NCBI GenBank assembly: GCA_963704705.1
Contig: OY969931.1
Location: forward strand, 1,170,001-1,202,000
Length of the DNA stretch: 32,000 nt
Origin: an uncultured bacterium
GTDB taxonomy: Bacteria > Patescibacteriota > Gracilibacteria > UBA1369 > PNNO01
Reading direction: 5' to 3'
Shown here: in pieces, positions 1 to 32,000 of the stretch
Layout of the letters: every line of letters begins with the position of its first letter
Position numbering within the stretch: the first letter of the stretch is position 1
Notes under the pieces: generated by a model
What the model was told of the DNA's origin: nothing
Database searches by the model: none
What the model saw: the letters and a program-made list of their open reading frames with translations, nothing else
Made by a program: the position numbers and the translations under genes

Positions 1-13
1 CGATGCACAAACT

Positions 14-2086
14 TTGGATAGAATCAAAGATATTTTAAACAGAAGCAATTGGGCTCTTAAAGAAATTTTTCTGGATGTGGAATCGGACAAAGATATGGAA
101 GTGCCAAAAAAACCTGAGGCTGAAGAGGAATCTGACATGCTGGAATTTGATAAAGAAAAAATTCTGGATCAGTTTAAAGATAACGGGCTGGTTAAGGATT
201 TTGAAGAGCGCGGTCCGCAAATTGAAATGGCTGAAAAAATTACAGATGCATTTAAAGATCATAAAAATTTAATAATTGAGGCGGGCACAGGCACAGGTAA
301 GTCGTTGGCGTATTTAATTCCATCTATTTATAAAGCTCTGAGCGATCAGACAACGGTTGTAATCGCGACGCACACAAAAAATCTGCAGGATCAGTTGTAC
401 AAAAAAGACCTGATTACAGCGCAAAAAGCAGTAGGTGCCAAATTTAAAACCGCAGTACTTAAAGGAAGGCAAAACTATTTGTCTGCCGAACGTTTGGCCC
501 AGTTTATGAAAAAGTCGTTTTTTTACGACCACGAAGTTACCATGTTGATTAAAATTTTAACGTGGCTTCCGCACACTGAAAACGGTGAAGTGGACGAGCT
601 GGCTTTGCAGGGGCGTGAACATTTTTCATGGCTTGATGTTTGTTGTGACGGGATTAAATGTCCGCATAATAAACCTGAATACGCAAACAAATGTTATCTT
701 TATCGTGCAAGACAAAAGGCTGCGAAAGCTGACCTGATTATTACAAATCACTCACTTGTTTTAACAGATACTATAGGCCCTACACAAATTTTACCTGAGT
801 ATAAATATCTGGTTGTGGATGAAGCACATCATCTTGAATCTGAGGCAACAAACGCATTAACAATCACTTTTACGCTCGATGGAATAAACAGGCCACTTGA
901 TAATCTTAAAGATCTGCTAAAACGCGAACCTGAATTTGTTGAGAAAATTGATGAGCTGCAAAGCAAAGTTGAAATGTTTTTTGGATTTTTGGGAATCTGT
1001 TATGAAAAGTTCATTAAGTACATAAATAATATTCAAAATTTAACGGTTAGTGATTATATTCGCGAATCTATTGAATGGGAAAGGCTAAAAAGCTCAACGG
1101 AATCAGTGGTTGTTAAAGCTGAAAATTTATATAAGAGTTTGCATGAATTTGCCGAGAACCATGACAATGAAGAATTCGCGAACTATGTTCAGTTCGAAAT
1201 GGAATCGATTGCGGAAATTGCCCGAAAACTGGGATTTGTGATTTTGGAGGACGGGGTGAGTGATTTTGGCCAGAGTATTGTCTGGATATTTGCGAAATAT
1301 GATGGTTCTCTTGGTATTAATTGTGCGCCTTTGCAGGTGCGTGAACATTTAAAAGGCACTTTGCTGCACGATAAAGAAAGCATAATTTTAACTTCAGCCA
1401 CTTTAACAGTTGATCATAAATTCGACTATATAAAGTATCAGCTTGGGCTTGATGATACTTTTGAAGGTGTAATGCTGGCTTCGCCATTTAAATATGAAGA
1501 TCAGGTTGAGGTTATTTTCTATAAAAACATGAAAGCGCCTGCCACCCCTGGTTATTTTGATGAAACCTGCGAAATAATTAAACGCGAAGCAATTGAAAAT
1601 GGCGGTAAAATGCTGGTTTTGTTCACAAGTAAAAAAGCCATTGAAGCTACATATTTAAAACTTGCGCCTGAACTTAAACTAAAAAATATTACTATTCTTG
1701 CACAGAATATGAGCGGAGGCAGAAATAAAATAATTGAACTTTTTAAGCAGGATCCAGATAATTGCGTGATTTTTGGAACAAACAGTTTTTGGGAAGGAAT
1801 AGACATAAAAGGCGGTGCACTAAACACTGTTATTATTCAAAAACTGCCGTTTGACCCGCCGGACGACCCTGTTCATTCGGCGAGGGGCAACTTATTTGAT
1901 AATTCATTTTTCGATTATCAGGTGCCGCGCGCGATTTTAAGGTTTAAGCAGGGCTTTGGCAGACTTATTCGTTCAACAAAAGACAGCGGACGTGTGATTG
2001 TTTTGGATTCGCGGGTTTTGAGCAAGTCGTATGGAGAACTGTTTTTGAATTCTTTGCCGGAGGGCGTGAAAATAAGCAGGATTTAA
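14..2086 (+). CDS. dinG: DinG/Rad3-family (XPD-like) ATP-dependent DNA helicase
   Basis: 690-aa ORF. Walker A AGTGTGKSLAY, DEAH box VVDEAHHL, a Cys cluster CCDGIKCPHNKPEYANKC between them (Fe-S type), and C-terminal helicase motifs (FGTNSFWEGID, QGFGRLIRS). The start is an uncertain TTG at 14, and the frame is open to the window edge. Confidence 0.8.
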   Translation: MDRIKDILNRSNWALKEIFLDVESDKDMEVPKKPEAEEESDMLEFDKEKILDQFKDNGLVKDFEERGPQIEMAEKITDAFKDHKNLIIEAGTGTGKSLAYLIPSIYKALSDQTTVVIATHTKNLQDQLYKKDLITAQKAVGAKFKTAVLKGRQNYLSAERLAQFMKKSFFYDHEVTMLIKILTWLPHTENGEVDELALQGREHFSWLDVCCDGIKCPHNKPEYANKCYLYRARQKAAKADLIITNHSLVLTDTIGPTQILPEYKYLVVDEAHHLESEATNALTITFTLDGINRPLDNLKDLLKREPEFVEKIDELQSKVEMFFGFLGICYEKFIKYINNIQNLTVSDYIRESIEWERLKSSTESVVVKAENLYKSLHEFAENHDNEEFANYVQFEMESIAEIARKLGFVILEDGVSDFGQSIVWIFAKYDGSLGINCAPLQVREHLKGTLLHDKESIILTSATLTVDHKFDYIKYQLGLDDTFEGVMLASPFKYEDQVEVIFYKNMKAPATPGYFDETCEIIKREAIENGGKMLVLFTSKKAIEATYLKLAPELKLKNITILAQNMSGGRNKIIELFKQDPDNCVIFGTNSFWEGIDIKGGALNTVIIQKLPFDPPDDPVHSARGNLFDNSFFDYQVPRAILRFKQGFGRLIRSTKDSGRVIVLDSRVLSKSYGELFLNSLPEGVKISRI

Positions 2087-3129
2087 TGGCGATAAGGGTC
2101 TTTAAACAAAGGGTGCCCGCCGCTAATGCTTTTTGAAGTTTGTTGTGCAATGCCTTGATCTAATTCAGCAAGTATTTCAAGTACTTTTGCTGCTTTAAGC
2201 ACTCTGCCTTCATATATTTCAAGTAAAACTTCCAATTGAAGACCTTCGGCTCGAGCATCTGCATTTGCTCTTACCGGTTCAGGAGTAAGCGCTTTTTTTG
2301 TTGCCCTTCTTCTTAATGATTCTTCATGCGGATCAAGAAAGCCTAAATCGCTGTAAATTGTTGTGTTTGGATTTCTTAAATATACTTCTTCACAAAGTTC
2401 TTTTGCTGTTTTTTTATCTCCAATTTTAATTAGCCAGTCACCATACGAAGCTACAACGTCTTCCATAAGACTATATAAATCTTCTTCAGCATCTTCAGGT
2501 AATCTGTTTAAATCTATGGTTCCGAGTAATGCCGTATTTAAAGCTGATTCAAAGCTTATTCGTACTTTTGAAACAATTTCGTCAATTGTTTGTTCATCAA
2601 GTTGACTTCTTAAATAATTTGCATATAAAAGTTCAGCTTCGGCCTGCATATTTATTGCTTCCTGAATCCCGGGTATGTGTTTATTAAAAGTCTTAAGTAA
2701 AGTAACTATTCTTAAAATATTTAAACGGTCATAACTTCTGAATTGCTCGTTTGTTATACCGTCATAATAATTCAAATGAATATCACCTACATCTTTTACC
2801 AAATCCCATGCTGAAAAACCGTCGTTTAATAATTCAGAAACTTTAATATAGCTATCCATTTCAGTAAAAAACCTCATTGATAATTCATTCGGATCGCCTC
2901 CTGCGATTTGCCCGGAAAGCTCCTGGTGTAAAGTTTCGGCTGTTATAATTAATAAATCTTTATGATCTTCAGGATTTTCATCAATCAGCCTTAATTTGGC
3001 TTCTGTTTCATTCAATTTTGAGTCTTCGGGAATTCTTTTTCTTTTAAGGTTACCGTAAAAATCTAACAATTCACGAAGTTGGTCTTGATTTTGAGGCATT
3101 TCAAACATAAATGAATTAATTATTTGCAA
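2083..3129 (-). CDS. hypothetical protein (348 aa)
   Basis: Long uninterrupted ORF convergent with the helicase; the two stop codons overlap at 2083-2086. No motif recognised. The start is TTG at 3129, with alternative ATGs a few codons in. Confidence 0.55.
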   Translation of the reverse strand: MQIINSFMFEMPQNQDQLRELLDFYGNLKRKRIPEDSKLNETEAKLRLIDENPEDHKDLLIITAETLHQELSGQIAGGDPNELSMRFFTEMDSYIKVSELLNDGFSAWDLVKDVGDIHLNYYDGITNEQFRSYDRLNILRIVTLLKTFNKHIPGIQEAINMQAEAELLYANYLRSQLDEQTIDEIVSKVRISFESALNTALLGTIDLNRLPEDAEEDLYSLMEDVVASYGDWLIKIGDKKTAKELCEEVYLRNPNTTIYSDLGFLDPHEESLRRRATKKALTPEPVRANADARAEGLQLEVLLEIYEGRVLKAAKVLEILAELDQGIAQQTSKSISGGHPLFKDPYRH

Positions 3130-3206
3130 GGATACAATTTAAAACTAAAGATGTGTTATTGTCAAGTCTTTTTGACCTTGATAATGTAATTATTTGTTTT
3201 TCAGTA

Positions 3207-3235
3207 TTGACATTTTTAGGGGCGGTTACTAGAAT
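3207..3235 (+). promoter_or_regulatory. sigma70-like promoter candidate for the V-ATPase operon
   Basis: TTGACA (3207-3212), 17-nt spacer, TAGAAT (3230-3235), about 27 nt upstream of the first operon ATG at 3262. Confidence 0.45.
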
Positions 3236-3261
3236 CTTTTGGACAATAAACCAATATAGCT

Positions 3262-3582
3262 ATGACTAACGACCCAGTACAACAAATTAAAGAGGCAGAG
3301 GCTAAAGCCAGCCAAAAAATTGCAGATCTAAATAAAAGACATCATACAGACCTGGAAGAATACAGGATCAAGAAAGAAAAAGACCTTGAAGAATCAAAGG
3401 AAAGTTTAAGAAAAAAAGGTCAGGAATCATTGGAAAAAGCAAAGCAGGAGGCTATGACTGAATTTAAAAAAATTACTGAAGATGAAGATCACAGAAGATC
3501 TTCTCTTATTAGTGCAGCTAGTTCTAAAAAAGGCGAAGCTGTAAAATTGATTACTCAAGCATTTGAAAAACAATTAACTTAA
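3262..3582 (+). CDS. V/A-type ATPase peripheral-stalk subunit (G/H-like; positional equivalent of E. hirae NtpF)
   Basis: 106-aa highly charged, coiled-coil-type sequence (KEAEAKASQKIADLNKRHH...). It is the first gene of the operon, directly upstream of subunit I. The call rests on position and composition only. Confidence 0.55.
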   Translation: MTNDPVQQIKEAEAKASQKIADLNKRHHTDLEEYRIKKEKDLEESKESLRKKGQESLEKAKQEAMTEFKKITEDEDHRRSSLISAASSKKGEAVKLITQAFEKQLT

Positions 3583-3603
3583 TATTAACGCGCTCAAAGA
3601 GAT

Positions 3604-5586
3604 ATGGCTGTAATAGCAATGCAAAAAGTAAAACTTGTTGGTCTGACTGCTCACAAGCAGAAGCTGCTTGATACAATGCAGAGGCTGGGAGTAATGGAAG
3701 TAACTGAAATAATAGGCGACAAAAAAGAAGCTCTAGATCAAGTAAAACTCGAAGCTGCACAGGGTGTGGAACTAAATATTGCCAATATTGAGTTTGCTCT
3801 TAAACTTATTAAGCCTTTTGCCAAACAAAGGTCTTTGTTTGAGGGCCCGCTTACTATGAGTATTGATGATGTTAAGAAAAAAGCACATGAATATGATTTT
3901 GATGAAGTTATTGCTAAATGCCGTGAAATAGAAGATATTCAGGTTGGTCTTAAAAACGAACAGGCTGCTTTAATACAGACAAAAGATGAGCTTGAACCTT
4001 GGGCAAAATTAAAAACCCAGCTTGATCACCTTGGTGAAACAGATACAACCTATACTTTATTAGGAGTTGTTCAAAAAACTTCTTTTGATGAATTTAAAAA
4101 AGCAGTAACAGAAATTTCTAAGCTTGTTAATCTTGAAAAAGTAAACGAAACAGAATCAACTGTTTATTTATGTCTTACATTTACAAAAGATCTTGCTAAA
4201 AAAGCACGTGAAGTAATGATGGAATATAAATTCAGTGAAACAGAACTTCCAAATGTTTCAAGATCAGCAAGAAAAGAAATTGAGAAAATTGAAGACAGAC
4301 TTAATGAAATCGAAGGCGAACTTGAAACACAGGATGATGCTTTAAAGATTATTGCAAAAGAAAATAATAATTTACAAATAGTTCACGACTTCTTTGTTTG
4401 GGAAAGAGACCGAATTTACGCTGAGCAGATGGCGGAGAACACAGATTACAGTTTTGCATTTGAAGGATGGGTGCCAATCAGGCAAATCAAAAAAATTAAA
4501 GAAACACTTGAAGATCAAACAAAAGCATTTGATTTGGTCGAGGTTGAACCTAATGAAGGTGAGCAGGCTCCGGTTGCAATAGTAAATAAAGGGATTTTCG
4601 GAACATTCGAAGCAGTTACAAATATATATGGACTGCCTTTGCCAAGAGAAGTTGATCCAACACCGTTTTTGGCTGGATTCTTTATTATATTCTTTGGACT
4701 TTGTTTGACTGATGCCGGATACGGAATAGTTTTATTTGTAGTTTGTGCTTTGGCACTTAAATTTTTGAAATTTAATGAAGGAATGAAGAAACTTGTTAAG
4801 TTAATAATGCTCGGAGGTATAGTTACTTTTATCCTTGGAGCTTTATTTGGAGGATGGTTCGGAATGACACCTGAACAGGCTCCTGGATTCTTAACTTTCA
4901 CAAATTCGGATGGTGATTTAGCATTTAAATGGCAGGTAATTAATCCAACTAGGGGTAACGGACCATTAATGTTCTTGATACTTGCGGGTATCCTTGGATA
5001 TTTACAGGTGTTATTTGGAATTTTAATTGATGGATTCTGGAAGATTAAACTCGGAAAAGTTTGGGATGCTATATTCGATAGTTTCTTTTGGTTTTACTTC
5101 CTTGTAATTATGGGATTATTCGGGCTTTCTCAGGCAGGAATTTTCCTTGGAGATTATAAAAGCGCAATTGTATGGCTTGTTTGGATTGGTGTTGCAGGCC
5201 TTGTGCTTACGCAGGGAAGATCACAAAAAAATATTGTACTTAAATTTTTAAGCGGAGTGCTTTCGTTATATGGAATCGTTGGATACTTCGCTGATATATT
5301 GAGCTACTCTCGTTTAATGGCACTCGGACTCGGAACAGGTATTATTGGATTTGCATTCAATACTATTGCAGGACTTGTAAGTCCTATTCCATTCCTTGGA
5401 ATAATATTTGCAATAATTGTTATACTAATAGGACATACTTTAAATATCGCGATCTCAACTTTGGGCGCATATATCCACTCTTCACGTCTTCAGTTTGTGG
5501 AATTCTTCGGTAAGTTTATGGAAGGCGGAGGAAGAGCCTGGAAACCCTTACGTAAAGCATGTAAATACATAATTATAACCCAATAA
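3604..5586 (+). CDS. ntpI: V/A-type ATPase subunit I (a-subunit, membrane stator)
   Basis: 660 aa. Soluble coiled-coil N-terminal half and multi-TM C-terminal half ending in the conserved YSRLMALGL...HSSRLQFVEF region typical of subunit I/a. Operon position supports the call. Confidence 0.85.
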   Translation: MAVIAMQKVKLVGLTAHKQKLLDTMQRLGVMEVTEIIGDKKEALDQVKLEAAQGVELNIANIEFALKLIKPFAKQRSLFEGPLTMSIDDVKKKAHEYDFDEVIAKCREIEDIQVGLKNEQAALIQTKDELEPWAKLKTQLDHLGETDTTYTLLGVVQKTSFDEFKKAVTEISKLVNLEKVNETESTVYLCLTFTKDLAKKAREVMMEYKFSETELPNVSRSARKEIEKIEDRLNEIEGELETQDDALKIIAKENNNLQIVHDFFVWERDRIYAEQMAENTDYSFAFEGWVPIRQIKKIKETLEDQTKAFDLVEVEPNEGEQAPVAIVNKGIFGTFEAVTNIYGLPLPREVDPTPFLAGFFIIFFGLCLTDAGYGIVLFVVCALALKFLKFNEGMKKLVKLIMLGGIVTFILGALFGGWFGMTPEQAPGFLTFTNSDGDLAFKWQVINPTRGNGPLMFLILAGILGYLQVLFGILIDGFWKIKLGKVWDAIFDSFFWFYFLVIMGLFGLSQAGIFLGDYKSAIVWLVWIGVAGLVLTQGRSQKNIVLKFLSGVLSLYGIVGYFADILSYSRLMALGLGTGIIGFAFNTIAGLVSPIPFLGIIFAIIVILIGHTLNIAISTLGAYIHSSRLQFVEFFGKFMEGGGRAWKPLRKACKYIIITQ

Positions 5587-5588
5587 AT

Positions 5589-6074
5589 ATGTTTGAAATC
5601 ACAACAGGATTGGCACTCGCAGTGGGCGGAGCAGCACTTTCTGCAGCACTCGGCGGCATCGGATCATCTATCGGTGTTGGAATTGCCGGTCAGTCAGGAA
5701 CAGGAGTGATCAGTGAAAAACCTGAACTTTTTGGTAAGATCCTACTTTTGCAGGCTCTTCCAGGTACACAGGGTATCTATGGATTCCTTGGTGCGCTTCT
5801 AATCCTTATCCAGGTAGGAATAATCGGAGGCGGAGGCGCTGAAATCAGCCTTTCAACAGGATGGCAGTTTTTCTTTGCTGGTTTACCGGTTGGTCTTGCT
5901 GGTCTTGCTTCTGGTATTTATCAGGGTAGAGTATCTGCTTCTGGTTTAAACGCAGTTGCAAAAGACGCTACTAACACAGGTAAAGCGGTAATCATGGCAG
6001 CGATGGTAGAAACATACGCTGTACTTGGACTTTTGGTATCTGTACTTTTGATCTTTGGTATTAAAGTAGCTTAA
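5589..6074 (+). CDS. ntpK: V/A-type ATPase subunit K (c-ring proteolipid, 4-TM form)
   Basis: 161 aa, glycine-rich with four hydrophobic helices. PGTQGIYGF, SGIYQGRV and AAMVETYAVLG closely match my memory of E. hirae NtpK. Confidence 0.9.
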   Translation: MFEITTGLALAVGGAALSAALGGIGSSIGVGIAGQSGTGVISEKPELFGKILLLQALPGTQGIYGFLGALLILIQVGIIGGGGAEISLSTGWQFFFAGLPVGLAGLASGIYQGRVSASGLNAVAKDATNTGKAVIMAAMVETYAVLGLLVSVLLIFGIKVA

Positions 6075-6149
6075 TTGAAATCATTGTTTATTGTAGAGCT
6101 CCTTTAAACAAGGGGGCTCCCTGAAAATAATGATATAACCCAATATAAA

Positions 6150-6716
6150 ATGGCTTTAGCAGATATCCTTGAAGAAATTAAAAAGGAAGCTGACGGAAAA
6201 CTAAAAACTCTTGAAAAAGAGCATGCTGACAAACTTAAAGGTCTTGATACCCAGTTTGATGAAAAGAAAAAAACAGCGGAAGCTGAAATGGATGAACAGG
6301 TAGCTGAAAATTCCAAGAAAATCCTGAATAAAATGACAACTCACGCAAAGATGGAAGCAAAAAATAAATTAATGAGAGAAAAACGTGAATTAATGGAAGG
6401 TATTTTTGAAGAAGCTTTGGATCAATTGGTAAATAGTTCTAATTATCAGGAAATTCTTGTCAGTTTACTAAAACATTCAAAAATTGGTGACGGCGACGTA
6501 ACTGTTTGCCCTGCAAAAGGAAAAGAAGCTGAAACAAAAGCAGCAATTCATGCTGCGGGAAAAGACTATAAATTAAGTGATAAACCATTGAATATAAAAG
6601 GCGGATTTGTGCTTACAACAGACAAAATCGAAATCGACAACTCATTTGAATCAATTCTTTACAAGCAATTAAAAGACGACCTTGAACTAGAGGTTGCTCA
6701 AAGTTTATTTTCATAA
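6150..6716 (+). CDS. ntpE: V/A-type ATPase subunit E
   Basis: 188 aa. Long charged N-terminal helix and globular C-terminus. Operon position between K and C. Confidence 0.75.
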   Translation: MALADILEEIKKEADGKLKTLEKEHADKLKGLDTQFDEKKKTAEAEMDEQVAENSKKILNKMTTHAKMEAKNKLMREKRELMEGIFEEALDQLVNSSNYQEILVSLLKHSKIGDGDVTVCPAKGKEAETKAAIHAAGKDYKLSDKPLNIKGGFVLTTDKIEIDNSFESILYKQLKDDLELEVAQSLFS

Positions 6717-6719
6717 ATT

Positions 6720-7739
6720 ATGGATAACACATCATTCGCACAATCAGTGGCATGGATAAGAGTTCTGGAGACAAAATTGCTTTCAGAGAACGAGCTTGAT
6801 CGTATGGTTTTGGCTCCGAATGCAAAAGATGCTTATAAAATTCTTAATGAAACAGATTATTCTTCGTTTATCGGTGATAATGTTGATAATTTTCAGGAAG
6901 TTATCAATGCGGGATTAAAAGAATCAAAAGAACTTGTTGAGAGAATTGTTCCTTATAAAGACATATTTAATATTCTTTGGTTCAGATATGACTTTCACAA
7001 CATGAAAGTTATGTTAAAGGCAAAGAACAGCGGTAAGGCTTTTGAGGATGTTGCCGATTACTGTTATGACTTTGGTGCGGTTGCTCTTGAAAGAATGCGC
7101 AAATTCGTAATGGACTCGGAAGATGCGGGATTCGGACTTAGTGAAGTATTTGAAAAATACATTAAAGAAAGCGCAAAACTTGCACAGGCGGAATTTGAAA
7201 AAACAAATGATCCTCAAATGATTGATATTGTTTTGGATAAAAGATTCTGCTGGATTATAAATGACCTTTCAGAAAAAAGCGGAAATAAATTCTTGGATGA
7301 ATTCACAAATAAATATATTGATCTTAAAAATGTTGAGCTGTTTATGCGGCTTAAAATTCAAAAACGTGAAGAGGATTTGTTGGAAAAAGGATTTATTGAG
7401 GGCGGAACACTTGAAAAATACAGATTTATTGATAGCTTTAGAAAAGACATTGCTGATTTTGCTGAAAGCATGCGGCACACTGACTACGGAGATATTATAA
7501 GAGATGCGGTAAAAGGTTACGAAGAAGAAAAATCTTTTGTAAAACTTGATAAACTTTCATACGACTACCTTAATAATTATATTCAGAGCGCAAAGAGAAT
7601 GGCTCTTGGCCCTGAACCGGTTTTTGCTTATTTCTGGGCAAAAAAGAACAATGCACAGATTATAAGAAGTGTGATGGTTGGCAAACTTAATGATGTTGAA
7701 CCTGATCACATCCGAAAAATGATTCGTAACTTATATTAA
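6720..7739 (+). CDS. ntpC: V/A-type ATPase subunit C (eukaryotic d equivalent)
   Basis: 339 aa. Size and position between E and F are as in ntp/atp V-type operons. Confidence 0.75.
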   Translation: MDNTSFAQSVAWIRVLETKLLSENELDRMVLAPNAKDAYKILNETDYSSFIGDNVDNFQEVINAGLKESKELVERIVPYKDIFNILWFRYDFHNMKVMLKAKNSGKAFEDVADYCYDFGAVALERMRKFVMDSEDAGFGLSEVFEKYIKESAKLAQAEFEKTNDPQMIDIVLDKRFCWIINDLSEKSGNKFLDEFTNKYIDLKNVELFMRLKIQKREEDLLEKGFIEGGTLEKYRFIDSFRKDIADFAESMRHTDYGDIIRDAVKGYEEEKSFVKLDKLSYDYLNNYIQSAKRMALGPEPVFAYFWAKKNNAQIIRSVMVGKLNDVEPDHIRKMIRNLY

Positions 7740-7781
7740 ACAGAGCGCAGCGCTAGCGGAGCTCTAAAATCCCTATAAAAT

Positions 7782-8141
7782 ATGGCAAAAGAACAATACA
7801 AATTGGCAATTATCGGAACAAAAGACCAAATTTTAGGCTTTAAAGCTTTGGGAGCAACTGCTGTAAATGCGGGCAATGCCGACGAAGCAAAAGAAAGACT
7901 TTTTGAACTTGTTGCTGAAGAAATTGAACTTGAAGACGGAGAAACAAGAAAAAAATACGCAATTATTTTTATTCTTGAGGAGTATATGGCTACGCTTACC
8001 AAAGAAGATTACAAAAAACTTAATAAAGAAGCTTTACCTGCTGTTGTGCCAATCCCTGGCGTTAAAGGAACTGCCGGATTCGGATTAACACGAATTAAAA
8101 GAATGGTGGAACAGGCGGTTGGAAGCGATATATTCGGGTGA
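7782..8141 (+). CDS. V/A-type ATPase subunit F
   Basis: 119 aa. It begins KLAIIGTKDQILGFKALG, the typical subunit F N-terminus, and lies directly upstream of subunit A. It is one of the few genes here ending in TGA. Confidence 0.8.
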   Translation: MAKEQYKLAIIGTKDQILGFKALGATAVNAGNADEAKERLFELVAEEIELEDGETRKKYAIIFILEEYMATLTKEDYKKLNKEALPAVVPIPGVKGTAGFGLTRIKRMVEQAVGSDIFG

Positions 8142-8190
8142 TACACTAAGTAACCCCCCCCTTACTAAGTAACTAATTAAATTTATACAT

Positions 8191-9951
8191 ATGGAAAAAC
8201 AAGGAACAATTATAAAGGTGTCTGGGCCGCTTGTAGTGGCTAAGGGCATGGAAGGGGCACTAATGTACGAAGTAGTACGTGTGTCTGATAAAAAACTTAT
8301 CGGTGAGATCATCGGTATTGATGGAGATAAGGCTTCAATTCAGGTATATGAAGAAACTGCCGGAGTTGGTCCTGGTGAGCCGGTTTATCCAACTGGTGAA
8401 ACCATGACAGTTGAACTTGGCCCTGGATTATTGCAGTCAATCTACGACGGTATCCAGAGACCTCTGCCTTTGCTTCAAAAAGCTGCAGGTGAATATATTA
8501 CAAGAGGAATTGATGTACCAGGACTTGATAGGGAGAAAACATGGGATTTCCAGGCAAAGAAATCAACAGGCGACAAAGTGGTTGGAGGCGATGTTTTGGG
8601 AGTAGTGCAGGAAACTTCACTTATTGAGCACAGAATTATGTGTCCGCCTGCTATAAGCGGAACAGTAAAAGAAATTAAAAGCGGATCTCACAATATCGAG
8701 GCGGTTATTGCAGTAATTGAAGACGCTGACGGAAAAGAACACAAAGTTACAATGTTACAGAAATGGCCTATCAGAAACCCAAGACCGGTTAAAACCAAAG
8801 CGGTTCCAAATAAACCGCTTGTGAGTGGAACAAGAATTCTTGATACGCTTTTCCCATTGGCTAAGGGTGGTGCAGGTTGTATTCCCGGGCCGTTCGGAGC
8901 AGGAAAAACAGTAACACAGCAGACACTTGCAAAGTTCTGTGATGCGGAAATTATCGTTTACATCGGTTGCGGAGAACGCGGTAACGAGATGACTGATGTA
9001 CTTATGGAATTCCCTGAACTGGAAGATCCAAATACAGGAGAAAAATTGATGAAACGTACGGTTATGGTGGCTAACACTTCTAACATGCCGGTAGCTGCAC
9101 GTGAAGCGTCAATTTATACAGGTGTAACTATCGCTGAATACTTTAGAGATATGGGATACAGTGTTGCGCTTATGGCGGATTCGACTTCTAGATGGGCTGA
9201 GGCTTTACGTGAAATGTCGGGTCGTCTTGAAGAAATGCCGGGTGAAGAAGGATATCCTGCTTACCTTGGTTCAAGAACAGCGCAGTTCTATGAAAGATCA
9301 GGAATCGTTAAATGTTTGGGAAATGAAGAAAGAGAAGGTTCGCTTACACTTATTGGAGCGGTATCGCCTCCGGGTGGAGACCTTTCTGAACCGGTTACAC
9401 AGAACACTCTTCGTGTAACAAAAGTATTCTGGGGATTGGATGCAAAACTTGCGTACAGACGTCACTTCCCGGCTATTAACTGGCTTTCGTCTTATACACT
9501 TTATGTAGATAACATTAAAGATTACTGGAAGAATGAAATCTCACCTGATTTTGCTGAAACAAGAACACAGGCAATGAGTATTCTTCAGCAGGAAGCAAAG
9601 CTTGAGGAAATCGTTAGATTAGTTGGTATGGACGCTTTAAGTCCAAAAGAACGTCTTACTATGACAACTGCAAAGTCGATTAGAGAAGACTTTTTATTCC
9701 AGAACGCATTCGACAAAGTTGATGCTTTCACACCGCTTAAAAAGCAATTTATGATGCTTAAATCAATCATGAATATCTACAACATTGCTCAAAATGTGGT
9801 TGATGATGAAGATTTCAACTTTGAAGACCTGTTAAATCTTCCTTGTATGGAAAGAGTAACAAAATGTAAGAATATCGCTCCTGATGCAGAAGATGAATTC
9901 AAAAAGCTTTGGGAAGATACAGAGCGTGAAATTATGAGTCTGCAGAAATAA
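8191..9951 (+). CDS. ntpA: V/A-type ATPase catalytic subunit A
   Basis: 586 aa. Walker [10 protein letters not shown], and [27 protein letters not shown], a signature of A subunits. Confidence 0.97.
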
Positions 9952-9972
9952 TTAATCTAACCTTTATATAAA

Positions 9973-11379
9973 ATGCAAAAAGAATATAAATCAGTTAAAT
10001 CTATTGCCGGACCACTCGTGATGATTGAAGGCGTTGAGGGTATCAAATACGAGGAACTCGTTGAAATCACAACCGCTTCAGGTGAGATACGGCAGGGTAA
10101 AGTGCTTGAAGCACGTGAAGGTATGGCTGTTGTACAGATGTTCGAAAGTACACAGGGTGTAGGTGCTGAAGGTTCAAAAGCAAGATTCCTTGGAAAAACA
10201 CTTCAACTGGGCGTTTCTAAAGACATGCTTGGACGCGTGTTTGACGGAAGAGGACGACCTATTGATGGCGGAGCTGAAATTATTGCTGAGAAGAAACTTG
10301 ATATCGCTGGTAACCCGTTAAATCCAAATGCACGTGATTATCCAAACGATTTCTACCAGACAGGAATCTCTACAATCGACTGTATGAACACGCTTGTTCG
10401 AGGCCAGAAGCTTCCTATCTTCTCTGGTGCGGGTCTTCCGCATGCGCAGATTGCAGCACAGATTGCTCGTCAGGCAAAAGTAATTAAAGTAAATGACGCA
10501 GGTGAAATTCAGGCAGGAGAAGGAAACGATGAAAACTTCGCGGTAGTGTTTGCTGCGATGGGTGTGACATTTGAAGAAGCAGAATACTTTACAAACGAAT
10601 TCAAAAAAACAGGTGCGATTGAACGTTCGGTTCTATTTATCAACACTGCGGACGATCCGGTTGTTGAAAGAATTGCGACACCTCGTATGGCGCTTACTAC
10701 AGCTGAATATTTGGCATTCGAAAAAGGCATGCACGTACTTGTAATCCTTACTGACCTTACAAACTATTGTGAGGCGCTTCGTGAGGTGAGTGCGGCACGT
10801 AAAGAGGTGCCTGGACGTCGTGGTTACCCTGGTTACTTATATACCGATCTTGCGACTCTATACGAAAGAGCCGGTCGTGTAAAAGGTAAGGAAGGGTCAA
10901 TTACGCAAATTCCGATTTTGACCATGCCTGAAGATGATATTACGCATCCGATTCCGGATTTGACAGGATATATTACTGAAGGACAAATTGTACTTGCACG
11001 TGATTTACACGCGCAGGGTATCTACCCTAATATTAACGTGTTGCCTTCACTTTCACGTTTGAAAGATAAAGGTATCGGACCAGGAAAAACCCGTGAAGAT
11101 CATTCAGGTGTTATGAACCAGTTGTTCGCGGCTTATGCACGTGGTAAAGAAGTACGTGAGCTTGCGGTTATCCTTGGTGAAGCTGCGCTTTCTGAAGCTG
11201 ACTTGGCTTTCTTAAAATTCGCTAATGAATTTGAAGATAAATATGTAAGACAAGCTGAATCAGAAGACCGAGACATCATCAAATCACTTACAATGGGATG
11301 GGAACTGCTAAAACTGCTTCCTGAAAACGAACTAAAACGTGTTAAACCTGAATACATCGAAAAATATATGACTAAATAA
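9973..11379 (+). CDS. ntpB: V/A-type ATPase subunit B
   Basis: 468 aa. [15 protein letters not shown] and [27 protein letters not shown], typical of the non-catalytic B subunit. Confidence 0.97.
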
Positions 11380-11381
11380 AC

Positions 11382-12002
11382 ATGGCTAAATTAAACGTCA
11401 ATCCGACACGAATGGAGCTCTTGAACCTCAAGAAGCAGATTAAAACTGCTGAAAGAGGCCACAAGCTGCTGCGCGATAAACAGGACGGACTTATGCAGAA
11501 ATTCATGGAGATCATCCGTGAGGCACGAACTCTTCGCTCTAAAGTTGAAGAAAAGCTTCAGGGAGCATTCAAAAACTTTATGCAGGCATCAGCAATGATG
11601 TACCCGGAAGTTCTTGAAAACGCACTTCTCTACCCTTCTGCGCAGGTCTCACTCGAAGTTGAAACAAAGAATGTGATGTCAGTTAAAATCCCAAATTTTG
11701 ACTTAAAACAGGAAGGAAATATTTTGAACTACGGATACCTGCAGACTAGCGGAGAACTCGACATGTCACTCGAAGCTTTCCAGGAGGTTCTTCCACTTTT
11801 AATCCAGCTAGCTGAAATTGAACGTCAGGCAGAAAGATTAGCGGAGGAAACAGAGAAAACACGCCGACGTGTAAACGCCCTTGAGCACATGCTTTTACCT
11901 AATTTGAAGGAAACCGTTAAGTTTATTTCAATGAAACTCGGAGAGGCTGAACGTTCAGCAATTACAGGTGTGATGAGAATTAAAGCTTCAATGGAAGAAT
12001 AA
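11382..12002 (+). CDS. ntpD: V/A-type ATPase subunit D (central stalk)
   Basis: 206 aa. The N-terminus LNVNPTRMELLNLKKQIKTAERGHKLLRDKQD is the conserved D-subunit start. It is tightly coupled to B (3-nt gap). Confidence 0.9.
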   Translation: MAKLNVNPTRMELLNLKKQIKTAERGHKLLRDKQDGLMQKFMEIIREARTLRSKVEEKLQGAFKNFMQASAMMYPEVLENALLYPSAQVSLEVETKNVMSVKIPNFDLKQEGNILNYGYLQTSGELDMSLEAFQEVLPLLIQLAEIERQAERLAEETEKTRRRVNALEHMLLPNLKETVKFISMKLGEAERSAITGVMRIKASMEE

Positions 12003-12012
12003 CCAGATATTC

Positions 12013-12408
12013 ATGTCCGAAACACCAAAATCAGAAGTTCCTGAAAAGGATTTTTCAACGGACAGGCTTGATGATACGCTGGCTGCGACTGATGCGATTA
12101 TATTAAGAATTAAAACAGCTTGTGATCTTGTTGTTAGAACTATGACAGCAATTGATGATACCAAAAAATTTCAAAATAGTTCCCTTCCAATAGTGAGGGA
12201 AGTTTATACATCGCAATTCAAAAAATTACTTGAACAATTAGAGGCAGATGAGATCAAAAAAGGAACAGTAAAAATAGAACTTATTAGAAAAATTGAAATT
12301 ATAAATGAAGCCATAAAATTGCATAAAGGTTCATTTTTCTTAAGAGACTTAAACAGGGCTTTAAGAATACTGAAAAAAGAGCTCGAAAGCCTTACAACGG
12401 ACTTTTAA
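12013..12408 (+). CDS. hypothetical protein (131 aa)
   Basis: ORF 10 nt downstream of ntpD. No motif recognised. Its 3' end overlaps the 3' end of the convergent recombinase gene by 17 nt. Confidence 0.45.
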   Translation: MSETPKSEVPEKDFSTDRLDDTLAATDAIILRIKTACDLVVRTMTAIDDTKKFQNSSLPIVREVYTSQFKKLLEQLEADEIKKGTVKIELIRKIEIINEAIKLHKGSFFLRDLNRALRILKKELESLTTDF

Positions 12409-13213
12409 TACTTTTTATAGCTTTTTGACGAACATGAGTATAAATTTGCGTTGTTCTTACACTAGCATGACCTAAAAGCTCCTGTACATACCTTAGGTTA
12501 GTTCCGCACTCAATCAAATGCGTTGCAAAACTATGCCGGAGCGAATGAAAAGTAGCCGGAATATCAACCTCAGCTTTTTTAAGTGCATTCTTAAAAACCT
12601 TCTGAACTGTTCGTGGATGTAACTTTCCTCCCCTATTACTCTCAAAAACATATTGGTACGGCTTTTTATCTTTCAAATAAAACTTGAGTCGATCCCAAAG
12701 CTTATCAGGTAAAATTGTAAAACGACTTTTGAATCCCTTGCCATTTTTGATATAAATCGTGTGATCATAAAAACGAACATCCCTGACCTTAAGGTCGATA
12801 AGCTCACTCAGCCTCAACCCCGCTCCATAAGCCAAAAGAATAATAAGTTTGTGCTTTTTATTGTTGGTGGAGTCTGCGATCAGAAGTACCATCGGCTTGG
12901 AAAGTGTTTTAGGCGTACTTTTTGGCCGCTTAGCATACGGAACCTTGATTTCTTTACGGCGTTTCATGACGTTAAAATAAAAAAATTTTATCGCACATAA
13001 ATACAAATTGCGCGAAACCGGCCCAACTCCCTCCTTAGCCTTCTCAAATAAAAATTGCTGCACCATTTGCTGGCTATAACGTCGTATTGCCTCCCCATCA
13101 AATTCCAAATACTTCTCGATGTTATACATGTACGTTTTGCGAGTCCTCGGACTATAATTGCGAATAACCAAGGCAAACTCCATCTCCTTTAGCATTTTAT
13201 TAATTTTTTTCAT
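12392..13213 (-). CDS. intI: Integron-integrase-like tyrosine recombinase (short form, 273 aa)
   Basis: Catalytic set present: R in AGLRLSE, K in GKGFKSR, HxxR in HSLRHSFAT, H in LLGHASV, Y in QIYTHV. N-terminus RNYSPRTRKTY and C-terminus IYTHVRQKAIKSIKSPL resemble IntI (IntI1 ends ...IYTHVLKVGGAGVRSPLD, from memory). It is divergent from the cassette array. Only 62 aa separate GKG from HSLRH, so the IntI-specific insertion seems to be missing. Confidence 0.8.
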   Translation of the reverse strand: MKKINKMLKEMEFALVIRNYSPRTRKTYMYNIEKYLEFDGEAIRRYSQQMVQQFLFEKAKEGVGPVSRNLYLCAIKFFYFNVMKRRKEIKVPYAKRPKSTPKTLSKPMVLLIADSTNNKKHKLIILLAYGAGLRLSELIDLKVRDVRFYDHTIYIKNGKGFKSRFTILPDKLWDRLKFYLKDKKPYQYVFESNRGGKLHPRTVQKVFKNALKKAEVDIPATFHSLRHSFATHLIECGTNLRYVQELLGHASVRTTQIYTHVRQKAIKSIKSPL

Positions 13214-13314
13214 AAAAATATGTTAAAAATATGCACGCAGCATATCCAAACATTATTAAATATTTCTAAAAAAAACCTAAAATATGCTAAAGTACGCTAA
13301 GTAGGGAGTTAGCG
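13214..13314 (+). other. attI-like region with recombination point G|TTAGCG at 13308|13309
   Basis: Identity with the copy of cassette 1 at 30993 begins exactly at GTTAGCG (13308-13314). Inverted boxes CGCTAA (13295-13300) and TTAGCG (13309-13314) are separated by 8 nt. Upstream direct repeats are AAAATATGTTAAA (13214) and AAAATATGCTAAA (13279), with a palindrome ATATGCacgcaGCATAT at 13229-13245. Confidence 0.7.
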
Positions 13315-13318
13315 GAAA

Positions 13319-13347
13319 TTGGGCTGATTTTAAAAGCGACTTAATAT
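13319..13347 (+). promoter_or_regulatory. cassette-borne promoter candidate (cassette 1; repeated in cassette 28)
   Basis: TTGGGC, 17-nt spacer, TAATAT. It lies inside the cassette, so it travels with it (same sequence at about 31004-31032). Confidence 0.35.
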
Positions 13348-13378
13348 ATAATTCAAATAATTCTTAACCTAAAATTCT

Positions 13379-13957
13379 ATGAATCAAACATGGAAAATCA
13401 TTGTCGCCGTCATTATTACAGCAGTCGTTGTCGGAGGTGGCTTTTACTTCTGGCAACAGAGCAAGGAAGAAACTCCACAAGTTACTCGAAAAACCGAAGA
13501 TCAAACACCAGCTCCAGCAGCTGAAACCGAAAAAACGTTCACTGGTAGCGGATTTACATTCACATACCCCGTAGAATATACAGCTGATAACAAAGGACTT
13601 TGGACAACGGACGGTTATCAAAGACATATAAATCCGCCTGAAGCTTGCGATACCTGCCAGATACCAGAAGTAGAAGTAAAAGCCACCACTTCAAATAAAA
13701 CATTGGATCAACAAATTATTGCTGATTATGACTTGCCAGGAACAACACTGGCAGAGATGTCTAAACAAACTGGCATCAAATATGAGCAAATAAAAATCGG
13801 CGACAATGATTTTATCAAAATCACGGTTAGCGACATGTTCGATGTAACAGGATATTACACAAAACATAATAATCAGATTGTCGCTTTTAAAGTTTATTTG
13901 ACGGAAAAAGATAATAAGGCATTAAAAGATATTATTTCGACTTTGAAGTTTAATTAA
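13379..13957 (+). CDS. cassette 1 (13309-14086): membrane-anchored hypothetical protein (192 aa)
   Basis: N-terminal TM helix IIVAVIITAVVVGGGFYFW followed by a Pro/Thr/Glu-rich linker. The protein is identical to the ORF at 31064-31642. Confidence 0.7.
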   Translation: MNQTWKIIVAVIITAVVVGGGFYFWQQSKEETPQVTRKTEDQTPAPAAETEKTFTGSGFTFTYPVEYTADNKGLWTTDGYQRHINPPEACDTCQIPEVEVKATTSNKTLDQQIIADYDLPGTTLAEMSKQTGIKYEQIKIGDNDFIKITVSDMFDVTGYYTKHNNQIVAFKVYLTEKDNKALKDIISTLKFN

Positions 13958-13972
13958 AATCAGCCCAACATC

Positions 13973-14092
13973 AGCTAACAAAGGCTATGCGGCTACGATC
14001 CTTTCAGTCGCTACGCCCATATTGTGCGGTGGTGAGCCACTTCGCGGCCAATTATACCACCGCACAACATCGCATAGCCTTGGCCGTTAGCC
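13973..14092 (+). repeat. attC 1
   Basis: R'' AGCTAAC, R' GTTAGCC. L arms aaggctatgcg/cgcatagcctt. Inner stem tgtgcggtgg/ccaccgcaca. ATTATACCACC core. Confidence 0.85.
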
Positions 14093-14109
14093 GCCATTTT
14101 CATTCCCAC

Positions 14110-14137
14110 TTGAATTTTTATCAGATTTATTTATAAT
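14110..14137 (+). promoter_or_regulatory. cassette-borne promoter candidate (cassette 2)
   Basis: TTGAAT (14110-14115), 16-nt spacer, TATAAT (14132-14137), 27 nt upstream of the ATG at 14165. Confidence 0.5.
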
Positions 14138-14164
14138 TTATCTCTTAATTTATAATAATAAATT

Positions 14165-14456
14165 ATGAATACACCTGAAGGATTTCCAGTTGAATTATGT
14201 CCACCACACTATATAGATCATCAATTAGATAATACTCATAGAGACATTTGGATTACAGATGTTAGTGAACAAATATACAGAAGATGGATATTTTGTTGAA
14301 AACTTTCCACCTGAAATAAATGAAAGAGTATTTCAAGTTCGTGATGGTGTATCACGGGCAACACAATTTAAGGTACGTACACATCCTGAGAGAATTTATC
14401 GTGCAACTGATAATCCACATAAAACAGGATGGTGGGAATGTAATGTAGATAAATAA
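14165..14456 (+). pseudogene. cassette 2 (14087-14579): possibly frameshifted small gene
   Basis: The ATG at 14165 opens a 45-codon frame (MNTPEGFPVELCPPHY...) that stops at about 14300. A second frame, open from 14229, carries the 65-aa track ORF (14259-14456). The frames overlap and share one upstream promoter, which is consistent with a single gene broken by a 1-nt indel. Two small genes is the alternative. Confidence 0.35.
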
Positions 14457-14463
14457 AAACAGC

Positions 14464-14585
14464 GGCTAACAGGTGTATGTTCAGCTTCACTCGCTATGCT
14501 CGTTACGCCCATATTTTTGCAAGTGATGGCGCTTCGCGCTATTATACCACTTGCAAAAACATAGTACATACACCGGCCGTTGTAC
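14464..14585 (+). repeat. attC 2
   Basis: R'' GGCTAAC, R' GTTGTAC. L arms ggtgtatgt/acatacacc. Inner stem tttttgcaagtg/cacttgcaaaaa. ATTATACCAC core. Confidence 0.85.
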
Positions 14586-14656
14586 GAAATAGCAATGAGT
14601 TCTATCTTTGTGTAAATTTTAAGAAGCACCACTTGACTAATTGGTGATATAGTTGT

Positions 14657-14980
14657 ATGTTATCCCCCATTCATAATCATAAAACTATGAATTTTGGTAG
14701 CTATCGAGCTCGCGTCGCTATAGTAAGAGATATTAGCGAGTTCAAAACAATCAAAGATAGTAATAGAGCAGACAAACTAAATCAAGCTTTAAACAAGGGA
14801 AAAAGCAAAGTTGAACAAGCAAAAACTGATGCAGATATTGAACAAGCATGTAAAGAAACTTTTGAAGAAGTATTAAGAGTTTTTGAAGGTAGTGATGAAC
14901 ATGATGGTATGCGGGGCTTTGTTTTAGTGGATAGATTTCAAAGCGACGCTCACAATTGGTGGAATAATTCAAAGAATTAA
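14657..14980 (+). CDS. cassette 3 (14580-15152): hypothetical protein (107 aa)
   Basis: Intact ORF. A paralog at 29288-29611 differs by one residue (S35R). The true start may be the internal ATG at 14687. Confidence 0.6.
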   Translation: MLSPIHNHKTMNFGSYRARVAIVRDISEFKTIKDSNRADKLNQALNKGKSKVEQAKTDADIEQACKETFEEVLRVFEGSDEHDGMRGFVLVDRFQSDAHNWWNNSKN

Positions 14981-15004
14981 TAGTTATAAGCTCATTGCTA
15001 CATC

Positions 15005-15158
15005 GTACAACAGGCGCATTAACGGTTCGGGCTTTTTCTTGCGGCTGGCTTCGCACAGCCAAAAATCCCTCTCCCAACTTTTTTAACGGTGCTTTCATGC
15101 CTTGCGGCATGTTATTATACCACCGTCAAAAAGTTCGCTAATGCGCCAGACGTTGCAC
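15005..15158 (+). repeat. attC 3 (long type A)
   Basis: R'' GTACAAC, R' GTTGCAC. L arms ggcgcatta/taatgcgcc. Inner stem ttttttaacggtg/caccgtcaaaaa. ATTATACCACC core. Confidence 0.85.
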
Positions 15159-15437
15159 GCAATTGCACACACTCAAAAAAAACCGTAAGTCAATTTCTCG
15201 ACTTTCGCTTTTTTTGCGCCTGCGGCGGTTGTGTGTGCAACAACGTACAACAAACGTATATTCAACTCTCTTCTCTCTCATGTTTCATTTTCTTTTAATC
15301 AATTAAATAACTTAATAAATAAAAATAAATTTCACTACAAATAACCCGTTCGTCCAAATTAGGCTTCTCTCGCCGCGGTGATTGGGATATTATATCACCG
15401 CTTCTCGTTCAGCCTAACTTTGTATATACGTTGGACG
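15153..15437 (+). repeat. cassette 4: ORF-less 285-bp cassette, copy 1 of 3
   Basis: It starts at G|TTGCAC and ends at ...ttggacG|TT. There is an 82-bp body with an A8/T7-8-containing hairpin (ttgcacacac...gtgtgtgcaa). An attC-like part then carries an AT-rich insertion of about 110 nt. Near-identical to 15948-16231 and 17986-18269. Confidence 0.8.
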
Positions 15438-15443
15438 TTATAC
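15235..15443 (+). repeat. attC 4 (within ORF-less cassette)
   Basis: R'' GTGCAAC (15235-41) matches the cassette start TTGCAC. A tandem second box GTACAAC lies at 15244-50. R' GTTATAC. Arms acgtatat/atatacgt. Inner stems ttaggct/agcctaa and cgcggtgat/atcaccgc. Confidence 0.6.
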
Positions 15444-15467
15444 GCCACAAGAAAAAGAATATTGCAA

Positions 15468-15497
15468 TTGACAAAATTGCTATATTTATATTAATAT
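15468..15497 (+). promoter_or_regulatory. cassette-borne promoter candidate (cassette 5)
   Basis: TTGACA (15468-73), 18-nt spacer, TAATAT (15492-97), 25 nt upstream of the ATG at 15523. Confidence 0.45.
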
Positions 15498-15522
15498 CTC
15501 TTTCCTATAACCAATCTATATT

Positions 15523-15936
15523 ATGAGAAGCAGAACACCTATTTGTGATAGGAACAAAAGAGAGCTTGCAATATGCAATGAAGCGCTTGATACAGGATCA
15601 TTTGGAGAATCTTTAATTAAATTAAAGCCATCGGAACTCGACTCGCTTCTAGATAACTTTCATCTTGCTATTACTTTATTTATGGATAGATTGGATTGTG
15701 AAAGGGCGATGAATTTAAAAACCGTAACGCTCGCGTCGGAACTGCATATAATGAATTATTGGAAGCTAAAAAAGGTAATTAACTCCTTTTTCTTGCAGCG
15801 CATAACAGGCGCATTAACGGTTCGGGCTTTTTTTGCGGCTGGCTTTCGCACACCCAAAAATCCCTCACCCAACTTTTTTAACGGTGGTTCCATGCCTTAC
15901 GGCATGATATTATACCACCGTCAAAAAGTTCGCTAA
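15523..15936 (+). CDS. cassette 5 (15438-15947): hypothetical protein; the ORF reads into its attC
   Basis: 137-aa ORF with no stop before the attC. The last 45 or so codons are translated attC sequence, and the stop TAA lies in the L' arm (gcTAAtgcgcc). Confidence 0.5.
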   Translation: MRSRTPICDRNKRELAICNEALDTGSFGESLIKLKPSELDSLLDNFHLAITLFMDRLDCERAMNLKTVTLASELHIMNYWKLKKVINSFFLQRITGALTVRAFFAAGFRTPKNPSPNFFNGGSMPYGMILYHRQKVR

Positions 15937-15953
15937 TGCGCCGGACGTTGCAC
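15800..15953 (+). repeat. attC 5 (type A)
   Basis: R'' GCATAAC, R' GTTGCAC. L arms ggcgcatta/taatgcgcc. ATTATACCACC core. Confidence 0.85.
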
Positions 15954-16231
15954 GCAATTGCACACACTCAAAAAAAACCGTAAGTCATTTCTCAACTTTC
16001 GCTTTTTTTTGCGCCTGCGGCGGTTGTGTGTGCAACAACGTACAACAAACGCATATTCAACTCTCTTCTCTTTCATGTTTCATTTTCTTTTAACCAATTA
16101 AATCACTTAATAAATAAAAATAAATTCACTACAAATAACCCGTTCGTCCAAATTAGGCTTCTCTCGCCGCGGTGATTGGGATATTATATCACCGCTTCTC
16201 GTTCAGCCTAACTTTGTATATGCGTTGGACG
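15948..16231 (+). repeat. cassette 6: ORF-less cassette, copy 2 of 3
   Basis: Same 284-bp unit as 15153-15437. Bounded by G|TTGCAC and ggacG|TT. Confidence 0.8.
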
Positions 16232-16237
16232 TTATGT
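16030..16237 (+). repeat. attC 6 (within ORF-less cassette)
   Basis: R'' GTGCAAC (16030-36), R' GTTATGT (16231-37). Same architecture as attC 4. Confidence 0.6.
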
Positions 16238-16342
16238 GTAATAGCGAAAAGAAAAATGTTGCACATTTTCAATATTTTTGGTAATTTACGTTTATAATTG
16301 CGCACAACCTCATCTAATTCATTATCTTATTAGAAATCAGTT

Positions 16343-16609
16343 ATGAGAGATACAATAAGCGGTTCAAACGAACCTAAACCAGAAAAACCTCCTCTTCATT
16401 CATTGGAACAGTGGGAGTTGTCTAACAGAATTTCGCATGAAACGGGCTGTAATAGTGAACAATTGAAGTGGATCGAAGATCGAATGAATGAATTAAATGT
16501 GGGTGAAAGTTTTGAATGGACCTCAGAAACACAACAAGTGATCACAATTACAAAGGTAGAAGAAAAATTTTACAAGTTAGACTTTCCTCAAAATTACAAA
16601 CGATCGTAA
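16343..16609 (+). CDS. cassette 7 (16232-16794): hypothetical protein (88 aa)
   Basis: Intact ORF followed by a terminator-like hairpin. No motif recognised. Confidence 0.55.
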   Translation: MRDTISGSNEPKPEKPPLHSLEQWELSNRISHETGCNSEQLKWIEDRMNELNVGESFEWTSETQQVITITKVEEKFYKLDFPQNYKRS

Positions 16610-16630
16610 ACGCAAATTACCAAAAATATA

Positions 16631-16660
16631 CGACCGCCTTTAAGGGGCGGTCGTTGCTTT
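16631..16660 (+). terminator. rho-independent terminator candidate inside cassette 7
   Basis: 8-bp GC-rich stem cgaccgcc/ggcggtcg with a 7-nt loop, followed by TTGCTTT. It lies 22 nt after the ORF stop. Confidence 0.5.
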
Positions 16661-16670
16661 ACGCTACTAC

Positions 16671-16800
16671 GCATAACACTGGACATGCGGTTCGGGTTAT
16701 CCCCGAAAGACCTTATGCAAATTGAAAAACCCCGCTCTTTTTGATAAAATTGATTAAGGAAGGGGGGTTTTTCAACTTCGCATGTCCAGGAACGTTATGT
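16671..16800 (+). repeat. attC 7 (divergent type)
   Basis: R'' GCATAAC, R' GTTATGT. L arms ctggacatgcg/cgcatgtccag. Inner stem gaaaaacccc/ggggtttttc. It lacks the ATTATACC core. Confidence 0.8.
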
Positions 16801-16912
16801 GAAATAGCCAGAAATTTCTTAATTATTTTTTAGATTTTTTTGGCAATTTATTTCAACGGTCGACATAACTTATGATATAATTTAGTCAGTTTAATATTTA
16901 ACCAAAATAACT

Positions 16913-17161
16913 ATGGAATCACCAGAACAAGGGTTTAACCCACAAGAACATACACGCTGGGCAAAACAGCGGGCACTTGAACTATTAGAAAACGGAGATC
17001 TTATGCAGGCAATTGACTCAATGGTAAGTGATTTAGGTAAAGATCCTACGCGCCCGCCTGAACAAGTGAGAATGCTTACTATGATGGGCATGATTACAAG
17101 AAATGATCCCGCATTAGATGAAAAGAAAGTACGCGAGTTTATTGAAGGGTTTGCTGAATAA
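16913..17161 (+). CDS. cassette 8 (16795-17399): hypothetical protein (82 aa)
   Basis: Intact ORF. No motif recognised. Confidence 0.55.
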   Translation: MESPEQGFNPQEHTRWAKQRALELLENGDLMQAIDSMVSDLGKDPTRPPEQVRMLTMMGMITRNDPALDEKKVREFIEGFAE

Positions 17162-17204
17162 ATTGCCAAAAAAAGAATAAGGAATAGAAATTTCTGGCTA
17201 CATC

Positions 17205-17405
17205 ACATAACAGCGTGTATCTGGCTACGGAAAATTGGCGTTAATTAAACCCTTAAGGAATGCTAATTTTCCTCCGCCCAAATCCCGCACTAATTTTTGT
17301 GGGTTTTGGATGGAGAGCGTGTATAAAAGTGTTCGTAATAATTTTTAACATTATCTTTTACCAACAAAATTAGTGCGGGACTTCAGATACACGCAAACGT
17401 TAGCC
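17205..17405 (+). repeat. attC 8 (201 bp, divergent type)
   Basis: R'' ACATAAC, R' GTTAGCC. L arms gcgtgtatctg/cagatacacgc. Inner stem cccgcactaatttt/aaaattagtgcggg. Confidence 0.8.
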
Positions 17406-17490
17406 GCCATTCAATATTAGTTATGTATTTGTTATTTATGGCTTTTTGTTGTATAATATATACGTATTATATAATTAACAACTTATATAT

Positions 17491-17835
17491 ATGAATCCTT
17501 TAGAATCCTCTTTTTATGAAGAAGAACACAGTGAAATCGATAATTTAAATAAAGCAATTGAAGATAGTTTGGCAACAACAGTAATTGAAGCTGCTCAAAA
17601 CAGGTCACCTGAAGAAGCTAGAAAAGTGTTTAAAGCGAGCTTAGTTATTAATAGGATTTTTAATAATGTATTATTTGATGCTCGCGCAGATGGAACATCT
17701 GTATCAGATTTACCGACTTTACAGGGTATGATTGATGATTATGTTGCAAAACTTAATTTTGATTCATCGATATTAAGTAATTCTGTTGAAAAATTTCATA
17801 AATTAGCTGTTGAACTAGCTAAAGAAGAAATGTAA
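17491..17835 (+). CDS. cassette 9 (17400-17985): hypothetical protein (114 aa)
   Basis: Intact ORF preceded by an AT-rich leader containing TATAAT (ttgttgTATAATat). No motif recognised. Confidence 0.55.
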   Translation: MNPLESSFYEEEHSEIDNLNKAIEDSLATTVIEAAQNRSPEEARKVFKASLVINRIFNNVLFDARADGTSVSDLPTLQGMIDDYVAKLNFDSSILSNSVEKFHKLAVELAKEEM

Positions 17836-17843
17836 TAGAAAGC

Positions 17844-17991
17844 GGCTAACAGGCGCATATAAGGTTCACTTCGCTTCGCTCGCTCACCCAAAAAAGCTAC
17901 ACTCGTCTCGGTGGTGAGCACGCTTATAAGCGTGACATTTTACCACCTCGTCTCGTTTCGCATTTCTTCTTATATACGCCGGACGTTGCAC
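17844..17991 (+). repeat. attC 9
   Basis: R'' GGCTAAC, R' GTTGCAC. L arms ggcgcatataag/cttatatacgcc (1 mismatch). Apical palindrome cacgcttataagcgtg. Confidence 0.8.
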
Positions 17992-18269
17992 GCAATTGCA
18001 CACACTCAAAAAAAACCGTAAGTCATTTCTCGACTTTCGCTTTTTTTTGCGCCTGCGGCGGTTGTGTGTGCAACAACGTACAACAAACGCATATTCAACT
18101 CTCTTCTCTTTCATGTTTCATTTTCTTTTAACCAATTAAATCACTTAATAAATAAAAATAAATTCACTACAAATAACCCGTTCGTCTAAATTAGGCTTCT
18201 CTCGCCGCGGTGATTGGGATATTATATCACCGCTTCTCGTTCAGCCTAACTTTGTATATGCGTTGGACG
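17986..18269 (+). repeat. cassette 10: ORF-less cassette, copy 3 of 3
   Basis: Same 284-bp unit as 15948-16231. Bounded by G|TTGCAC and ggacG|TT. Confidence 0.8.
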
Positions 18270-18275
18270 TTGTAT
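18068..18275 (+). repeat. attC 10 (within ORF-less cassette)
   Basis: R'' GTGCAAC (18068-74), R' GTTGTAT (18269-75). Same architecture as attC 4. Confidence 0.6.
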
Positions 18276-18309
18276 GATATAATCAAATAAATTCTTTAAC
18301 ATTGTAAAC

Positions 18310-18777
18310 ATGAAAAAGTTTGTACTGGGACTAACAGTTGGAATAATCGTTGCAATTGCGCCAGCAGTTTATGCAATGATCGTTCCTCCGGTAAATTTTA
18401 CTGATGTCAGCCAAAACGATTGGTATTATACTCCCGTAACACAATTGGCTACCATGGGTATTATTAATGGTTATTCCGATGGATCGTTTAAACCTACAAA
18501 TTCAATCAACAGGGCTGAAACTGCTAAACTTATTTATGCACTTTATGAGCAACTTAACGATAGTAGCAAAGTGGCGGATTTAGAAAATAGAATTGAAATT
18601 TTAGAGACTCAGATGAGCACATTAAGTTTACCGGGAGACTGCTATTATAATAATACTTGGTATTCAACCGGGGATACGGTTCCACAGGATAATGTTTGCG
18701 AAACAGATGTTTGTGGTCCTGGGTCTTGTACATGTCAAGATGATGGAAGTCTTGCGCAATGTGCAATAACCTACTAA
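18310..18777 (+). CDS. cassette 11 (18270-18923): secreted/anchored SLH-domain protein (155 aa)
   Basis: N-terminal signal/TM segment. FTDVSQNDWYYTPVTQLATMGIINGYSDGSFKPTNSINRAETAKLI fits the S-layer-homology consensus. A short coiled coil and a Cys-rich C-terminus follow. Confidence 0.65.
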   Translation: MKKFVLGLTVGIIVAIAPAVYAMIVPPVNFTDVSQNDWYYTPVTQLATMGIINGYSDGSFKPTNSINRAETAKLIYALYEQLNDSSKVADLENRIEILETQMSTLSLPGDCYYNNTWYSTGDTVPQDNVCETDVCGPGSCTCQDDGSLAQCAITY

Positions 18778-18796
18778 AAGCTAATTTGATTACATC

Positions 18797-18929
18797 ACAC
18801 AACAGCTGATTATGCGGTTCCACTCGCCTATCGGCTCGTTTCACCCAACTTTTCAAACGGTGGTTGCACGTCTGGCGACGTGATATTATACCACCGTCAA
18901 AAAGTTCGCATAGTCAGCGGACGTTAGGC
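18797..18929 (+). repeat. attC 11
   Basis: R'' ACACAAC, R' GTTAGGC. L arms gctgattatgcg/cgcatagtcagc (1 mismatch). Inner stem ttttcaaacggtgg/ccaccgtcaaaaa. ATTATACCACC core. Confidence 0.85.
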
Positions 18930-19015
18930 GATATTATTTTATTAAGGTATTTAATGTCTACAAGCTTTACAAGATAATTATTTTATGTATAATTATTTCC
19001 TTTAATAAATATATT

Positions 19016-19225
19016 ATGACTCGACCTAAATTAGATAAAGATCCAAAACTAAAAAGAAGTGAAAGGCTAACTGCTTTTATTGATGAAGAAAGTATGAAAA
19101 GGATTCAATGGGCAGCATTCGTTACAAAGAAATCTATTGGAGAAGTTCTTGGTGATTTGATTATGAAGAATATAAAAGAACCGCCAAAGGAAATAGATGA
19201 AGATCCATTTTTACATGAAGAATAA
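19016..19225 (+). CDS. cassette 12 (18924-19369): small RHH/CopG-like protein (69 aa), tentative
   Basis: The pattern RSERLTAFIDEESMKRIQWAAFVTKKSIGEVLGDLI looks like a beta-strand/helix/helix ribbon-helix-helix layout. Judged by eye only. Confidence 0.4.
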   Translation: MTRPKLDKDPKLKRSERLTAFIDEESMKRIQWAAFVTKKSIGEVLGDLIMKNIKEPPKEIDEDPFLHEE

Positions 19226-19229
19226 CATC

Positions 19230-19375
19230 GCCTAACAGCAAACTATCCGGTTCAGCCTTTTTTGATGCGCGGCTTTGCACGCGCAAAAGGCTTCACCCAA
19301 CTTTTTTTGCAATGGTGGCGCTGACGCGCTATTATACCATCGCAAAAAAGTTCGTATAGTTTGCGGCCGTTGTGT
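19230..19375 (+). repeat. attC 12 (type B)
   Basis: R'' GCCTAAC, R' GTTGTGT. L arms gcaaactat/atagtttgc. Inner stem ctttttttgcaatgg/ccatcgcaaaaaag. ATTATACCATC core. Confidence 0.85.
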
Positions 19376-19409
19376 GAAATAAATCTGTCGCCACTTAATC
19401 TAAAAATAT

Positions 19410-19850
19410 ATGGCTAAAGAAGACAAAGAACATTGCATATTCTGCAAAATCATCGCCGGCAAATCACCGGTAAGTATAGTATACGAAGATGATAGAGTTA
19501 TAGTATTCCCTCCACTTCAACCAGTAAACAAAGGCCATCTGCTCGTAATTCCTAAAAAACATGCACCTTATTTAGCCGATATTGATGAAGATACAGCTAT
19601 GTACGTCATGAAAATTGCAAAAAAAATTGCAGCAGGAATAAGAAAATCTAAATTTAAAAGTGAAGGAGTGAATCTGTTCCTCGCAGATGGCGAAGCTGCA
19701 CACCAAGAAGTCTTCCATCTACACCTACATGTTTATCCAAGATATGCCGGCGATGATTTTGACTTCAAATATGATTTAGAAAAACACTTTGTTAAAATGC
19801 AACGCTCTGAGTTAGATGAGGTAGCAAAAGAAATAAAAGATCATTTATAA
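19410..19850 (+). CDS. cassette 13 (19370-19991): HIT-family nucleotide hydrolase/transferase
   Basis: 146 aa. CIFCKII N-terminus and histidine triad HLHLHVYP. Confidence 0.9.
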   Translation: MAKEDKEHCIFCKIIAGKSPVSIVYEDDRVIVFPPLQPVNKGHLLVIPKKHAPYLADIDEDTAMYVMKIAKKIAAGIRKSKFKSEGVNLFLADGEAAHQEVFHLHLHVYPRYAGDDFDFKYDLEKHFVKMQRSELDEVAKEIKDHL

Positions 19851-19873
19851 AAGATTGGCTCCAGATTTACATC

Positions 19874-19997
19874 ACACAACAGCAAACTATCCGGTTCAGC
19901 TCCTTAAAGTCGCTTCACCCAACTTTTTTTGCAACGGTGGCGCTGACGCGCTATTATACCATCGCAAAAAAGTTCGTATAGTTTGCGGACGTTAGAC
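19874..19997 (+). repeat. attC 13 (type B)
   Basis: R'' ACACAAC, R' GTTAGAC. L arms gcaaactat/atagtttgc. ATTATACCATC core. Confidence 0.85.
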
Positions 19998-20015
19998 GCC
20001 ATTGGGCTTTTTCTT

Positions 20016-20693
20016 TTAAGCGGCTTTCGACAAGGCTTGAAGGACTTTTTGCGAATCTGTTACCCAACCAAAAATCCCACCTTGGGCTTTTATAATTTCT
20101 AAAGCAGAACGGTGGCGATCTTCGTCATAAGCCGCCATACAATCCGCGAGGACAATTGCATTAAATCCACGGTCATTTGCCCCAGAAACCGTAGTTGAAC
20201 AACAAACATCAGTGGTCACACCAGCCACGAGTAAATTTATAATACCCCGCTCTTTCAAAACTGCCTCTAAGTCAGTCTTGTAAAAAGCGTTTTTGCCTGG
20301 TTTATCAATTACAAGTTCATCAGGCAACGGGGCGACTTCATCAATAATTCCGTGACCTTCTTCACCTCGAATTAAAATTCGTCCCATTGGTCCTTGATCT
20401 CCAATACGTCGCCCTTCTGGCCATCGAGTCAGTTTTGTTGCGGGGCAATCACTCAAGTCGGGCAAATGACCTTCTCTTGTATGGATTATAAGCATAGCTC
20501 TTTCTCGAAAAGCTCGAATTATCTTCTGAATTGGTGCAATTGTCCTCGCTAACAAATCAACATCATTTCCCAAGGACTCACCGTATCCACCATGTCGCAA
20601 AAAGTCCTTCTGCATATCAATCACGATCAAAGCAGTTTCCTCGAGTTTTACGTCGATAGGAGTAGGTTCTGCTTGTATGTTTACATTAGTCAT
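20016..20693 (-). CDS. cassette 14 (19992-20906): isochorismatase-family cysteine hydrolase (amidohydrolase), reverse orientation
   Basis: 225 aa. ALIVIDMQKDF (Asp), DKPGKNAF (Lys) and VAGVTTDVCC (Cys) give the catalytic-triad pattern. It is on the opposite strand to the array. A candidate own promoter on the minus strand is TTGCGC-N17-TATAGT at about 20715-20743. Confidence 0.85.
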   Translation of the reverse strand: MTNVNIQAEPTPIDVKLEETALIVIDMQKDFLRHGGYGESLGNDVDLLARTIAPIQKIIRAFRERAMLIIHTREGHLPDLSDCPATKLTRWPEGRRIGDQGPMGRILIRGEEGHGIIDEVAPLPDELVIDKPGKNAFYKTDLEAVLKERGIINLLVAGVTTDVCCSTTVSGANDRGFNAIVLADCMAAYDEDRHRSALEIIKAQGGIFGWVTDSQKVLQALSKAA

Positions 20694-20774
20694 AAGCCAC
20701 TTAATTAAAAAGAGGGCGAACTATAACATAGAAAAAGAAAAAGCGCAACCAGCTTTCGCTTCGCTTCAGCTGGC

Positions 20775-20912
20775 GCCTAACACGGCATGTGCGGTTCGGG
20801 CTTCTTTTCGGCTGGCTACGCACAGCCTCAAAGCCCTCACCCATATTTGCCACTGCTACCGCTGCGCGATATTATAGCAGTGGCAAACATCGCACATGCC
20901 GGAACGTTATGT
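20775..20912 (+). repeat. attC 14
   Basis: R'' GCCTAAC, R' GTTATGT. L arms cggcatgtgcg/cgcacatgccg. Inner stem tttgccactgct/agcagtggcaaa. ATTATAGCAG core variant. Confidence 0.85.
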
Positions 20913-20945
20913 GACATCCATTTTTTCTTATTGTAGAATAACGAC

Positions 20946-21514
20946 ATGGAAAAAGAACCAATTACACCGATTGAAATAGTAAAAGCAGATATTAAACTTT
21001 TTGAAAAATATCAAAAAGAAATTTTGGAAATCGAAAGAGAACTTATCGAAAATAGTTCATCAGCATATCTTATTGATGAACAAGATGAGCTCGATTTTAT
21101 GTTAGATGCGTTTAAAAAAGGAGGTTATGCTTATTTAGTAATGGAAAATGAAAAAGTTACTGGGTTTTTAGTTGTTGGGCCACTCGATGATGGGACTGAA
21201 TTGCCTGAAACAGATACTCAAAATTATCCAATTGCAAATTGCCTTCATATCAAAGTAATGTACATAAAAAATACAAGCAAAGGAATTGGTAGTGAAATGA
21301 TGGAAAAATTAATTCAAGAACTAGATAAAGAACAATGGAAATATTTATTTGTAAGAACTTGGATTGATCCACCAAATGAAGGAGCATTAATTTTTATACA
21401 AATCGAGCTGGCTTTGAAGCTGTTCCAAATGCAATAGTTGAATCAACAAAAAGAAAATTGAATGGAAGTGGAACACTCCAAATAAAAAGACAATATTTTT
21501 CAAAAAGGATATAG
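20946..21514 (+). pseudogene. cassette 15 (20907-21678): frameshifted GNAT acetyltransferase
   Basis: Same gene as 30259-30828, but gaaggagcATTAATT replaces gaaggagcTATTAATT (1-nt deletion near 21388). The frame changes just before the AINFYTNRAGF motif and gives a 163-aa truncated product. Confidence 0.8.
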
Positions 21515-21528
21515 AAAAAATGGACATC

Positions 21529-21684
21529 ACATAACAGGCGCATTAACGGTTCGGGTTTTTTTTGTCGGGCGGCCTAAAGCACGCCCAAAAATCCCTCACC
21601 CAACTTTTTTAACGGTGGTGACATGCCTTGCGGCATGTTATTATGCCACCGTCAAAAAGTTCGCTAATGCGCCGGACGTTAGGC
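21529..21684 (+). repeat. attC 15 (type A)
   Basis: R'' ACATAAC, R' GTTAGGC. L arms ggcgcatta/taatgcgcc. ATTATGCCACC core. Confidence 0.85.
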
Positions 21685-21706
21685 GGCATCTCTTAATCAA
21701 TCTATT

Positions 21707-21928
21707 ATGAAATTATATACAAAAATATTGTTAGCATTATTTATTGGAATAGTTCTCACCTTACTTTCAATATCATATAAATCATCTTATGAATTTCATG
21801 TACTTGAATACAGTAGTTATGAAACACGACCTTCCTGGGGATTCCCTTTGCAGTATGTATACGATAATGATGTTAGCTCACCAGTAATGTCAATGAATAA
21901 GAAGATACATTCATTTTTACATATATGA
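21707..21928 (+). CDS. cassette 16 (21679-22108): small membrane protein (73 aa), followed by an overlapping 25-aa TM ORF
   Basis: N-terminal TM helix ILLALFIGIVLTLLSI. A second ORF (21925-22002, MIGDVLIYSFLAFIPFLIFKKRDTA) starts in an ATGA stop/start overlap and stops inside R''. This is either a coupled pair or one frameshifted gene. Confidence 0.5.
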   Translation: MKLYTKILLALFIGIVLTLLSISYKSSYEFHVLEYSSYETRPSWGFPLQYVYDNDVSSPVMSMNKKIHSFLHI

Positions 21929-21996
21929 TTGGGGATGTATTAATTTACTCATTTTTGGCTTTCATACCATTTTTAATATTTAAAAAAAGAGACACC

Positions 21997-22114
21997 GCCT
22001 AACAGCAAACTATCCGGTTCCGCTCCTTGCAGTCGCTACACCCAACTTTGCCAGTGGTGGCGCTTCGCGCTATTATACCACTGTCAAAGTTCGTATAGTT
22101 TGCGGACGTTGTGC
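21997..22114 (+). repeat. attC 16 (type B)
   Basis: R'' GCCTAAC, R' GTTGTGC. L arms gcaaactat/atagtttgc. ATTATACCACT core. Confidence 0.85.
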
Positions 22115-22208
22115 GCCATTTTCGTTATTCTTTTGTTAATTATTTTACCCTTGACGCGGCAGACGTATTATGCTTTTATTAACTCCTTAATTCTTAATAT
22201 AATTAATT

Positions 22209-22548
22209 ATGAAGATTACTGAGAATTGGTCTGATGGGCACCATGAAACTGAAAAAGGAGAAGTCATGACATATAATTTTAATATACGAATTGTATAGTC
22301 TGCACCGTCAAGTATAGGACAAATAAAAAAGCGTGAAAGTAATTTGGTTGTTCAACAATGCGAATTACGACAAGCAATCTCCGAAGGTAGACTTGATGAT
22401 GCTTTAACAATTGGAACTAATGTTGAAGACGCTTTTGCAAAAAGATAGAAAGAAACCTGAGTGTAATGCGTTTAATCATCTAAAAGTATTACGAGCAGGT
22501 ATACGGGGAAAAATAGAGCAACTAAAAACCGAAGAAAGAACTATTTAG
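22209..22548 (+). pseudogene. cassette 17 (22109-22690): decayed gene, no intact ORF
   Basis: The ATG at 22209 opens a frame interrupted by two in-frame TAG codons (codon 30 and about codon 78). Coding-like sequence then continues in another frame to TAG at 22546. No ORF of 60 aa or more in any frame. Confidence 0.4.
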
Positions 22549-22572
22549 CTATCAAAAAATAACGAAAACTGC

Positions 22573-22696
22573 GCACAACAGCAAACTATCCGGTTCAGCT
22601 CCCTTCGCTCGCTTCACCCAACTTTTTTTGCAATGGTCGCGCTATCGCGCTATTATACCATCGCAAAAAAGTTCGTATAGTTTGCAGACGTTAGGC
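22573..22696 (+). repeat. attC 17 (type B)
   Basis: R'' GCACAAC, R' GTTAGGC. L arms gcaaactat/atagtttgc. ATTATACCATC core. Confidence 0.85.
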
Positions 22697-22734
22697 GAAA
22701 TGGCGACAACTAACAACAACATTTAAGATAATTT

Positions 22735-23229
22735 ATGACAATTTTTTTCGACATCCATCAAAACAAAGTTGAATTACCCCCGAATGAAAAAATTTTTTGG
22801 CGTATTTCTTCATACACAATCGTAGAACACAAAGGTAAAATTTTGGTTCTCAAACCACAATATGACACAAGTAAGTGGATTCTTCCTGGAGGTGGCATCG
22901 AAACAAATGAATCCATTGCTCAAGGGATAGAGAGAGAGTGCTATGAAGAAACTGGCTACAAAATCAAAGTCGATGCCACTCATCCTATTCACGTAGGAGA
23001 ATCAAACCTTTACCTAGAAAATGAGAAAAAATTTTTTCATTCTCTCAACTTCATATATGAAGCAAAACTATTAAGTGAAGACCAAAATAAAAAAATGATC
23101 AATTCAATAGAAACCGAAGAAGTAGAAAAAGTAGATTGGATTCCATTAGAAGAAATAAATGAAAAAAATTGTCACCACATCATGTATCCAGCAATTGAAA
23201 ATTATAAAAAGTGTCGCCACATCGCCTAA
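22735..23229 (+). CDS. cassette 18 (22691-23337): Nudix hydrolase
   Basis: 164 aa. Nudix box GGGIETNESIAQGIERECYEETGY fits GX5EX7REUXEEXGU. The stop TAA lies inside R'' (GCCTAAC). Confidence 0.9.
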   Translation: MTIFFDIHQNKVELPPNEKIFWRISSYTIVEHKGKILVLKPQYDTSKWILPGGGIETNESIAQGIERECYEETGYKIKVDATHPIHVGESNLYLENEKKFFHSLNFIYEAKLLSEDQNKKMINSIETEEVEKVDWIPLEEINEKNCHHIMYPAIENYKKCRHIA

Positions 23230-23343
23230 CACAGAATATGCGGTTTCGCTCCCGTTGGTCGCTACACCCATATTTGCTGGTGGTGGCTCACTTCGTTCGC
23301 TATTATACCACCAGCAAACATCGCATATTCTGGAACGTTGTGT
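23224..23343 (+). repeat. attC 18
   Basis: R'' GCCTAAC, R' GTTGTGT. L arms cagaatatgcg/cgcatattctg. Inner stem tttgctggtgg/ccaccagcaaa. ATTATACCACC core. Confidence 0.85.
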
Positions 23344-23377
23344 GAAATAAATCTGTCGCCACTTAATCTAAAAATAT

Positions 23378-23818
23378 ATGGCTAAAGAAGACAAAGAACA
23401 TTGCATATTCTGCAAAATCATCGCCGGCAAATCACCGGTAAGTATAGTATACGAAGATGATAGAGTTATAGTATTCCCTCCACTTCAACCAGTAAACAAA
23501 GGCCATCTGCTCGTAATTCCTAAAAAACATGCACCTTATTTAGCCGATATTGATGAAGATACAGCTATGTACGTCATGAAAATTGCAAAAAAAATTGCAG
23601 CAGGAATAAGAAAATCTAAATTTAAAAGTGAAGGAGTGAATCTGTTCCTCGCAGATGGCGAAGCTGCACACCAAGAAGTCTTCCATCTACACCTACATGT
23701 TTATCCAAGATATGCCGGCGATGATTTTGACTTCAAATATGATTTAGAAAAACACTTTGTTAAAATGCAACGCTCTGAGTTAGATGAGGTAGCAAAAGAA
23801 ATAAAAGATCATTTATAA
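23378..23818 (+). CDS. cassette 19 (23338-23959): HIT-family hydrolase, duplicate of cassette 13
   Basis: Protein identical to 19410-19850. Both cassettes are 622 bp, and the only difference I saw is one base in the attC (caaCggtgg vs caaTggtgg). Confidence 0.9.
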   Translation: MAKEDKEHCIFCKIIAGKSPVSIVYEDDRVIVFPPLQPVNKGHLLVIPKKHAPYLADIDEDTAMYVMKIAKKIAAGIRKSKFKSEGVNLFLADGEAAHQEVFHLHLHVYPRYAGDDFDFKYDLEKHFVKMQRSELDEVAKEIKDHL

Positions 23819-23841
23819 AAGATTGGCTCCAGATTTACATC

Positions 23842-23965
23842 ACACAACAGCAAACTATCCGGTTCAGCTCCTTAAAGTCGCTTCACCCAACTTTTTTTGC
23901 AATGGTGGCGCTGACGCGCTATTATACCATCGCAAAAAAGTTCGTATAGTTTGCGGACGTTGTAC
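23842..23965 (+). repeat. attC 19 (type B)
   Basis: R'' ACACAAC, R' GTTGTAC. Otherwise as attC 13. Confidence 0.85.
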
Positions 23966-24027
23966 GCCATATTTTTTTGTGCTAGTATCATATCTTATTA
24001 AATTGAATCCAACTAATAACTATACAA

Positions 24028-24369
24028 ATGAAATTAAGAAGCAATCCAAAGGGAGATCCGGAGCTGCCTATGCCTTACATCGAAGGGCTGACAGTTGATG
24101 AGGCAATTCCAGTTATTATTGCTGTGCTAGAAAAAATTGATAACCGAGATGAGCCAGTAATTTATGGCATGCAAGGTATTAACACCGTCAACCAACTTAT
24201 AAAAGCAATCCGAACTAAATCACCACAAGGACTAGAAATGCTCTCTCTCTGGAGACGCGCTGAAGCTCGTATAAAAGAGCGAGAAGGTCAAAAAGATGGC
24301 AGCCCTTCGTTCCTTAGCGAATTAAGGAATAAATTAGGAGATGCTCTAAAAAAAATAACAGGCAGATAA
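24028..24369 (+). CDS. cassette 20 (23960-24551): hypothetical protein (113 aa)
   Basis: Intact ORF. No motif recognised. Confidence 0.55.
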   Translation: MKLRSNPKGDPELPMPYIEGLTVDEAIPVIIAVLEKIDNRDEPVIYGMQGINTVNQLIKAIRTKSPQGLEMLSLWRRAEARIKEREGQKDGSPSFLSELRNKLGDALKKITGR

Positions 24370-24405
24370 AAGCACAAAAAATACACTCTCACTTCGTTCG
24401 TTGGC

Positions 24406-24557
24406 GTACAACAGGCGCATTAACGGTTCGGCTTTTTTTGCGGCTGGCTTCGCACAGCCAAAAATCCCTCACCCAACTTTTTTAACGGTGGTGGCATGTC
24501 TGGCGACATGATATTATACCACCGTCAAAAAGTTCGTTAATGCGCCGGACGTTAGGC
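24406..24557 (+). repeat. attC 20 (type A)
   Basis: R'' GTACAAC, R' GTTAGGC. L arms ggcgcatta/ttaatgcgcc. ATTATACCACC core. Confidence 0.85.
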
Positions 24558-24560
24558 GAC

Positions 24561-24660
24561 ATATTTTTGAAAAATTTGATTTTAAAATGTTTTTGGTGAG
24601 CTTTAAGAAATAAGGAATTTGATTTTTTTAATTTTTAAAGAGGGGGGGGGGTAAAAGGTG
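24561..24660. repeat. IR-L of the RM module (G-rich copy, contains G10 at 24642-24651)
   Basis: tatttttgaaaaattt...gtttttggtgagcttt...gaatttgattttttt...aaagaggggggggggt is an imperfect inverted copy of 27098-27204. The core motif AATTTGATTTTT...AGAGGGG is shared with 27787-27825 and 28571-28625. Confidence 0.7.
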
Positions 24661-24694
24661 TTTTCTCCGCTATCGCTCCAAAAACGAATTTTAA

Positions 24695-24723
24695 TTGGAA
24701 AAAAGCAAAAAGTTTTATATACT
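24695..24723 (+). promoter_or_regulatory. promoter candidate for the RM gene
   Basis: TTGGAA (24695-700), 17-nt spacer, TATACT (24718-23). RBS AAAGAGG lies 5 nt before the ATG at 24755. Confidence 0.45.
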
Positions 24724-24754
24724 TAAATTAGTTTTAACTTATTAAAGAGGTAAT

Positions 24755-27082
24755 ATGGCAAACGAAAGAAAAACCGAAATAATCACAAGAGACCATTTTT
24801 CCAAATTTTTGGATTCTATTTATATTGAAGAACAACGCTCAGATAATCCAAAAATTGATAAGTTGTTAAAATCTGCCTCAAAAAAAGGCGGTGGAAAAGG
24901 TTATCCAGAATTTATCATCAGCTACAAAACTAATCCTGATTTACTGATTGTTATTGAATGTAAAGCAGATGTAACAAAACACGAAAGCAAAGATCACGAT
25001 AAATATTCAGAGTTTGCTGTTGATGGTGCTTTACTTTATGCCTCTTATTTATCAAAGGGCTTTGATGTTTTAGCAATTGCAGTTAGCGGAGAAACAAAGC
25101 AGTCTCTAAAAATTTCTCATTTTTTACATTTGAGAGACGAGAAAAAAGCAACTCCAATTTTTAGCGATAAATTTTTGTCAGTTGACGATTATTTAAACGG
25201 ATATTTGAAAAGCCCTGAAAAATTTAGACAAGATTATAATTCGCTTTTAGATTTCACAAAACAACTTAATGAAAAATTGCATGGTTATAAAATTCTTGAG
25301 AGCCAAAGGAGTTTGCTTATTAGTTCAATTTTAATTGCCTTAGAAAATGTTGCTTTCAAAAGATCATATGCTTCGCACAAAAAAGCTGAAAATCTTGCAG
25401 TTTCTCTAATTCAAACAGTTTCCGATGAATTGGAAAGTGCAAACATCACAGGGAAGAAACTTGAAAACTTGAATACTCAATTCAGCTTTATTAAAACGGA
25501 TACATCTTTATCAAAAAAAGAAAATGTTTTGAAAGAAATTATTGATGAAATTGACGAAAATATAAATGCTTTTATCAAAACTCACAGATATTTTGACGTA
25601 TTGGGACAGCTTTATATTGAATTTTTGAGATACGCAAATAGTGACAAGGGGCTAGGAATTGTTTTAACGCCCCCGCACATCACAGAGCTTTTTGCGGACT
25701 TAGCACAAGTCAATAAAAACTCTATCGCTTATGACAATTGTACGGGAACAGGCGGGTTTTTGATTAGTGCAATGAAAAAAATGATAGCAGACGCAAAAGG
25801 CGATGAATCAAAAATCAAAGAAATAAAATCAAAACAGCTTATCGGAACGGAATATCAATCGCATATTTTTGCTTTGGCGGTTTCAAACATGTACATTCAC
25901 CAAGACGGAAAAACAAATATCATAAATGGCAGTTGTTTTGATGAGGAAATTATTGAAGATGTAAAAACTAAAAAACCAACAGTTGGTTTTTTGAATCCTC
26001 CCTACAAAGACAAAAAGGGAGATACTGAAGAGTTAGAATTCGTGCTTAATAATTTAGAATGTTTAGTTGATGGTGGCGTATGCGTGGCTATAATTCCACT
26101 AAGTTCAGTCATTGCACAAAATGGCATTAAGCTTCAGCTAAAAGAAAAACTACTACAAAATCATACATTAGAAGCCGTCTTGTCAATGCCAGAAGATCTT
26201 TTCCATAATTCAAAAGTTTCGCCTGTTTCTGTCGTTGTTGTCTTTACCGCCCATAAACCACATCCTGTGGGTAAAAAAACATGGTTAGGCTATTTTAGAA
26301 ATGATAATTTTGTAAAAACCAAAGACAAAGGACGTATAGACTTATTGGGAACATGGGAAGAAATAAAAAAAGAATGGCTTACATTATATTTTAATAGAGA
26401 AACAAAAAAAGACATAAGTTTGACGAGAGAATTAAAACCACAAGATGAGTGGTGCATAGAGGCATATTTAACATATGATTATAGTAAAATTACTGAGTAT
26501 AAACTTAAAGATAAAATACAAAAATATTTAGCATTTCGCTTACTTCACGATTTACTTGATTTTAAAATTGATAAACCAAATAAACTTAAAAATGATAACA
26601 AAGTAGTTCCATTGCATGAGATTTTTGATGTAAAAAATGGATTAGCATCTTCAAATGTAGAGGTATTAGAATCTCCTGAAAGTCCTTCTGATATTAGATA
26701 TATTAGACCATCTCAAACTTACGAAGGAAGTATTGCTGGATACGTAGATAAGACATTTATAGACGATAAATACATTTATCCTGACAATACGCTATATGTT
26801 TCTACAGATGGGCAAGGAAGTCATACCTATTCGTATGTTTCATCTTTTGAATTTATCCCAAACAGCAATGTTTCTGTGTTAATGCCTAAAAGAGAAATGT
26901 CCGTACAAGAAAAAATATATTATGCACTTTGCATTTCAAGCAATAGATACAAGTTTTCTTATGGCAGAAAGCCTAAAGGCGATAGATTAAAAGATATATT
27001 TTTACCTTTGTATCCGCCTGAATATGTTCACGGTGATATTTTTAATGAAATCTTTGATAATTGGAAAAAAATAGTAAAATAA
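24755..27082 (+). CDS. cassette 21 (24552-27341): single-chain restriction-modification enzyme (Type IIG-like): N-terminal PD-(D/E)xK-like domain, gamma-class N6-adenine methyltransferase, C-terminal TRD
   Basis: 775 aa. SAM motif I YDNCTGTGGFL and motif IV FLNPPY. The N-terminal NPDLLIVIECKAD resembles the HSDR_N/PD-ExK nuclease motif. The C-terminal 170 or so aa (VPLHEIFDVKNGL...RLKDIFLPL) resemble a single HsdS-type target-recognition domain. The methyltransferase call is strong; the nuclease call is tentative. Confidence 0.75.
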   Translation: MANERKTEIITRDHFSKFLDSIYIEEQRSDNPKIDKLLKSASKKGGGKGYPEFIISYKTNPDLLIVIECKADVTKHESKDHDKYSEFAVDGALLYASYLSKGFDVLAIAVSGETKQSLKISHFLHLRDEKKATPIFSDKFLSVDDYLNGYLKSPEKFRQDYNSLLDFTKQLNEKLHGYKILESQRSLLISSILIALENVAFKRSYASHKKAENLAVSLIQTVSDELESANITGKKLENLNTQFSFIKTDTSLSKKENVLKEIIDEIDENINAFIKTHRYFDVLGQLYIEFLRYANSDKGLGIVLTPPHITELFADLAQVNKNSIAYDNCTGTGGFLISAMKKMIADAKGDESKIKEIKSKQLIGTEYQSHIFALAVSNMYIHQDGKTNIINGSCFDEEIIEDVKTKKPTVGFLNPPYKDKKGDTEELEFVLNNLECLVDGGVCVAIIPLSSVIAQNGIKLQLKEKLLQNHTLEAVLSMPEDLFHNSKVSPVSVVVVFTAHKPHPVGKKTWLGYFRNDNFVKTKDKGRIDLLGTWEEIKKEWLTLYFNRETKKDISLTRELKPQDEWCIEAYLTYDYSKITEYKLKDKIQKYLAFRLLHDLLDFKIDKPNKLKNDNKVVPLHEIFDVKNGLASSNVEVLESPESPSDIRYIRPSQTYEGSIAGYVDKTFIDDKYIYPDNTLYVSTDGQGSHTYSYVSSFEFIPNSNVSVLMPKREMSVQEKIYYALCISSNRYKFSYGRKPKGDRLKDIFLPLYPPEYVHGDIFNEIFDNWKKIVK

Positions 27083-27097
27083 GGAGTTTTGAAAAAT

Positions 27098-27204
27098 GGA
27101 ATTCACCCCCAGCCCCTCTTCCATTTTTCAAAACAAAAAAATCAAATACAATAATAAAAAGCCCACCAAAAACGGAATAATATGGATAAATTTTTCAAAA
27201 ATAC
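27098..27204. repeat. IR-R of the RM module (C-rich copy)
   Basis: The reverse complement reads gtatttttgaaaaattt...gtttttggtgggcttt...gtatttgattttttt...gaagaggggctgggggtgaattcc, matching 24561-24660 block by block. Confidence 0.7.
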
Positions 27205-27249
27205 GCAAGGCACGTTGCACTCTCACTCCGCTATCGCTCCGTTCGGCTC

Positions 27250-27347
27250 GCCTAACACAGTATATGCGGTTCGCTCGTTGCACTTCGCTCTCCCATATTT
27301 TGCTCCGTTTCACTCCGCAAAACATCGCATATACTGAAACGTTGTAG
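27250..27347 (+). repeat. attC 21 (short, 98 bp)
   Basis: R'' GCCTAAC, R' GTTGTAG. L arms cagtatatgcg/cgcatatactg. Short apical stem ttttgc/gcaaaa. It lacks the ATTATACC core. Confidence 0.8.
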
Positions 27348-27394
27348 AAAGCCACTTTTCCTATAAACTAATGATCTAATAATTAACTAATAAA

Positions 27395-27571
27395 ATGATG
27401 CCAAAAATCGAAACTTATTCAGATAATGAAGGAAACTCAATTACTATTGAAGAAGGGCCTGATGGCGTAAATGTTTCTGCAAGCATAAAAACAAAACCAC
27501 CATACTCAGGTGGAGCAAATGCTTCAGCTGCTAGAAGTTACGCTCAAAAAAATGGGCTCAAAAAAGAATAA
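27395..27571 (+). CDS. cassette 22 (27342-27731): small hypothetical protein (58 aa; below the ORF-track cutoff)
   Basis: ATG at 27395 and TAA at 27569-71. It translates as MMPKIETYSDNEGNSITIEEGPDGVNVSASIKTKPPYSGGANASAARSYAQKNGLKKE and is the only plausible ORF in the cassette. Confidence 0.45.
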   Translation: MMPKIETYSDNEGNSITIEEGPDGVNVSASIKTKPPYSGGANASAARSYAQKNGLKKE

Positions 27572-27585
27572 TAAAAGTGGCCATC

Positions 27586-27737
27586 GTACAACAGGCGCAT
27601 TAACGGTTCGGGCTTTTTCTCGCCTGGCTTCGCACAGCCAAAAATCCCTCACCCAAGTTTTTTAACGGTGGTGGCACGTCTGGCGACGTGATATTATACC
27701 ACCGTCAAAAACTTCGCTAATGCGCCGAACGTTATAT
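27586..27737 (+). repeat. attC 22 (type A)
   Basis: R'' GTACAAC, R' GTTATAT. L arms ggcgcatta/taatgcgcc. ATTATACCACC core. Confidence 0.85.
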
Positions 27738-27744
27738 GAAATAC

Positions 27745-27825
27745 ATTTTCCTTCTAAACTGAAAATTGGCTTATTCATAAAGAAAAGAATTTGATTTTTC
27801 TTTTTTTTGATAGAGGGGGGAAATT
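27745..27825. repeat. IR of the HTH module (G-rich copy, at the gene's 3' end)
   Basis: cattttcc...gaatttgatttttcttttttttgatagaggggggaaatt is an imperfect inverted copy of 28571-28666. Confidence 0.6.
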
Positions 27826-28474
27826 ATTGCTCTTCAATCAAACTTTTTAGCTCATCTAATCGATCAACTTCATTAGCCTGAGAGGCAGCATATTCAAGGC
27901 AAGCTACAAATTTGTCCTTACTCATTGGTCCTTTACCACGAATAAAGTTCGAAAGTTGTCCAGCATTAACATTGCATGCAGCTGCTAGTTTTCTAAGGCC
28001 TTGTACAACTCCCATCTTAATAGCTATATGAAGTGCTTTTGCTATAAATTCACGAAATTTATCTTCGCTAGAAAATTCACTATTTTCAATTAATTTAAGA
28101 AAATTAAGCATTCCAGAATATTCTTCTCTTAAAATAATATTCTCAATTTTCGCTGGAATACGTTCATTCAAGTTACGCACAAGCACATCTACATAATTTG
28201 CTAAATTATCCTTGTCCGGATCATTATCAGCAATTTCATGCTGTGCACTGAGAATGTTTCTCACGCCTAAAGCAACTTGCTCAAGCAGAGGTAATAATTG
28301 TGGAAATAGTTTAATAACTTGAGGATTTAAAACCACAACTTCATCGCTTCTTCTTTCAAAAAATTGACTCAAATTTAGATCCCCAATCGTTTGCAATGTT
28401 GGAGCTTCTTTTACTATTCCCTCAGGAGTTTCAGGAAACAAATCTCTTGTATCTAACCCTTTTCCTTTCGCCAT
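27824..28474 (-). CDS. cassette 23 (27732-28787): HTH-domain protein (216 aa), reverse orientation
   Basis: C-terminal XRE/Cro-like helix-turn-helix LRKLAAACNVNAGQLSNFIRGKGPMSKDKF. The N-terminal 150 or so aa are unrecognised. It has its own consensus promoter. Confidence 0.6.
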   Translation of the reverse strand: MAKGKGLDTRDLFPETPEGIVKEAPTLQTIGDLNLSQFFERRSDEVVVLNPQVIKLFPQLLPLLEQVALGVRNILSAQHEIADNDPDKDNLANYVDVLVRNLNERIPAKIENIILREEYSGMLNFLKLIENSEFSSEDKFREFIAKALHIAIKMGVVQGLRKLAAACNVNAGQLSNFIRGKGPMSKDKFVACLEYAASQANEVDRLDELKSLIEEQ

Positions 28475-28502
28475 AACGAAAATATTTTAATAATGGAATA
28501 AT

Positions 28503-28530
28503 ATTATACATAGCAGTTTATTTTTGTCAA
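28503..28530 (-). promoter_or_regulatory. consensus sigma70 promoter for the HTH gene
   Basis: The minus strand reads TTGACA (28530-28525), 16-nt spacer, TATAAT (28508-28503), about 28 nt upstream of the ATG at 28474. Confidence 0.6.
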
Positions 28531-28570
28531 TATACTGTGCAACTTTTATTTCTAAGGTGTTTAGGCTCGG

Positions 28571-28666
28571 CACATTCACCCCCTAGCCCCCTCTGCGCCT
28601 CGCCCAAACAAAAAAATCAAATTCATTCTAATAAAAAACAGGATTTTTCGCGATTTATAAAAATGT
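28571..28666. repeat. IR of the HTH module (C-rich copy, upstream of the promoter)
   Basis: The reverse complement reads catttttataaatcgcgaaaaa...gaatttgatttttttgtttgggcgaggcgcagagggggctagggggtgaatgtg. Confidence 0.6.
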
Positions 28667-28671
28667 TCTTC

Positions 28672-28793
28672 ATATAACAGGTGTATGTTCGGCTACACTC
28701 GCTTAGCTCGTTTCGCCCATATTTTTGCAAGTGGTTCCGCTTCGCGTTATTATACCACTTGCAAAAACATCGTACATACACCGGACGTTAGGC
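28672..28793 (+). repeat. attC 23
   Basis: R'' ATATAAC, R' GTTAGGC. L arms ggtgtatgttcg/cgtacatacacc (1 mismatch). Same subfamily as attC 2. Confidence 0.85.
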
Positions 28794-29210
28794 GCATCTC
28801 TTAATCAATCTATGACGACAACTATATACAAAAATATTGTAAGCATAATTTATTGGACATAGTTCTCACCTTACTTTCAATATCATAAAAATAATGTTAT
28901 GAATTACATGTACTTGAATACAGTAGTTATGAAACACGACCTTCCTGGGGATTCCCTTTGCAGATGTATATGATAATGATGTTAGCTCACCAGTAATGTC
29001 AACGAATGAAAAGATATATTCATTTTTTACAAATGATTGGGGATATATTAATTTATAAATTTTGGCTTCTCAAACCATTTTTAATATTTAAAAAAAGAGA
29101 CACCGCCTAACAGTAAACTATCCGGATTCTCTCCTTCGGCTACACCCAACTTTGCCAGTGGTGGCGCATCGGCTATTAAACAAATGTAAAATCCGTATAG
29201 TTTGCGGACG
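28788..29210 (+). pseudogene. cassette 24: decayed paralog of cassette 16 (membrane protein)
   Basis: Alignable by eye with 21679-22108 along its length, but the start codon is lost (tctATGAcgacaac vs tctattATGaaatta) and there are multiple indels. No ORF of 60 aa or more. Confidence 0.7.
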
Positions 29211-29216
29211 TTGTAC
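29105..29216 (+). repeat. attC 24 (degenerate)
   Basis: R'' GCCTAAC, R' GTTGTAC, and the left arm is intact. The right half of the inner stem (expected attataccactgtcaaagttcg) is replaced by attaaacaaatgtaaaatccg, so the hairpin is disrupted. Confidence 0.6.
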
Positions 29217-29287
29217 GAAATAGCAATGAGTTCTATCTTTGTGTAAATTTTAAGAAGCACCGACTTACTAATTGGTGATATAGTTGT

Positions 29288-29611
29288 ATGTTATCCCCCA
29301 TTCATAATCATAAAACTATGAATTTTGGTAGCTATCGAGCTCGCGTCGCTATAGTAAGAGATATTAGCGAGTTCAAAACAATCAAAGATCGTAATAGAGC
29401 AGACAAACTAAATCAAGCTTTAAACAAGGGAAAAAGCAAAGTTGAACAAGCAAAAACTGATGCAGATATTGAACAAGCATGTAAAGAAACTTTCGAAGAA
29501 GTATTAAGAGTTTTTGAAGGTAGTGATGAACATGATGGTATGCGGGGCTTTGTTTTAGTGGATAGATTTCAAAGCGACGCTCACAATTGGTGGAATAATT
29601 CAAAGAATTAA
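29288..29611 (+). CDS. cassette 25 (29211-29782): hypothetical protein, paralog of cassette 3
   Basis: 107 aa with one substitution relative to 14657-14980. Confidence 0.6.
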   Translation: MLSPIHNHKTMNFGSYRARVAIVRDISEFKTIKDRNRADKLNQALNKGKSKVEQAKTDADIEQACKETFEEVLRVFEGSDEHDGMRGFVLVDRFQSDAHNWWNNSKN

Positions 29612-29634
29612 TAGTTATAACTAATTGCTACATC

Positions 29635-29788
29635 GTACAACAGGCGCATTAACGGTTCGGGCTTTTTCTTGCGGCTGGCTTCGCACAGCCAAAAATCCCT
29701 CTCCCAACTTTTTTAACGGTGCTTTCATGCCTTGCGGCATGTTATTATACCACCGTCAAAAAGTTCGCTAATGCGCCAGACGTTAGGC
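29635..29788 (+). repeat. attC 25 (type A)
   Basis: R'' GTACAAC, R' GTTAGGC. Body identical by eye to attC 3. Confidence 0.85.
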
Positions 29789-29870
29789 GATATTATTTTA
29801 TTAAGGTATTTAATGTCTACAAGCTTTACAAGAAATATTTTATATAATTATTTCCTTTAATAAATATATT

Positions 29871-30078
29871 ATGACTCGACCTAAATTAGATAAAGATCAA
29901 AACTAAAACGAACTGAAAGGCTAACTGCTTTCATTGATCAAGAAAGTATGAAAAGGATTCAATGGGCACATTCGTTACAAAGAAATCTATCGGAGAAGTT
30001 CTTGGTGATTTGATTATGAAGGATATAAAAGAACCGCCAAAGGAAATAGATGAAGATCCATTTTTACATGAAGAATAA
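29871..30078 (+). pseudogene. cassette 26 (29783-30219): frameshifted paralog of cassette 12 (RHH-like)
   Basis: gataaagatCAAAACTAAAAcgaac replaces gataaagatCCAAAACTAAAAagaag. The base loss creates TAA at codon 12, and further indels lie downstream. Confidence 0.7.
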
Positions 30079-30082
30079 CATC

Positions 30083-30225
30083 GCATAACAGCGAACTATC
30101 CGGTTCGGGCTTTTTTGATGCGCGGCTTTGCGGGGCAAAAGCCTTCACCCAACTTTTTTTAATGGTGGCGCTGACGCGCTATTATACCACCGTAAAAAAG
30201 TTCGTATAGTTTGCGCCCGTTATGT
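30083..30225 (+). repeat. attC 26 (type B)
   Basis: R'' GCATAAC, R' GTTATGT. L arms gcgaactat/atagtttgc (1 mismatch). ATTATACCACC core. Confidence 0.8.
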
Positions 30226-30258
30226 GACATCCATTTTTTCTCATTGTAGAATAACGAC

Positions 30259-30828
30259 ATGGAAAAAGAACCAATTACACCGATTGAAATAGTAAAAGCA
30301 GATATTAAACTTTTTGAAAAATATCAAAAAGAAATTTTGGAAATCGAAAGAGAACTTATCGAAAATAGTTCATCAGCATATCTTATTGATGAACAAGATG
30401 AGCTCGATTTTATGTTAGATGCGTTTAAAAAAGGAGGTTATGCTTATTTAGTAATGGAAAATGAAAAAGTTACTGGGTTTTTAGTTGTTGGGCCACTCGA
30501 TGATGGGACTGAATTGCCTGAAACAGTTACTCAAAATTATCCAATTGCAAATTGCCTTCATATCAAAGTAATGTACATAAAAAATACAAGCAAAGGAATT
30601 GGTAGTGAAATGATGGAAAAATTAATTCAAGAACTAGATAAAGAACAATGGAAATATTTATTTGTAAGAACTTGGATTGATCCACCAAATGAAGGAGCTA
30701 TTAATTTTTATACAAATCGAGCTGGCTTTGAAGCTGTTCCAAATGCAATAGTTGAATCAACAAAAAGAAAATTGGATGGAAGTGGAACACTCCAAATAAA
30801 AAGACAATATTTTTCAAAAAGGATATAG
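30259..30828 (+). CDS. cassette 27 (30220-30993): GNAT-family N-acetyltransferase (intact copy)
   Basis: 189 aa. The acetyl-CoA pocket pattern is SKGIGSEMMEKLI followed by NEGAINFYTNRAGFE. Confidence 0.8.
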   Translation: MEKEPITPIEIVKADIKLFEKYQKEILEIERELIENSSSAYLIDEQDELDFMLDAFKKGGYAYLVMENEKVTGFLVVGPLDDGTELPETVTQNYPIANCLHIKVMYIKNTSKGIGSEMMEKLIQELDKEQWKYLFVRTWIDPPNEGAINFYTNRAGFEAVPNAIVESTKRKLDGSGTLQIKRQYFSKRI

Positions 30829-30842
30829 AAAAAATGGACATC

Positions 30843-30999
30843 ACATAACAGGCGCATTAACGGTTCGGGTTTTTTTTGTCGGGCGGCCTAAAAGCACGCC
30901 CAAAAATCCCTCACCCAACTTTTTTAACGGTGGTGACATGCCTTGCGGCATGTTATTATGCCACCGTCAAAAAGTTCGCTAATGCGCCGGACGTTAGCG
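30843..30999 (+). repeat. attC 27 (type A)
   Basis: R'' ACATAAC, R' GTTAGCG. L arms ggcgcatta/taatgcgcc. Confidence 0.85.
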
Positions 31000-31063
31000 G
31001 AAATTGGGCTGATTTTAAAAGCGACTTAATATATAATTCAAATAATTCTTAACCTAAAATTCT

Positions 31064-31642
31064 ATGAATCAAACATGGAAAATCATTGTCGCCGTCATTA
31101 TTACAGCAGTCGTTGTCGGAGGTGGCTTTTACTTCTGGCAACAGAGCAAGGAAGAAACTCCACAAGTTACTCGAAAAACCGAAGATCAAACACCAGCTCC
31201 AGCAGCTGAAACCGAAAAAACGTTCACTGGTAGCGGATTTACATTCACATACCCCGTAGAATATACAGCTGATAACAAAGGACTTTGGACAACGGACGGT
31301 TATCAAAGACATATAAATCCGCCTGAAGCTTGCGATACCTGCCAGATACCAGAAGTAGAAGTAAAAGCCACCACTTCAAATAAAACATTGGATCAACAAA
31401 TTATTGCTGATTATGACTTGCCAGGAACAACACTGGCAGAGATGTCTAAACAAACTGGCATCAAATATGAGCAAATAAAAATCGGCGACAATGATTTTAT
31501 CAAAATCACGGTTAGCGACATGTTCGATGTAACAGGATATTACACAAAACATAATAATCAGATTGTCGCTTTTAAAGTTTATTTGACGGAAAAAGATAAT
31601 AAGGCATTAAAAGATATTATTTCGACATTGAAGTTTAATTAA
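31064..31642 (+). CDS. cassette 28 (30994-31769): membrane-anchored hypothetical protein, duplicate of cassette 1
   Basis: 192-aa protein identical to 13379-13957. At the DNA level there is one synonymous change plus changes in the attC. Confidence 0.7.
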   Translation: MNQTWKIIVAVIITAVVVGGGFYFWQQSKEETPQVTRKTEDQTPAPAAETEKTFTGSGFTFTYPVEYTADNKGLWTTDGYQRHINPPEACDTCQIPEVEVKATTSNKTLDQQIIADYDLPGTTLAEMSKQTGIKYEQIKIGDNDFIKITVSDMFDVTGYYTKHNNQIVAFKVYLTEKDNKALKDIISTLKFN

Positions 31643-31657
31643 AATCAGCCCAACATC

Positions 31658-31775
31658 AGATAACAAAGGCTATGCGGCTACGATCCTTTCAGTCGCTACG
31701 CCCATATTGTGCGGTGGTGGCCCTTCGCGGCCAATTATACCACCGCACAACATCGCATAGCCTTGGCCGTTAAAT
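31658..31775 (+). repeat. attC 28
   Basis: R'' AGATAAC, R' GTTAAAT. Otherwise as attC 1, with a 2-nt indel in the apical loop. Confidence 0.8.
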
Positions 31776-31907
31776 GAAATTGATTATATTTATGTCGTAT
31801 GATAAATTTTGCTCCTTTAACAAATAAAGCATGAATAAAGTTTTGCATTTAAACATTGAAACATCTGAACCAGGTAAATGGTTAGATATATTACATGTCT
31901 AAGATTA

Positions 31908-32000
31908 ATGCATCTCGATGGCGTTGATACTATGGCCGATGATGGCAATACAAAAGCAGTTTTAGCAGTTTGTTTAGAAAAAGGAGCTGAAGTAAAAAGT
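31908..32000 (+). CDS. cassette 29 (31770->32000): partial ORF running off the window
   Basis: The ATG at 31908 opens a frame that stays open to the window edge (MHLDGVDTMADDGNTKAVLAVCLEKGAEVKS...). A 23-codon ORF precedes it in another frame. Confidence 0.25.
   Translation, partial: MHLDGVDTMADDGNTKAVLAVCLEKGAEVKS

Follow-up and report, generated by a model that had tools for sequence, protein, structure and literature searches.

Sedentary chromosomal integrons, such as the Vibrio cholerae superintegron with its VCR-type attC sites, have a recombinase gene that diverges from a long cassette array, beside an attI with crossover at G|TT. Most of the cassettes lack a promoter and hold a single ORF, and an attC closes each of them. 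Canonical attC hairpins carry an internal loop and extrahelical bases on the '' arm, and in VchIntIA the ALER / I2 helix insertion grips the extrahelical bases. The IntI additional domain has been reported necessary for integron recombination (Messier and Roy 2001, via PMC9668308; PMC8138268), and archaeal IntIs are stated to retain it (Ghaly et al. 2022, PMC9668308). The window analysed here (the whole stretch of DNA under study, 32 kb of a 1.37-Mb contig) comes from a member of the Patescibacteria (CPR) that is closely related to MAGs labelled Candidatus Peribacteria or Peregrinibacteria. It has the same layout of divergent recombinase, adjacent attI, G|TT crossover and cassettes ending in attC (Table 1), and we consider it probable that it is a sedentary chromosomal integron-type platform with a minimal recombinase that lacks the IntI-specific domain.

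Table 1. Features of the array and its head (C1 to C28, cassettes; positions are those of the window)
Feature	Coordinates	Strand	Description
palindrome ATATGC-N5-GCATAT	13229..13245	.	16-32 nt upstream of recombinase start codon
tyrosine recombinase, 273 aa	12392..13213	-	IntI/Xer-like core without IntI-specific additional domain; divergent from array
attI flank, four phased CTAA(A/G) repeats 10-11 bp apart	13265..13301	+	conserved across related loci up to crossover
attI core CGCTAAG-TAGGGA-G|TTAGCG	13295..13314	+	crossover G13308|T13309; inter-genome homology ends here
attC 1	13973..14092	+	C1 13309-14086; ORF 13379-13957, 192 aa, weak PsbP-like match; ~98.6% identical to C28
attC 2	14464..14585	+	C2 14087-14579; ORF 14259-14456, 65 aa, unknown
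attC 3	15005..15158	+	C3 14580-15152; ORF 14657-14980, 107 aa, unknown; resembles C25
attC 4, long class	15245..15443	+	C4 15153-15437, ORF-less; doubled R'' box GTGCAAC-AAC-GTACAAC; resembles C6, C10
attC 5	15800..15953	+	C5 15438-15947; ORF 15523-15936, 137 aa, unknown
attC 6	16040..16237	+	C6 15948-16231; ORF-less C4 copy
attC 7	16671..16800	+	C7 16232-16794; ORF 16343-16609, 88 aa, unknown
attC 8, 201 bp	17205..17405	+	C8 16795-17399; ORF 16913-17161, 82 aa, unknown
attC 9	17844..17991	+	C9 17400-17985; ORF 17491-17835, 114 aa, unknown
attC 10	18078..18275	+	C10 17986-18269; ORF-less C4 copy
attC 11	18797..18929	+	C11 18270-18923; ORF 18310-18777, 155 aa, SLH domain
attC 12	19230..19375	+	C12 18924-19369; ORF 19016-19225, 69 aa; resembles C26 (91%)
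attC 13	19874..19997	+	C13 19370-19991; ORF 19410-19850, 146 aa, HIT family; resembles C19
attC 14	20775..20912	+	C14 19992-20906; reverse ORF 20016-20693, 225 aa, isochorismatase family
attC 15	21529..21684	+	C15 20907-21678; ORF 20946-21437, 163 aa, shortened copy of C27 GNAT gene
attC 16	21997..22114	+	C16 21679-22108; ORF 21707-21928, 73 aa; resembles C24 (88%)
attC 17	22573..22696	+	C17 22109-22690; no ORF of at least 58 aa
attC 18	23224..23343	+	C18 22691-23337; ORF 22735-23229, 164 aa, NUDIX
attC 19	23842..23965	+	C19 23338-23959; second HIT copy 23378-23818
attC 20	24406..24557	+	C20 23960-24551; ORF 24028-24369, 113 aa, unknown
attC 21, 98 bp	27250..27347	+	C21 24552-27341; 775-aa type IIG restriction-methyltransferase (24755-27082) and 83-aa ORF
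attC 22	27586..27737	+	C22 27342-27731; 58-aa ORF
attC 23	28672..28793	+	C23 27732-28787; reverse ORF 27824-28474, 216 aa, unknown
attC 24	29105..29216	+	C24 28788-29210; 88%-identical C16 copy, no ORF of at least 58 aa
attC 25	29635..29788	+	C25 29211-29782; C3 copy
attC 26	30083..30225	+	C26 29783-30219; 91%-identical C12 copy, no ORF of at least 58 aa
attC 27	30843..30999	+	C27 30220-30993; ORF 30259-30828, 189 aa, GNAT acetyltransferase
attC 28	31658..31775	+	C28 30994-31769; C1 copy

The array spans position 13308 to the window end and runs on past it, the next unit beginning with G|TTAAAT at 31769. Sites were scanned for as AAC...GTT pairs with a complementary 12-nt flanking stem, independently of a first-pass annotation that had described 28 imperfect palindromes of 98-209 bp. 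The scan recovered these 28 palindromes as outer sites between 13973 and 31775, each 98-201 bp long by the new boundaries and separating units of 284-2790 bp; a single weak match (12017-12139) lies beyond the array on the array's strand. Twenty of the 28 units hold an ORF of 58 aa or longer on the + strand, which terminates just ahead of the unit's own site; two units (C14 and C23) have a reverse ORF, and six have no ORF of this length, i.e., the ORF-less copies C4, C6 and C10 together with C17, C24 and C26.

The sites are bounded by RYRYAAC on the left and GTTRYRY on the right. Bare RYYYAAC motifs are only mildly enriched in the window (86 versus 66 +/- 8 expected), so the signal lies in the paired architecture and not in the motif by itself. 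When R'' was compared with the reverse complement of the first 7 bases of its own unit, 17 units matched at 7/7, 10 at 6/7 and one at 5/7; C1 is among those at 6/7, its GTTAGCG start predicting CGCTAAC where AGCTAAC is observed. If the three ORF-less copies are scored by their alternative GTGCAAC box, which lies 10 nt further upstream, the counts become 20, 7 and 1, which is exactly the tally of the first-pass annotation. Against the adjacent R' box, R'' is perfect in 0 of 28 cases, with a score sum of 129 versus 179 for the own start, and in other arrays R'' is a perfect complement to its own start in 27 of 45 cases and to the adjacent box in 4 of 45. None of 100,000 random re-pairings reached the observed 179 (mean 134.8, sd 5.7, maximum 166). 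The earlier claim that a unit's first bases complement its own R'' box and do not match that of the attC just upstream thus withstood the shuffled-pairing test that had been proposed for it, with 17-20 of 28 units perfect versus none for the adjacent box. Closure of a circle at G|TT accounts for this rule. Each cassette has a TTRYRY start, usually one ORF, and at its end its own attC hairpin plus G; cassettes would be excised as circles via attC x attC recombination and inserted via attC x attI recombination, with crossover within G|TT.

The array contains duplicates from seven cassette families, in non-collinear order, and every duplicate ends at G|TT. The duplicates bring their own attC, whereas C13 and C19, two copies of one cassette, are preceded by different attCs. 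Such cassette-wise movement supports the earlier proposal that the units were once circles closed at G|TT. If the sites were instead immobile intergenic palindromes, that is, REP/BIME-like elements or terminators spread between genes whose units were never circles, it would be understandable that they are intergenic, palindromic and drawn from few sequence families, and that an Rfam search of the sites found no family match. But this reading, to which we give almost no credence, leaves unexplained why the complement of R'' is found at the opposite end of the same unit and not in the neighbouring box, why duplicates are bounded at G|TT, why homology between genomes breaks exactly at attI, and why the polarised sites lie on one side of the recombinase gene. 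Nor are terminator-like sites enriched (15 versus 14.9 expected).

As in integron attC sites, the R boxes follow RYYYAAC/GTTRRRY, and the AACA...CGTT context yields a G.T pair on the bottom strand, which the aadA1 attC also has. Unlike canonical attC sites, the hairpins lack extrahelical bases on the '' arm, and their R'-L' arm has a net bulge of 3 nt, which occurs in 28/28 sites beside the G.T pair (also 28/28). The L stem covaries: 93% of it is paired, as against 50% for shuffled partners, and each position shows 3-4 pair types. The strands are also asymmetric. The check by bottom-strand folding named in the first-pass annotation came out in favour of the bottom strand, which is predicted to be more stable than the top in 27 of 28 sites (sums -901 vs -787 kcal/mol), and likewise in 40 of 42 sites from 13 other arrays. 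The evidence for this preference is limited to energies predicted for DNA and a single invariant wobble pair, and the 28 sites represent only about 10 sequence families and are therefore not independent. Recombination most likely acts on the folded bottom strand of attC, whose R stem of 8 bp is closed by the G.T pair; the R'-L' arm bears the pyrimidine-rich 3-nt bulge, the covarying L stem measures 9-12 bp and the terminal structure varies. The use of a single-stranded bottom-strand substrate is inferred, as is the role of the bulge, which would replace the extrahelical bases as marker of strand and polarity.

The divergent tyrosine recombinase noted earlier at the array head was confirmed, with Pfam matches to Phage_integrase (1e-40) and a SAM-like N domain and an intact catalytic set (R134, K159, H223, R226, H249, Y258). 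Its best NCBIfam HMM is XerA_Arch (200.9 bits, cut-off 220), and the match to the integron integrase TIGR02249 (185.5 bits, cut-off 265) is split into two stretches; the protein stays below the NCBIfam cut-offs of IntI, XerA, XerC and XerD. Alignment to VchIntIA and IntI1 shows that the approximately 42 residues forming the IntI-specific domain are absent, and that the C-terminal (K/R)SPL tail is common to all three. An AF2 model (pLDDT 84) matches XerA and IntI4 equally well. A recombinase without the insertion that holds extrahelical bases corresponds to sites without such bases on the '' arm, and its doing the job of an integron integrase contradicts the current expectation that the additional domain is necessary. 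Without activity data, its role as catalyst is an inference that rests on adjacency and co-phylogeny alone. Because the domain is absent and the hairpin geometry departs from canonical attC, "integron-like" is the right wording.

The DinG-like helicase and V-type ATPase operon previously assigned as core-gene neighbours are indeed present. Synteny of the V-ATPase operon, the recombinase and attI extends to related genomes (L001, L007, L009, L010 and L011) at 69-86% nucleotide identity, and the chromosomal position of the recombinase is constant across genomes with 64-79% identical recombinases, consistent with the chromosomal, sedentary nature suggested before. Five syntenic contigs have flank past attI; in four of them (L001, L002, L009 and L011) homology ends at 13310-13311, the attI G|TT, and in L010 it continues 28 nt beyond the crossover. 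Past this point, matches between genomes are limited to attC-sized segments; a homologue of C1 is present in L007/L008, and no other cassette ORFs are common to the related loci. The metagenome contigs L010 and L011 encode an identical recombinase protein and have different first cassettes. The comparison of relatives therefore revealed cassette presence/absence polymorphism beyond G|TT and not the invariant block that, according to the first-pass annotation, would together with a recombinase inactive on these sites have refuted its reading.

The pairing of recombinase and polarised sites recurs within one broad clade of CPR recombinases. Among 80 metagenome loci, strict sites numbered 23 in the upstream-divergent compartment and 1, 1 and 0 in the other three, with a bulge polarity of 22 vs 3. 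In the recombinase tree, at least one site was found in 20 of the 24 loci of one clade with at least 3 kb upstream, compared with 1 of 13 outside the clade; the clade members L017 and L028 had no sites in 10 kb of upstream sequence. The site detector is hand-made, and single 10/12 matches can arise by chance (background approximately 10 per 270-370 kb). We found no published report of such a CPR pairing. With 32 kb visible, the rest of the genome could still encode a canonical IntI or another Xer, and the cluster could have been built or maintained by a canonical IntI located elsewhere or since lost, the adjacent recombinase being coincidental. This would be a CALIN, the IntegronFinder category for attC clusters without an integrase; under the strict definition there is no integron integrase here, as the additional domain is absent, so a domain-keyed search would find no intI and the locus would be filed as CALIN if the attC model fired. 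We regard this as very unlikely. Besides the window, at least 13 loci that have two or more sites show divergent adjacency with fixed site polarity, over a range of 37-79% recombinase identity. Unlike a CALIN, the array is headed by a tyrosine recombinase, phylogenetically co-varying with the arrays, and by a conserved attI that abuts the recombinase promoter region and at whose G|TT homology breaks. The departure of the site geometry from canonical attC, moreover, fits the missing domain.

The attI lies 95 bp upstream of the recombinase start, and C28 opens with the same GTTAGCG after attC27. The CTAA(A/G) repeats in its flank are candidate accessory recombinase-binding sites, binding being inferred without binding data. 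The palindrome next to the recombinase gene, kept with some substitutions in places in L001, L002, L007, L009 and L010, is possibly an operator or promoter element of that gene, a function that is inferred only. The main rival to the integron-type platform concerns what attI and the recombinase are for. CTX phage uses XerCD at dif as a folded single strand, and in single-recombinase xer-dif modules, e.g., XerS/difSL and XerH/difH, the site lies beside the gene. The recombinase could similarly be the cell's only Xer-type chromosome-dimer resolvase, with attI being or overlapping a dif-like site, the cassettes being small elements that exploit Xer by entering as folded single strands, and the array a by-product of housekeeping. 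We find this unlikely, though worth keeping in mind; it alters who benefits and not the cassette mechanism. The Xer architecture with XerA_Arch as best HMM, the predicted fold that fits XerA as well as IntI, the vertical inheritance of the gene amid core genes and the absence of the array from some family members all agree with it. Smyshlyaev et al. (2021, PMC8138268) describe a 'Cand' subgroup of recombinases from candidate phyla that are related to Xer, and they suggest that simple recombinases specific to a class may compensate for Xer. The cumulative GC skew of the window also peaks near 12 kb, at the recombinase, but this signal is confounded by gene orientation and foreign cassette DNA. 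Against this reading, array bearers form one clade whose more basal array-less relatives look like the plain Xer type, the L013 locus lies about 8 kb from dnaA, an unexpected place for a terminus dif, and attI, with its phased accessory repeats and variable right arm, resembles an integron attI rather than a symmetric dif.

Among known systems, Xer-exploiting integrative elements (IMEX) such as CTX phage recombine a folded ssDNA hairpin into dsDNA dif1 by an Xer-type enzyme with one strand exchange. The hairpin substrate and the action of an Xer-type enzyme on it, both inferred for the present locus, and the tandem arrays accumulating at the site are alike; unlike in IMEX, the units here are not phages but cassettes with one gene each and R/L boxes of the integron type. 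The 'Cand' subgroup and archaeal XerA share the short Xer-like architecture and CPR hosts, and XerA is the best HMM and fold match, but they are presumed chromosome-dimer resolvers at dif, the accessible portion of that source (PMC8138268) mentions no link to cassette arrays or attC, and the recombinase described here, whose 'Cand' membership is unconfirmed, has the IntI1/VchIntIA-type tail. The archaeal integrons (Ghaly et al. 2022, PMC9668308) are likewise MAG-derived, in non-classical hosts, with cassette arrays and attC hairpins, yet differ in that their IntIs have the additional domain. Sedentary chromosomal integrons match in having attC sites homogeneous within a lineage, duplicated, ORF-less and a few reversed cassettes, typical cargo (GNAT, NUDIX, HIT, isochorismatase, R-M system) and a fixed chromosomal position with content varying among relatives. 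The locus departs from them in its host, a CPR bacterium with a genome of approximately 1.4 Mb, and in a recombinase without the domain deemed defining for integron integrases, which suggests a common, apparently unreported integron variant.

The array in the window consists of 28 cassettes (C1-C28), each ending in its own attC site, and the features of the stretch are collected in the table below.

Features of the window and their coordinates
Feature	Position (nt)	Strand	Remark
DinG-like helicase	14-2086
V-type ATPase operon	3262-12002		nine genes
ORF of 131 aa, no family match	12013-12408		3' of the V-ATPase D subunit gene
Tyrosine recombinase, 273 aa	12392-13213	minus
Array of imperfect palindromes separating short units	13308 to window end
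Sigma-70-like promoters in attC sites	14517-14545, 19307-19335, 19929-19957, 20847-20875, 22048-22076, 22628-22656, 23897-23925	top

Unit length ranges from 284 to 2790 bp. In twenty units a forward ORF ends directly before the unit's own site, in two the ORF is reversed, and the remaining six have no ORF of at least 58 aa. Identifiable cargo comprises HIT (two copies), isochorismatase (reversed), GNAT (two copies), NUDIX and SLH-domain proteins and a 775-aa type IIG restriction-methyltransferase; no annotation was obtained for the other cassette ORFs in the window. The restriction-methyltransferase, a single-chain enzyme (gene at 24755-27082; PADLOC 4.5e-162), occupies the largest cassette, C21 (2.8 kb), which is a defence system borne as an integron-type cassette in a CPR genome. 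Upstream of this gene, in the 5' untranslated part of the cassette, lies a run of ten G (24642-24651), which may be prone to slippage and would then be a candidate for phase variation. The two GNAT cassette copies (ORFs at 20946-21437 and 30259-30828) are 99.4% identical, yet their ORFs encode 163 and 189 aa, and one copy is probably frameshifted or truncated. Three of the ORF-less cassettes (15153-15437, 15948-16231 and 17986-18269) are 96-99% identical to one another and 284-285 bp long, of which nearly all is a 198-199-bp attC whose left box is doubled (GTGCAAC-AAC-GTACAAC) and which also contains an AT-rich insert. C24 and C26, which also lack an ORF of at least 58 aa, are 88-91% copies of C16 and C12, respectively.

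Sites were located with a hand-made scanner, without a covariance model, as AAC...GTT pairs backed by a complementary 12-nt stem. This recovered 28 outer sites of 98-201 bp in the window, with a single weak off-array match on the array's strand at the 10-of-12 threshold. When R'', the outer left-arm box of each attC, was compared with the reverse complement of the first seven bases of its own unit, 17 matches were perfect, 10 were at 6/7 (among them cassette 1, compared by hand) and one was at 5/7. For the three ORF-less copies, a GTGCAAC box lying 10 nt further upstream can be taken instead, and the counts then become 20, 7 and 1, exactly the tally from which the first-pass annotation had argued that each unit begins with the complement of its own R'' box. 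Against the adjacent right box, R'' was perfect in 0/28 cases. The own-start complementarity also withstood shuffling of the pairs, as the observed total of 179 was reached by none of 100,000 random re-pairings (mean 134.8, maximum 166).

Seven cassette families are present in two or three copies in non-collinear order (C1~C28, C3~C25, C12~C26, C15~C27, C13~C19, C16~C24 and C4~C6~C10). The duplicated segments stop within a few bases of the G in G|TT, the crossover point, and some reach further left, into the 3' arm of the attC before them, owing to the similarity of the attC families. C13 and C19 share their own downstream attC and have different upstream attCs; an ORF therefore moves together with the attC that follows it, which is how integron cassettes behave. 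The asymmetric bulge described below had suggested the opposite arrangement, in which the top strand is recombined and each attC belongs to the ORF downstream of it. This was rejected because the C13/C19 duplicates keep the downstream attC while their upstream attCs differ, and because the bottom strand folds better. The window array thus meets the integron criterion of an ORF plus attC whose linear form is a permuted circle. Together with the own-start matches, the shuffles and the turnover between genomes described below, this supports the first-pass annotation's interpretation of the units as integron cassettes.

All sites share the top-strand pattern RYRYAAC-A-[L'']...[L']-NNN-C-GTTRYRY, L'' and L' being the inner boxes of the left and right arms. 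The attC criterion of an imperfect R''-L''...L'-R' palindrome with RYYYAAC/GTTRRRY boxes and stems of variable sequence and conserved structure is met. The 12-nt L stem is 93% paired, as against 50% with shuffled partners, and shows three or four pair types at almost every position and compensatory changes at each one, so that its structure is conserved and its sequence is not. On the bottom strand a G.T pair follows the R box in 28/28 sites, where the top strand has an A/C mismatch, and predicted fold energies with DNA parameters gave the bottom strand the greater stability in 27/28 window sites and in 40/42 sites of 13 other arrays. The bottom strand is therefore the putative recombined strand, an assignment that rests on predicted stability and the bottom-only G.T pair, with no experimental test.

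All 28 sites carry a 3-nt bulge (TCC, GCC, TCT, TTC, TTT or GGC) on the R'-L' arm. Canonical attC sites have two or three extrahelical bases, as a rule G and T, which reportedly project from the '' arm (MacDonald et al. 2006). A single-base bulge on that arm was found in 0/28 sites, and the canonical criterion of extrahelical bases plus an unpaired central spacer is not met. As a control we folded the aadA1 attC, whose sequence was verified at 100% identity in plasmid R100. It gave the canonical pattern, with the same 8-bp R stem and G.T pair as the CPR sites, and with internal loops and an extrahelical G on the arm opposite the CPR bulge, the arms showing no net length difference. This fold supports the assignment of the canonical extrahelical bases to the '' arm, and by this comparison the CPR sites keep the canonical R box and crossover and swap the spacer and extrahelical-base geometry. 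An Rfam scan of the window matched no family, Rfam having no attC family.

The top-strand motif ATTATAnCA reads TGnTATAAT on the bottom strand and is there a perfect match to the extended -10 consensus. The window contains 21 copies, all of them inside attC sites, and 21/28 sites have the motif (e.g., at 14051, 15114, 19331, 23921 and 31734). Its distance to the G of R' is fixed at 35-38 nt, or 48 nt in the long class of sites, regardless of the flanking stem sequence, and it lies unpaired at the foot of the apical sub-hairpin. It is found in the close lineage (L002, L009, L010 and L029, all loci encoding recombinase homologues) and is absent from distant arrays. Possible roles are those of an antisense promoter, a host-factor site or a hairpin-nucleation element. 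Promoter-like hexamers of their own are also present in many attCs and at many 5' ends of cassettes. In seven attCs the top strand carries TTGCAA or TTGCCA, a 17-nt spacer and TATTAT, a sigma-70-like promoter aimed at the next cassette, which could give distal cassettes their own transcription. Such internal top-strand promoters are present in only about 7-9 sites, and promoter-like matches in the window total 91 against 66 +/- 9, a modest enrichment; these promoters are given no weight in the argument.

The recombinase has the complete catalytic R-K-H-R-H-Y set (R134, K159, H223, R226, H249 and Y258) and matches Pfam Phage_integrase at 1e-40. Among curated models the cut-offs were not reached for XerA_Arch (200.9 vs 220), XerC (174.9 vs 335), XerD (163.6 vs 330) or the integron integrase model TIGR02249 (185.5 vs 265), the last match being split into two stretches. 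Its architecture is Xer-like, though no Xer cut-off is reached. An additional domain around patch III, with the ALER motif and I2 helix, is diagnostic of IntI, and experiments on IntI1 and the structure of VchIntIA tie this domain to attC recognition. In the alignments, residues roughly 214-241 of VchIntIA have no counterpart in the recombinase, and about 42 residues of IntI1 are absent, the gap being the additional domain specific to IntI, with ALER and the I2 helix. A C-terminal (K/R)SPL tail is common to the recombinase, VchIntIA and IntI1. The AlphaFold (AF2) model (pLDDT 84) is as good a match to XerA structures as to those of IntI4 (E about 1e-14 to 1e-15) and has no helix at the position of the additional domain, only short strands. 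In the literature this domain is called defining and necessary for integron recombination (PMC9668308; PMC8138268).

Homologues of about 270 aa number in the thousands, and those with a taxon label are nearly all from Patescibacteria. The window gene itself lies on a 1.37-Mb contig. In the loci L001, L007/8, L009 and L010/11, whose recombinases are 64-79% identical to that of the window, synteny extends over the V-ATPase operon, the recombinase and the intergenic region. For L001, L002, L009 and L011, nucleotide homology with the window breaks off at the attI G|TT (13310-13311); in L010 it continues for 28 nt past this point, and L007 and L008 have a homologue of cassette 1. Past the end of homology, matches to the window are only attC-sized. 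Sites of the same architecture lie divergent from the recombinase in L002 (9), L009 (11) and L010 (9), and the cargo differs from that of the window, including acetyltransferases, methyltransferases and a diversity-generating retroelement. The latter module (bAvd plus reverse transcriptase) lies between attC sites at 7564-8842 of L010. L010 and L011 have an identical recombinase protein and an identical attI, and their first cassettes differ (TTAGGT... vs TTATAT...). An invariant syntenic block, which would have counted against the cassette interpretation, is thus not what related genomes show: the locus is fixed and its content is fluid. In L007 the recombinase is separated from the V-ATPase operon by a nucleotidyltransferase/HepT-like pair of toxin-antitoxin type and other small genes (3758-4379), so that some plasticity also exists on the core side next to the recombinase. 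The position of the 131-aa ORF, which in the window is convergent with the recombinase gene and overlaps its 3' end by 17 nt, is occupied by other small ORFs in related loci.

The association of recombinase and sites was followed in 80 metagenome loci encoding homologues at 35-65% identity. With a strict filter (11-of-12), 23 matches fell in the upstream-divergent compartment as against 1, 1 and 0 in the other three; this contrast and the single weak off-array match in the window show the hand-made scanner to be sufficiently specific. In a geometry-free scan site density was six-fold higher upstream, with a bulge polarity of 22 vs 3. In a rough NJ tree with IntI1 as the sole outgroup, which included no Xer/IntI reference set and from which we make no sister-group claims, 20 of the 24 loci with at least 3 kb upstream in one broad clade have a site and 13 have two or more, as against 1/13 loci with a site outside it. 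The own-start rule also holds in distant arrays (e.g., L004, L025 and L043). The compartment bias, polarity, clade concentration and own-start rule make a coincidental adjacency unlikely, and point to a recombinase clade that is dedicated, or at least co-adapted, to the arrays, in the absence of activity data. Contig ends within 300 nt of the recombinase (L016-L095) were seen upstream in 22/80 loci and downstream in 8/80; within 1 kb the counts were 36 and 23 (p = 0.12). This excess fits, weakly, assembly breaks in repeated attC arrays.

The attI that adjoins the recombinase is conserved as far as GGGAG|TT, which lies 95 bp from the start codon; it has phased repeats and a variable right arm, and meets the integron attI criterion. 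Its apparent symmetry as a dif site (CGCTAA-N8-TTAGCG) was considered and rejected: the right arm is part of cassette 1, and other genomes have a different one, which makes the symmetry incidental. Just 5' of the recombinase start codon lies a palindrome, ATATGC-N5-GCATAT (13229-13245), that recurs in related loci, in some with substitutions; it is a candidate operator through which recombinase expression could be regulated, by analogy with the LexA box in classical integrons. A consensus scan gave no strong plus-strand Pc promoter at 13214-13308 among the matches listed, the promoter rules of CPR being unknown.

It remains conceivable, although we regard it as improbable, that the recombinase is also the cell's Xer and attI its dif, the cassettes being elements that exploit Xer. 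The Xer-like architecture, the core-gene context of the gene, the existence of relatives without an array and a local GC-skew maximum at the recombinase would all fit such a role, whereas the confinement of arrays mostly to one recombinase clade and the integron-like attI, with its phased repeats and variable right arm, do not. Cumulative GC skew over the 32-kb window rises steadily to about 12 kb and is then flat or falling, the peak coinciding with the recombinase and attI; the peak near 12000 could mark the replication terminus or, equally, reflect gene orientation and foreign cassette DNA. In L013, a distant family member, the recombinase with an adjoining attC-like site (16741-18105) lies about 8 kb from dnaA, which argues against a terminus location of that locus and so against the Xer role. 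A dual-use Xer, if true, would make the finding more interesting.

The boldest reading still compatible with the data, held with even confidence, is of an apparently unreported class of integron, widespread in CPR, whose minimal Xer-like recombinase either never possessed the IntI domain or lost it, and recognises attC hairpins with a 3-nt bulge instead of extrahelical bases. The recombinase would be of the 'Cand' type, a putative membership; 'Cand' is described as a Xer-related recombinase subgroup of candidate phyla and a presumed stand-in for Xer (Smyshlyaev et al., PMC8138268). The full-text literature searched contained no report of CPR integrons or of an integron integrase without the domain, and since most subscription journals are outside the search, novelty is not proven. 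What stands out is a full cassette system with clear turnover beside a recombinase without the IntI domain, and sites remodelled accordingly. If this bold reading is true, the IntI domain is no prerequisite for folded-strand cassette recombination, and surveys keyed on the domain systematically miss or mislabel such integrons. The lineage may retain an intermediate between Xer/dif and integrons, possibly with an enzyme still doing both jobs. If the recombinase is the catalyst, the view of what structure-specific single-strand recombination minimally requires must be revised, integrons are undercounted in metagenomic censuses keyed on the domain, and a living intermediate becomes available with which to test an origin of integrons from Xer-type recombinases. 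CPR, with their tiny genomes and episymbiotic life, would then gain a dedicated gene-capture device of at least 18 kb, more than 1% of the genome, with a restriction-modification system and small metabolite-handling enzymes among its cargo. A recombination tool might also be made from the compact 273-aa enzyme and its simple bulged hairpin.

Compared with known systems, the CPR array works like a sedentary chromosomal integron. Against the integron as currently defined, two features fail, namely the IntI additional domain and the extrahelical bases on the '' arm. Whether it is a CALIN (at least two attC sites with no nearby integron integrase) depends on the definition of the integrase: the category is met if an integrase needs the additional domain, and not met if an adjacent, co-evolving recombinase counts. 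Software keyed on the domain would presumably call the CPR array a CALIN or miss it.

Follow-up and report, generated by a model that had tools for sequence, protein, structure and literature searches.

A short IntI-like tyrosine recombinase lacking both integron-integrase inserts adjoins attC-type cassette arrays across CPR lineages

Can a recombinase without the domain that marks integron integrases run an integron? The question is raised by a 32,000-nt stretch of Gracilibacteria DNA (GCA_963704705.1, contig OY969931.1, positions 1,170,001-1,202,000 of the forward strand; hereafter the window), in which a short tyrosine recombinase gene stands beside a long cassette array. In textbook terms, the extra domain is what marks an integron integrase, and as intI_Cterm it is the defining filter of IntegronFinder; Messier and Roy reportedly found in 2001 that it is necessary for activity. 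Escudero et al. (PMC4792948) proposed that the acquisition of I2 enabled the recombination of single-stranded attC sites, and stated the resulting chicken-and-egg paradox. The original prediction for this locus offered two readings, a minimal integron-integrase lineage that recognizes attC differently and a Xer-like recombinase recruited independently to a cassette system. It proposed an insertion-profile search and a phylogeny with XerC/D and IntI as checks, and named a gene-model error as a possible refutation. The comparisons reported here, made on sequence and predicted structure, favor the view that the ORF encodes a functional integrase, which serves a sedentary chromosomal integron and belongs to a CPR-wide, insertion-less clade, a reading to which we give a probability of roughly 0.78.

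The integrase gene, its missing inserts and its kinship

The integrase ORF was complete, began with ATG and contained the Pfam domains Phage_integrase (PF00589, 1e-40) and Phage_int_SAM_4. Its catalytic residues R134/K159/H223/R226/H249/Y258 mapped on R146/K171/H277/R280/H303/Y312 of IntI1 (reference sequence from plasmid NZ_MT192131.1), and all six were invariant among 21 aligned members of the CPR family. Relatives of 259-295 aa aligned over 100% of the protein, which itself covered positions 6-261 of the 263 in the XerA profile. The AF2 model was confident and compact (pLDDT 90), and its top Foldseek matches, VchIntIA (2a3v) and XerA, were approximately equal.

The motif GKG lies at residues 158-160 and HSLRHSFAT starts at 223, which leaves 62 residues between them, compared with 104 between GKG and HSLRH in IntI1. 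BLASTP against IntI1 placed the gaps over one 24-residue IntI1 stretch and over THSTDPRSGVVRR, and the phmmer match to VchIntIA was split into two parts (query 12-210 on chain 11-213; query 198-273 on chain 242-317). In the multiple alignment, two inserts, the I2/ALERKYP segment (~32 residues) and the hairpin extension that follows it (~12 residues), were present in 33/33 diverse IntIs and absent from every CPR homologue and from XerA/C/D. An insertion HMM built ad hoc for this work, in place of the original intI_Cterm profile, gave 49-105 bits to 13 held-out IntIs and 0.5 bits to the window integrase. With the same HMM, a scan of 11.9-13.7 kb in all six frames detected no insertion remnant, which excludes a frameshift or gene-model error. 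These results bear out what had been predicted for the gene, namely its length with a full RKHRHY set, a spacing of 62 instead of about 100 residues, and the loss of the ALERKYP/I2 segment; the insertion-profile search agreed, and the gene-model error that might have undone the prediction was looked for and not found.

Both termini had been called IntI-like, and this held: the N-terminus matched PF13495, and the C-terminal S271/P272 were common to at least 80% of the CPR family and of the IntIs, and occurred in 0/4 of the Xer proteins compared. Among the curated profiles, that of XerA (recomb_XerA_Arch, NF040815) scored best with 200.9 bits, under its cutoff of 220; the integron integrase profile TIGR02249 gave 185.5 bits in two stretches (cutoff 265), and NF011946 gave 117 bits (cutoff 435). 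The best PDB sequence match was XerA 4a8e. With an HMM of the IntI C-terminus, CPR proteins scored 106-131 bits, XerA 103 and XerC/D 79-85. Six conserved columns were common to CPR and IntI only, compared with one common to CPR and Xer only.

After removal of the insertion columns, an NJ tree with four outgroup sequences separated CPR plus IntI from XerA, XerC and XerD in 200/200 bootstraps, so that the phylogeny proposed as a check placed the CPR clade on the IntI side. The CPR proteins were monophyletic and lay outside the sampled IntI clade, in a tree with few outgroups and limited IntI diversity (all IntIs with an identity to IntI1 of about 45% or more). The diverse IntIs were taken from an exhaustive search of representatives; a word-index search with IntI1 returned its close relatives only. 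On average, the CPR clade was as distant from IntI as from XerA (mean pairwise distance 1.39 in each case). The CPR clade may be the closest relative of canonical IntIs in this limited tree, a provisional status in view of the equal distances, the four outgroups and the narrow IntI sampling.

Between the two original readings, the evidence favors a minimal integron-integrase lineage with a different mode of attC recognition, because of the NJ grouping, the six columns against one, and the canonical recombination logic of the locus (crossover at G|TT, RYYYAAC/GTTRKRY cores, attI beside the gene). Independent recruitment of a Xer-like enzyme, for which the best curated profile and the small outgroup of the tree can be cited, is less favored, since both the tree and the shared columns draw the CPR clade away from XerA/C/D.

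attI, the cassettes and the attC-like sites

The features of the window are listed in Table 1. When the window was aligned with six related loci, the conservation of attI ended at G|TT, beyond which the sequences diverged, with the crossover point between 13308 and 13309. The identity between cassette 1 and cassette 28 begins exactly at 13308, and a related attI core, TTCGCATAA-N6-AG|TT, was also found in distant loci. The palindrome ATATGCACGCAGCATAT may be a binding site for a regulator or an accessory factor, and a promoter scan of the attI region performed no better than on shuffled sequence.

Table 1. Features of the window (positions of the 32,000-nt stretch; scores in bits from the covariance model)
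Feature	Position	Strand	Score	Remarks
Integrase gene	12392..13213	-		short IntI-like CPR tyrosine recombinase, 273 aa, both IntI-specific inserts absent
attI region	13214..13307	+		integrase start codon to crossover; conserved up to G of GTT
Palindrome ATATGCACGCAGCATAT	13229..13245	.		inside attI/promoter region, conserved among aligned relatives
attI core simple site	13295..13314	+		L arm CGCTAAG 13295-13301, spacer TAGGGA, R box G|TTAGCG 13308-13314
Cassette array	13308..31768	+		28 cassettes, 284-2790 nt, one orientation, G|TT-bounded, each ending in attC-like site
attC 1	13973..14092	+	91.6	DNA fold z = -5.8
attC 2	14464..14585	+	108.2	
attC 3	15005..15158	+	111.2	
attC 4	15245..15443	+	63.1	long, AT-rich type; cassette just 285 nt
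attC 5	15800..15953	+	119.9	outside training alignment
attC 6	16040..16237	+	65.2	long type; outside training alignment
attC 7	16671..16800	+	63.3	
attC 8	17205..17405	+	61.3	
attC 9	17844..17991	+	79.6	
attC 10	18078..18275	+	64.1	long type; outside training alignment
attC 11	18797..18929	+	116.7	
attC 12	19230..19375	+	126.2	
attC 13	19874..19997	+	122.9	folded as single strand
attC 14	20775..20912	+	102.3	
attC 15	21529..21684	+	121.1	
attC 16	21997..22114	+	117.7	
attC 17	22573..22696	+	124.9	
attC 18	23224..23343	+	107.8	folded as single strand
attC 19	23842..23965	+	128.2	outside training alignment
attC 20	24406..24557	+	117.1	
attC 21	27250..27347	+	59.5	shortest, 98 nt; closes 2790-nt methylase cassette
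attC 22	27586..27737	+	123.0	
attC 23	28672..28793	+	114.4	folded as single strand
attC 24	29105..29216	+	87.5	
attC 25	29635..29788	+	112.1	outside training alignment
attC 26	30083..30225	+	120.0	
attC 27	30843..30999	+	119.8	outside training alignment
attC 28	31658..31775	+	96.4	outside training alignment

The 28 attC-like sites were all on the + strand between 13969 and 31779, and none occurred elsewhere in the window. The divergent position of the integrase gene beside an active-looking array was confirmed; the array, of at least 28 cassettes, probably extends beyond the window end. The R'' of each cassette is complementary to the R' remainder at the 5' end of the same cassette over as many as 14 nt. 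This own-end complementarity showed 12 mismatches in total, compared with 67 for same-site pairs, and 0/10000 permutations were as good. Nine pairs of duplicated cassettes (91-99.8% identity) had different flanks and boundaries at GTT, and one copy, 99.5% identical, was inserted at attI. On the evidence of the array, the cassettes are discrete units for which G|TT is the point of exchange. The nine duplications, bounded by GTT and in one case placed at attI, indirectly suggest that cassettes are excised and integrated by the integrase. The cassette ORFs include HIT, isochorismatase, GNAT, NUDIX, SLH and N6-DNA methylase genes.

In the attC cores, AAC and GTT were invariant (RYYYAAC and consensus GTTRKRY), with a conserved C before GTT. 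A covariance model was trained on 21 of the 28 window sites, which therefore fit it by construction, whereas matches in other loci are independent. In 109 sites from 40 other loci, pairing reached 93.7%, compared with 33-42% in slid controls, and the covariation score was 0.569 (at most 0.095 in controls), with 543 cells changed on both sides. In the L stem, 9/12 pairs had changed on both sides; the sequence is free to vary and the arms stay complementary. In the predicted single-strand folds, the R stem is followed by a 3-nt bulge, the bulge by the L stem, and the L stem by a three-way junction. The bulge lies on the R'-L' arm and consists of the top-strand RRA that precedes C-GTT and faces a single A next to AAC on its 3' side; this AAC-A/RRAC-GTT asymmetry was conserved across the sites. 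On the R''-L'' arm, the asymmetry consists of a side branch of 25-75 nt; neither folds nor alignments revealed single extrahelical bases in the L stem of this arm. Except for the 3-nt bulge, the central spacer is paired, and the R box extends to ~14 bp, so that the unusual attC architecture with extended boxes in the original prediction was found as described. A gathering scan with Rfam and a tRNA scan of the window returned nothing, which indicates that the repeats are neither a known RNA family nor linked to tRNAs.

The locus shares with canonical integrons (IntI1, VchIntIA) a divergent integrase with adjacent attI, a unidirectional series of small cassettes that mostly lack promoters, and an imperfectly palindromic attC that closes each cassette, with RYYYAAC...GTTRRRY-like cores, C before GTT and crossover at G|TT. 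In both, the R'' and the R' remainder found on any one cassette complement each other, site structure is kept as sequence varies, and cassettes are duplicated, reshuffled and inserted at attI; the integrases share the SAM_4 N-terminal domain, the RKHRHY set and the C-terminal S-P-L tail. Canonical integrases, however, are 320-340 aa long with the inserts, whereas the CPR integrase has 273 aa and lacks both the I2 insert and the hairpin extension. The sites differ as well: folded canonical attC leaves its central spacer unpaired and bears 2-3 single extrahelical bases on its R''-L'' arm (Bouvier 2009, PMC2727003), in place of which the CPR sites have the bulge on R'-L', the large branch on R''-L'' and the ~14-bp R box.

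Arrays beside the integrase across the CPR

The original prediction concerned a single odd gene, and the scale proved larger: a family of ~270 aa was found across the CPR radiation, with the same length and catalytic residues in thousands of homologues. The covariance model detected arrays divergently upstream of the gene in 38/46 GTDB loci with at least 1 kb of upstream sequence. Over 80 GTDB loci, 112/112 matches lay upstream on the divergent strand, compared with 0 in 539 kb downstream, and this one-sided, one-strand distribution rejects a chance neighborhood of a Xer gene and a CALIN. Loci without a match still carried one cassette where inspected. Contigs broke within 1 kb of the gene in 34/80 loci upstream and in 5/80 downstream. 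Among homologues 64-79% identical, syntenic arrays with different cassette contents adjoined the gene; among those 45-50% identical, arrays adjoined it in unrelated chromosomal contexts. Neither an IntI insertion signal nor a second tyrosine recombinase was detected in 1.07 Mb of family loci. At the level of sequence, the association of integrase and array thus holds across dozens of CPR lineages.

Gene orientation around the locus was inconsistent between lineages and was given no weight. Cassettes of the family include restriction-modification, TIR, Fic and DGR genes.

We found no description of this system in the searchable open-access literature, and an earlier report is possible. Genomes of ~1 Mb, the size class of these hosts, were reported to be without integrons (PMC4889954). 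The archaeal integrons of Ghaly et al. 2022 (PMC9668308) also have hosts beyond the classical bacteria and were also found in MAGs; their IntIs keep the IntI-specific domain and canonical attC folding, which the CPR integrases do not.

Predicted mechanism, competing explanations and significance

In the proposed mechanism, two integrase monomers would occupy the R and the L box in a folded, single-stranded attC, as in canonical integrons; one strand would be swapped against double-stranded attI, with G|TT as the crossover, and replication would resolve the resulting junction. The choice of strand and the block on second-strand exchange would not come from contacts of I2 with single extrahelical bases. 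Both could instead derive from two conserved asymmetries, the 3-nt bulge that immediately adjoins the point of cleavage in the R'-L' arm and the 25-75-nt side branch that makes the three-way junction on the R''-L'' arm. Recombination activity, the reactive strand and the roles of bulge and branch are all inferred.

The competing explanation that survives best, which we nevertheless consider unlikely, makes the enzyme a housekeeping Xer (like XerA, XerS or XerH) with attI as its dif, so that the cassettes would be IMEX/pdif-like hitchhikers and the array a by-product. Like the single-recombinase Xer systems (XerA of P. abyssi, 4a8e, and of T. acidophilum, 5hxy; XerS; XerH), the CPR protein has a Xer's size and domains and no insertion; XerA is its best match in NCBIfam (recomb_XerA_Arch) and in PDB sequences, and the family is very widespread in CPR. 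The attI core beside the gene, TTCGCATAA-N6-AG|TTATGTGAAAT, is similar to the two arms in the dif site of E. coli, GGTGCGCATAA-TGTATA-TTATGTTAAAT. Smyshlyaev, Bateman and Barabas 2021 (PMC8138268) classed a 'Cand' subgroup, short recombinases from candidate phyla, as Xer-related and suggested that class-specific enzymes of this kind replace Xer, and the CPR integrases, judged by taxonomy and Xer-relatedness, probably belong to it; no cassette arrays were reported for that presumed substitute, whereas the family described here is linked to attC arrays. XerCD can also recombine a folded single-stranded CTX phage site without an I2-like domain, as discussed in PMC4792948.

Several results argue against a housekeeping Xer. 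GC skew did not change sign across the integrase and attI in five low-cassette loci (+0.13/+0.11 in L089, -0.11/-0.12 in L017, and likewise in three others); these loci therefore do not lie at a skew switch, where dif sites are found, and attI as the terminus dif site is disfavored. The gene's chromosomal surroundings vary from lineage to lineage, the tree and the SPL motif at the C-terminus put the protein with IntI and not with XerA/C/D, and the sites have attC-type architecture with covariation and are not copies of dif. Xer systems have one dif at the replication terminus and no array, whereas the CPR gene is accompanied by up to at least 28 attC-bounded cassettes. CTX-phi and IMEX elements resemble the CPR system in that an I2-less recombinase acts on a folded single-stranded site (CTX-phi), and Acinetobacter pdif modules in that repeated Xer-type sites bound gene modules. 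All of these, however, use a host enzyme encoded elsewhere and dif-mimicking sites, and lack long one-way arrays of covarying attC beside a recombinase and attI. The roles of integrase and Xer are not mutually exclusive.

Still less probable, in our judgment, is that the integrase treats the attC-like sites as ordinary double-stranded cores and exchanges both strands in the classical way, the hairpin potential reflecting no more than paired inverted binding sites and no folded single-stranded intermediate being formed. The enzyme lacks I2, which in IntI serves the recognition of single-stranded attC and the block on the second strand, and IntIs retain double-strand x double-strand activity (both PMC4792948); moreover, the R''/L'' and L'/R' boxes each resemble simple sites with a 6-9-nt centre. 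Binding to fixed half-sites, however, predicts something other than an L stem that varies while its arms remain complementary (the 543 compensatory cells and 9/12 pairs described above), and the conserved strand-asymmetric bulge and branch arise solely in the folded strand. A decayed or mis-modelled canonical intI (internal deletion or frameshift) beside a relic CALIN moved in trans, as IntegronFinder logic would class the array, deserves almost no credence and is effectively refuted by the frame scan without an insertion trace, by the length and catalytic residues kept in thousands of homologues, and by the family-wide array association; the confident, compact AF2 model, the 99.5%-identical cassette copy at attI and the lack of any other recombinase in 1.07 Mb of loci also speak against it.

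Under the preferred reading of a functional, insertion-less integron integrase, a large I2-less family linked to long, recently active attC arrays bears directly on I2 as the enabling innovation for attC recombination and offers a natural test of the need for I2 in structure-specific recombination; the bulge and branch point to alternative structural codes for strand selection. Across a major part of bacterial diversity, integrons escape standard searches, which would call such arrays CALINs or miss them, and the arrays also break MAG assemblies. Cassette capture is suggested as a main route of gene gain in these ultra-small symbiotic bacteria.

A further, tentative proposal, which we regard as a serious possibility although we lean against it, is that the CPR elements preserve a pre-I2 state of the integron, in which attC cassettes and capture at attI arose with a plain Xer-like recombinase, and I2 and the extrahelical bases came later on the classical IntI branch. 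If so, the paradox of I2/attC co-evolution would be resolved, and integrons would be ancient and near-universal in Patescibacteria. In a stronger version of this proposal, the same enzyme would double as the Xer of its lineage.

The best plasmid match of the integrase, a Pontibacter protein of 484 aa with 40% identity, stood in a conjugative-plasmid context with no array and was set aside as unrelated.

Composition of the window integrase

The window ORF is a real gene encoding a 273-aa protein with a Phage_integrase domain and an N-terminal SAM_4 domain. Alignment to IntI1 (from plasmid NZ_MT192131.1) gave the catalytic set R134, K159, H223, R226, H249 and Y258, with 62 residues between GKG (158–160) and H223 versus 104 in IntI1. 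The length, complete RKHRHY set and spacing in the original prediction were thus correct. In BLASTP against IntI1, the gaps of the window integrase fell exactly on a 24-residue IntI1 segment and on THSTDPRSGVVRR. The VchIntIA crystal chain was matched by phmmer in two stretches, skipping chain residues ~214–241, and the NCBIfam integron-integrase model also matched in two stretches (185.5 bits, below the cutoff of 265). We aligned the protein using MAFFT with 33 IntI representatives (mutual identity <50%). Both IntI inserts, namely the alpha-helix insert I2 and the adjacent hairpin extension, were present in all 33 IntIs and absent from the window protein and 20 homologues, as in XerA, XerC and XerD. 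An insertion HMM that we built from these representatives scored 49–105 bits on 13 held-out IntIs and 0.5 bits on the window protein. On all six frames of 11.9–13.7 kb it gave ≤0 bits with no insertion trace, and these scores rule out a frameshift, a truncation or a diverged remnant. The predicted absence of the insertion was borne out by BLASTP, phmmer, MAFFT and HMM alike, and no gene-model error was found. An AlphaFold model made from a 21-sequence alignment was confident (pLDDT 90); in it, a single helix and short strands connect the beta-hairpin straight to the helix before H223. Foldseek ranked VchIntIA (2.6e-15) and XerA (3.7e-15) equally.

The cassette array and attI

The window was scanned with a structure-agnostic pattern (AAC, 1 nt, 10-bp stem ... 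stem, 4 nt, GTT), which found 28 true sites, every one on the + strand (13973–31775). Alignment of 21 sites showed invariant AACA and CGTT and an L stem rich in compensatory change. The covariance model built from this alignment (R1) returned 28 sites in the window, with zero left of the integrase and zero on the opposite strand. The attI region (95 nt from the start codon to 13308) was conserved in six related genomes; conservation ended at the G of GTT, beyond which the remainder of R' differed genome by genome. The R'' of each cassette paired with the GTT-proximal sequence at its own 5' end, not with the same-site R' (12 versus 67 mismatches in total; 0 of 10,000 permutations as good). This complementarity of cassette ends reached ~14 nt, which explains the extended attC boxes of the original prediction and confirms them. 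Nine pairs of duplicated cassettes, 91–99.8% identical within differing flanks, had identity that started at G|TT and stopped at the next GTT, and cassette 1, at attI, was a 99.5% copy of cassette 28. Judged by sequence, the attI boundary, the self-complementary cassette ends and the duplicated cassettes show integron-type recombination.

The cassette ORFs of the window were of small accessory type (HIT, isochorismatase, GNAT, NUDIX, SLH protein and N6 DNA methylase). The cassette present in triplicate is nearly all long (~198 nt), AT-rich attC with no space for a gene; it either lacks an ORF or may carry a small RNA or a promoter. The perfect palindrome beside attI is kept in relatives; classical integrons have a LexA box, and by comparison the palindrome is a candidate operator.

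Integrases and arrays across Patescibacteria

The gene for the exact window integrase lies on a contig of 1.37 Mb. Thousands of ~270-aa homologues of the window integrase (the CPR family) come from Patescibacteria and are annotated as XerD or "site-specific tyrosine recombinase/integron integrase". Homologues at 64–79% identity were syntenic beside the V/A-type ATPase operon, with the same attC family and wholly different cassettes, and those at 45–50% identity, in unrelated contexts, also had divergent upstream arrays. A scan of GTDB species representatives yielded 80 loci with homologues, spread over Saccharibacteria, WWE3 and Dojka-, Portnoy-, Berkel-, Nomura-, Uhr-, Magasanik-, Kerfeld-, Moran-, Peregrini- and Wolfebacteria. 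At E ≤ 1e-3, R1 identified 112 sites in these loci, all of them (112/112) upstream of the integrase on the divergent strand, and none downstream in 539 kb. Upstream sequence of 1 kb or more was available for 46 loci, and 38 of these had a match. Loci L008, L089 and L017, which had no strong match, carried weak ones upstream on the divergent strand; direct reading of L008 and L089 revealed in each a single cassette together with an attI and a weak attC. Neither an IntI-insertion signal nor a second tyrosine recombinase was found in 1.07 Mb of these loci. These results indicate, with a probability of about 0.8, that the window integrase belongs to the array beside it and that its IntI domain is truly missing.

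Contigs broke <1 kb upstream of the integrase in 34 of the 80 GTDB loci (L011–L090) and <1 kb downstream in 5, the effect that repeat arrays have on assemblies. CPR MAGs systematically drop these arrays, and accessory gene content is likely under-estimated. The ATPase operon also adjoins the integrase in L001, L004 and L005 (integrase identity 64–76%), and this shared synteny shows that the sub-lineage keeps its integron at one fixed place in the chromosome; the 131-aa ORF is kept beside the integrase in L001–L003. Eight loci with CPR-type integrases and arrays (L016, L018, L024, L027, L063, L070, L073, L074) bear the MAG labels Gammaproteobacteria, Pseudomonadales, Bdellovibrionales, Actinomycetota or Margulisiibacteriota, which probably reflect mis-binning or mislabelling, not true hosts.

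Features of the window and of related loci
Feature	Location	Details
V/A-type ATPase operon	window 3604–12002 (+)	complete (subunits I, c, E, C, F, A, B, D); adjoins integrase
131-aa ORF	window 12013–12408 (+)	DUF7670 in relatives; convergent with integrase, 17-nt overlap at 3' end
Integrase	window 12392–13213 (−)	
Palindrome	window 13229–13245	ATATGC-ACGCA-GCATAT; between integrase start and attI
Triplicate cassette, 284–285 nt	window 15152–15436, 15947–16230, 17985–18268	copies 97–99% identical
N6 DNA methylase, 775 aa	window 24755–27082	defence-type; in 2790-nt cassette
Diversity-generating retroelement pair	L001 7564–8842	bAvd and reverse transcriptase (RVT_1), within cassette region
Defence-type cassettes/array members	L009 3696–9728	HaeIII-type restriction enzyme with C5 methylase, ThsB-like TIR protein, Fic protein

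Site structure, kinship and the published view

Across 109 sites from 40 non-window loci, modelled pairs were 93.7% paired versus 33–42% with slid partners, with 543 double-sided changes and a covariation score of 0.569 versus ≤0.095 in the control; the CPR attC-like sites are conserved in structure, not in sequence. Canonical attC sites carry single extrahelical bases on the R''-L'' arm (Bouvier et al., PMC2727003), whereas the L stem of CPR sites has zero. One A follows AAC versus four bases (R-R-A-C) before GTT, so that the R'-L' arm has a 3-nt bulge immediately beside the cleavage site. The R''-L'' arm bears a side branch of 25–75 nt, in which the motifs CGGTTC and CACCC are conserved and which produces a three-way junction. 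Bulge and branch may substitute for the I2-extrahelical-base contacts in strand choice and in blocking second-strand exchange, a mechanism we hold with lower confidence than the claim of an array-specific, domain-less integrase.

In a neighbour-joining tree (200 bootstraps, insertion columns trimmed; outgroup XerA Pab, XerA Tac, XerC and XerD), the CPR family and IntI were each monophyletic (100%), and CPR plus IntI separated from the four outgroups in 100% of replicates. Six conserved columns, including the C-terminal S-P, were common to CPR and IntI only and one to CPR and Xer only, and the IntI C-terminal HMM scored CPR proteins over XerA and XerC/D. These results support the first of the two readings in the original prediction, a minimal integron integrase lineage, and the CPR family is likely a sister group to IntI in which the insertion was never present. 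This status is only provisional, because the best curated profile match of the window integrase is XerA and the mean CPR-IntI distance equals the mean CPR-XerA distance. That the state is ancestral is a tentative reading, which we consider somewhat improbable.

Such proteins have been classed as a "Cand" Xer-related subgroup with a presumed Xer-like role (Smyshlyaev et al., PMC8138268). A rival reading, that attI is the chromosome's dif, has some support: the attI core, TTCGCATAA-N6-AG|TTATGTGAAAT in many loci, is similar to the arms of E. coli dif. However, in five genomes whose arrays are small, GC skew has the same sign on both sides of the locus.

The CPR system has the logic and layout of an integron. 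Two defining features are absent from it, the IntI domain and canonical extrahelical bases. No report of CPR integrons with insertion-less integrases was found in full-text searches of open-access papers, and published accounts point in the opposite direction. Archaeal IntIs retain the IntI-specific domain (Ghaly et al. 2022, PMC9668308). Recombinases that lie near attC and have no intI_Cterm "are not IntI" according to Cury et al. (PMC4889954), who also report that integrons are absent from very small genomes. I2 and extrahelical bases are regarded as having co-evolved, and as the innovation on which single-stranded recombination rests; the chicken-and-egg problem in this view is acknowledged (Escudero et al., PMC4792948). 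Among the canonical IntI cluster representatives, many (P0252, P0266, P0276–P0278 and others) were 400–517 aa long, with ~100–170 extra residues N-terminal to the IntI match; these extensions could stem from wrongly called start codons or represent a genuine additional domain.

Follow-up and report, generated by a model that had tools for sequence, protein, structure and literature searches.

A near-identical copy of a distal cassette at the attI site of a Patescibacteria cassette array whose adjacent recombinase lacks the I2 insertion

The locus described here combines a long array of gene cassettes with a divergently oriented gene for a tyrosine recombinase (Table 1). It lies in a stretch of 32,000 nt, which we call the window, taken from a contig of 1.37 Mb that belongs to a Peribacteria-like genome of the Patescibacteria. 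The window opens with a helicase gene, which is followed by an A/V-type ATPase operon ending in subunit D and then by a 131-aa ORF. In the operon, just upstream of the integron (3262-12002), gene sizes and Pfam matches fit the order I, K, E, C, F, A, B, D. The integron site is syntenic in a Peribacteria metagenome-assembled genome (L001, 1753-10545), where it also lies next to ATPase subunit D and where the 131-aa ORF (12013-12408) is missing. Beyond the recombinase gene and a short spacer the array begins, and it runs on past the end of the window.

Table 1. Features of the locus, in window coordinates
Feature	Position	Strand	Remarks
Tyrosine recombinase gene, 273 aa	12392..13213	-	divergent from the array; XerA-like and IntI-like, no I2 insertion
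Spacer between recombinase gene and attI	13214..13311	.	conserved with L001 and L002 up to ...GCTAAGTAGGGAGTT
Array of 28 cassettes	13309..31769	+	covariance-model attC hits; runs on past the window end
Cassette 1 (c1), attI-proximal copy, 778 nt	13309..14086	+	alignment, attC model
Cassette 1 ORF, 192 aa	13379..13957	+	N-terminal hydrophobic segment; weak, sub-threshold PsbP_2 match
attC of cassette 1	13973..14092	+	R'' AGCTAAC, R' GTTAGCC
Cassettes 2-4, between c1 and c5	14087..15437	+	15437 is the G of the GTT box of c5
attC of cassette 27	30843..30999	+	left junction of the distal copy (ccggacG↓TTAGCGG)
Cassette 28 (c28), distal copy, 776 nt	30994..31769	+	alignment, attC model
Cassette 28 ORF, 192 aa	31064..31642	+	protein identical to that of the cassette 1 ORF
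attC of cassette 28	31658..31775	+	R'' AGATAAC; loop GCCC at 31720-31723 instead of AGCCAC

An R'' box complementary to the start of its own cassette is a signature of integron cassettes, which circularise through G↓TT. The attC sites were located with a covariance model built from 18 aligned repeats and searched with filters off. This model counts exactly 28 sites in the window, all on the + strand, and the count agrees with an earlier reading of the same DNA (the sequence-only reading), which had numbered the distal copy discussed below as cassette 28. All 28 sites share one box form, starting with RYYYAAC (R'') and ending with GTTRRRY (R'). R'' is the exact reverse complement of the first seven bases of its own cassette in 17 of the 28 cassettes and matches at six of the seven positions in nine; a match of only 5/7 is found in two, c26 and c28. 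The 18 aligned repeats describe a branched structure that covaries strongly, with compensatory changes in 16 of 21 pairs. In its stems 92% of the cells are paired, compared with 70% in shuffles (0/500 reach the observed value) and 32-47% when the partners are slid against each other. Folds of the bottom strand have a branched stem and, between R' and L', a conserved asymmetric bulge of 3-4 nt (GGC/GGMC); extrahelical G/T bases of the canonical kind did not show in these folds. The sites of the window (for example 19874-19997) are three-way branched and have conserved unpaired motifs, namely an A that follows R'', GGMC ahead of R', and CCCA in the junction. The CCCA motif is kept in 44 attC sites from distant relatives, and TATTATACCA is found in the close group only. 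Ordinary attC sites have little that is conserved outside the R boxes. An Rfam scan of the window returned no family at gathering score.

The cargo of the array is typical of cassettes and includes GNAT, HIT, NUDIX, isochorismatase and SLH proteins, a 775-aa methylase and unknowns. Cassette 21 (24552-27341) is unusually large with 2790 nt; its 775-aa protein has an N6 DNA methylase domain and its attC is short (98 nt). The ORFs of c2, c15 and c29 look frameshifted or truncated next to their counterparts in other assemblies or in the duplicate cassette. In c2 (14166-14456) the frame is split into 43 + 65 aa here, against 96 aa in a long ENA contig (L007); the GNAT protein of c15 (20946-21437) has 163 aa, against 189 aa in c27 (30259-30828) and in L009; c29 (31833-31905) has an early stop, against 81 aa in a short-read contig (L008). 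These odd ORFs reflect either genuine decay of the genes or indel errors left in the sequence.

Two of the cassettes, the first and the 28th, are nearly the same. An exact local alignment of the window identifies 13308-14089 and 30993-31772 as one cassette in two places, with 99.49% identity over 778 columns (BLAST). This bears out what the sequence-only reading had claimed for the pair, except that its inclusive coordinates were off by one; the lengths it gave, 778 and 776 bp, are right when each cassette is counted from TT to G. With about 780 nt at 99.5% identity chance likeness is no issue. The encoded proteins are identical, as had been stated (192/192 aa), and their family occurs in CPR bacteria only. 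Both of the base substitutions that had been named are present: T at 13942 against A at 31627, which is synonymous, and C at 13975 against A at 31660, which falls in R''. The reported 2-nt indel in the attC loop has to be corrected, since c28 indeed misses two bases, but as two separate single-base differences (A14035 and A14039). The attI-proximal copy has the better match between R'' and the reverse complement of its own cassette start, again as had been noticed, with 6/7 in c1 and 5/7 in c28. On the bottom strand the attC of c1 folds at -34.0 kcal/mol (z = -5.8), and that of c28 at -31.7 kcal/mol, where the A in R'' reduces the predicted R-box helix from 7 to 5 bp. Because the C at 13975 keeps the complementarity between R'' and cassette start, and because L007 and L008 carry it as well, the A in the R'' of c28 is the derived state.

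Outside the cassette the likeness ends abruptly. To the left of the shared G the flanks of c1 and c28 are identical at 10/60 positions, with no exact run continuing past the G, and to the right, past the shared GTTA, they are identical at 17/60 positions; beyond the end G only TTA is held in common. Shared identity upstream of the GTT box was looked for and is absent, in line with the earlier description of the two upstream sequences as unrelated. The left boundary of c1 is unusually sharp because its left neighbor is attI and not another attC. We thus confirm c1 as a cassette-precise second copy of c28.

The attI site itself can be placed by comparison with relatives. The crossover triplet GTT lies at 13308-13310, 95 nt from the start codon of the recombinase. 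A genome scan with the recombinase returned L001 (79% aa identity) and a Patescibacteria single-cell genome (L002, 73%); both encode 273-aa recombinases and have attC matches in the same divergent arrangement. The spacers of the window, L001 and L002 share 85% column identity up to ...GCTAAGTAGG(G/T)AGTT, and right after AGTT different cassettes begin, with GTTAGCGG in the window, GTTGTACG in L001 and GTTGTGTG in L002. Since the spacer is common to the three up to AGTT, beyond which they differ, the insertion point is confirmed independently. Taken together with the c1/c28 alignment, whose identity starts at the G, this confines the crossover, which had been described as pinned, to the three bases of GTT. 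Such a position agrees with the canonical G↓TT, at the resolution of the triplet and not of a single bond. A search for the exact attI pattern in the JGI metagenomes gave 0 matches. Within the spacer lies a palindrome, ATATGCACGCAGCATAT (13229-13245), which L001 shares in full and L002 almost in full; it may serve as an operator or as a site to which the recombinase binds. The sequence-only reading had further supposed that expression is highest at position 1. This idea is borrowed from class 1 integrons and finds no support here, as a consensus scan of the + strand from 13000 to 13308, which may not suit a CPR host, detected no sigma-70-like promoter reading into c1. The same scan assigns c2 a promoter-like site of its own (14110-14137).

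The pair c1 and c28 is not the only duplicate in the array. An all-against-all comparison of the 28 cassettes yields seven duplicated families, each at full length: c1 and c28 (99.5%), c3 and c25 (99.0%), c4, c6 and c10 (96.9-99.3%), c12 and c26 (94.2%), c13 and c19 (99.8%), c15 and c27 (99.4%), and c16 and c24 (89.4%). In the six further families identity ends at most 8 nt from G↓TT on both sides. The order of the copies is scrambled, with c24-c28 matching c16, c3, c12, c15 and c1, respectively. Because the copies are not collinear, segmental duplication and unequal crossing-over do not explain the duplicates. One might still think of homologous recombination, unequal crossing-over or gene conversion between attC repeats that proceeds with no site-specific step, the more so as the attC sites of the array are 60-99% alike. 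However, attI and attC27, the left neighbors of the two copies, are dissimilar (9/40 identical), and the duplicates are single cassettes that are neither collinear nor tandem, so that we give this explanation hardly any credence. Cassettes are duplicated elsewhere in this integron family too, and not in metagenome assemblies alone: the single-cell genome L002 contains a 482-bp duplicate (8063-8544 and 5164-5645) that is 100% identical and attC-bounded. The position in the array had also been considered as a clock, with divergence rising from c1 (0.5%) over c3 (1.0%) to c4 (3.1%). This was dropped, because the numbers of differences are too low and c13/c19, at 0.16%, runs against the trend. As the divergence of c1 and c28 (4 events in 778 nt) is no smaller than that of c13 and c19 (1 in 622), array position gives no clean age order.

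Independent assemblies provide a view of the same cassette in other contexts. The exact cassette-1 protein is present on two further contigs, L007 and L008. The first starts exactly at the G of GTTAGCGG, equals c1 at 778/778 positions and continues collinearly through c2-c19 with 98.3% identity. The second, a Logan contig from ERR11571143, has the same G start, carries the c1 allele at all variant sites and then continues into c29. Thus, both right-hand contexts exist outside this assembly, with c2 next in L007 and c29 next in L008. The exact c28 state in the population is uncertain, since in L008 it is the c1 allele that stands in the c29 context. Unique parts of the window match two other Logan contigs from ERR11571143 (L010 and L012) at 100%. 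L012 is 100% identical over 1829 nt (window 11483-13311), including the recombinase gene and attI. Past attI it shares GTTA and then reads GTTATACGCCACAAG..., which is the start of c5, and its positions 1826-1855 equal window 15437-15466. This contig therefore skips c1-c4, among which c1, c3 and c4 are duplicates of deeper cassettes. Three readings of this junction are possible. Recombination between attI and attC4 may have deleted c1-c4, a copy of c5 may have been pasted ahead of c1, or L012 may represent the state before the insertion of c1-c4, the last being a poor fit with the 3% divergence of c4 from c6 and c10. Whichever reading applies, position 1 is polymorphic, and this supports recent activity of a recombinase. 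The earlier proposal that the system is or recently was active is therefore strengthened, both by the six additional cassette-bounded duplicate families and by the attI-c5 junction.

The assemblies also bear on the question whether the duplicate is real. Among the independent assemblies the junction of attI with c1 was not found, and the only independent attI junction is that with c5. A look-up of contigs that encode the 273-aa recombinase gave no match, and the 263-aa form led to L012 only. The proteins of c21, c23 and c27 as queries returned only short Logan contigs that are broken at cassette ends. From the short reads we rely on two things only, the existence of k-mers that join attI to c5 and the join of the cassette-1/28 unit to c29; taking the exact ends of L008 and L012 as proof of junctions in ERR11571143 would over-read the cleaning of the de Bruijn graph, and this argument was dropped. 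The attI-c1 junction or the second copy could be an assembly artefact or a chimera of co-existing strains, as attI is followed by c5 in the short-read contig L012, whose background is 100% identical, and as c2, c15 and c29 differ from other assemblies in a frameshift-like manner. We nevertheless regard this as very improbable. The copies differ, which a single sequence entered twice would not do, each of the right junctions recurs in an independent assembly, and two assemblies break exactly at the shared G, as two left contexts predict. The 100% matches of unique window regions to short-read contigs, the length of the source contig and the four differences between c1 and c28 together make a simple assembly duplication unlikely.

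A different origin of c1 would be its capture at attI from an external pool, either a circle or DNA of a related cell, and not from the c28 of its own array. The four positions at which the copies differ would agree with such a capture, as would the observation that L007 and L008 carry the c1 allele and never the c28 allele, and homologues of the cassette gene circulate in other Patescibacteria. However, the four differences can postdate the duplication, and three of the four cassettes ahead of c5 (c1, c3 and c4) have deeper copies in the array, for which internal reshuffling is the simplest explanation. External capture therefore seems unlikely to us. The sequence-only reading had proposed excision of a distal cassette copy and its reinsertion at attI, or replicative capture. 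The core of this proposal is supported, while the c28 of this genome is an unproven donor.

We consider it likely that c1 is a copy of c28, or of its unmutated ancestor, that arose by integrase-mediated replicative excision and reinsertion at attI. In such a scheme attC27 and attC28 would be exchanged on folded single strands, and replication would resolve the product, so that a circular copy is set free and the original stays in one of the daughter arrays. The attC of the circle would then recombine with attI within the GTT triplet of an array still holding the distal copy, and the former first cassette, c2, would move to position 2. The four differences between c1 and c28 would have arisen later. 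Both steps have precedents. Cassettes are excised and inserted through the bottom strand of attC in its folded form, and replication is needed to resolve the junction; one daughter therefore retains the array, and reinsertion of the circle yields a duplicate (PMC3458562). Among the rearrangements in experimental evolution, the copy-and-paste of a distal cassette into the first position was the most frequent (PMC8024014). At the locus described here identity spans the whole cassette and ends at GTT on the left and at GTTA on the right, and the left flanks, attI and attC27, share no homology that could drive homologous recombination. With attI on one side and attC27 on the other as left boundaries, the pair has the footprint of an attI x attC insertion with the donor cassette retained, as had been proposed. 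The boundaries are precise to the cassette, one copy sits at attI, duplicates recur along the array and attI is polymorphic; the single-strand replicative route would be one that fits these observations. All features of a copy-and-paste duplicate are present, the attI position of copy 1 being seen in the window only.

The direction, from position 28 to position 1, is likely as well. Taken by itself the DNA is symmetric in this respect, and c1 keeps the better R''/R' complementarity, as would be expected if the attI-proximal copy were the older one and c28 had come from insertion of a circle by attC x attC recombination. Against this reversed order, insertion is strongly biased towards attI in characterised integrons (PMC8024014). 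In addition, c24-28 all copy upstream cassettes in scrambled order and would need five distal insertions. We therefore judge the reversed direction to be highly improbable. Cassette duplication is a known integron outcome that recurs seven times in this array; its main value lies in showing that the array is being reshuffled, and more weight falls on the recombinase system around it. The copy-and-paste described for mobile integrons (Souque et al. 2021, PMC8024014; Loot et al. 2012, PMC3458562) likewise places a distal cassette at position 1 while the original is kept, has its boundaries at the attI/attC crossover, and is explained with its retained donor by replicative resolution. Unlike in those integrons, the event is here deduced from sequence, and the array is chromosomal with at least 28 cassettes in a CPR bacterium.

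The enzyme that might catalyze these events differs from known integron integrases. All catalytic residues of the 273-aa recombinase are present (R134, K159, H223, R226, H249 and Y258). It scores 200.9 bits against NF040815 (XerA_Arch, NCBIfam; cutoff 220) and 185.5 bits against TIGR02249 (integron integrase; cutoff 265), thus below both, and by score it is no member of the XerA equivalog. TIGR02249 and PRK15417 match it in two pieces, with profile positions ~184-250 skipped. With the Pyrococcus XerA structure the recombinase aligns end to end, and its residues 12-~197 and 198-273 align to residues 11-~200 and 242-317 of VchIntIA (2A3V). Absent is the region of the I2 helix, ~45 residues (VchIntIA ~196-241). 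In an AF2 model (pLDDT 88) no more than a short linker, residues 180-199, occupies this place, and the model fits XerA and VchIntIA about equally well. In published work the I2 domain is treated as defining, as necessary for cassette capture and as unique to integron integrases; experiments with IntI1 found that activity depends on it, and it is considered to enable the recombination of folded single-stranded attC sites (PMC7790495). The locus thus has a divergent adjacent recombinase, an attI at G↓TT and the attC boxes of an integron, but not the I2 domain, and the sequence-only reading, which had assumed an ordinary integron, does not hold in this point. This speaks against the proposed mechanism. 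With the helix missing that the literature regards as necessary for attC recombination, the reaction would have to proceed differently in its details or be the work of another enzyme.

In comparison with known systems the recombinase is both XerA-like and IntI-like. Archaeal XerA (PDB 4A8E and 5HXY; NF040815) is the best match in sequence and fold, collinear over the full length and of similar size (about 270-290 aa). Unlike XerA, the recombinase stays below the cutoff of 220, has a ...KSPL tail as in VchIntIA and is tied to attC arrays and not to a known dif site. With VchIntIA (PDB 2A3V, TIGR02249) it shares an alignable N-terminal SAM_4 domain, catalytic domain and C-terminal SPL tail, and a gene that is divergent from attI and array; in contrast to VchIntIA it lacks the ~45 residues of the I2 helix region and scores 185.5 against 265. 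The array resembles the Vibrio cholerae superintegron in being large, in its homogeneous, species-specific attC family, in its many duplicates and in its typical cargo. It differs from that superintegron in the missing IntI-specific domain of the recombinase, in its host, a Patescibacteria genome of 1.37 Mb, and in attC sites that are branched, about 120-200 nt long and marked by a conserved unpaired GGMC bulge and CCCA.

Relatives of the recombinase are common. At E<1e-20 it has more than 5000 matches of ~270 aa, most of them Patescibacteria proteins, and none of 22 family members compared (259-295 aa) contains the I2 insertion. The missing I2 is thus not a local deletion. A survey with the attC model of the window covered 80 metagenome loci (L013-L092) with recombinase relatives of 44-74% identity. 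It gave 66 attC matches, all upstream of the recombinase gene and 65 of them on the opposite strand; none was found downstream in the 80 loci, though the downstream sequence was larger. Where at least 1 kb of upstream DNA was available, 32 of 41 loci had an attC match. The chain in which R' of cassette n is the reverse complement of R'' of cassette n+1 holds in distant arrays too. In 39 of the 80 loci the metagenome contig extends for less than 1 kb beyond the recombinase gene on its upstream side; contig ends at this place would be expected if repeated attC arrays routinely break short-read assemblies. A full-text literature search returned nothing relevant on integrons in Patescibacteria, CPR or Parcubacteria, although they may still be reported, and no report of such an I2-less integron family was found in the searchable literature.

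It is quite possible, if somewhat short of probable, that the 273-aa I2-less XerA-like recombinase is the working integrase of this array and, with its relatives, forms an integron family that extends across Patescibacteria. This adjacent enzyme would then be the catalyst of the copying step. Recognition of attC might then occur via the conserved GGMC bulge and the CCCA motif instead of I2, and the family could be a pre-I2 or an I2-independent form of the integron. What the locus offers is a family of I2-less recombinases tied to bona fide cassette arrays, with duplicates and attI polymorphism as the best available evidence of activity. If this reading is true, cassette capture by attI x attC recombination and copy-and-paste occur naturally without a domain that is held necessary for them. 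A working adjacent enzyme would make the locus a natural test system for the need for I2 and for the origin of integrons from Xer-like ancestors. In that case standard integron finders would score such loci as attC clusters without an integrase, and integrons of the CPR would hence be undercounted.

A homologue of the cassette-1 gene, 83% identical, is located at 9939-10654 of a 365-kb Patescibacteria contig (L094), outside any detected array. No R1-type attC is present at this homologue, and the contig was therefore dropped as an aid to placing the cassette in another array. The likeness at the DNA level spans window 13319-14011 and includes AGCTAAC and a much shorter hairpin, and a 15-bp direct repeat, GTTTGGTGGATGAGG, flanks the unit. 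The unit may stem from the insertion of a single cassette at a secondary site, or it may hint at the origin of the cassette.

Follow-up and report, generated by a model that had tools for sequence, protein, structure and literature searches.

A gene-less integron cassette of 285 bp is present in three near-identical copies in the window, by which we mean the whole 32,000-nucleotide stretch of DNA that was analyzed. The unit contains no gene and almost no cargo, and we consider it more probably than otherwise a cargo-less, mobilizable and probably selfish cassette. Almost all of its length is recombination scaffolding; thus, the unit is most likely a cassette that is empty and propagates itself. 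Its place among integron cassettes follows from the presence of R'' and R' boxes together with a paired L stem, and from its behavior as a G|TT-bounded unit whatever its neighbors.

The three copies all lie on the plus strand and correspond to cassettes 4 (copy 1, 15153–15437, 285 bp), 6 (copy 2, 15948–16231, 284 bp) and 10 (copy 3, 17986–18269, 284 bp) of the array. Copy 1 was delimited by alignment, genome search, an attC finder and a covariance model, and copy 3 by alignment, genome search and the covariance model; copy 2 carries a G>A change that disrupts the inner hairpin described below. A search of the host's own 1.37-Mb genome returned exactly these three full copies. Combined with MAFFT alignment, it showed that copies 2 and 3 are 99% identical to each other and that copy 1 is 97% identical to both. 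The identity runs from G|TTGCAC to GGACG|TT, while the flanks differ at all three copies, and these ends are cassette boundaries according to both the attC finder and a covariance model built without these copies. The initial annotation had described a near-identical triplicate unit that fills one cassette slot each time, and the alignment, the genome search and the G|TT boundaries all bear this out. It had also remarked that each copy follows an attC ending in GTTGCAC. This is trivial, since the last six bases of R' belong to the downstream cassette: GTTAGGC follows cassette 25 although this copies cassette 3, so these bases must travel with the next cassette.

Ten alignment columns vary across the copies, three of them in the cargo and three in an AT-rich insertion within the attC. 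There are three indels, each a length change in a short single-base run (AA/A, T7/T8 and TTT/TT), and the copy lengths are 285, 284 and 284 bp, rather than two compensating indels and a constant length as had been proposed. All eight uncompensated differences are confined to the cargo and the unpaired left-arm loop, and the 133 paired or scaffold positions have none, although this partition was picked after inspection of the data and three near-identical copies give little power for detecting selection.

The body of the cassette comprises 92 nt and consists of two end-complementary frame arms with a short A8-hairpin-T7/8 joint between them. In copy 1, the 5' frame arm (15153–15172, plus strand) reads TTGCAC (the cassette half of R')-GC-AA-TTGCACACAC and fits the array-wide pattern GTTRRRY-G-[AC][AC]-AT-stem. 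The complementary 3' frame arm (15231–15244, plus strand) reads GTGTGTGCAA-CA-AC and generates an extra R''-like box, GTGCAAC (15235–15241). The sole cargo, of ∼58 nt, occupies 15173–15230. It is made up of an A8 tract (15175–15182), a weak 26-nt hairpin (15183–15208), a T tract (T7 at 15209–15215 in copy 1, T8 in copies 2 and 3) and a GC-rich bulge, GCGCCTGCGGCGG.

Both the long hairpin and the pair of tandem R''-like boxes had been taken for a special device of this unit. They prove instead to be common to nearly all cassettes of the array: a cassette's own 5' and 3' arms match at 8.7 of 15 positions versus 4.8 of 15 for arms that do not belong together (Mann-Whitney p = 1.2e-9), and the frame start GTTRRRY-G-MM-AT is also present in five related genomes. 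The CACACAC/GTGTGTG stem, like the tandem R'' boxes, belongs to the end-to-end complementary frame of nearly every cassette here. A second attC or decoy was considered and rejected. On either strand, the body hairpin has its R-like boxes inverted, R' being 5' and R'' 3', the second R' copy begins with A and not G, and we found no support for a decoy role.

The attC of copy 1 spans 15245–15443 on the plus strand (199 nt) and was recovered by the attC finder and, at full length with 42.8 bits, by model R1. It comprises R'' (GTACAAC, 15245–15251), L'' (AACGTATAT, 15253–15261), L' (ATATACGTT, 15424–15432) followed by GGAC, and R' (G|TTATAC, 15437–15443), whose final six bases are those of cassette 5. 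Model R1 was built from 23 other attCs, and it matches the attC of the gene-less cassette over its full length at 42.8–47 bits (E about 1e-8). One pair of the L''/L' stem reads T:A in copy 1 and C:G in the other two copies, a compensatory change. By these sequence features, the site is a genuine member of the attC family. The left arm is indeed interrupted by AT-rich sequence, as the initial annotation noted, but the model alignment confines this insertion to 64 nt (15282–15345 in copy 1) within an unpaired and variable left-arm loop, rather than ∼110 nt. At the same site, other attC subfamilies carry a hairpin of 24–26 nt in the attC alignment. The attC tip bears an extended −10-like motif, TGATATAAT, on the minus strand (15389–15397); a TGnTAnAAT motif occupies this fixed place in 26 of the 34 attCs and is not specific to the gene-less cassette.

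The surrounding array contains ∼34 cassettes, with about 34 plus-strand attCs, and adjoins a gene for a tyrosine recombinase (12392–13213, minus strand, 273 aa). This protein is IntI-like at both ends and lacks the IntI-specific insertion; TIGR02249 matches it in two pieces only, below the cut-off and with the IntI-specific segment absent. The IntI-specific domain is considered essential in classical integron integrases. Seven multi-copy families account for 16 of the 34 cassettes, and besides that of the gene-less cassette another of these seven also has three copies. Triplication had been read as a mark of unusual mobility or selection, but it is not exceptional here, where duplication is general. 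The array also holds decaying cassettes, namely cassette 24 relative to cassettes 16 and 31, and cassette 26 relative to cassette 12.

Searches of ∼600 related genomes, and of metagenome contigs, plasmids and phages, gave no homologue of the gene-less cassette. The DNA searches covered 60 relatives, 205 genomes of the order, 400 of the phylum, plasmids and phages, and they returned attC-tail or low-complexity matches only. The conservation outside this array that the initial annotation expected of a selected function was thus not seen in genome, metagenome, plasmid or phage searches. A scan for the pattern TTGCACACAC-N45-75-GTGTGTGCAA gave 82 metagenome, 3 genome and 1 viral stretches, which we rejected as chance palindromes with no BLAST similarity beyond the pattern. 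Comparable small cassettes do exist in relatives: genome G022 has a 142-bp cassette that is frame and attC only, with the frame hairpin TGGCTT-TACC-AAGCCA as its body, and G048 has a gene-less cassette of 222 bp. A survey of five more array-rich relatives revealed no mini-cassettes below 300 bp.

Several other explanations attribute a product or an effect on expression to the unit. No ORF lies wholly inside any of the three copies, in agreement with the initial annotation, and the longest frames are 43–49 codons, within the limit of Blanco et al. (2024) of no ORF above 70 aa. A basic minus-strand peptide of ∼47 aa (M[KR]EKRVEY...) would draw on an ATG-initiated open frame in all three copies and on two indels that restore it. 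These do restore the minus-strand frame, but they lie 16 nt apart (cassette positions 40 and 56), not 27, and both are length changes in short single-base runs (AA/A and T7/T8). Moreover, the stop is supplied by the upstream attC, outside the cassette, and the product would measure 47, 47 or 76 aa in the three copies, depending on the neighbor. Between the indels, copy 1 is translated in another frame than copies 2 and 3 (SESREI versus KRKLRN), and a mirror-image 47-codon frame on the plus strand is what a palindrome is expected to yield. We therefore regard a peptide or small protein gene as most improbable and agree with the earlier view that it is a translated palindrome, for which a structural role is the better account. 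We hold it possible, if unlikely, that the unit is instead a regulatory cassette, whose AT-rich insertion would act as a sense promoter boosting the downstream cassette, whose A8-hairpin-T7/8 segment would be a bidirectional terminator insulating the neighbors, or both. Plus-strand genes lie downstream of all three copies, and sense-strand promoter activity is common in gene-less cassettes (PMC11014356, PMC6557892). The hairpin between A and T tracts has the layout of a bidirectional intrinsic terminator; these tracts look like one and are kept in all copies, which counts against our preferred reading. However, a consensus scan scored no sigma-70-like site of at least 9/12 inside any copy, and no terminator-like site was scored there either. 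The negative promoter scan is weak evidence, since most gene-less Vibrio cassettes are reported to have promoter activity, from promoters that are not predictable in silico (Blanco et al., PMC11014356). The inner hairpin is weak and internally mismatched, with −5.5, −0.9 and −5.0 kcal/mol on the plus strand and −8.5, −3.4 and −5.7 kcal/mol on the minus strand (copies 1, 2 and 3), and it is nearly lost through the stem-breaking change in copy 2. A terminator in cassette 7 reaches −17.8 kcal/mol by comparison, and we rejected a strong intrinsic terminator despite the U tracts on both strands (T7/8 plus, T8 minus). Cassettes 5, 7 and 11 downstream have their own promoter-like sequences, among them TTGACA-18-TAATAT at 15468 and TGaTATAAT at 18275, and the proposed promoter region, the AT-rich insertion, is itself variable (3 of the 10 columns).

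An antisense small RNA would start at TGATATAAT (minus strand, 15397–15389), run ∼200 nt leftward through the AT-rich insertion and the frame, and stop at the hairpin and the invariant T8 that is the complement of 15175–15182. Every copy has the TGnTATAAT motif, the minus-strand U tract is T8 in each, the hairpin is more stable on this strand, where the copy 2 change leaves a G-U wobble (an A-C mismatch in the plus-strand stem), and folding of the minus strand gives z = −6.5. We nevertheless judge this quite unlikely. The −10-like motif belongs to the attC family (26 of 34 attCs) and not to this cassette in particular, and the hairpins of the attC and the frame, which form just as well in DNA, account for the strong fold. 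The only covarying pair among the copies lies in the attC L stem, Rfam gave no match at the gathering threshold (one spurious plant miRNA match at E ≤ 1), ARAGORN found no real tRNA in the cassette, and no homologue was found elsewhere; on the family search and the covariation, a structured small RNA was rejected. Finally, the unit could be an immobile relic in which two degraded cassettes or attCs have fused, and its copies would then have arisen by some route other than attC recombination. In favor of this, the AT-rich insertion is similar to the 3' tail of cassette 29 (Smith-Waterman score 44 versus 28.6 ± 2.7 in shuffles), it ends in CACTAC-AAATAAC, like a 3' frame end and an R''-like box, and the array does contain decaying cassettes (24 and 26). 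Against this, the limits of the copies fall precisely on G|TT in each of three unrelated contexts, the family model recognizes the attC at full length, its L-stem pairing is kept by compensatory change, and the similarity to cassette 29 is of low-complexity, AT-rich sequence. A relic is very unlikely, and because of that low complexity a fusion of two cassettes is retained at low probability, as a possible origin scenario only.

The empty-cassette reading would work as follows. The two frame arms are joined directly via the short, weak A8-hairpin-T7/8 segment, and for this reason the excised single-stranded circle would take a dumbbell shape, in which the R box separates the attC hairpin from the closed frame hairpin. 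The recombinase would excise the unit and reinsert it at G|TT like any other cassette, as the three copies in different contexts and the seven multi-copy families suggest. Copy-and-paste reshuffling, the presumed duplicator of six other cassette families in the array, would have left the three copies. The cargo segment and the AT-rich attC insertion would then have no dedicated host function, and the unit would persist in the integron as a passenger, either neutral or selfish. It may have arisen by cargo loss or have been a minimal cassette from the start. A more specialized parasite is conceivable but doubtful, one in which cargo gave way to ∼34 bp of additional pairing past the R box, making the single strand an almost fully paired dumbbell, stabilizing the attC hairpin and rendering reinsertion unusually efficient. 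If so, the minimal self-propagating integron cassette would be defined by empty frames of this kind, the 142-bp cassette of G022 included, and such frames could serve as scaffolds for building in new genes. The value of the element is that of a natural minimal substrate: apart from the attC and the cassette-end frame, little is conserved in an apparently copied cassette of these integron-like arrays. It offers a convenient 285-bp test piece for a recombinase without the IntI-specific domain and for the role of frame pairing beyond the R box.

It is useful to set the unit beside known systems. A multi-copy gene-less integron cassette is a known phenomenon, already known from Vibrio, and this element is an ordinary example. 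Paralogous non-coding cassettes, for which a selfish or regulatory role was proposed, occur in Vibrio chromosomal integrons (Boucher et al. 2006, PMC1382264). They likewise combine a normal attC with the lack of an ORF, occur as several near-identical copies in one array and have no homologues outside a narrow host range. In contrast, the present host has a 1.37-Mb genome and an array recombinase without the IntI-specific domain, and the body here is a closed end-to-end frame hairpin and nothing else, found in one genome only among those searched. The promoter cassettes of Vibrionaceae superintegrons and Treponema integrons (Blanco et al. 2024, PMC11014356; Tansirichaiya et al. 2019, PMC6557892) are also gene-less and upstream of coding cassettes, and under the definition used in both studies, no ORF above 70 aa, the unit would count as gene-less too. 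However, promoter activity is their defining property, whereas our unit had no promoter-like site scored inside and precedes cassettes that appear to have their own promoters. With the IntI1 and VchIntIA systems, the array shares RYYYAAC/GTTRRRY boxes, the G|TT crossover, an imperfect hairpin with an L stem, and co-oriented cassettes beside a divergently transcribed recombinase gene. It differs from them in that its attCs are 98–201 nt long and three-armed, its recombinase is short and Xer-like, and its pairing continues ∼20 bp past the R box into the cassette ends to form the frame.

The array contains three full copies of a gene-less cassette of 284–285 bp, with no further full copy anywhere else in the genome, a single contig of 1.37 Mb of which the window covers bases 1170001–1202000. 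Copy 1 (cassette 4, 15153–15437), copy 2 (cassette 6, 15948–16231) and copy 3 (cassette 10, 17986–18269) measure 285, 284 and 284 bp and share 97–99% identity. Identity starts at G|TTGCAC and stops at GGACG|TT, and the flanking sequences differ; the three units are thus near-identical and occupy one cassette each, as the initial annotation had proposed. Its statement that each follows an attC ending in GTTGCAC needs correction, since the leading TTGCAC does not belong to the attC upstream. Cassette 25 copies cassette 3 at 98.6% identity, and their attCs are identical up to the G, but GTTAGGC follows the attC of cassette 25 and GTTGCAC that of cassette 3. Thus, the downstream cassette carries with it the six bases that follow the G, in line with crossover at G|TT. 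The ORF of cassette 5 (15523–15936) has no stop before its own attC; it reads through this site and ends 12 nt before copy 2.

The array follows a minus-strand gene (12392–13213) for a 273-aa tyrosine recombinase. Integron-integrase models match this protein in two pieces (model positions 2–183 and 251–327), the IntI-specific insertion is absent, and the top match, a XerA/integron-integrase model, scores below the cut-off. About 34 co-oriented attC sites come after the gene, from 13973 to ~38463, the array extending past the window end. These sites were located by a simple rule (RYYYAAC-N-9 nt ... reverse complement-NNNN-GTT) and then by a covariance model. The model also found an attC at ~32085–32185, past the window end, that the pattern rule had overlooked; what was counted as "cassette 29" therefore probably comprises two cassettes. 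The attC family is widespread, being present in 40 of 61 related genomes.

The architecture of the element is largely that of its neighbors. For each cassette, we checked the initial 60 nt for complementarity to the final 60 nt up to its R'' box. In nearly every cassette of the array, the two ends pair beyond the R box, forming a frame in which the R box is followed by 2 bp, a 2-nt bubble, and 6–15 bp or more of cassette-specific stem. Over the 15 positions beyond the bubble, a cassette's own ends average 8.7/15 matches, whereas non-own pairs average 4.8/15 (Mann-Whitney p = 1.2e-9). The cassette start GTTRRRY-G-[AC][AC]-AT recurs in the arrays of five related genomes, and cassette bodies end in ...CA-[TG]C-R'' both throughout this array and in the inspected stretches of relatives' arrays (L105–L109). 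Pairing of the cassette-specific stem requires either the excised circle or a fold that spans the cargo. In the element, the 5' arm (15153–15172 in copy 1), GTTGCAC-GC-AA-TTGCACACAC, and the 3' arm (15231–15244), GTGTGTGCAA-CA-AC-GTACAAC, match the array-wide pattern exactly. Thus, the CACACAC/GTGTGTG stem and the "tandem R'' boxes", previously described as special parts of the unit, are ordinary frame common to nearly every cassette; the extra GTGCAAC is complementary to the 5' arm's second TTGCAC. In circular form, the element is predicted to adopt a dumbbell shape in which the R box separates the attC hairpin from the frame hairpin.

Between the arms lies a cargo of only ~58 nt (15173–15230), made up of A8, a 26-nt hairpin, T7/8, and a GC-rich bulge. 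The cargo hairpin is weak by energy prediction. It contains two internal mismatches, plus a stem-breaking G>A in copy 2, and in copies 1/2/3 it reaches −5.5/−0.9/−5.0 kcal/mol on the plus strand and −8.5/−3.4/−5.7 kcal/mol on the minus strand, compared with −17.8 kcal/mol for the terminator of cassette 7. The T-tail of that latter hairpin (16630–16654, after the gene) is better on the minus strand, so the hairpin may stop antisense transcription arriving from the attC side. The attC of the element (15245–15443, plus strand, in copy 1) belongs to the same family as the others of the array: a covariance model trained on 23 of these recovers all three element sites at full length, with 42.8–47 bits and the same coordinates as the rule. 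An AT-rich interruption of the left arm is present, as first described, but in the model alignment it is a 64-nt insertion (15282–15345) in the unpaired left-arm loop, not one of about 110 nt. About half of the other aligned attCs carry an extra hairpin of 24–26 nt at this place, and the attC closest to that of the element belongs to cassette 32.

The copies differ at 10 variable columns, comprising seven substitutions and three indels, each of the latter a length change in a short single-base run. All eight uncompensated differences fall in the cargo (three) or in the unpaired left-arm loop (five). Across the 133 frame, box, and stem positions, the sole change is a compensated pair in the L stem, T:A in copy 1 but C:G in the other two (Fisher p = 0.008, for a partition chosen after seeing the data). 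This distribution is suggestive only; it is what would be expected if the recombination scaffold were under constraint and the remainder free to drift.

Triplication had been taken as a sign of unusual mobility or selection, but it is not special in this array. A BLAST comparison of all cassette bodies with each other gave seven multi-copy families covering 16 of the 34 cassettes at 91–100% identity, and one other family (cassettes 16/24/31) also has three copies. Duplicates are scattered cassette by cassette, not in blocks, an arrangement that reads as the expected trace of integrase-mediated copy-and-paste. Cassettes 24–28 (28788–31769) are copies of cassettes 16, 3, 12, 15, and 1, in scrambled order relative to 13214–22108. 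Some duplicates no longer have an ORF (cassette 24 compared with 16 and 31, cassette 26 compared with 12), and cassette 17 (22109–22690, 582 bp), with no ORF longer than 45 codons, is a second, larger gene-less cassette.

No homologue of the element body or of its insertion was found in 60 relatives, in 205 genomes of the order, in 400 genomes of the phylum, or in plasmids and phages. Contigs from metagenomes, genomes, and viruses did yield pattern-scan matches, but these were palindromes arising by chance, with no homologue of either part among them. Two other mini-cassettes were present among ~100 cassettes inspected in relatives. One (G022:C21, 142 bp, L106 289–430) has as its body only the frame hairpin TGGCTT-TACC-AAGCCA, plus an attC; the other (G048:C6, 222 bp, L105 2561–2782, minus strand) is gene-less, with a 104-nt AT-rich body. 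Judging from these two, cargo-less cassettes are rare in these arrays but recur, each with a sequence independent of the others.

The initial annotation considered a peptide product less likely than a structural or RNA role, and the reading frames agree. On the minus strand, the frame runs on to a stop in the neighboring attC, outside the cassette, so that it spans 47 aa in two copies and 76 aa in one; the stretch between two indels is read in a different frame, and a mirror frame of 47 codons runs along the plus strand. On these grounds we rejected a peptide.

Rfam gave no match at gathering thresholds and only a spurious plant miRNA match at E<=1, and no tRNA or tmRNA genes were found. The fold z-scores of the element are highly negative, which is explained by the attC and frame hairpins, that is, by DNA recombination structures; the alignment fold contains a single covarying pair, in the L stem. 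One motif in the attC tip, TGATATAAT, might start a minus-strand transcript, and an antisense sRNA could be imagined on that basis. However, TGnTAnAAT occurs at the same place on the minus strand of 26 of the 34 attCs (15389–15397, for example), at a fixed distance from R', so TGATATAAT is not specific to the element, and we consider such an sRNA quite improbable. A regulatory cassette acting as promoter or insulator is somewhat less improbable, though still unlikely. A consensus scan scored neither a promoter-like nor a terminator-like site in any copy of the element, but Blanco et al. (PMC11014356) found that most gene-less Vibrio cassettes have promoter activity and noted that it is not predictable in silico. 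Across the array, the TGnTAnAAT copies are mostly TGGTATAAT, a perfect extended −10, and on the opposite strand the motif reads as TATTATACCA, which is near-invariant and unpaired at the attC tip. On the plus strand, TTGCAA/TTGCCA-17 nt-TATTAT is present in 10 of 34 attCs, pointing into the next cassette. Such motifs might mean that each attC carries a promoter, or they might be contacted by the recombinase.

We therefore lean, on sequence evidence, toward a cargo-less cassette that is probably still mobilisable and that, as a neutral or selfish passenger, maintains itself and increases in copy number. A resemblance of the AT-rich insertion to the tail of cassette 29, though it lies in low-complexity sequence, hints that the element arose by loss of cargo or by fusion of cassettes. 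Multi-copy non-coding cassettes are known from Vibrio arrays, where selfish and regulatory roles have both been proposed (Boucher et al. 2006, PMC1382264), and promoter activity has been shown for some non-coding cassettes (PMC11014356, PMC6557892). The element is of the same kind, being both multi-copy and gene-less. It differs from these known cassettes in that its body consists of the closed frame only, and in that the recombinase of the integron-like system around it is atypical.

Follow-up and report, generated by a model that had tools for sequence, protein, structure and literature searches.

Which unit do the long inverted repeats belong to that bracket two genes of one cassette array—the gene, the cassette, or a mobile element nested within it—and what might they do there? 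The window, that is, the whole stretch of 32,000 nucleotides analyzed here, represents a chromosomal integron from a Peregrinibacteria-like CPR bacterium. A short IntI-like tyrosine recombinase is encoded at the array head (Table 1), which matches the integron integrase family TIGR02249 in two pieces below the cut-off and lacks the IntI-specific insertion. The repeats surround a restriction–modification (RM) gene in cassette 21 and a gene for a 216-aa protein in cassette 23. In the following, they are called L and R arms (L1 and R1 in cassette 21, L2 and R2 in cassette 23) and, together with the hairpins at their inner ends, the frame.

Table 1. Positions of the integrase, the two framed cassettes and their parts in the window
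Feature	Position	Strand	Remarks
IntI-like tyrosine recombinase, 273 aa, array head	12392..13213	-	Pfam Phage_integrase
Cassette 21	24552..27341	+	TT of preceding R' to G of own R'; R' junctions
L arm, cassette 21	24552..24638	+	AT-rich, family A; three blocks pairing with R arm
Inner motif of L arm, AGAGGGGGGGGGG-TAAAAGGTG	24639..24660	+	G-run length varies
L-hairpin GTTTTC-TCCGCTATCGCTCC-AAAAAC	24660..24685	+	Loop is 15-mer copy 1
RM promoter-like site TTGGAA-17-TATACT	24695..24723	+	9/12 consensus match
Type IIG RM gene, 775 aa, cargo	24755..27082	+	Pfam N6_Mtase
R-hairpin, cassette 21	27080..27134	+	TAAGGAG (TAA is the RM stop codon), loop TTCACCCCCAGCCCCTC
R-hairpin stem, cassette 21	27086-27101/27119-27134		16 bp, 100% complementary
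R arm, cassette 21	27135..27204	+	A-run, then AT-rich stretch complementary to L arm
GC-rich insert between R arm and R''	27205..27249	+	Contains 15-mer copy 2 (27226-27240)
attC of cassette 21	27250..27347	+	R'' GCCTAAC ... R' GTTGTAG
Cassette 23	27732..28787	+	R' junctions
L arm, cassette 23	27732..27820	+	Ends in ATAGAGGGGGG; overlaps 3' flank of reversed gene
216-aa cargo gene	27824..28474	-	Reverse orientation; C-terminal XRE-like HTH
Sigma-70-type consensus promoter of 216-aa gene, TTGACA-16-TATAAT	28530-28503	-	12/12
R-hairpin, cassette 23	28543..28599	+	TAAGGTG, stem, loop TTCACCCCCTAGCCCCCTCT (28565-28584), stem
R arm, cassette 23	28600..28671	+	82-83% identity to L256/L257
attC of cassette 23	28672..28793	+	R'' ATATAAC ... 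R' GTTAGGC
Arm pair	24562-24577/27188-27203		16 nt, 100% (repeat search)
Arm pair	24589-24604/27158-27173		94% (repeat search)
Arm pair	24617-24651/27113-27147		74% (repeat search)
Arm pair	27784-27805/28606-28627		86% (repeat search)
Arm pair	27731-27749/28660-28678		89% (repeat search)

A repeat search recovers the inverted repeats around both genes at the coordinates that a sequence-only reading of this DNA had proposed. Their similarity exceeds mere low-complexity matching: Smith–Waterman alignments against 500 shuffles give z values of 14.0 for L1 versus the reverse complement of R1, 12.9 for the reverse complements of R1 and R2, and 8.4 for L1 versus L2. The core GAATTTGATTTTTTT (15 nt, ≤2 mismatches) occurs four times in the 32 kb, only at the four arm sites, and the 15-mer CTCCGCTATCGCTCC is confirmed at 24665 and 27226. 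The four copies are related, as had been described, but they are not equivalent and fall into two types. L1 and L2 carry a single G-run on the plus strand and lie at the cassette 5' ends, and R1 and R2, which adjoin the attC, contain a hairpin whose loop reads TTCACCCCC(T)AGCCCC(C)TCT. Pairs that share a cassette position score 43 (L1/L2) and 53 (R1/R2), whereas pairs that share a position relative to the gene score only 31 and 28. Since the arm types track cassette position throughout, and with it the attC orientation in cassettes 21 and 23, the arms are coupled to the attC—contrary to the earlier view of modules oriented independently of it—and what is reversed in cassette 23 is the cargo alone. 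This gene is an uncommon case of cargo inserted in reverse together with its own promoter, while the frame itself is not inverted. Reversed cargo makes up six of 193 unique R-hairpin cases (3%) among the matches listed, and the arrangement is unchanged in homologues with 44–50% protein identity.

Comparison with related contigs delimits both cassettes. Homology of cassette 21 to L008/L009 begins precisely at G|TTAGGC, and copies diverge after ACG|TT; L002 and L256/L257 are contigs about as long as cassette 23. The L arm of cassette 21 also precedes other cargos (L033, L096, L109, L117, and L131). At its inner end, the inner motif is kept in examples from several families, with a G-run of 6–10 nt across copies (L001, of the same strain, has 9 nt), and the L-hairpin stems covary between families, for example CTGCCC..GGGCAG and TTTTTTGC..GCAAAAAA. 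The GC-rich insert is variably present among otherwise like arms (e.g., L029 versus L025) and bulges from the predicted stem. In cassette 23, the L arm shares 84–91% nucleotide identity with L256/L257, and the R-hairpin stem changes in L257 are compensatory. Both cargos appear to be self-promoted, as had been claimed, with promoter-like sites found for each. The RM promoter region moves with its gene into other frames (L005 and L014), and L256 and L257 retain the −35 element TTGACA (TTGACT in L257) and the −10 element TATGAT. The RM protein is recognized by PADLOC as REase_MTase_IIG (E 4.5e-162), plus Specificity_II. The 216-aa protein has no match in Pfam and NCBIfam searches; there is modest support for a resemblance of its C-terminal third to XRE-type HTH proteins.

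Beyond the window, at least 120 contigs from metagenomes and at least 120 from genomes contain the R-arm motif (at least 240 in total), most of them from CPR MAGs. Hundreds of cassettes in CPR bacteria plus other uncultured microbes carry the frame; hence, the claim that the repeats are absent from all other cassettes is true of the window but not beyond it. Framed cassettes, 21 and 23 among them, form a large family that had gone unnoticed, and the literature searched contained no description of such arms. Homologues of the recombinase (~270 aa) adjoin framed cassettes in ~29 loci. Among the matches listed, an attC was detected after the R arm in 34 of 71 and 44 of 89 cases—lower bounds, as the detector is crude—compared with 0/77 and 1/103 control windows. 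By eye the share is higher: an attC can be recognized behind the arm in most of the sequences inspected, many of them missed by the detector. More than 190 related cassettes share one layout without exception, with the R-type arm beside the attC and the L-type arm beginning at the R' crossover. A complementary L arm lies one cassette-length upstream, from R', in 71 of 132 unique cases among the matches listed (54%), and each of these 71 partners outscores every control. The 80 unique arm pairs listed form 11 sequence families, whose L and R arms score 69.5 on average between cognates versus 22.3 between families. In the R-hairpin family alignment, compensatory changes affect 11 of 13 pairs and the loop is invariant. 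In the reversed-cargo family, the arms are 82–93% identical between homologues with 44–50% protein identity, versus 69–77% nucleotide identity for the coding sequence.

Could these arms bound a transposable or invertible module with terminal inverted repeats (TIRs), nested in ordinary cassettes? Inverted repeats around a self-promoted gene and two genes on opposite strands would fit such a module, and MITE/TIR-bounded units (integron mobilization units, composite elements) likewise have inverted repeats of ~100 bp around a gene. Yet the L arm starts from the R' crossover and the R arm reaches R'', leaving no host-cassette sequence outside, and the flanks, TTAGGCGACA and CGCAAGGCAC, form no target-site duplication. 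There is no transposase or invertase inside, and the arm types track the attC in both cassettes. All copies of each cassette (L008–L013, L012, L114, L256, and L257) show a single orientation, and among the matches listed cargo orientation is 97:3 rather than the ~50:50 expected of an invertible module. The wider search met the motif away from attC contexts in none but a few deletion derivatives or truncated remnants and in L202, which is unexplained; viral contigs gave no matches. Unlike in MITE/TIR units, there is neither a target-site duplication nor an independent occurrence, and the arms are of two types, fixed to the attC and beginning at the recombination crossover. A mobile or invertible module, the first of the interpretations offered earlier, is extremely improbable and was rejected—with neither an outer host cassette nor a target-site duplication nor an orientation polymorphism.

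A different origin would make the frame a scar or chassis of cassette genesis: cargo would be joined to an already existing palindromic unit [R-hairpin - R arm - attC - L arm - L-hairpin], or exchanged by homologous recombination in the inner hairpin motifs, with the complementarity reflecting common origin and no function. Cargo is indeed exchanged between frames, which agrees in part with the idea of a module nested inside the cassette, but the breakpoints lie at the two inner hairpins and not at the outer repeat ends. Where one frame holds different cargos, homology stops just past the L-hairpin and resumes at (A)ATAAGGAG. The RM cargo, at 92–96% amino acid identity, occurs in frame A in the window, beside a family-B R arm in L003, between two L-type hairpins without arms in L014, and behind a different L arm without an R arm in L005. 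The ORFs are hugged on both sides: 42% of those listed stop at the TAA of the element, and several framed cassettes have the ATG no more than a few tens of nucleotides past the L-hairpin. We nevertheless consider the scar unlikely. The arms outlast the coding cargo in conservation over deep divergence, and complementarity persists in each of the 11 families, which speaks for selection on pairing instead of the decay of a scar. No empty frame was found, and no solo unit outside arrays was recognized among the dozen single-copy loci examined. We also know of no enzyme for cargo loading, which counts against this origin.

The arms are, in our assessment, probably a cassette frame that acts in cis by lengthening the attC stem. 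A framed cassette consists of an AT-rich L arm of about 90–130 nt from the R' crossover; the inner motif AGAGGGG..AAGGTG, followed by the L-hairpin; an R-hairpin (TAAGGAG, variable stem, invariant loop TTCACCCCTnACCCCTCT) at the cargo stop codon; and an AT-rich R arm reaching R'' of its own attC. The complementary L and R arms would zip together in the excised circular cassette, and also in single-stranded array DNA and between neighboring cassettes of the same family, prolonging the attC stem outward by ~75–120 bp. In predicted ssDNA folds, circularized or adjacent cassettes form a stem of ~100 bp with the attC at its tip. Circularized cassettes 21 and 23 fold with z values of about −8, the arms stacked on the attC, and an in situ junction in L063 reaches −85.7 kcal/mol (z −12.7). 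The L/R complementarity passes seamlessly into the R'/R'' boxes. The earlier suggestion that the repeats extend the attC hairpin in a circular cassette is thus supported by folding, complementarity in 11 families, and arm conservation over cargo. L035 and L217 have lost the center of the palindrome, a deletion to be expected of a sequence that folds into a hairpin in vivo. Both join two cargos after attC deletion, like fused or multi-gene cassettes; unlike in ordinary fusions, the whole palindrome of outer arms and attC is gone, leaving R-hairpin beside L-hairpin. About 46% of the R arms listed have no cognate L arm, and in a few cassettes the two arms are mismatched, so that a full stem is not obligatory.

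Pairing might instead take place in RNA. In read-through array transcripts, the arms would pair around the ORF and create a site for RNase III-type processing or a stabilizing or insulating structure, with the stop-codon hairpin protecting the 3' end. The linear array is the usual state, and there the arms bracket the ORF and not the attC. The R-hairpin follows a co-oriented ORF in 187 of 193 unique cases among the matches listed (97%), abutting the stop codon, and 79 of these ORFs stop exactly at the TAA; in several framed cassettes the L-hairpin lies just 5' of the start codon. Positions of arm mismatch are rich in purines on the sense strand (A.A 273 versus T.T 67). The stems that process 16S and 23S rRNA through RNase III similarly bracket and loop out a unit with complementary, covarying flanks. 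But in the frame the arms hold the orientation of the attC when the gene disagrees, being conserved in the reversed-cargo family as given above. In both window cassettes the promoter of the cargo lies between the arms, so that the gene transcript would be without one arm. The sense strand has no excess of G.U-compatible mismatches (G.T 119 versus A.C 123), a terminator scan found no terminator-like sites at the arms, an Rfam search gave no match, and the arm complementarity is continuous with the attC boxes. We therefore judge RNA-level pairing quite improbable. It is a version of the earlier proposal of bidirectional insulators, to which the terminator scans lend no support; the RNA-level form is what stays as a rival.

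The hairpins themselves recall REP/BIME and IS200/IS605-derived subterminal hairpins, which likewise lie right after stop codons, and the cargo sits between two hairpins in direct orientation. Unlike these elements, the frame occurs once per cassette, is tied to the attC, has an invariant loop with covarying stems, and lacks an associated RAYT or TnpA gene. Stem extension alone leaves the invariant C-rich loop and the stop-codon placement unaccounted for. The nearly equal G.T and A.C mismatch counts given above also favor neither strand as the one that folds, and neither DNA nor RNA as the pairing molecule. In mixed arrays like that of the window, moreover, the arms do not flank the attC in situ, which counts against stem extension.

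In described attC sites, pairing ends at the R boxes and the length is about 57–141 nt. Canonical sites (59-base elements, such as the Vibrio cholerae repeats) and framed cassettes alike contain imperfect palindromes with R''/L''...L'/R' boxes (RYYYAAC...GTTRRRY), share the crossover G|TT with the first bases of the linear cassette completing the site, and form arrays beside a tyrosine recombinase. In framed cassettes, however, complementarity runs 75–120 nt past the R boxes on both sides and ends in conserved inner hairpins, giving a palindrome of 350–450 nt that takes in normally cassette-specific DNA. Long palindromes are usually harmful for genome maintenance (PMC5371416), which counts against a long-stem frame; attC, on the other hand, recombines as folded bottom-strand ssDNA, and the folding of sites—in particular the simultaneous folding of both—is limiting (PMC5371416). 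The attC-extending frame may aid IntI recombination at this step: in the circular cassette, the long stem would drive and hold the correct attC fold and favor insertion, and within an array the cargo would be looped out, the flanking attC hairpins brought base to base, and excision favored.

Two cassettes of the integron in the window are bracketed by imperfect inverted repeats, as a sequence-only reading had proposed: cassette 21, which carries a restriction-modification (RM) gene, and cassette 23, which carries a gene for a 216-aa protein. A repeat search of the window recovers these repeats, and their similarity is significant in local alignments against shuffled sequences. Hereafter, the copy at the 5′ end of a cassette, at the R′ crossover, is called the L arm (L1, L2) and the copy beside the cassette's own attC the R arm (R1, R2); z-scores are 14 for L1 versus the reverse complement of R1, 12.9 for the reverse complements of R1 and R2, and 8.4 for L1 versus L2. 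The core GAATTTGATTTTTTT has four copies in the 32 kb, solely at the four arm sites. Both arm types carry ATTTGATTTTT, followed in L1 and L2 by about 9 nt and a single AGAGGGG(G) run, and in R1 and R2—in the minus-strand reading—by 15 nt and AGAGGGGCT(A)GGGGGTGAAT. On the plus strand, the latter R-type motif forms the loop of a perfect hairpin (27086–27101/27119–27134). The orientation of the modules had been described as uncoupled from that of attC, which does not hold: the L type lies 5′ and the R type beside attC in both cassettes. Pairs formed by cassette position score 43 and 53 in the alignments, pairs formed by position relative to the gene 31 and 28. Hence, the frame of cassette 23—both arms with their adjoining L- and R-hairpins—is not inverted, and gene and promoter alone are reversed.

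The 775-aa product of the RM gene is a type IIG restriction-modification enzyme, in line with the earlier gene call. The call of a helix-turn-helix (HTH) protein also holds for the 216-aa product: the C-terminal part, which is confidently modelled, is similar to HTH proteins of the XRE type. The protein matches no family. Integron gene cassettes usually consist of a promoterless ORF that is co-oriented with attC. Neither cassette follows this scheme, as both genes have the promoter-like sites noted before, which score 12/12 at the 216-aa gene and 9/12 at the RM gene, and the cargo of cassette 23 is reversed. Both copies of a 15-nt direct repeat reported to flank the RM gene were located. The copy at 24665 forms the loop of the L-hairpin, and this element is conserved in every frame; the other lies in a GC-rich insert, which some arms have and others, similar in the rest, lack. 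Related inserts of about 56–60 nt are likewise present or absent in arms of sequence family C (e.g., loci L025 versus L029). The ACGTTGCAC within the window insert resembles an R′ junction, and the insert might be left over from a second attC or from a tiny, empty cassette. The G-run of the L arm (24641–24650) counts 10 nt in the window, 9 nt in L001—a read assembly of the same strain—and 6–8 nt in other copies of this arm; this slippage-prone run lies about 45 nt upstream of the RM promoter. An A/G difference at 24680, seen on comparing these copies, closes or opens a base pair of the L-hairpin.

Features of the window and of related loci.
Feature	Sequence	Position	Strand	Remarks
Housekeeping genes	window	1–12000		including V-type ATPase subunits
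Tyrosine recombinase, 273 aa	window	12392–13213	−	array integrase
Cassette array	window	~13310 to window end		~20 attC sites ending in CGGACGTTRRRY
Cassette 21	window	24552–27341
L1 arm	window	24561–24660
R1 arm	window	27098–27204
GC-rich insert, ~45 nt	window	27205–27249		between R arm and R″; holds 15-mer copy 2 (27226) and ACGTTGCAC
attC of cassette 21	window	27250–27347
Cassette 22	window	27342–27731		without arms; 58-aa ORF 27395–27571, no family match
Cassette 23	window	27732–28787
L2 arm	window	27745–27825
R2 arm	window	28571–28666
attC of cassette 23	window	28672–28793
Integrase, 270 aa	L012	7117–7929
Tandem second hairpin	L034	7209
Tandem second hairpin	L050	10219
Tandem second hairpin	L097	6263
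Tandem second hairpin	L111, L120, L132, L147, L186, L199, L220, L224, L234, L249

The locus has the layout of an integron platform, with the cassette array adjoining a divergently oriented integrase gene. The V-type ATPase subunit B clusters with proteins named Candidatus Peregrinibacteria or Patescibacteria. The attC sites of cassettes 21 and 23 both fold into hairpins and bear RYYYAAC (R″) and GTTRRRY (R′) motifs. The recombinase lacks the IntI-specific additional domain around patch III: its matches to TIGR02249 and PRK15417 break into two pieces, with profile positions of about 184–250 left out; it scores 185 bits against a cut-off of 265 and fits the archaeal XerA_Arch equally well. About 29 of the loci fetched from genome and metagenome collections (handles L001–L257) encode a homologue of about 270 aa in the same short form. 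A study of aquifer defensomes kept solely integrons called "complete" by IntegronFinder, a filter that probably excludes arrays with a short integrase. As these integrases lack the IntI-specific domain, finders that require it and "complete"-only filters may under-count CPR integrons. Within the array, the attC of cassette 22 and the one ahead of cassette 21 share 90% identity. Several cassettes are duplicated at 98–100% identity (13308–13607 = 30993–31292; 19368–19667 = 23336–23635; 20905–21204 = 30218–30517; 14574–14873 ~ 29205–29504), which suggests recent duplication or re-insertion.

Across the family, framed cassettes share one anatomy. The 5′ half runs from R′ and GAAAT through 70–90 nt of AT-rich DNA to TTTAT(A)AGAGGGG(N2–4)AAGGTG, the L-hairpin, CGATTT, and the cargo. 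On the plus strand, the 3′ half opens with the stop codon in TAAGGAG, followed by a 13–17-bp stem, the loop TTCACCCCTnACCCCTCT, the returning stem, and CAAAAC; an A-run and 70–130 nt of AT-rich DNA then lead to the R″ of attC. The loop of this R-hairpin carries TTCACCCC..CCCCTCT and is invariant, while its stem covaries, with double compensatory changes in 11 of 13 pairs. Among the matches listed, a co-oriented ORF of at least 80 codons precedes 187 of 193 unique hairpins (97%); the cargo is hence taken to be reversed at the remaining six. The ORF stops exactly at the TAA of the element in 79 of the 187 and ends 1–30 nt upstream of it in 74, including 25 that end 3 nt before. An attC follows the R-hairpin in 34/71 and 44/89 sequences versus 0/77 and 1/103 control windows; these counts are lower bounds from the strict version of a crude detector, looser versions of which could not separate attC from background. 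By eye, attC follows the arm in most sequences inspected, including many missed by the detector. The smallest framed cargo measures about 700 nt, and a search among the framed loci for empty frames, with the L arm joined straight to the R arm, found none. Some loci bear a second hairpin in tandem about 70 nt upstream of the R-hairpin; its loop, TTCCCTCCCCTTAAACCCCTTCC, again consists of two CCCCT repeats.

Both inner hairpins bear a T-run 5′ and an A-run 3′, both of which prolong the stem. An assignment as intrinsic terminators was rejected, since the A/T runs lie on the wrong sides and a terminator scan was negative. The same scan, with no terminator-like site at the arms, lends no support to the proposal that the repeats act as bidirectional insulators. 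Small ORFs (TAAGGAG with a downstream ATG, ORF 27096–27347; ORFs in the L arm) were discarded as peptide candidates, as starts and frames are not conserved among copies. An Rfam scan of the region gave a sole match at chance level (E 0.18).

The frame is widely distributed. The R-hairpin plus A-run pattern occurs in at least 120 metagenome contigs, most of them sampled from groundwater, sludge, or lakes, and the GGAGTTTT-stem-loop pattern in at least 120 genome contigs. The genome matches listed include many CPR classes with one complete Wolfebacteria genome, MAGs labelled Gammaproteobacteria, Bdellovibrionales, Omnitrophota, Cloacimonadota, and Bacteroidota, and archaea, among them a single-cell Nanoarchaeota genome. 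The same hairpin is seen in L211, L214, L151, and other loci from MAGs or single-cell genomes labelled Pacearchaeota, Nanoarchaeota, and Methanosarcinales. Matches under archaeal and non-CPR labels might reflect either wide horizontal spread of the cassettes or binning contamination. In 2.9 million viral contigs, the R-hairpin motif has no match. Those of the at least 240 motif contigs that were examined in detail show it mostly in attC contexts, the exceptions being a few deletion derivatives or truncated remnants and the unexplained locus L202.

This distribution bears on the suggestion that the repeats bound a nested mobile or invertible module. For a transposon, copies at unrelated sites independent of attC would be expected, and none is seen beyond these exceptions; there is also no target-site duplication, the flanks TTAGGCGACA and CGCAAGGCAC being unrelated. 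An invertible segment is contradicted by the single orientation of all independent copies and by a cargo orientation of 97:3, and an invertase gene is found neither in nor next to the module. Both readings are rejected.

The remaining proposal—that the arms extend the attC hairpin—is supported by pairing, conservation, and predicted folds: the arms make up a conserved frame of the cassette, by which the attC palindrome is lengthened. Most hairpins with sufficient sequence upstream have a partner 650–4500 nt away in that direction, which aligns to the reverse complement of their R arm and starts at an R′ core. Among the matches listed, this partner scores above every control in 71 of 132 unique cases with at least 2.5 kb of upstream DNA (54%); such a partner is missing in 46 of the 132, and a few cassettes carry mismatched arms. 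The 80 unique arm pairs fall into 11 L-arm families, with a mean cognate complementarity of 69.5 versus a background of 22.3 between families. Two loci, L256 and L257, encode homologues of the 216-aa protein at 44–50% protein identity and retain the pair of arms, the promoter, the reversed orientation of the cargo, and the hairpin, whose stem changes are compensatory. Nucleotide identity with these loci amounts to 82–93% in the arms versus 69–77% in the coding sequence; the arms are hence under constraint.

When cassettes 21 and 23 are circularly permuted, the bottom strands of the junctions (R arm, attC, L arm) reach −73 and −62 kcal/mol at z of about −8, and the arms are predicted to stack on the attC stem. 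At L063, the in situ junction of two family-B cassettes reaches −85.7 kcal/mol (z −12.7); the predicted fold comprises the L-hairpin, a stem of about 100 bp capped by attC, and the R-hairpin. In L035 (~1150–1330) and L217 (~385–560), the outer arms and attC are deleted and two cassettes are fused, so that R-hairpin and inner R arm lie directly against inner L arm and L-hairpin. Long palindromes that fold into hairpins in vivo typically lose their centre in this way.

The pairing may instead act in RNA, as the ORF-hugging layout of the frame would suit. However, in the reversed cassette it is attC that the arms follow, the promoters are located inside the arms, and a G.U bias is absent: arm mismatches, intended as an indicator of the folding strand or of RNA versus DNA, comprise 119 G.T versus 123 A.C. 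Over the 80 pairs, mismatches on the sense strand are strongly biased to purine.purine (A.A 273 versus T.T 67; A.G/G.A 207 versus T.C/C.T 58), an excess that may stem from purine loading of the transcribed strand.

Because of what is known of attC folding (PMC5371416), we infer that pairing of the arms in DNA aids recombination. It would stabilise the folded attC of the circular cassette, or loop out the cargo in single-stranded array DNA so that the two flanking attC hairpins come together, or do both.

Cargo is exchanged between frames. The RM protein has thousands of homologues, chiefly in CPR MAGs. The entire cassette 21, with both arms and the same attC, recurs at about 96% identity in L008–L010 and in L012, which is another integron. 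In L008 and L009, homology to the window begins exactly at G|TTAGGC, which marks a true cassette junction, and the sequence after ACG|TT differs among copies of the same cassette. L014 shares window positions 24648–27084 alone (L-hairpin, promoter, gene), with both arms missing and the 27-nt hairpin GTTTTCTCCGCTA(T)CGCTCCGAAAAC present in direct orientation on either side of the RM block. Positions 2294–6010 of L014 form one cassette with tandem cargo modules. One holds the RM gene and the other a gene for 255 aa that has its own promoter; both open with an L-type hairpin. In L005–L007, the RM gene has a different L arm and the R arm is absent. In L003 (Parcubacteria GW2011_GWC2_39_14, LBWI01000018.1, 5001–7560), it is joined exactly at TAAGGA to a foreign-family R arm: a decayed R-hairpin and loop, an R arm of family B, and an attC of which the 5′ two-thirds remain. 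L003 is a fossil cassette within an ordinary chromosomal neighbourhood; its reading as a native non-integron context, with the hairpin as the gene's own 3′ flank, was rejected, as alignment reveals the family-B R arm and truncated attC. A Peptidase_S24 (LexA-like) gene lies 58 nt upstream. Conversely, the family-A frame of the window carries unrelated cargos in L033, L096, L109, L117, and L131, where homology stops just past the L-hairpin and resumes at (A)ATAAGGAG. The same cargo in different frames and the same frame with different cargos show cargo and frame to be separable modules with breakpoints at the two inner hairpins.

The precision of these junctions would also suit a frame that is mainly a by-product of cassette assembly or shuffling, which may be the case, although the conserved pairing speaks against it. 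We consider it rather unlikely that the frame marks cassette building itself. A pre-existing self-complementary attC carrier (R-hairpin, R arm, attC, L arm, L-hairpin) would then be loaded with ORFs between two hairpin "punctuation" sites, with the stop codon setting the 3′ junction of the loaded ORF. In that case, the conserved loop, which reads GGGGTnAGGGG on the recombining bottom strand, might mediate recognition or synapsis by the short IntI or some other partner.

Integron recombination depends on folding of the attC hairpin, and attC is treated as a self-contained site of 60–140 nt. In the literature searched, there is no account of such arms and essentially nothing on CPR integrons; most subscription journals lie outside this coverage, and a prior description of the frame may exist there. 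Framed cassettes form a widespread family, chiefly of CPR bacteria, with certain carrier MAGs labelled DPANN archaea or other phyla, in which selection keeps about 100 nt of additional pairing to either side of attC, along with a pair of conserved hairpins that bound the cargo. Should the arms govern folding or synapsis, these cassettes would encode the tuning of their own mobility. Cassette assembly can be approached concretely through the exact junctions of cargo and frame and through the swapping of cargo among frames and, if the frame does mark cassette building, the origin of integron cassettes would become directly testable in one cassette family.
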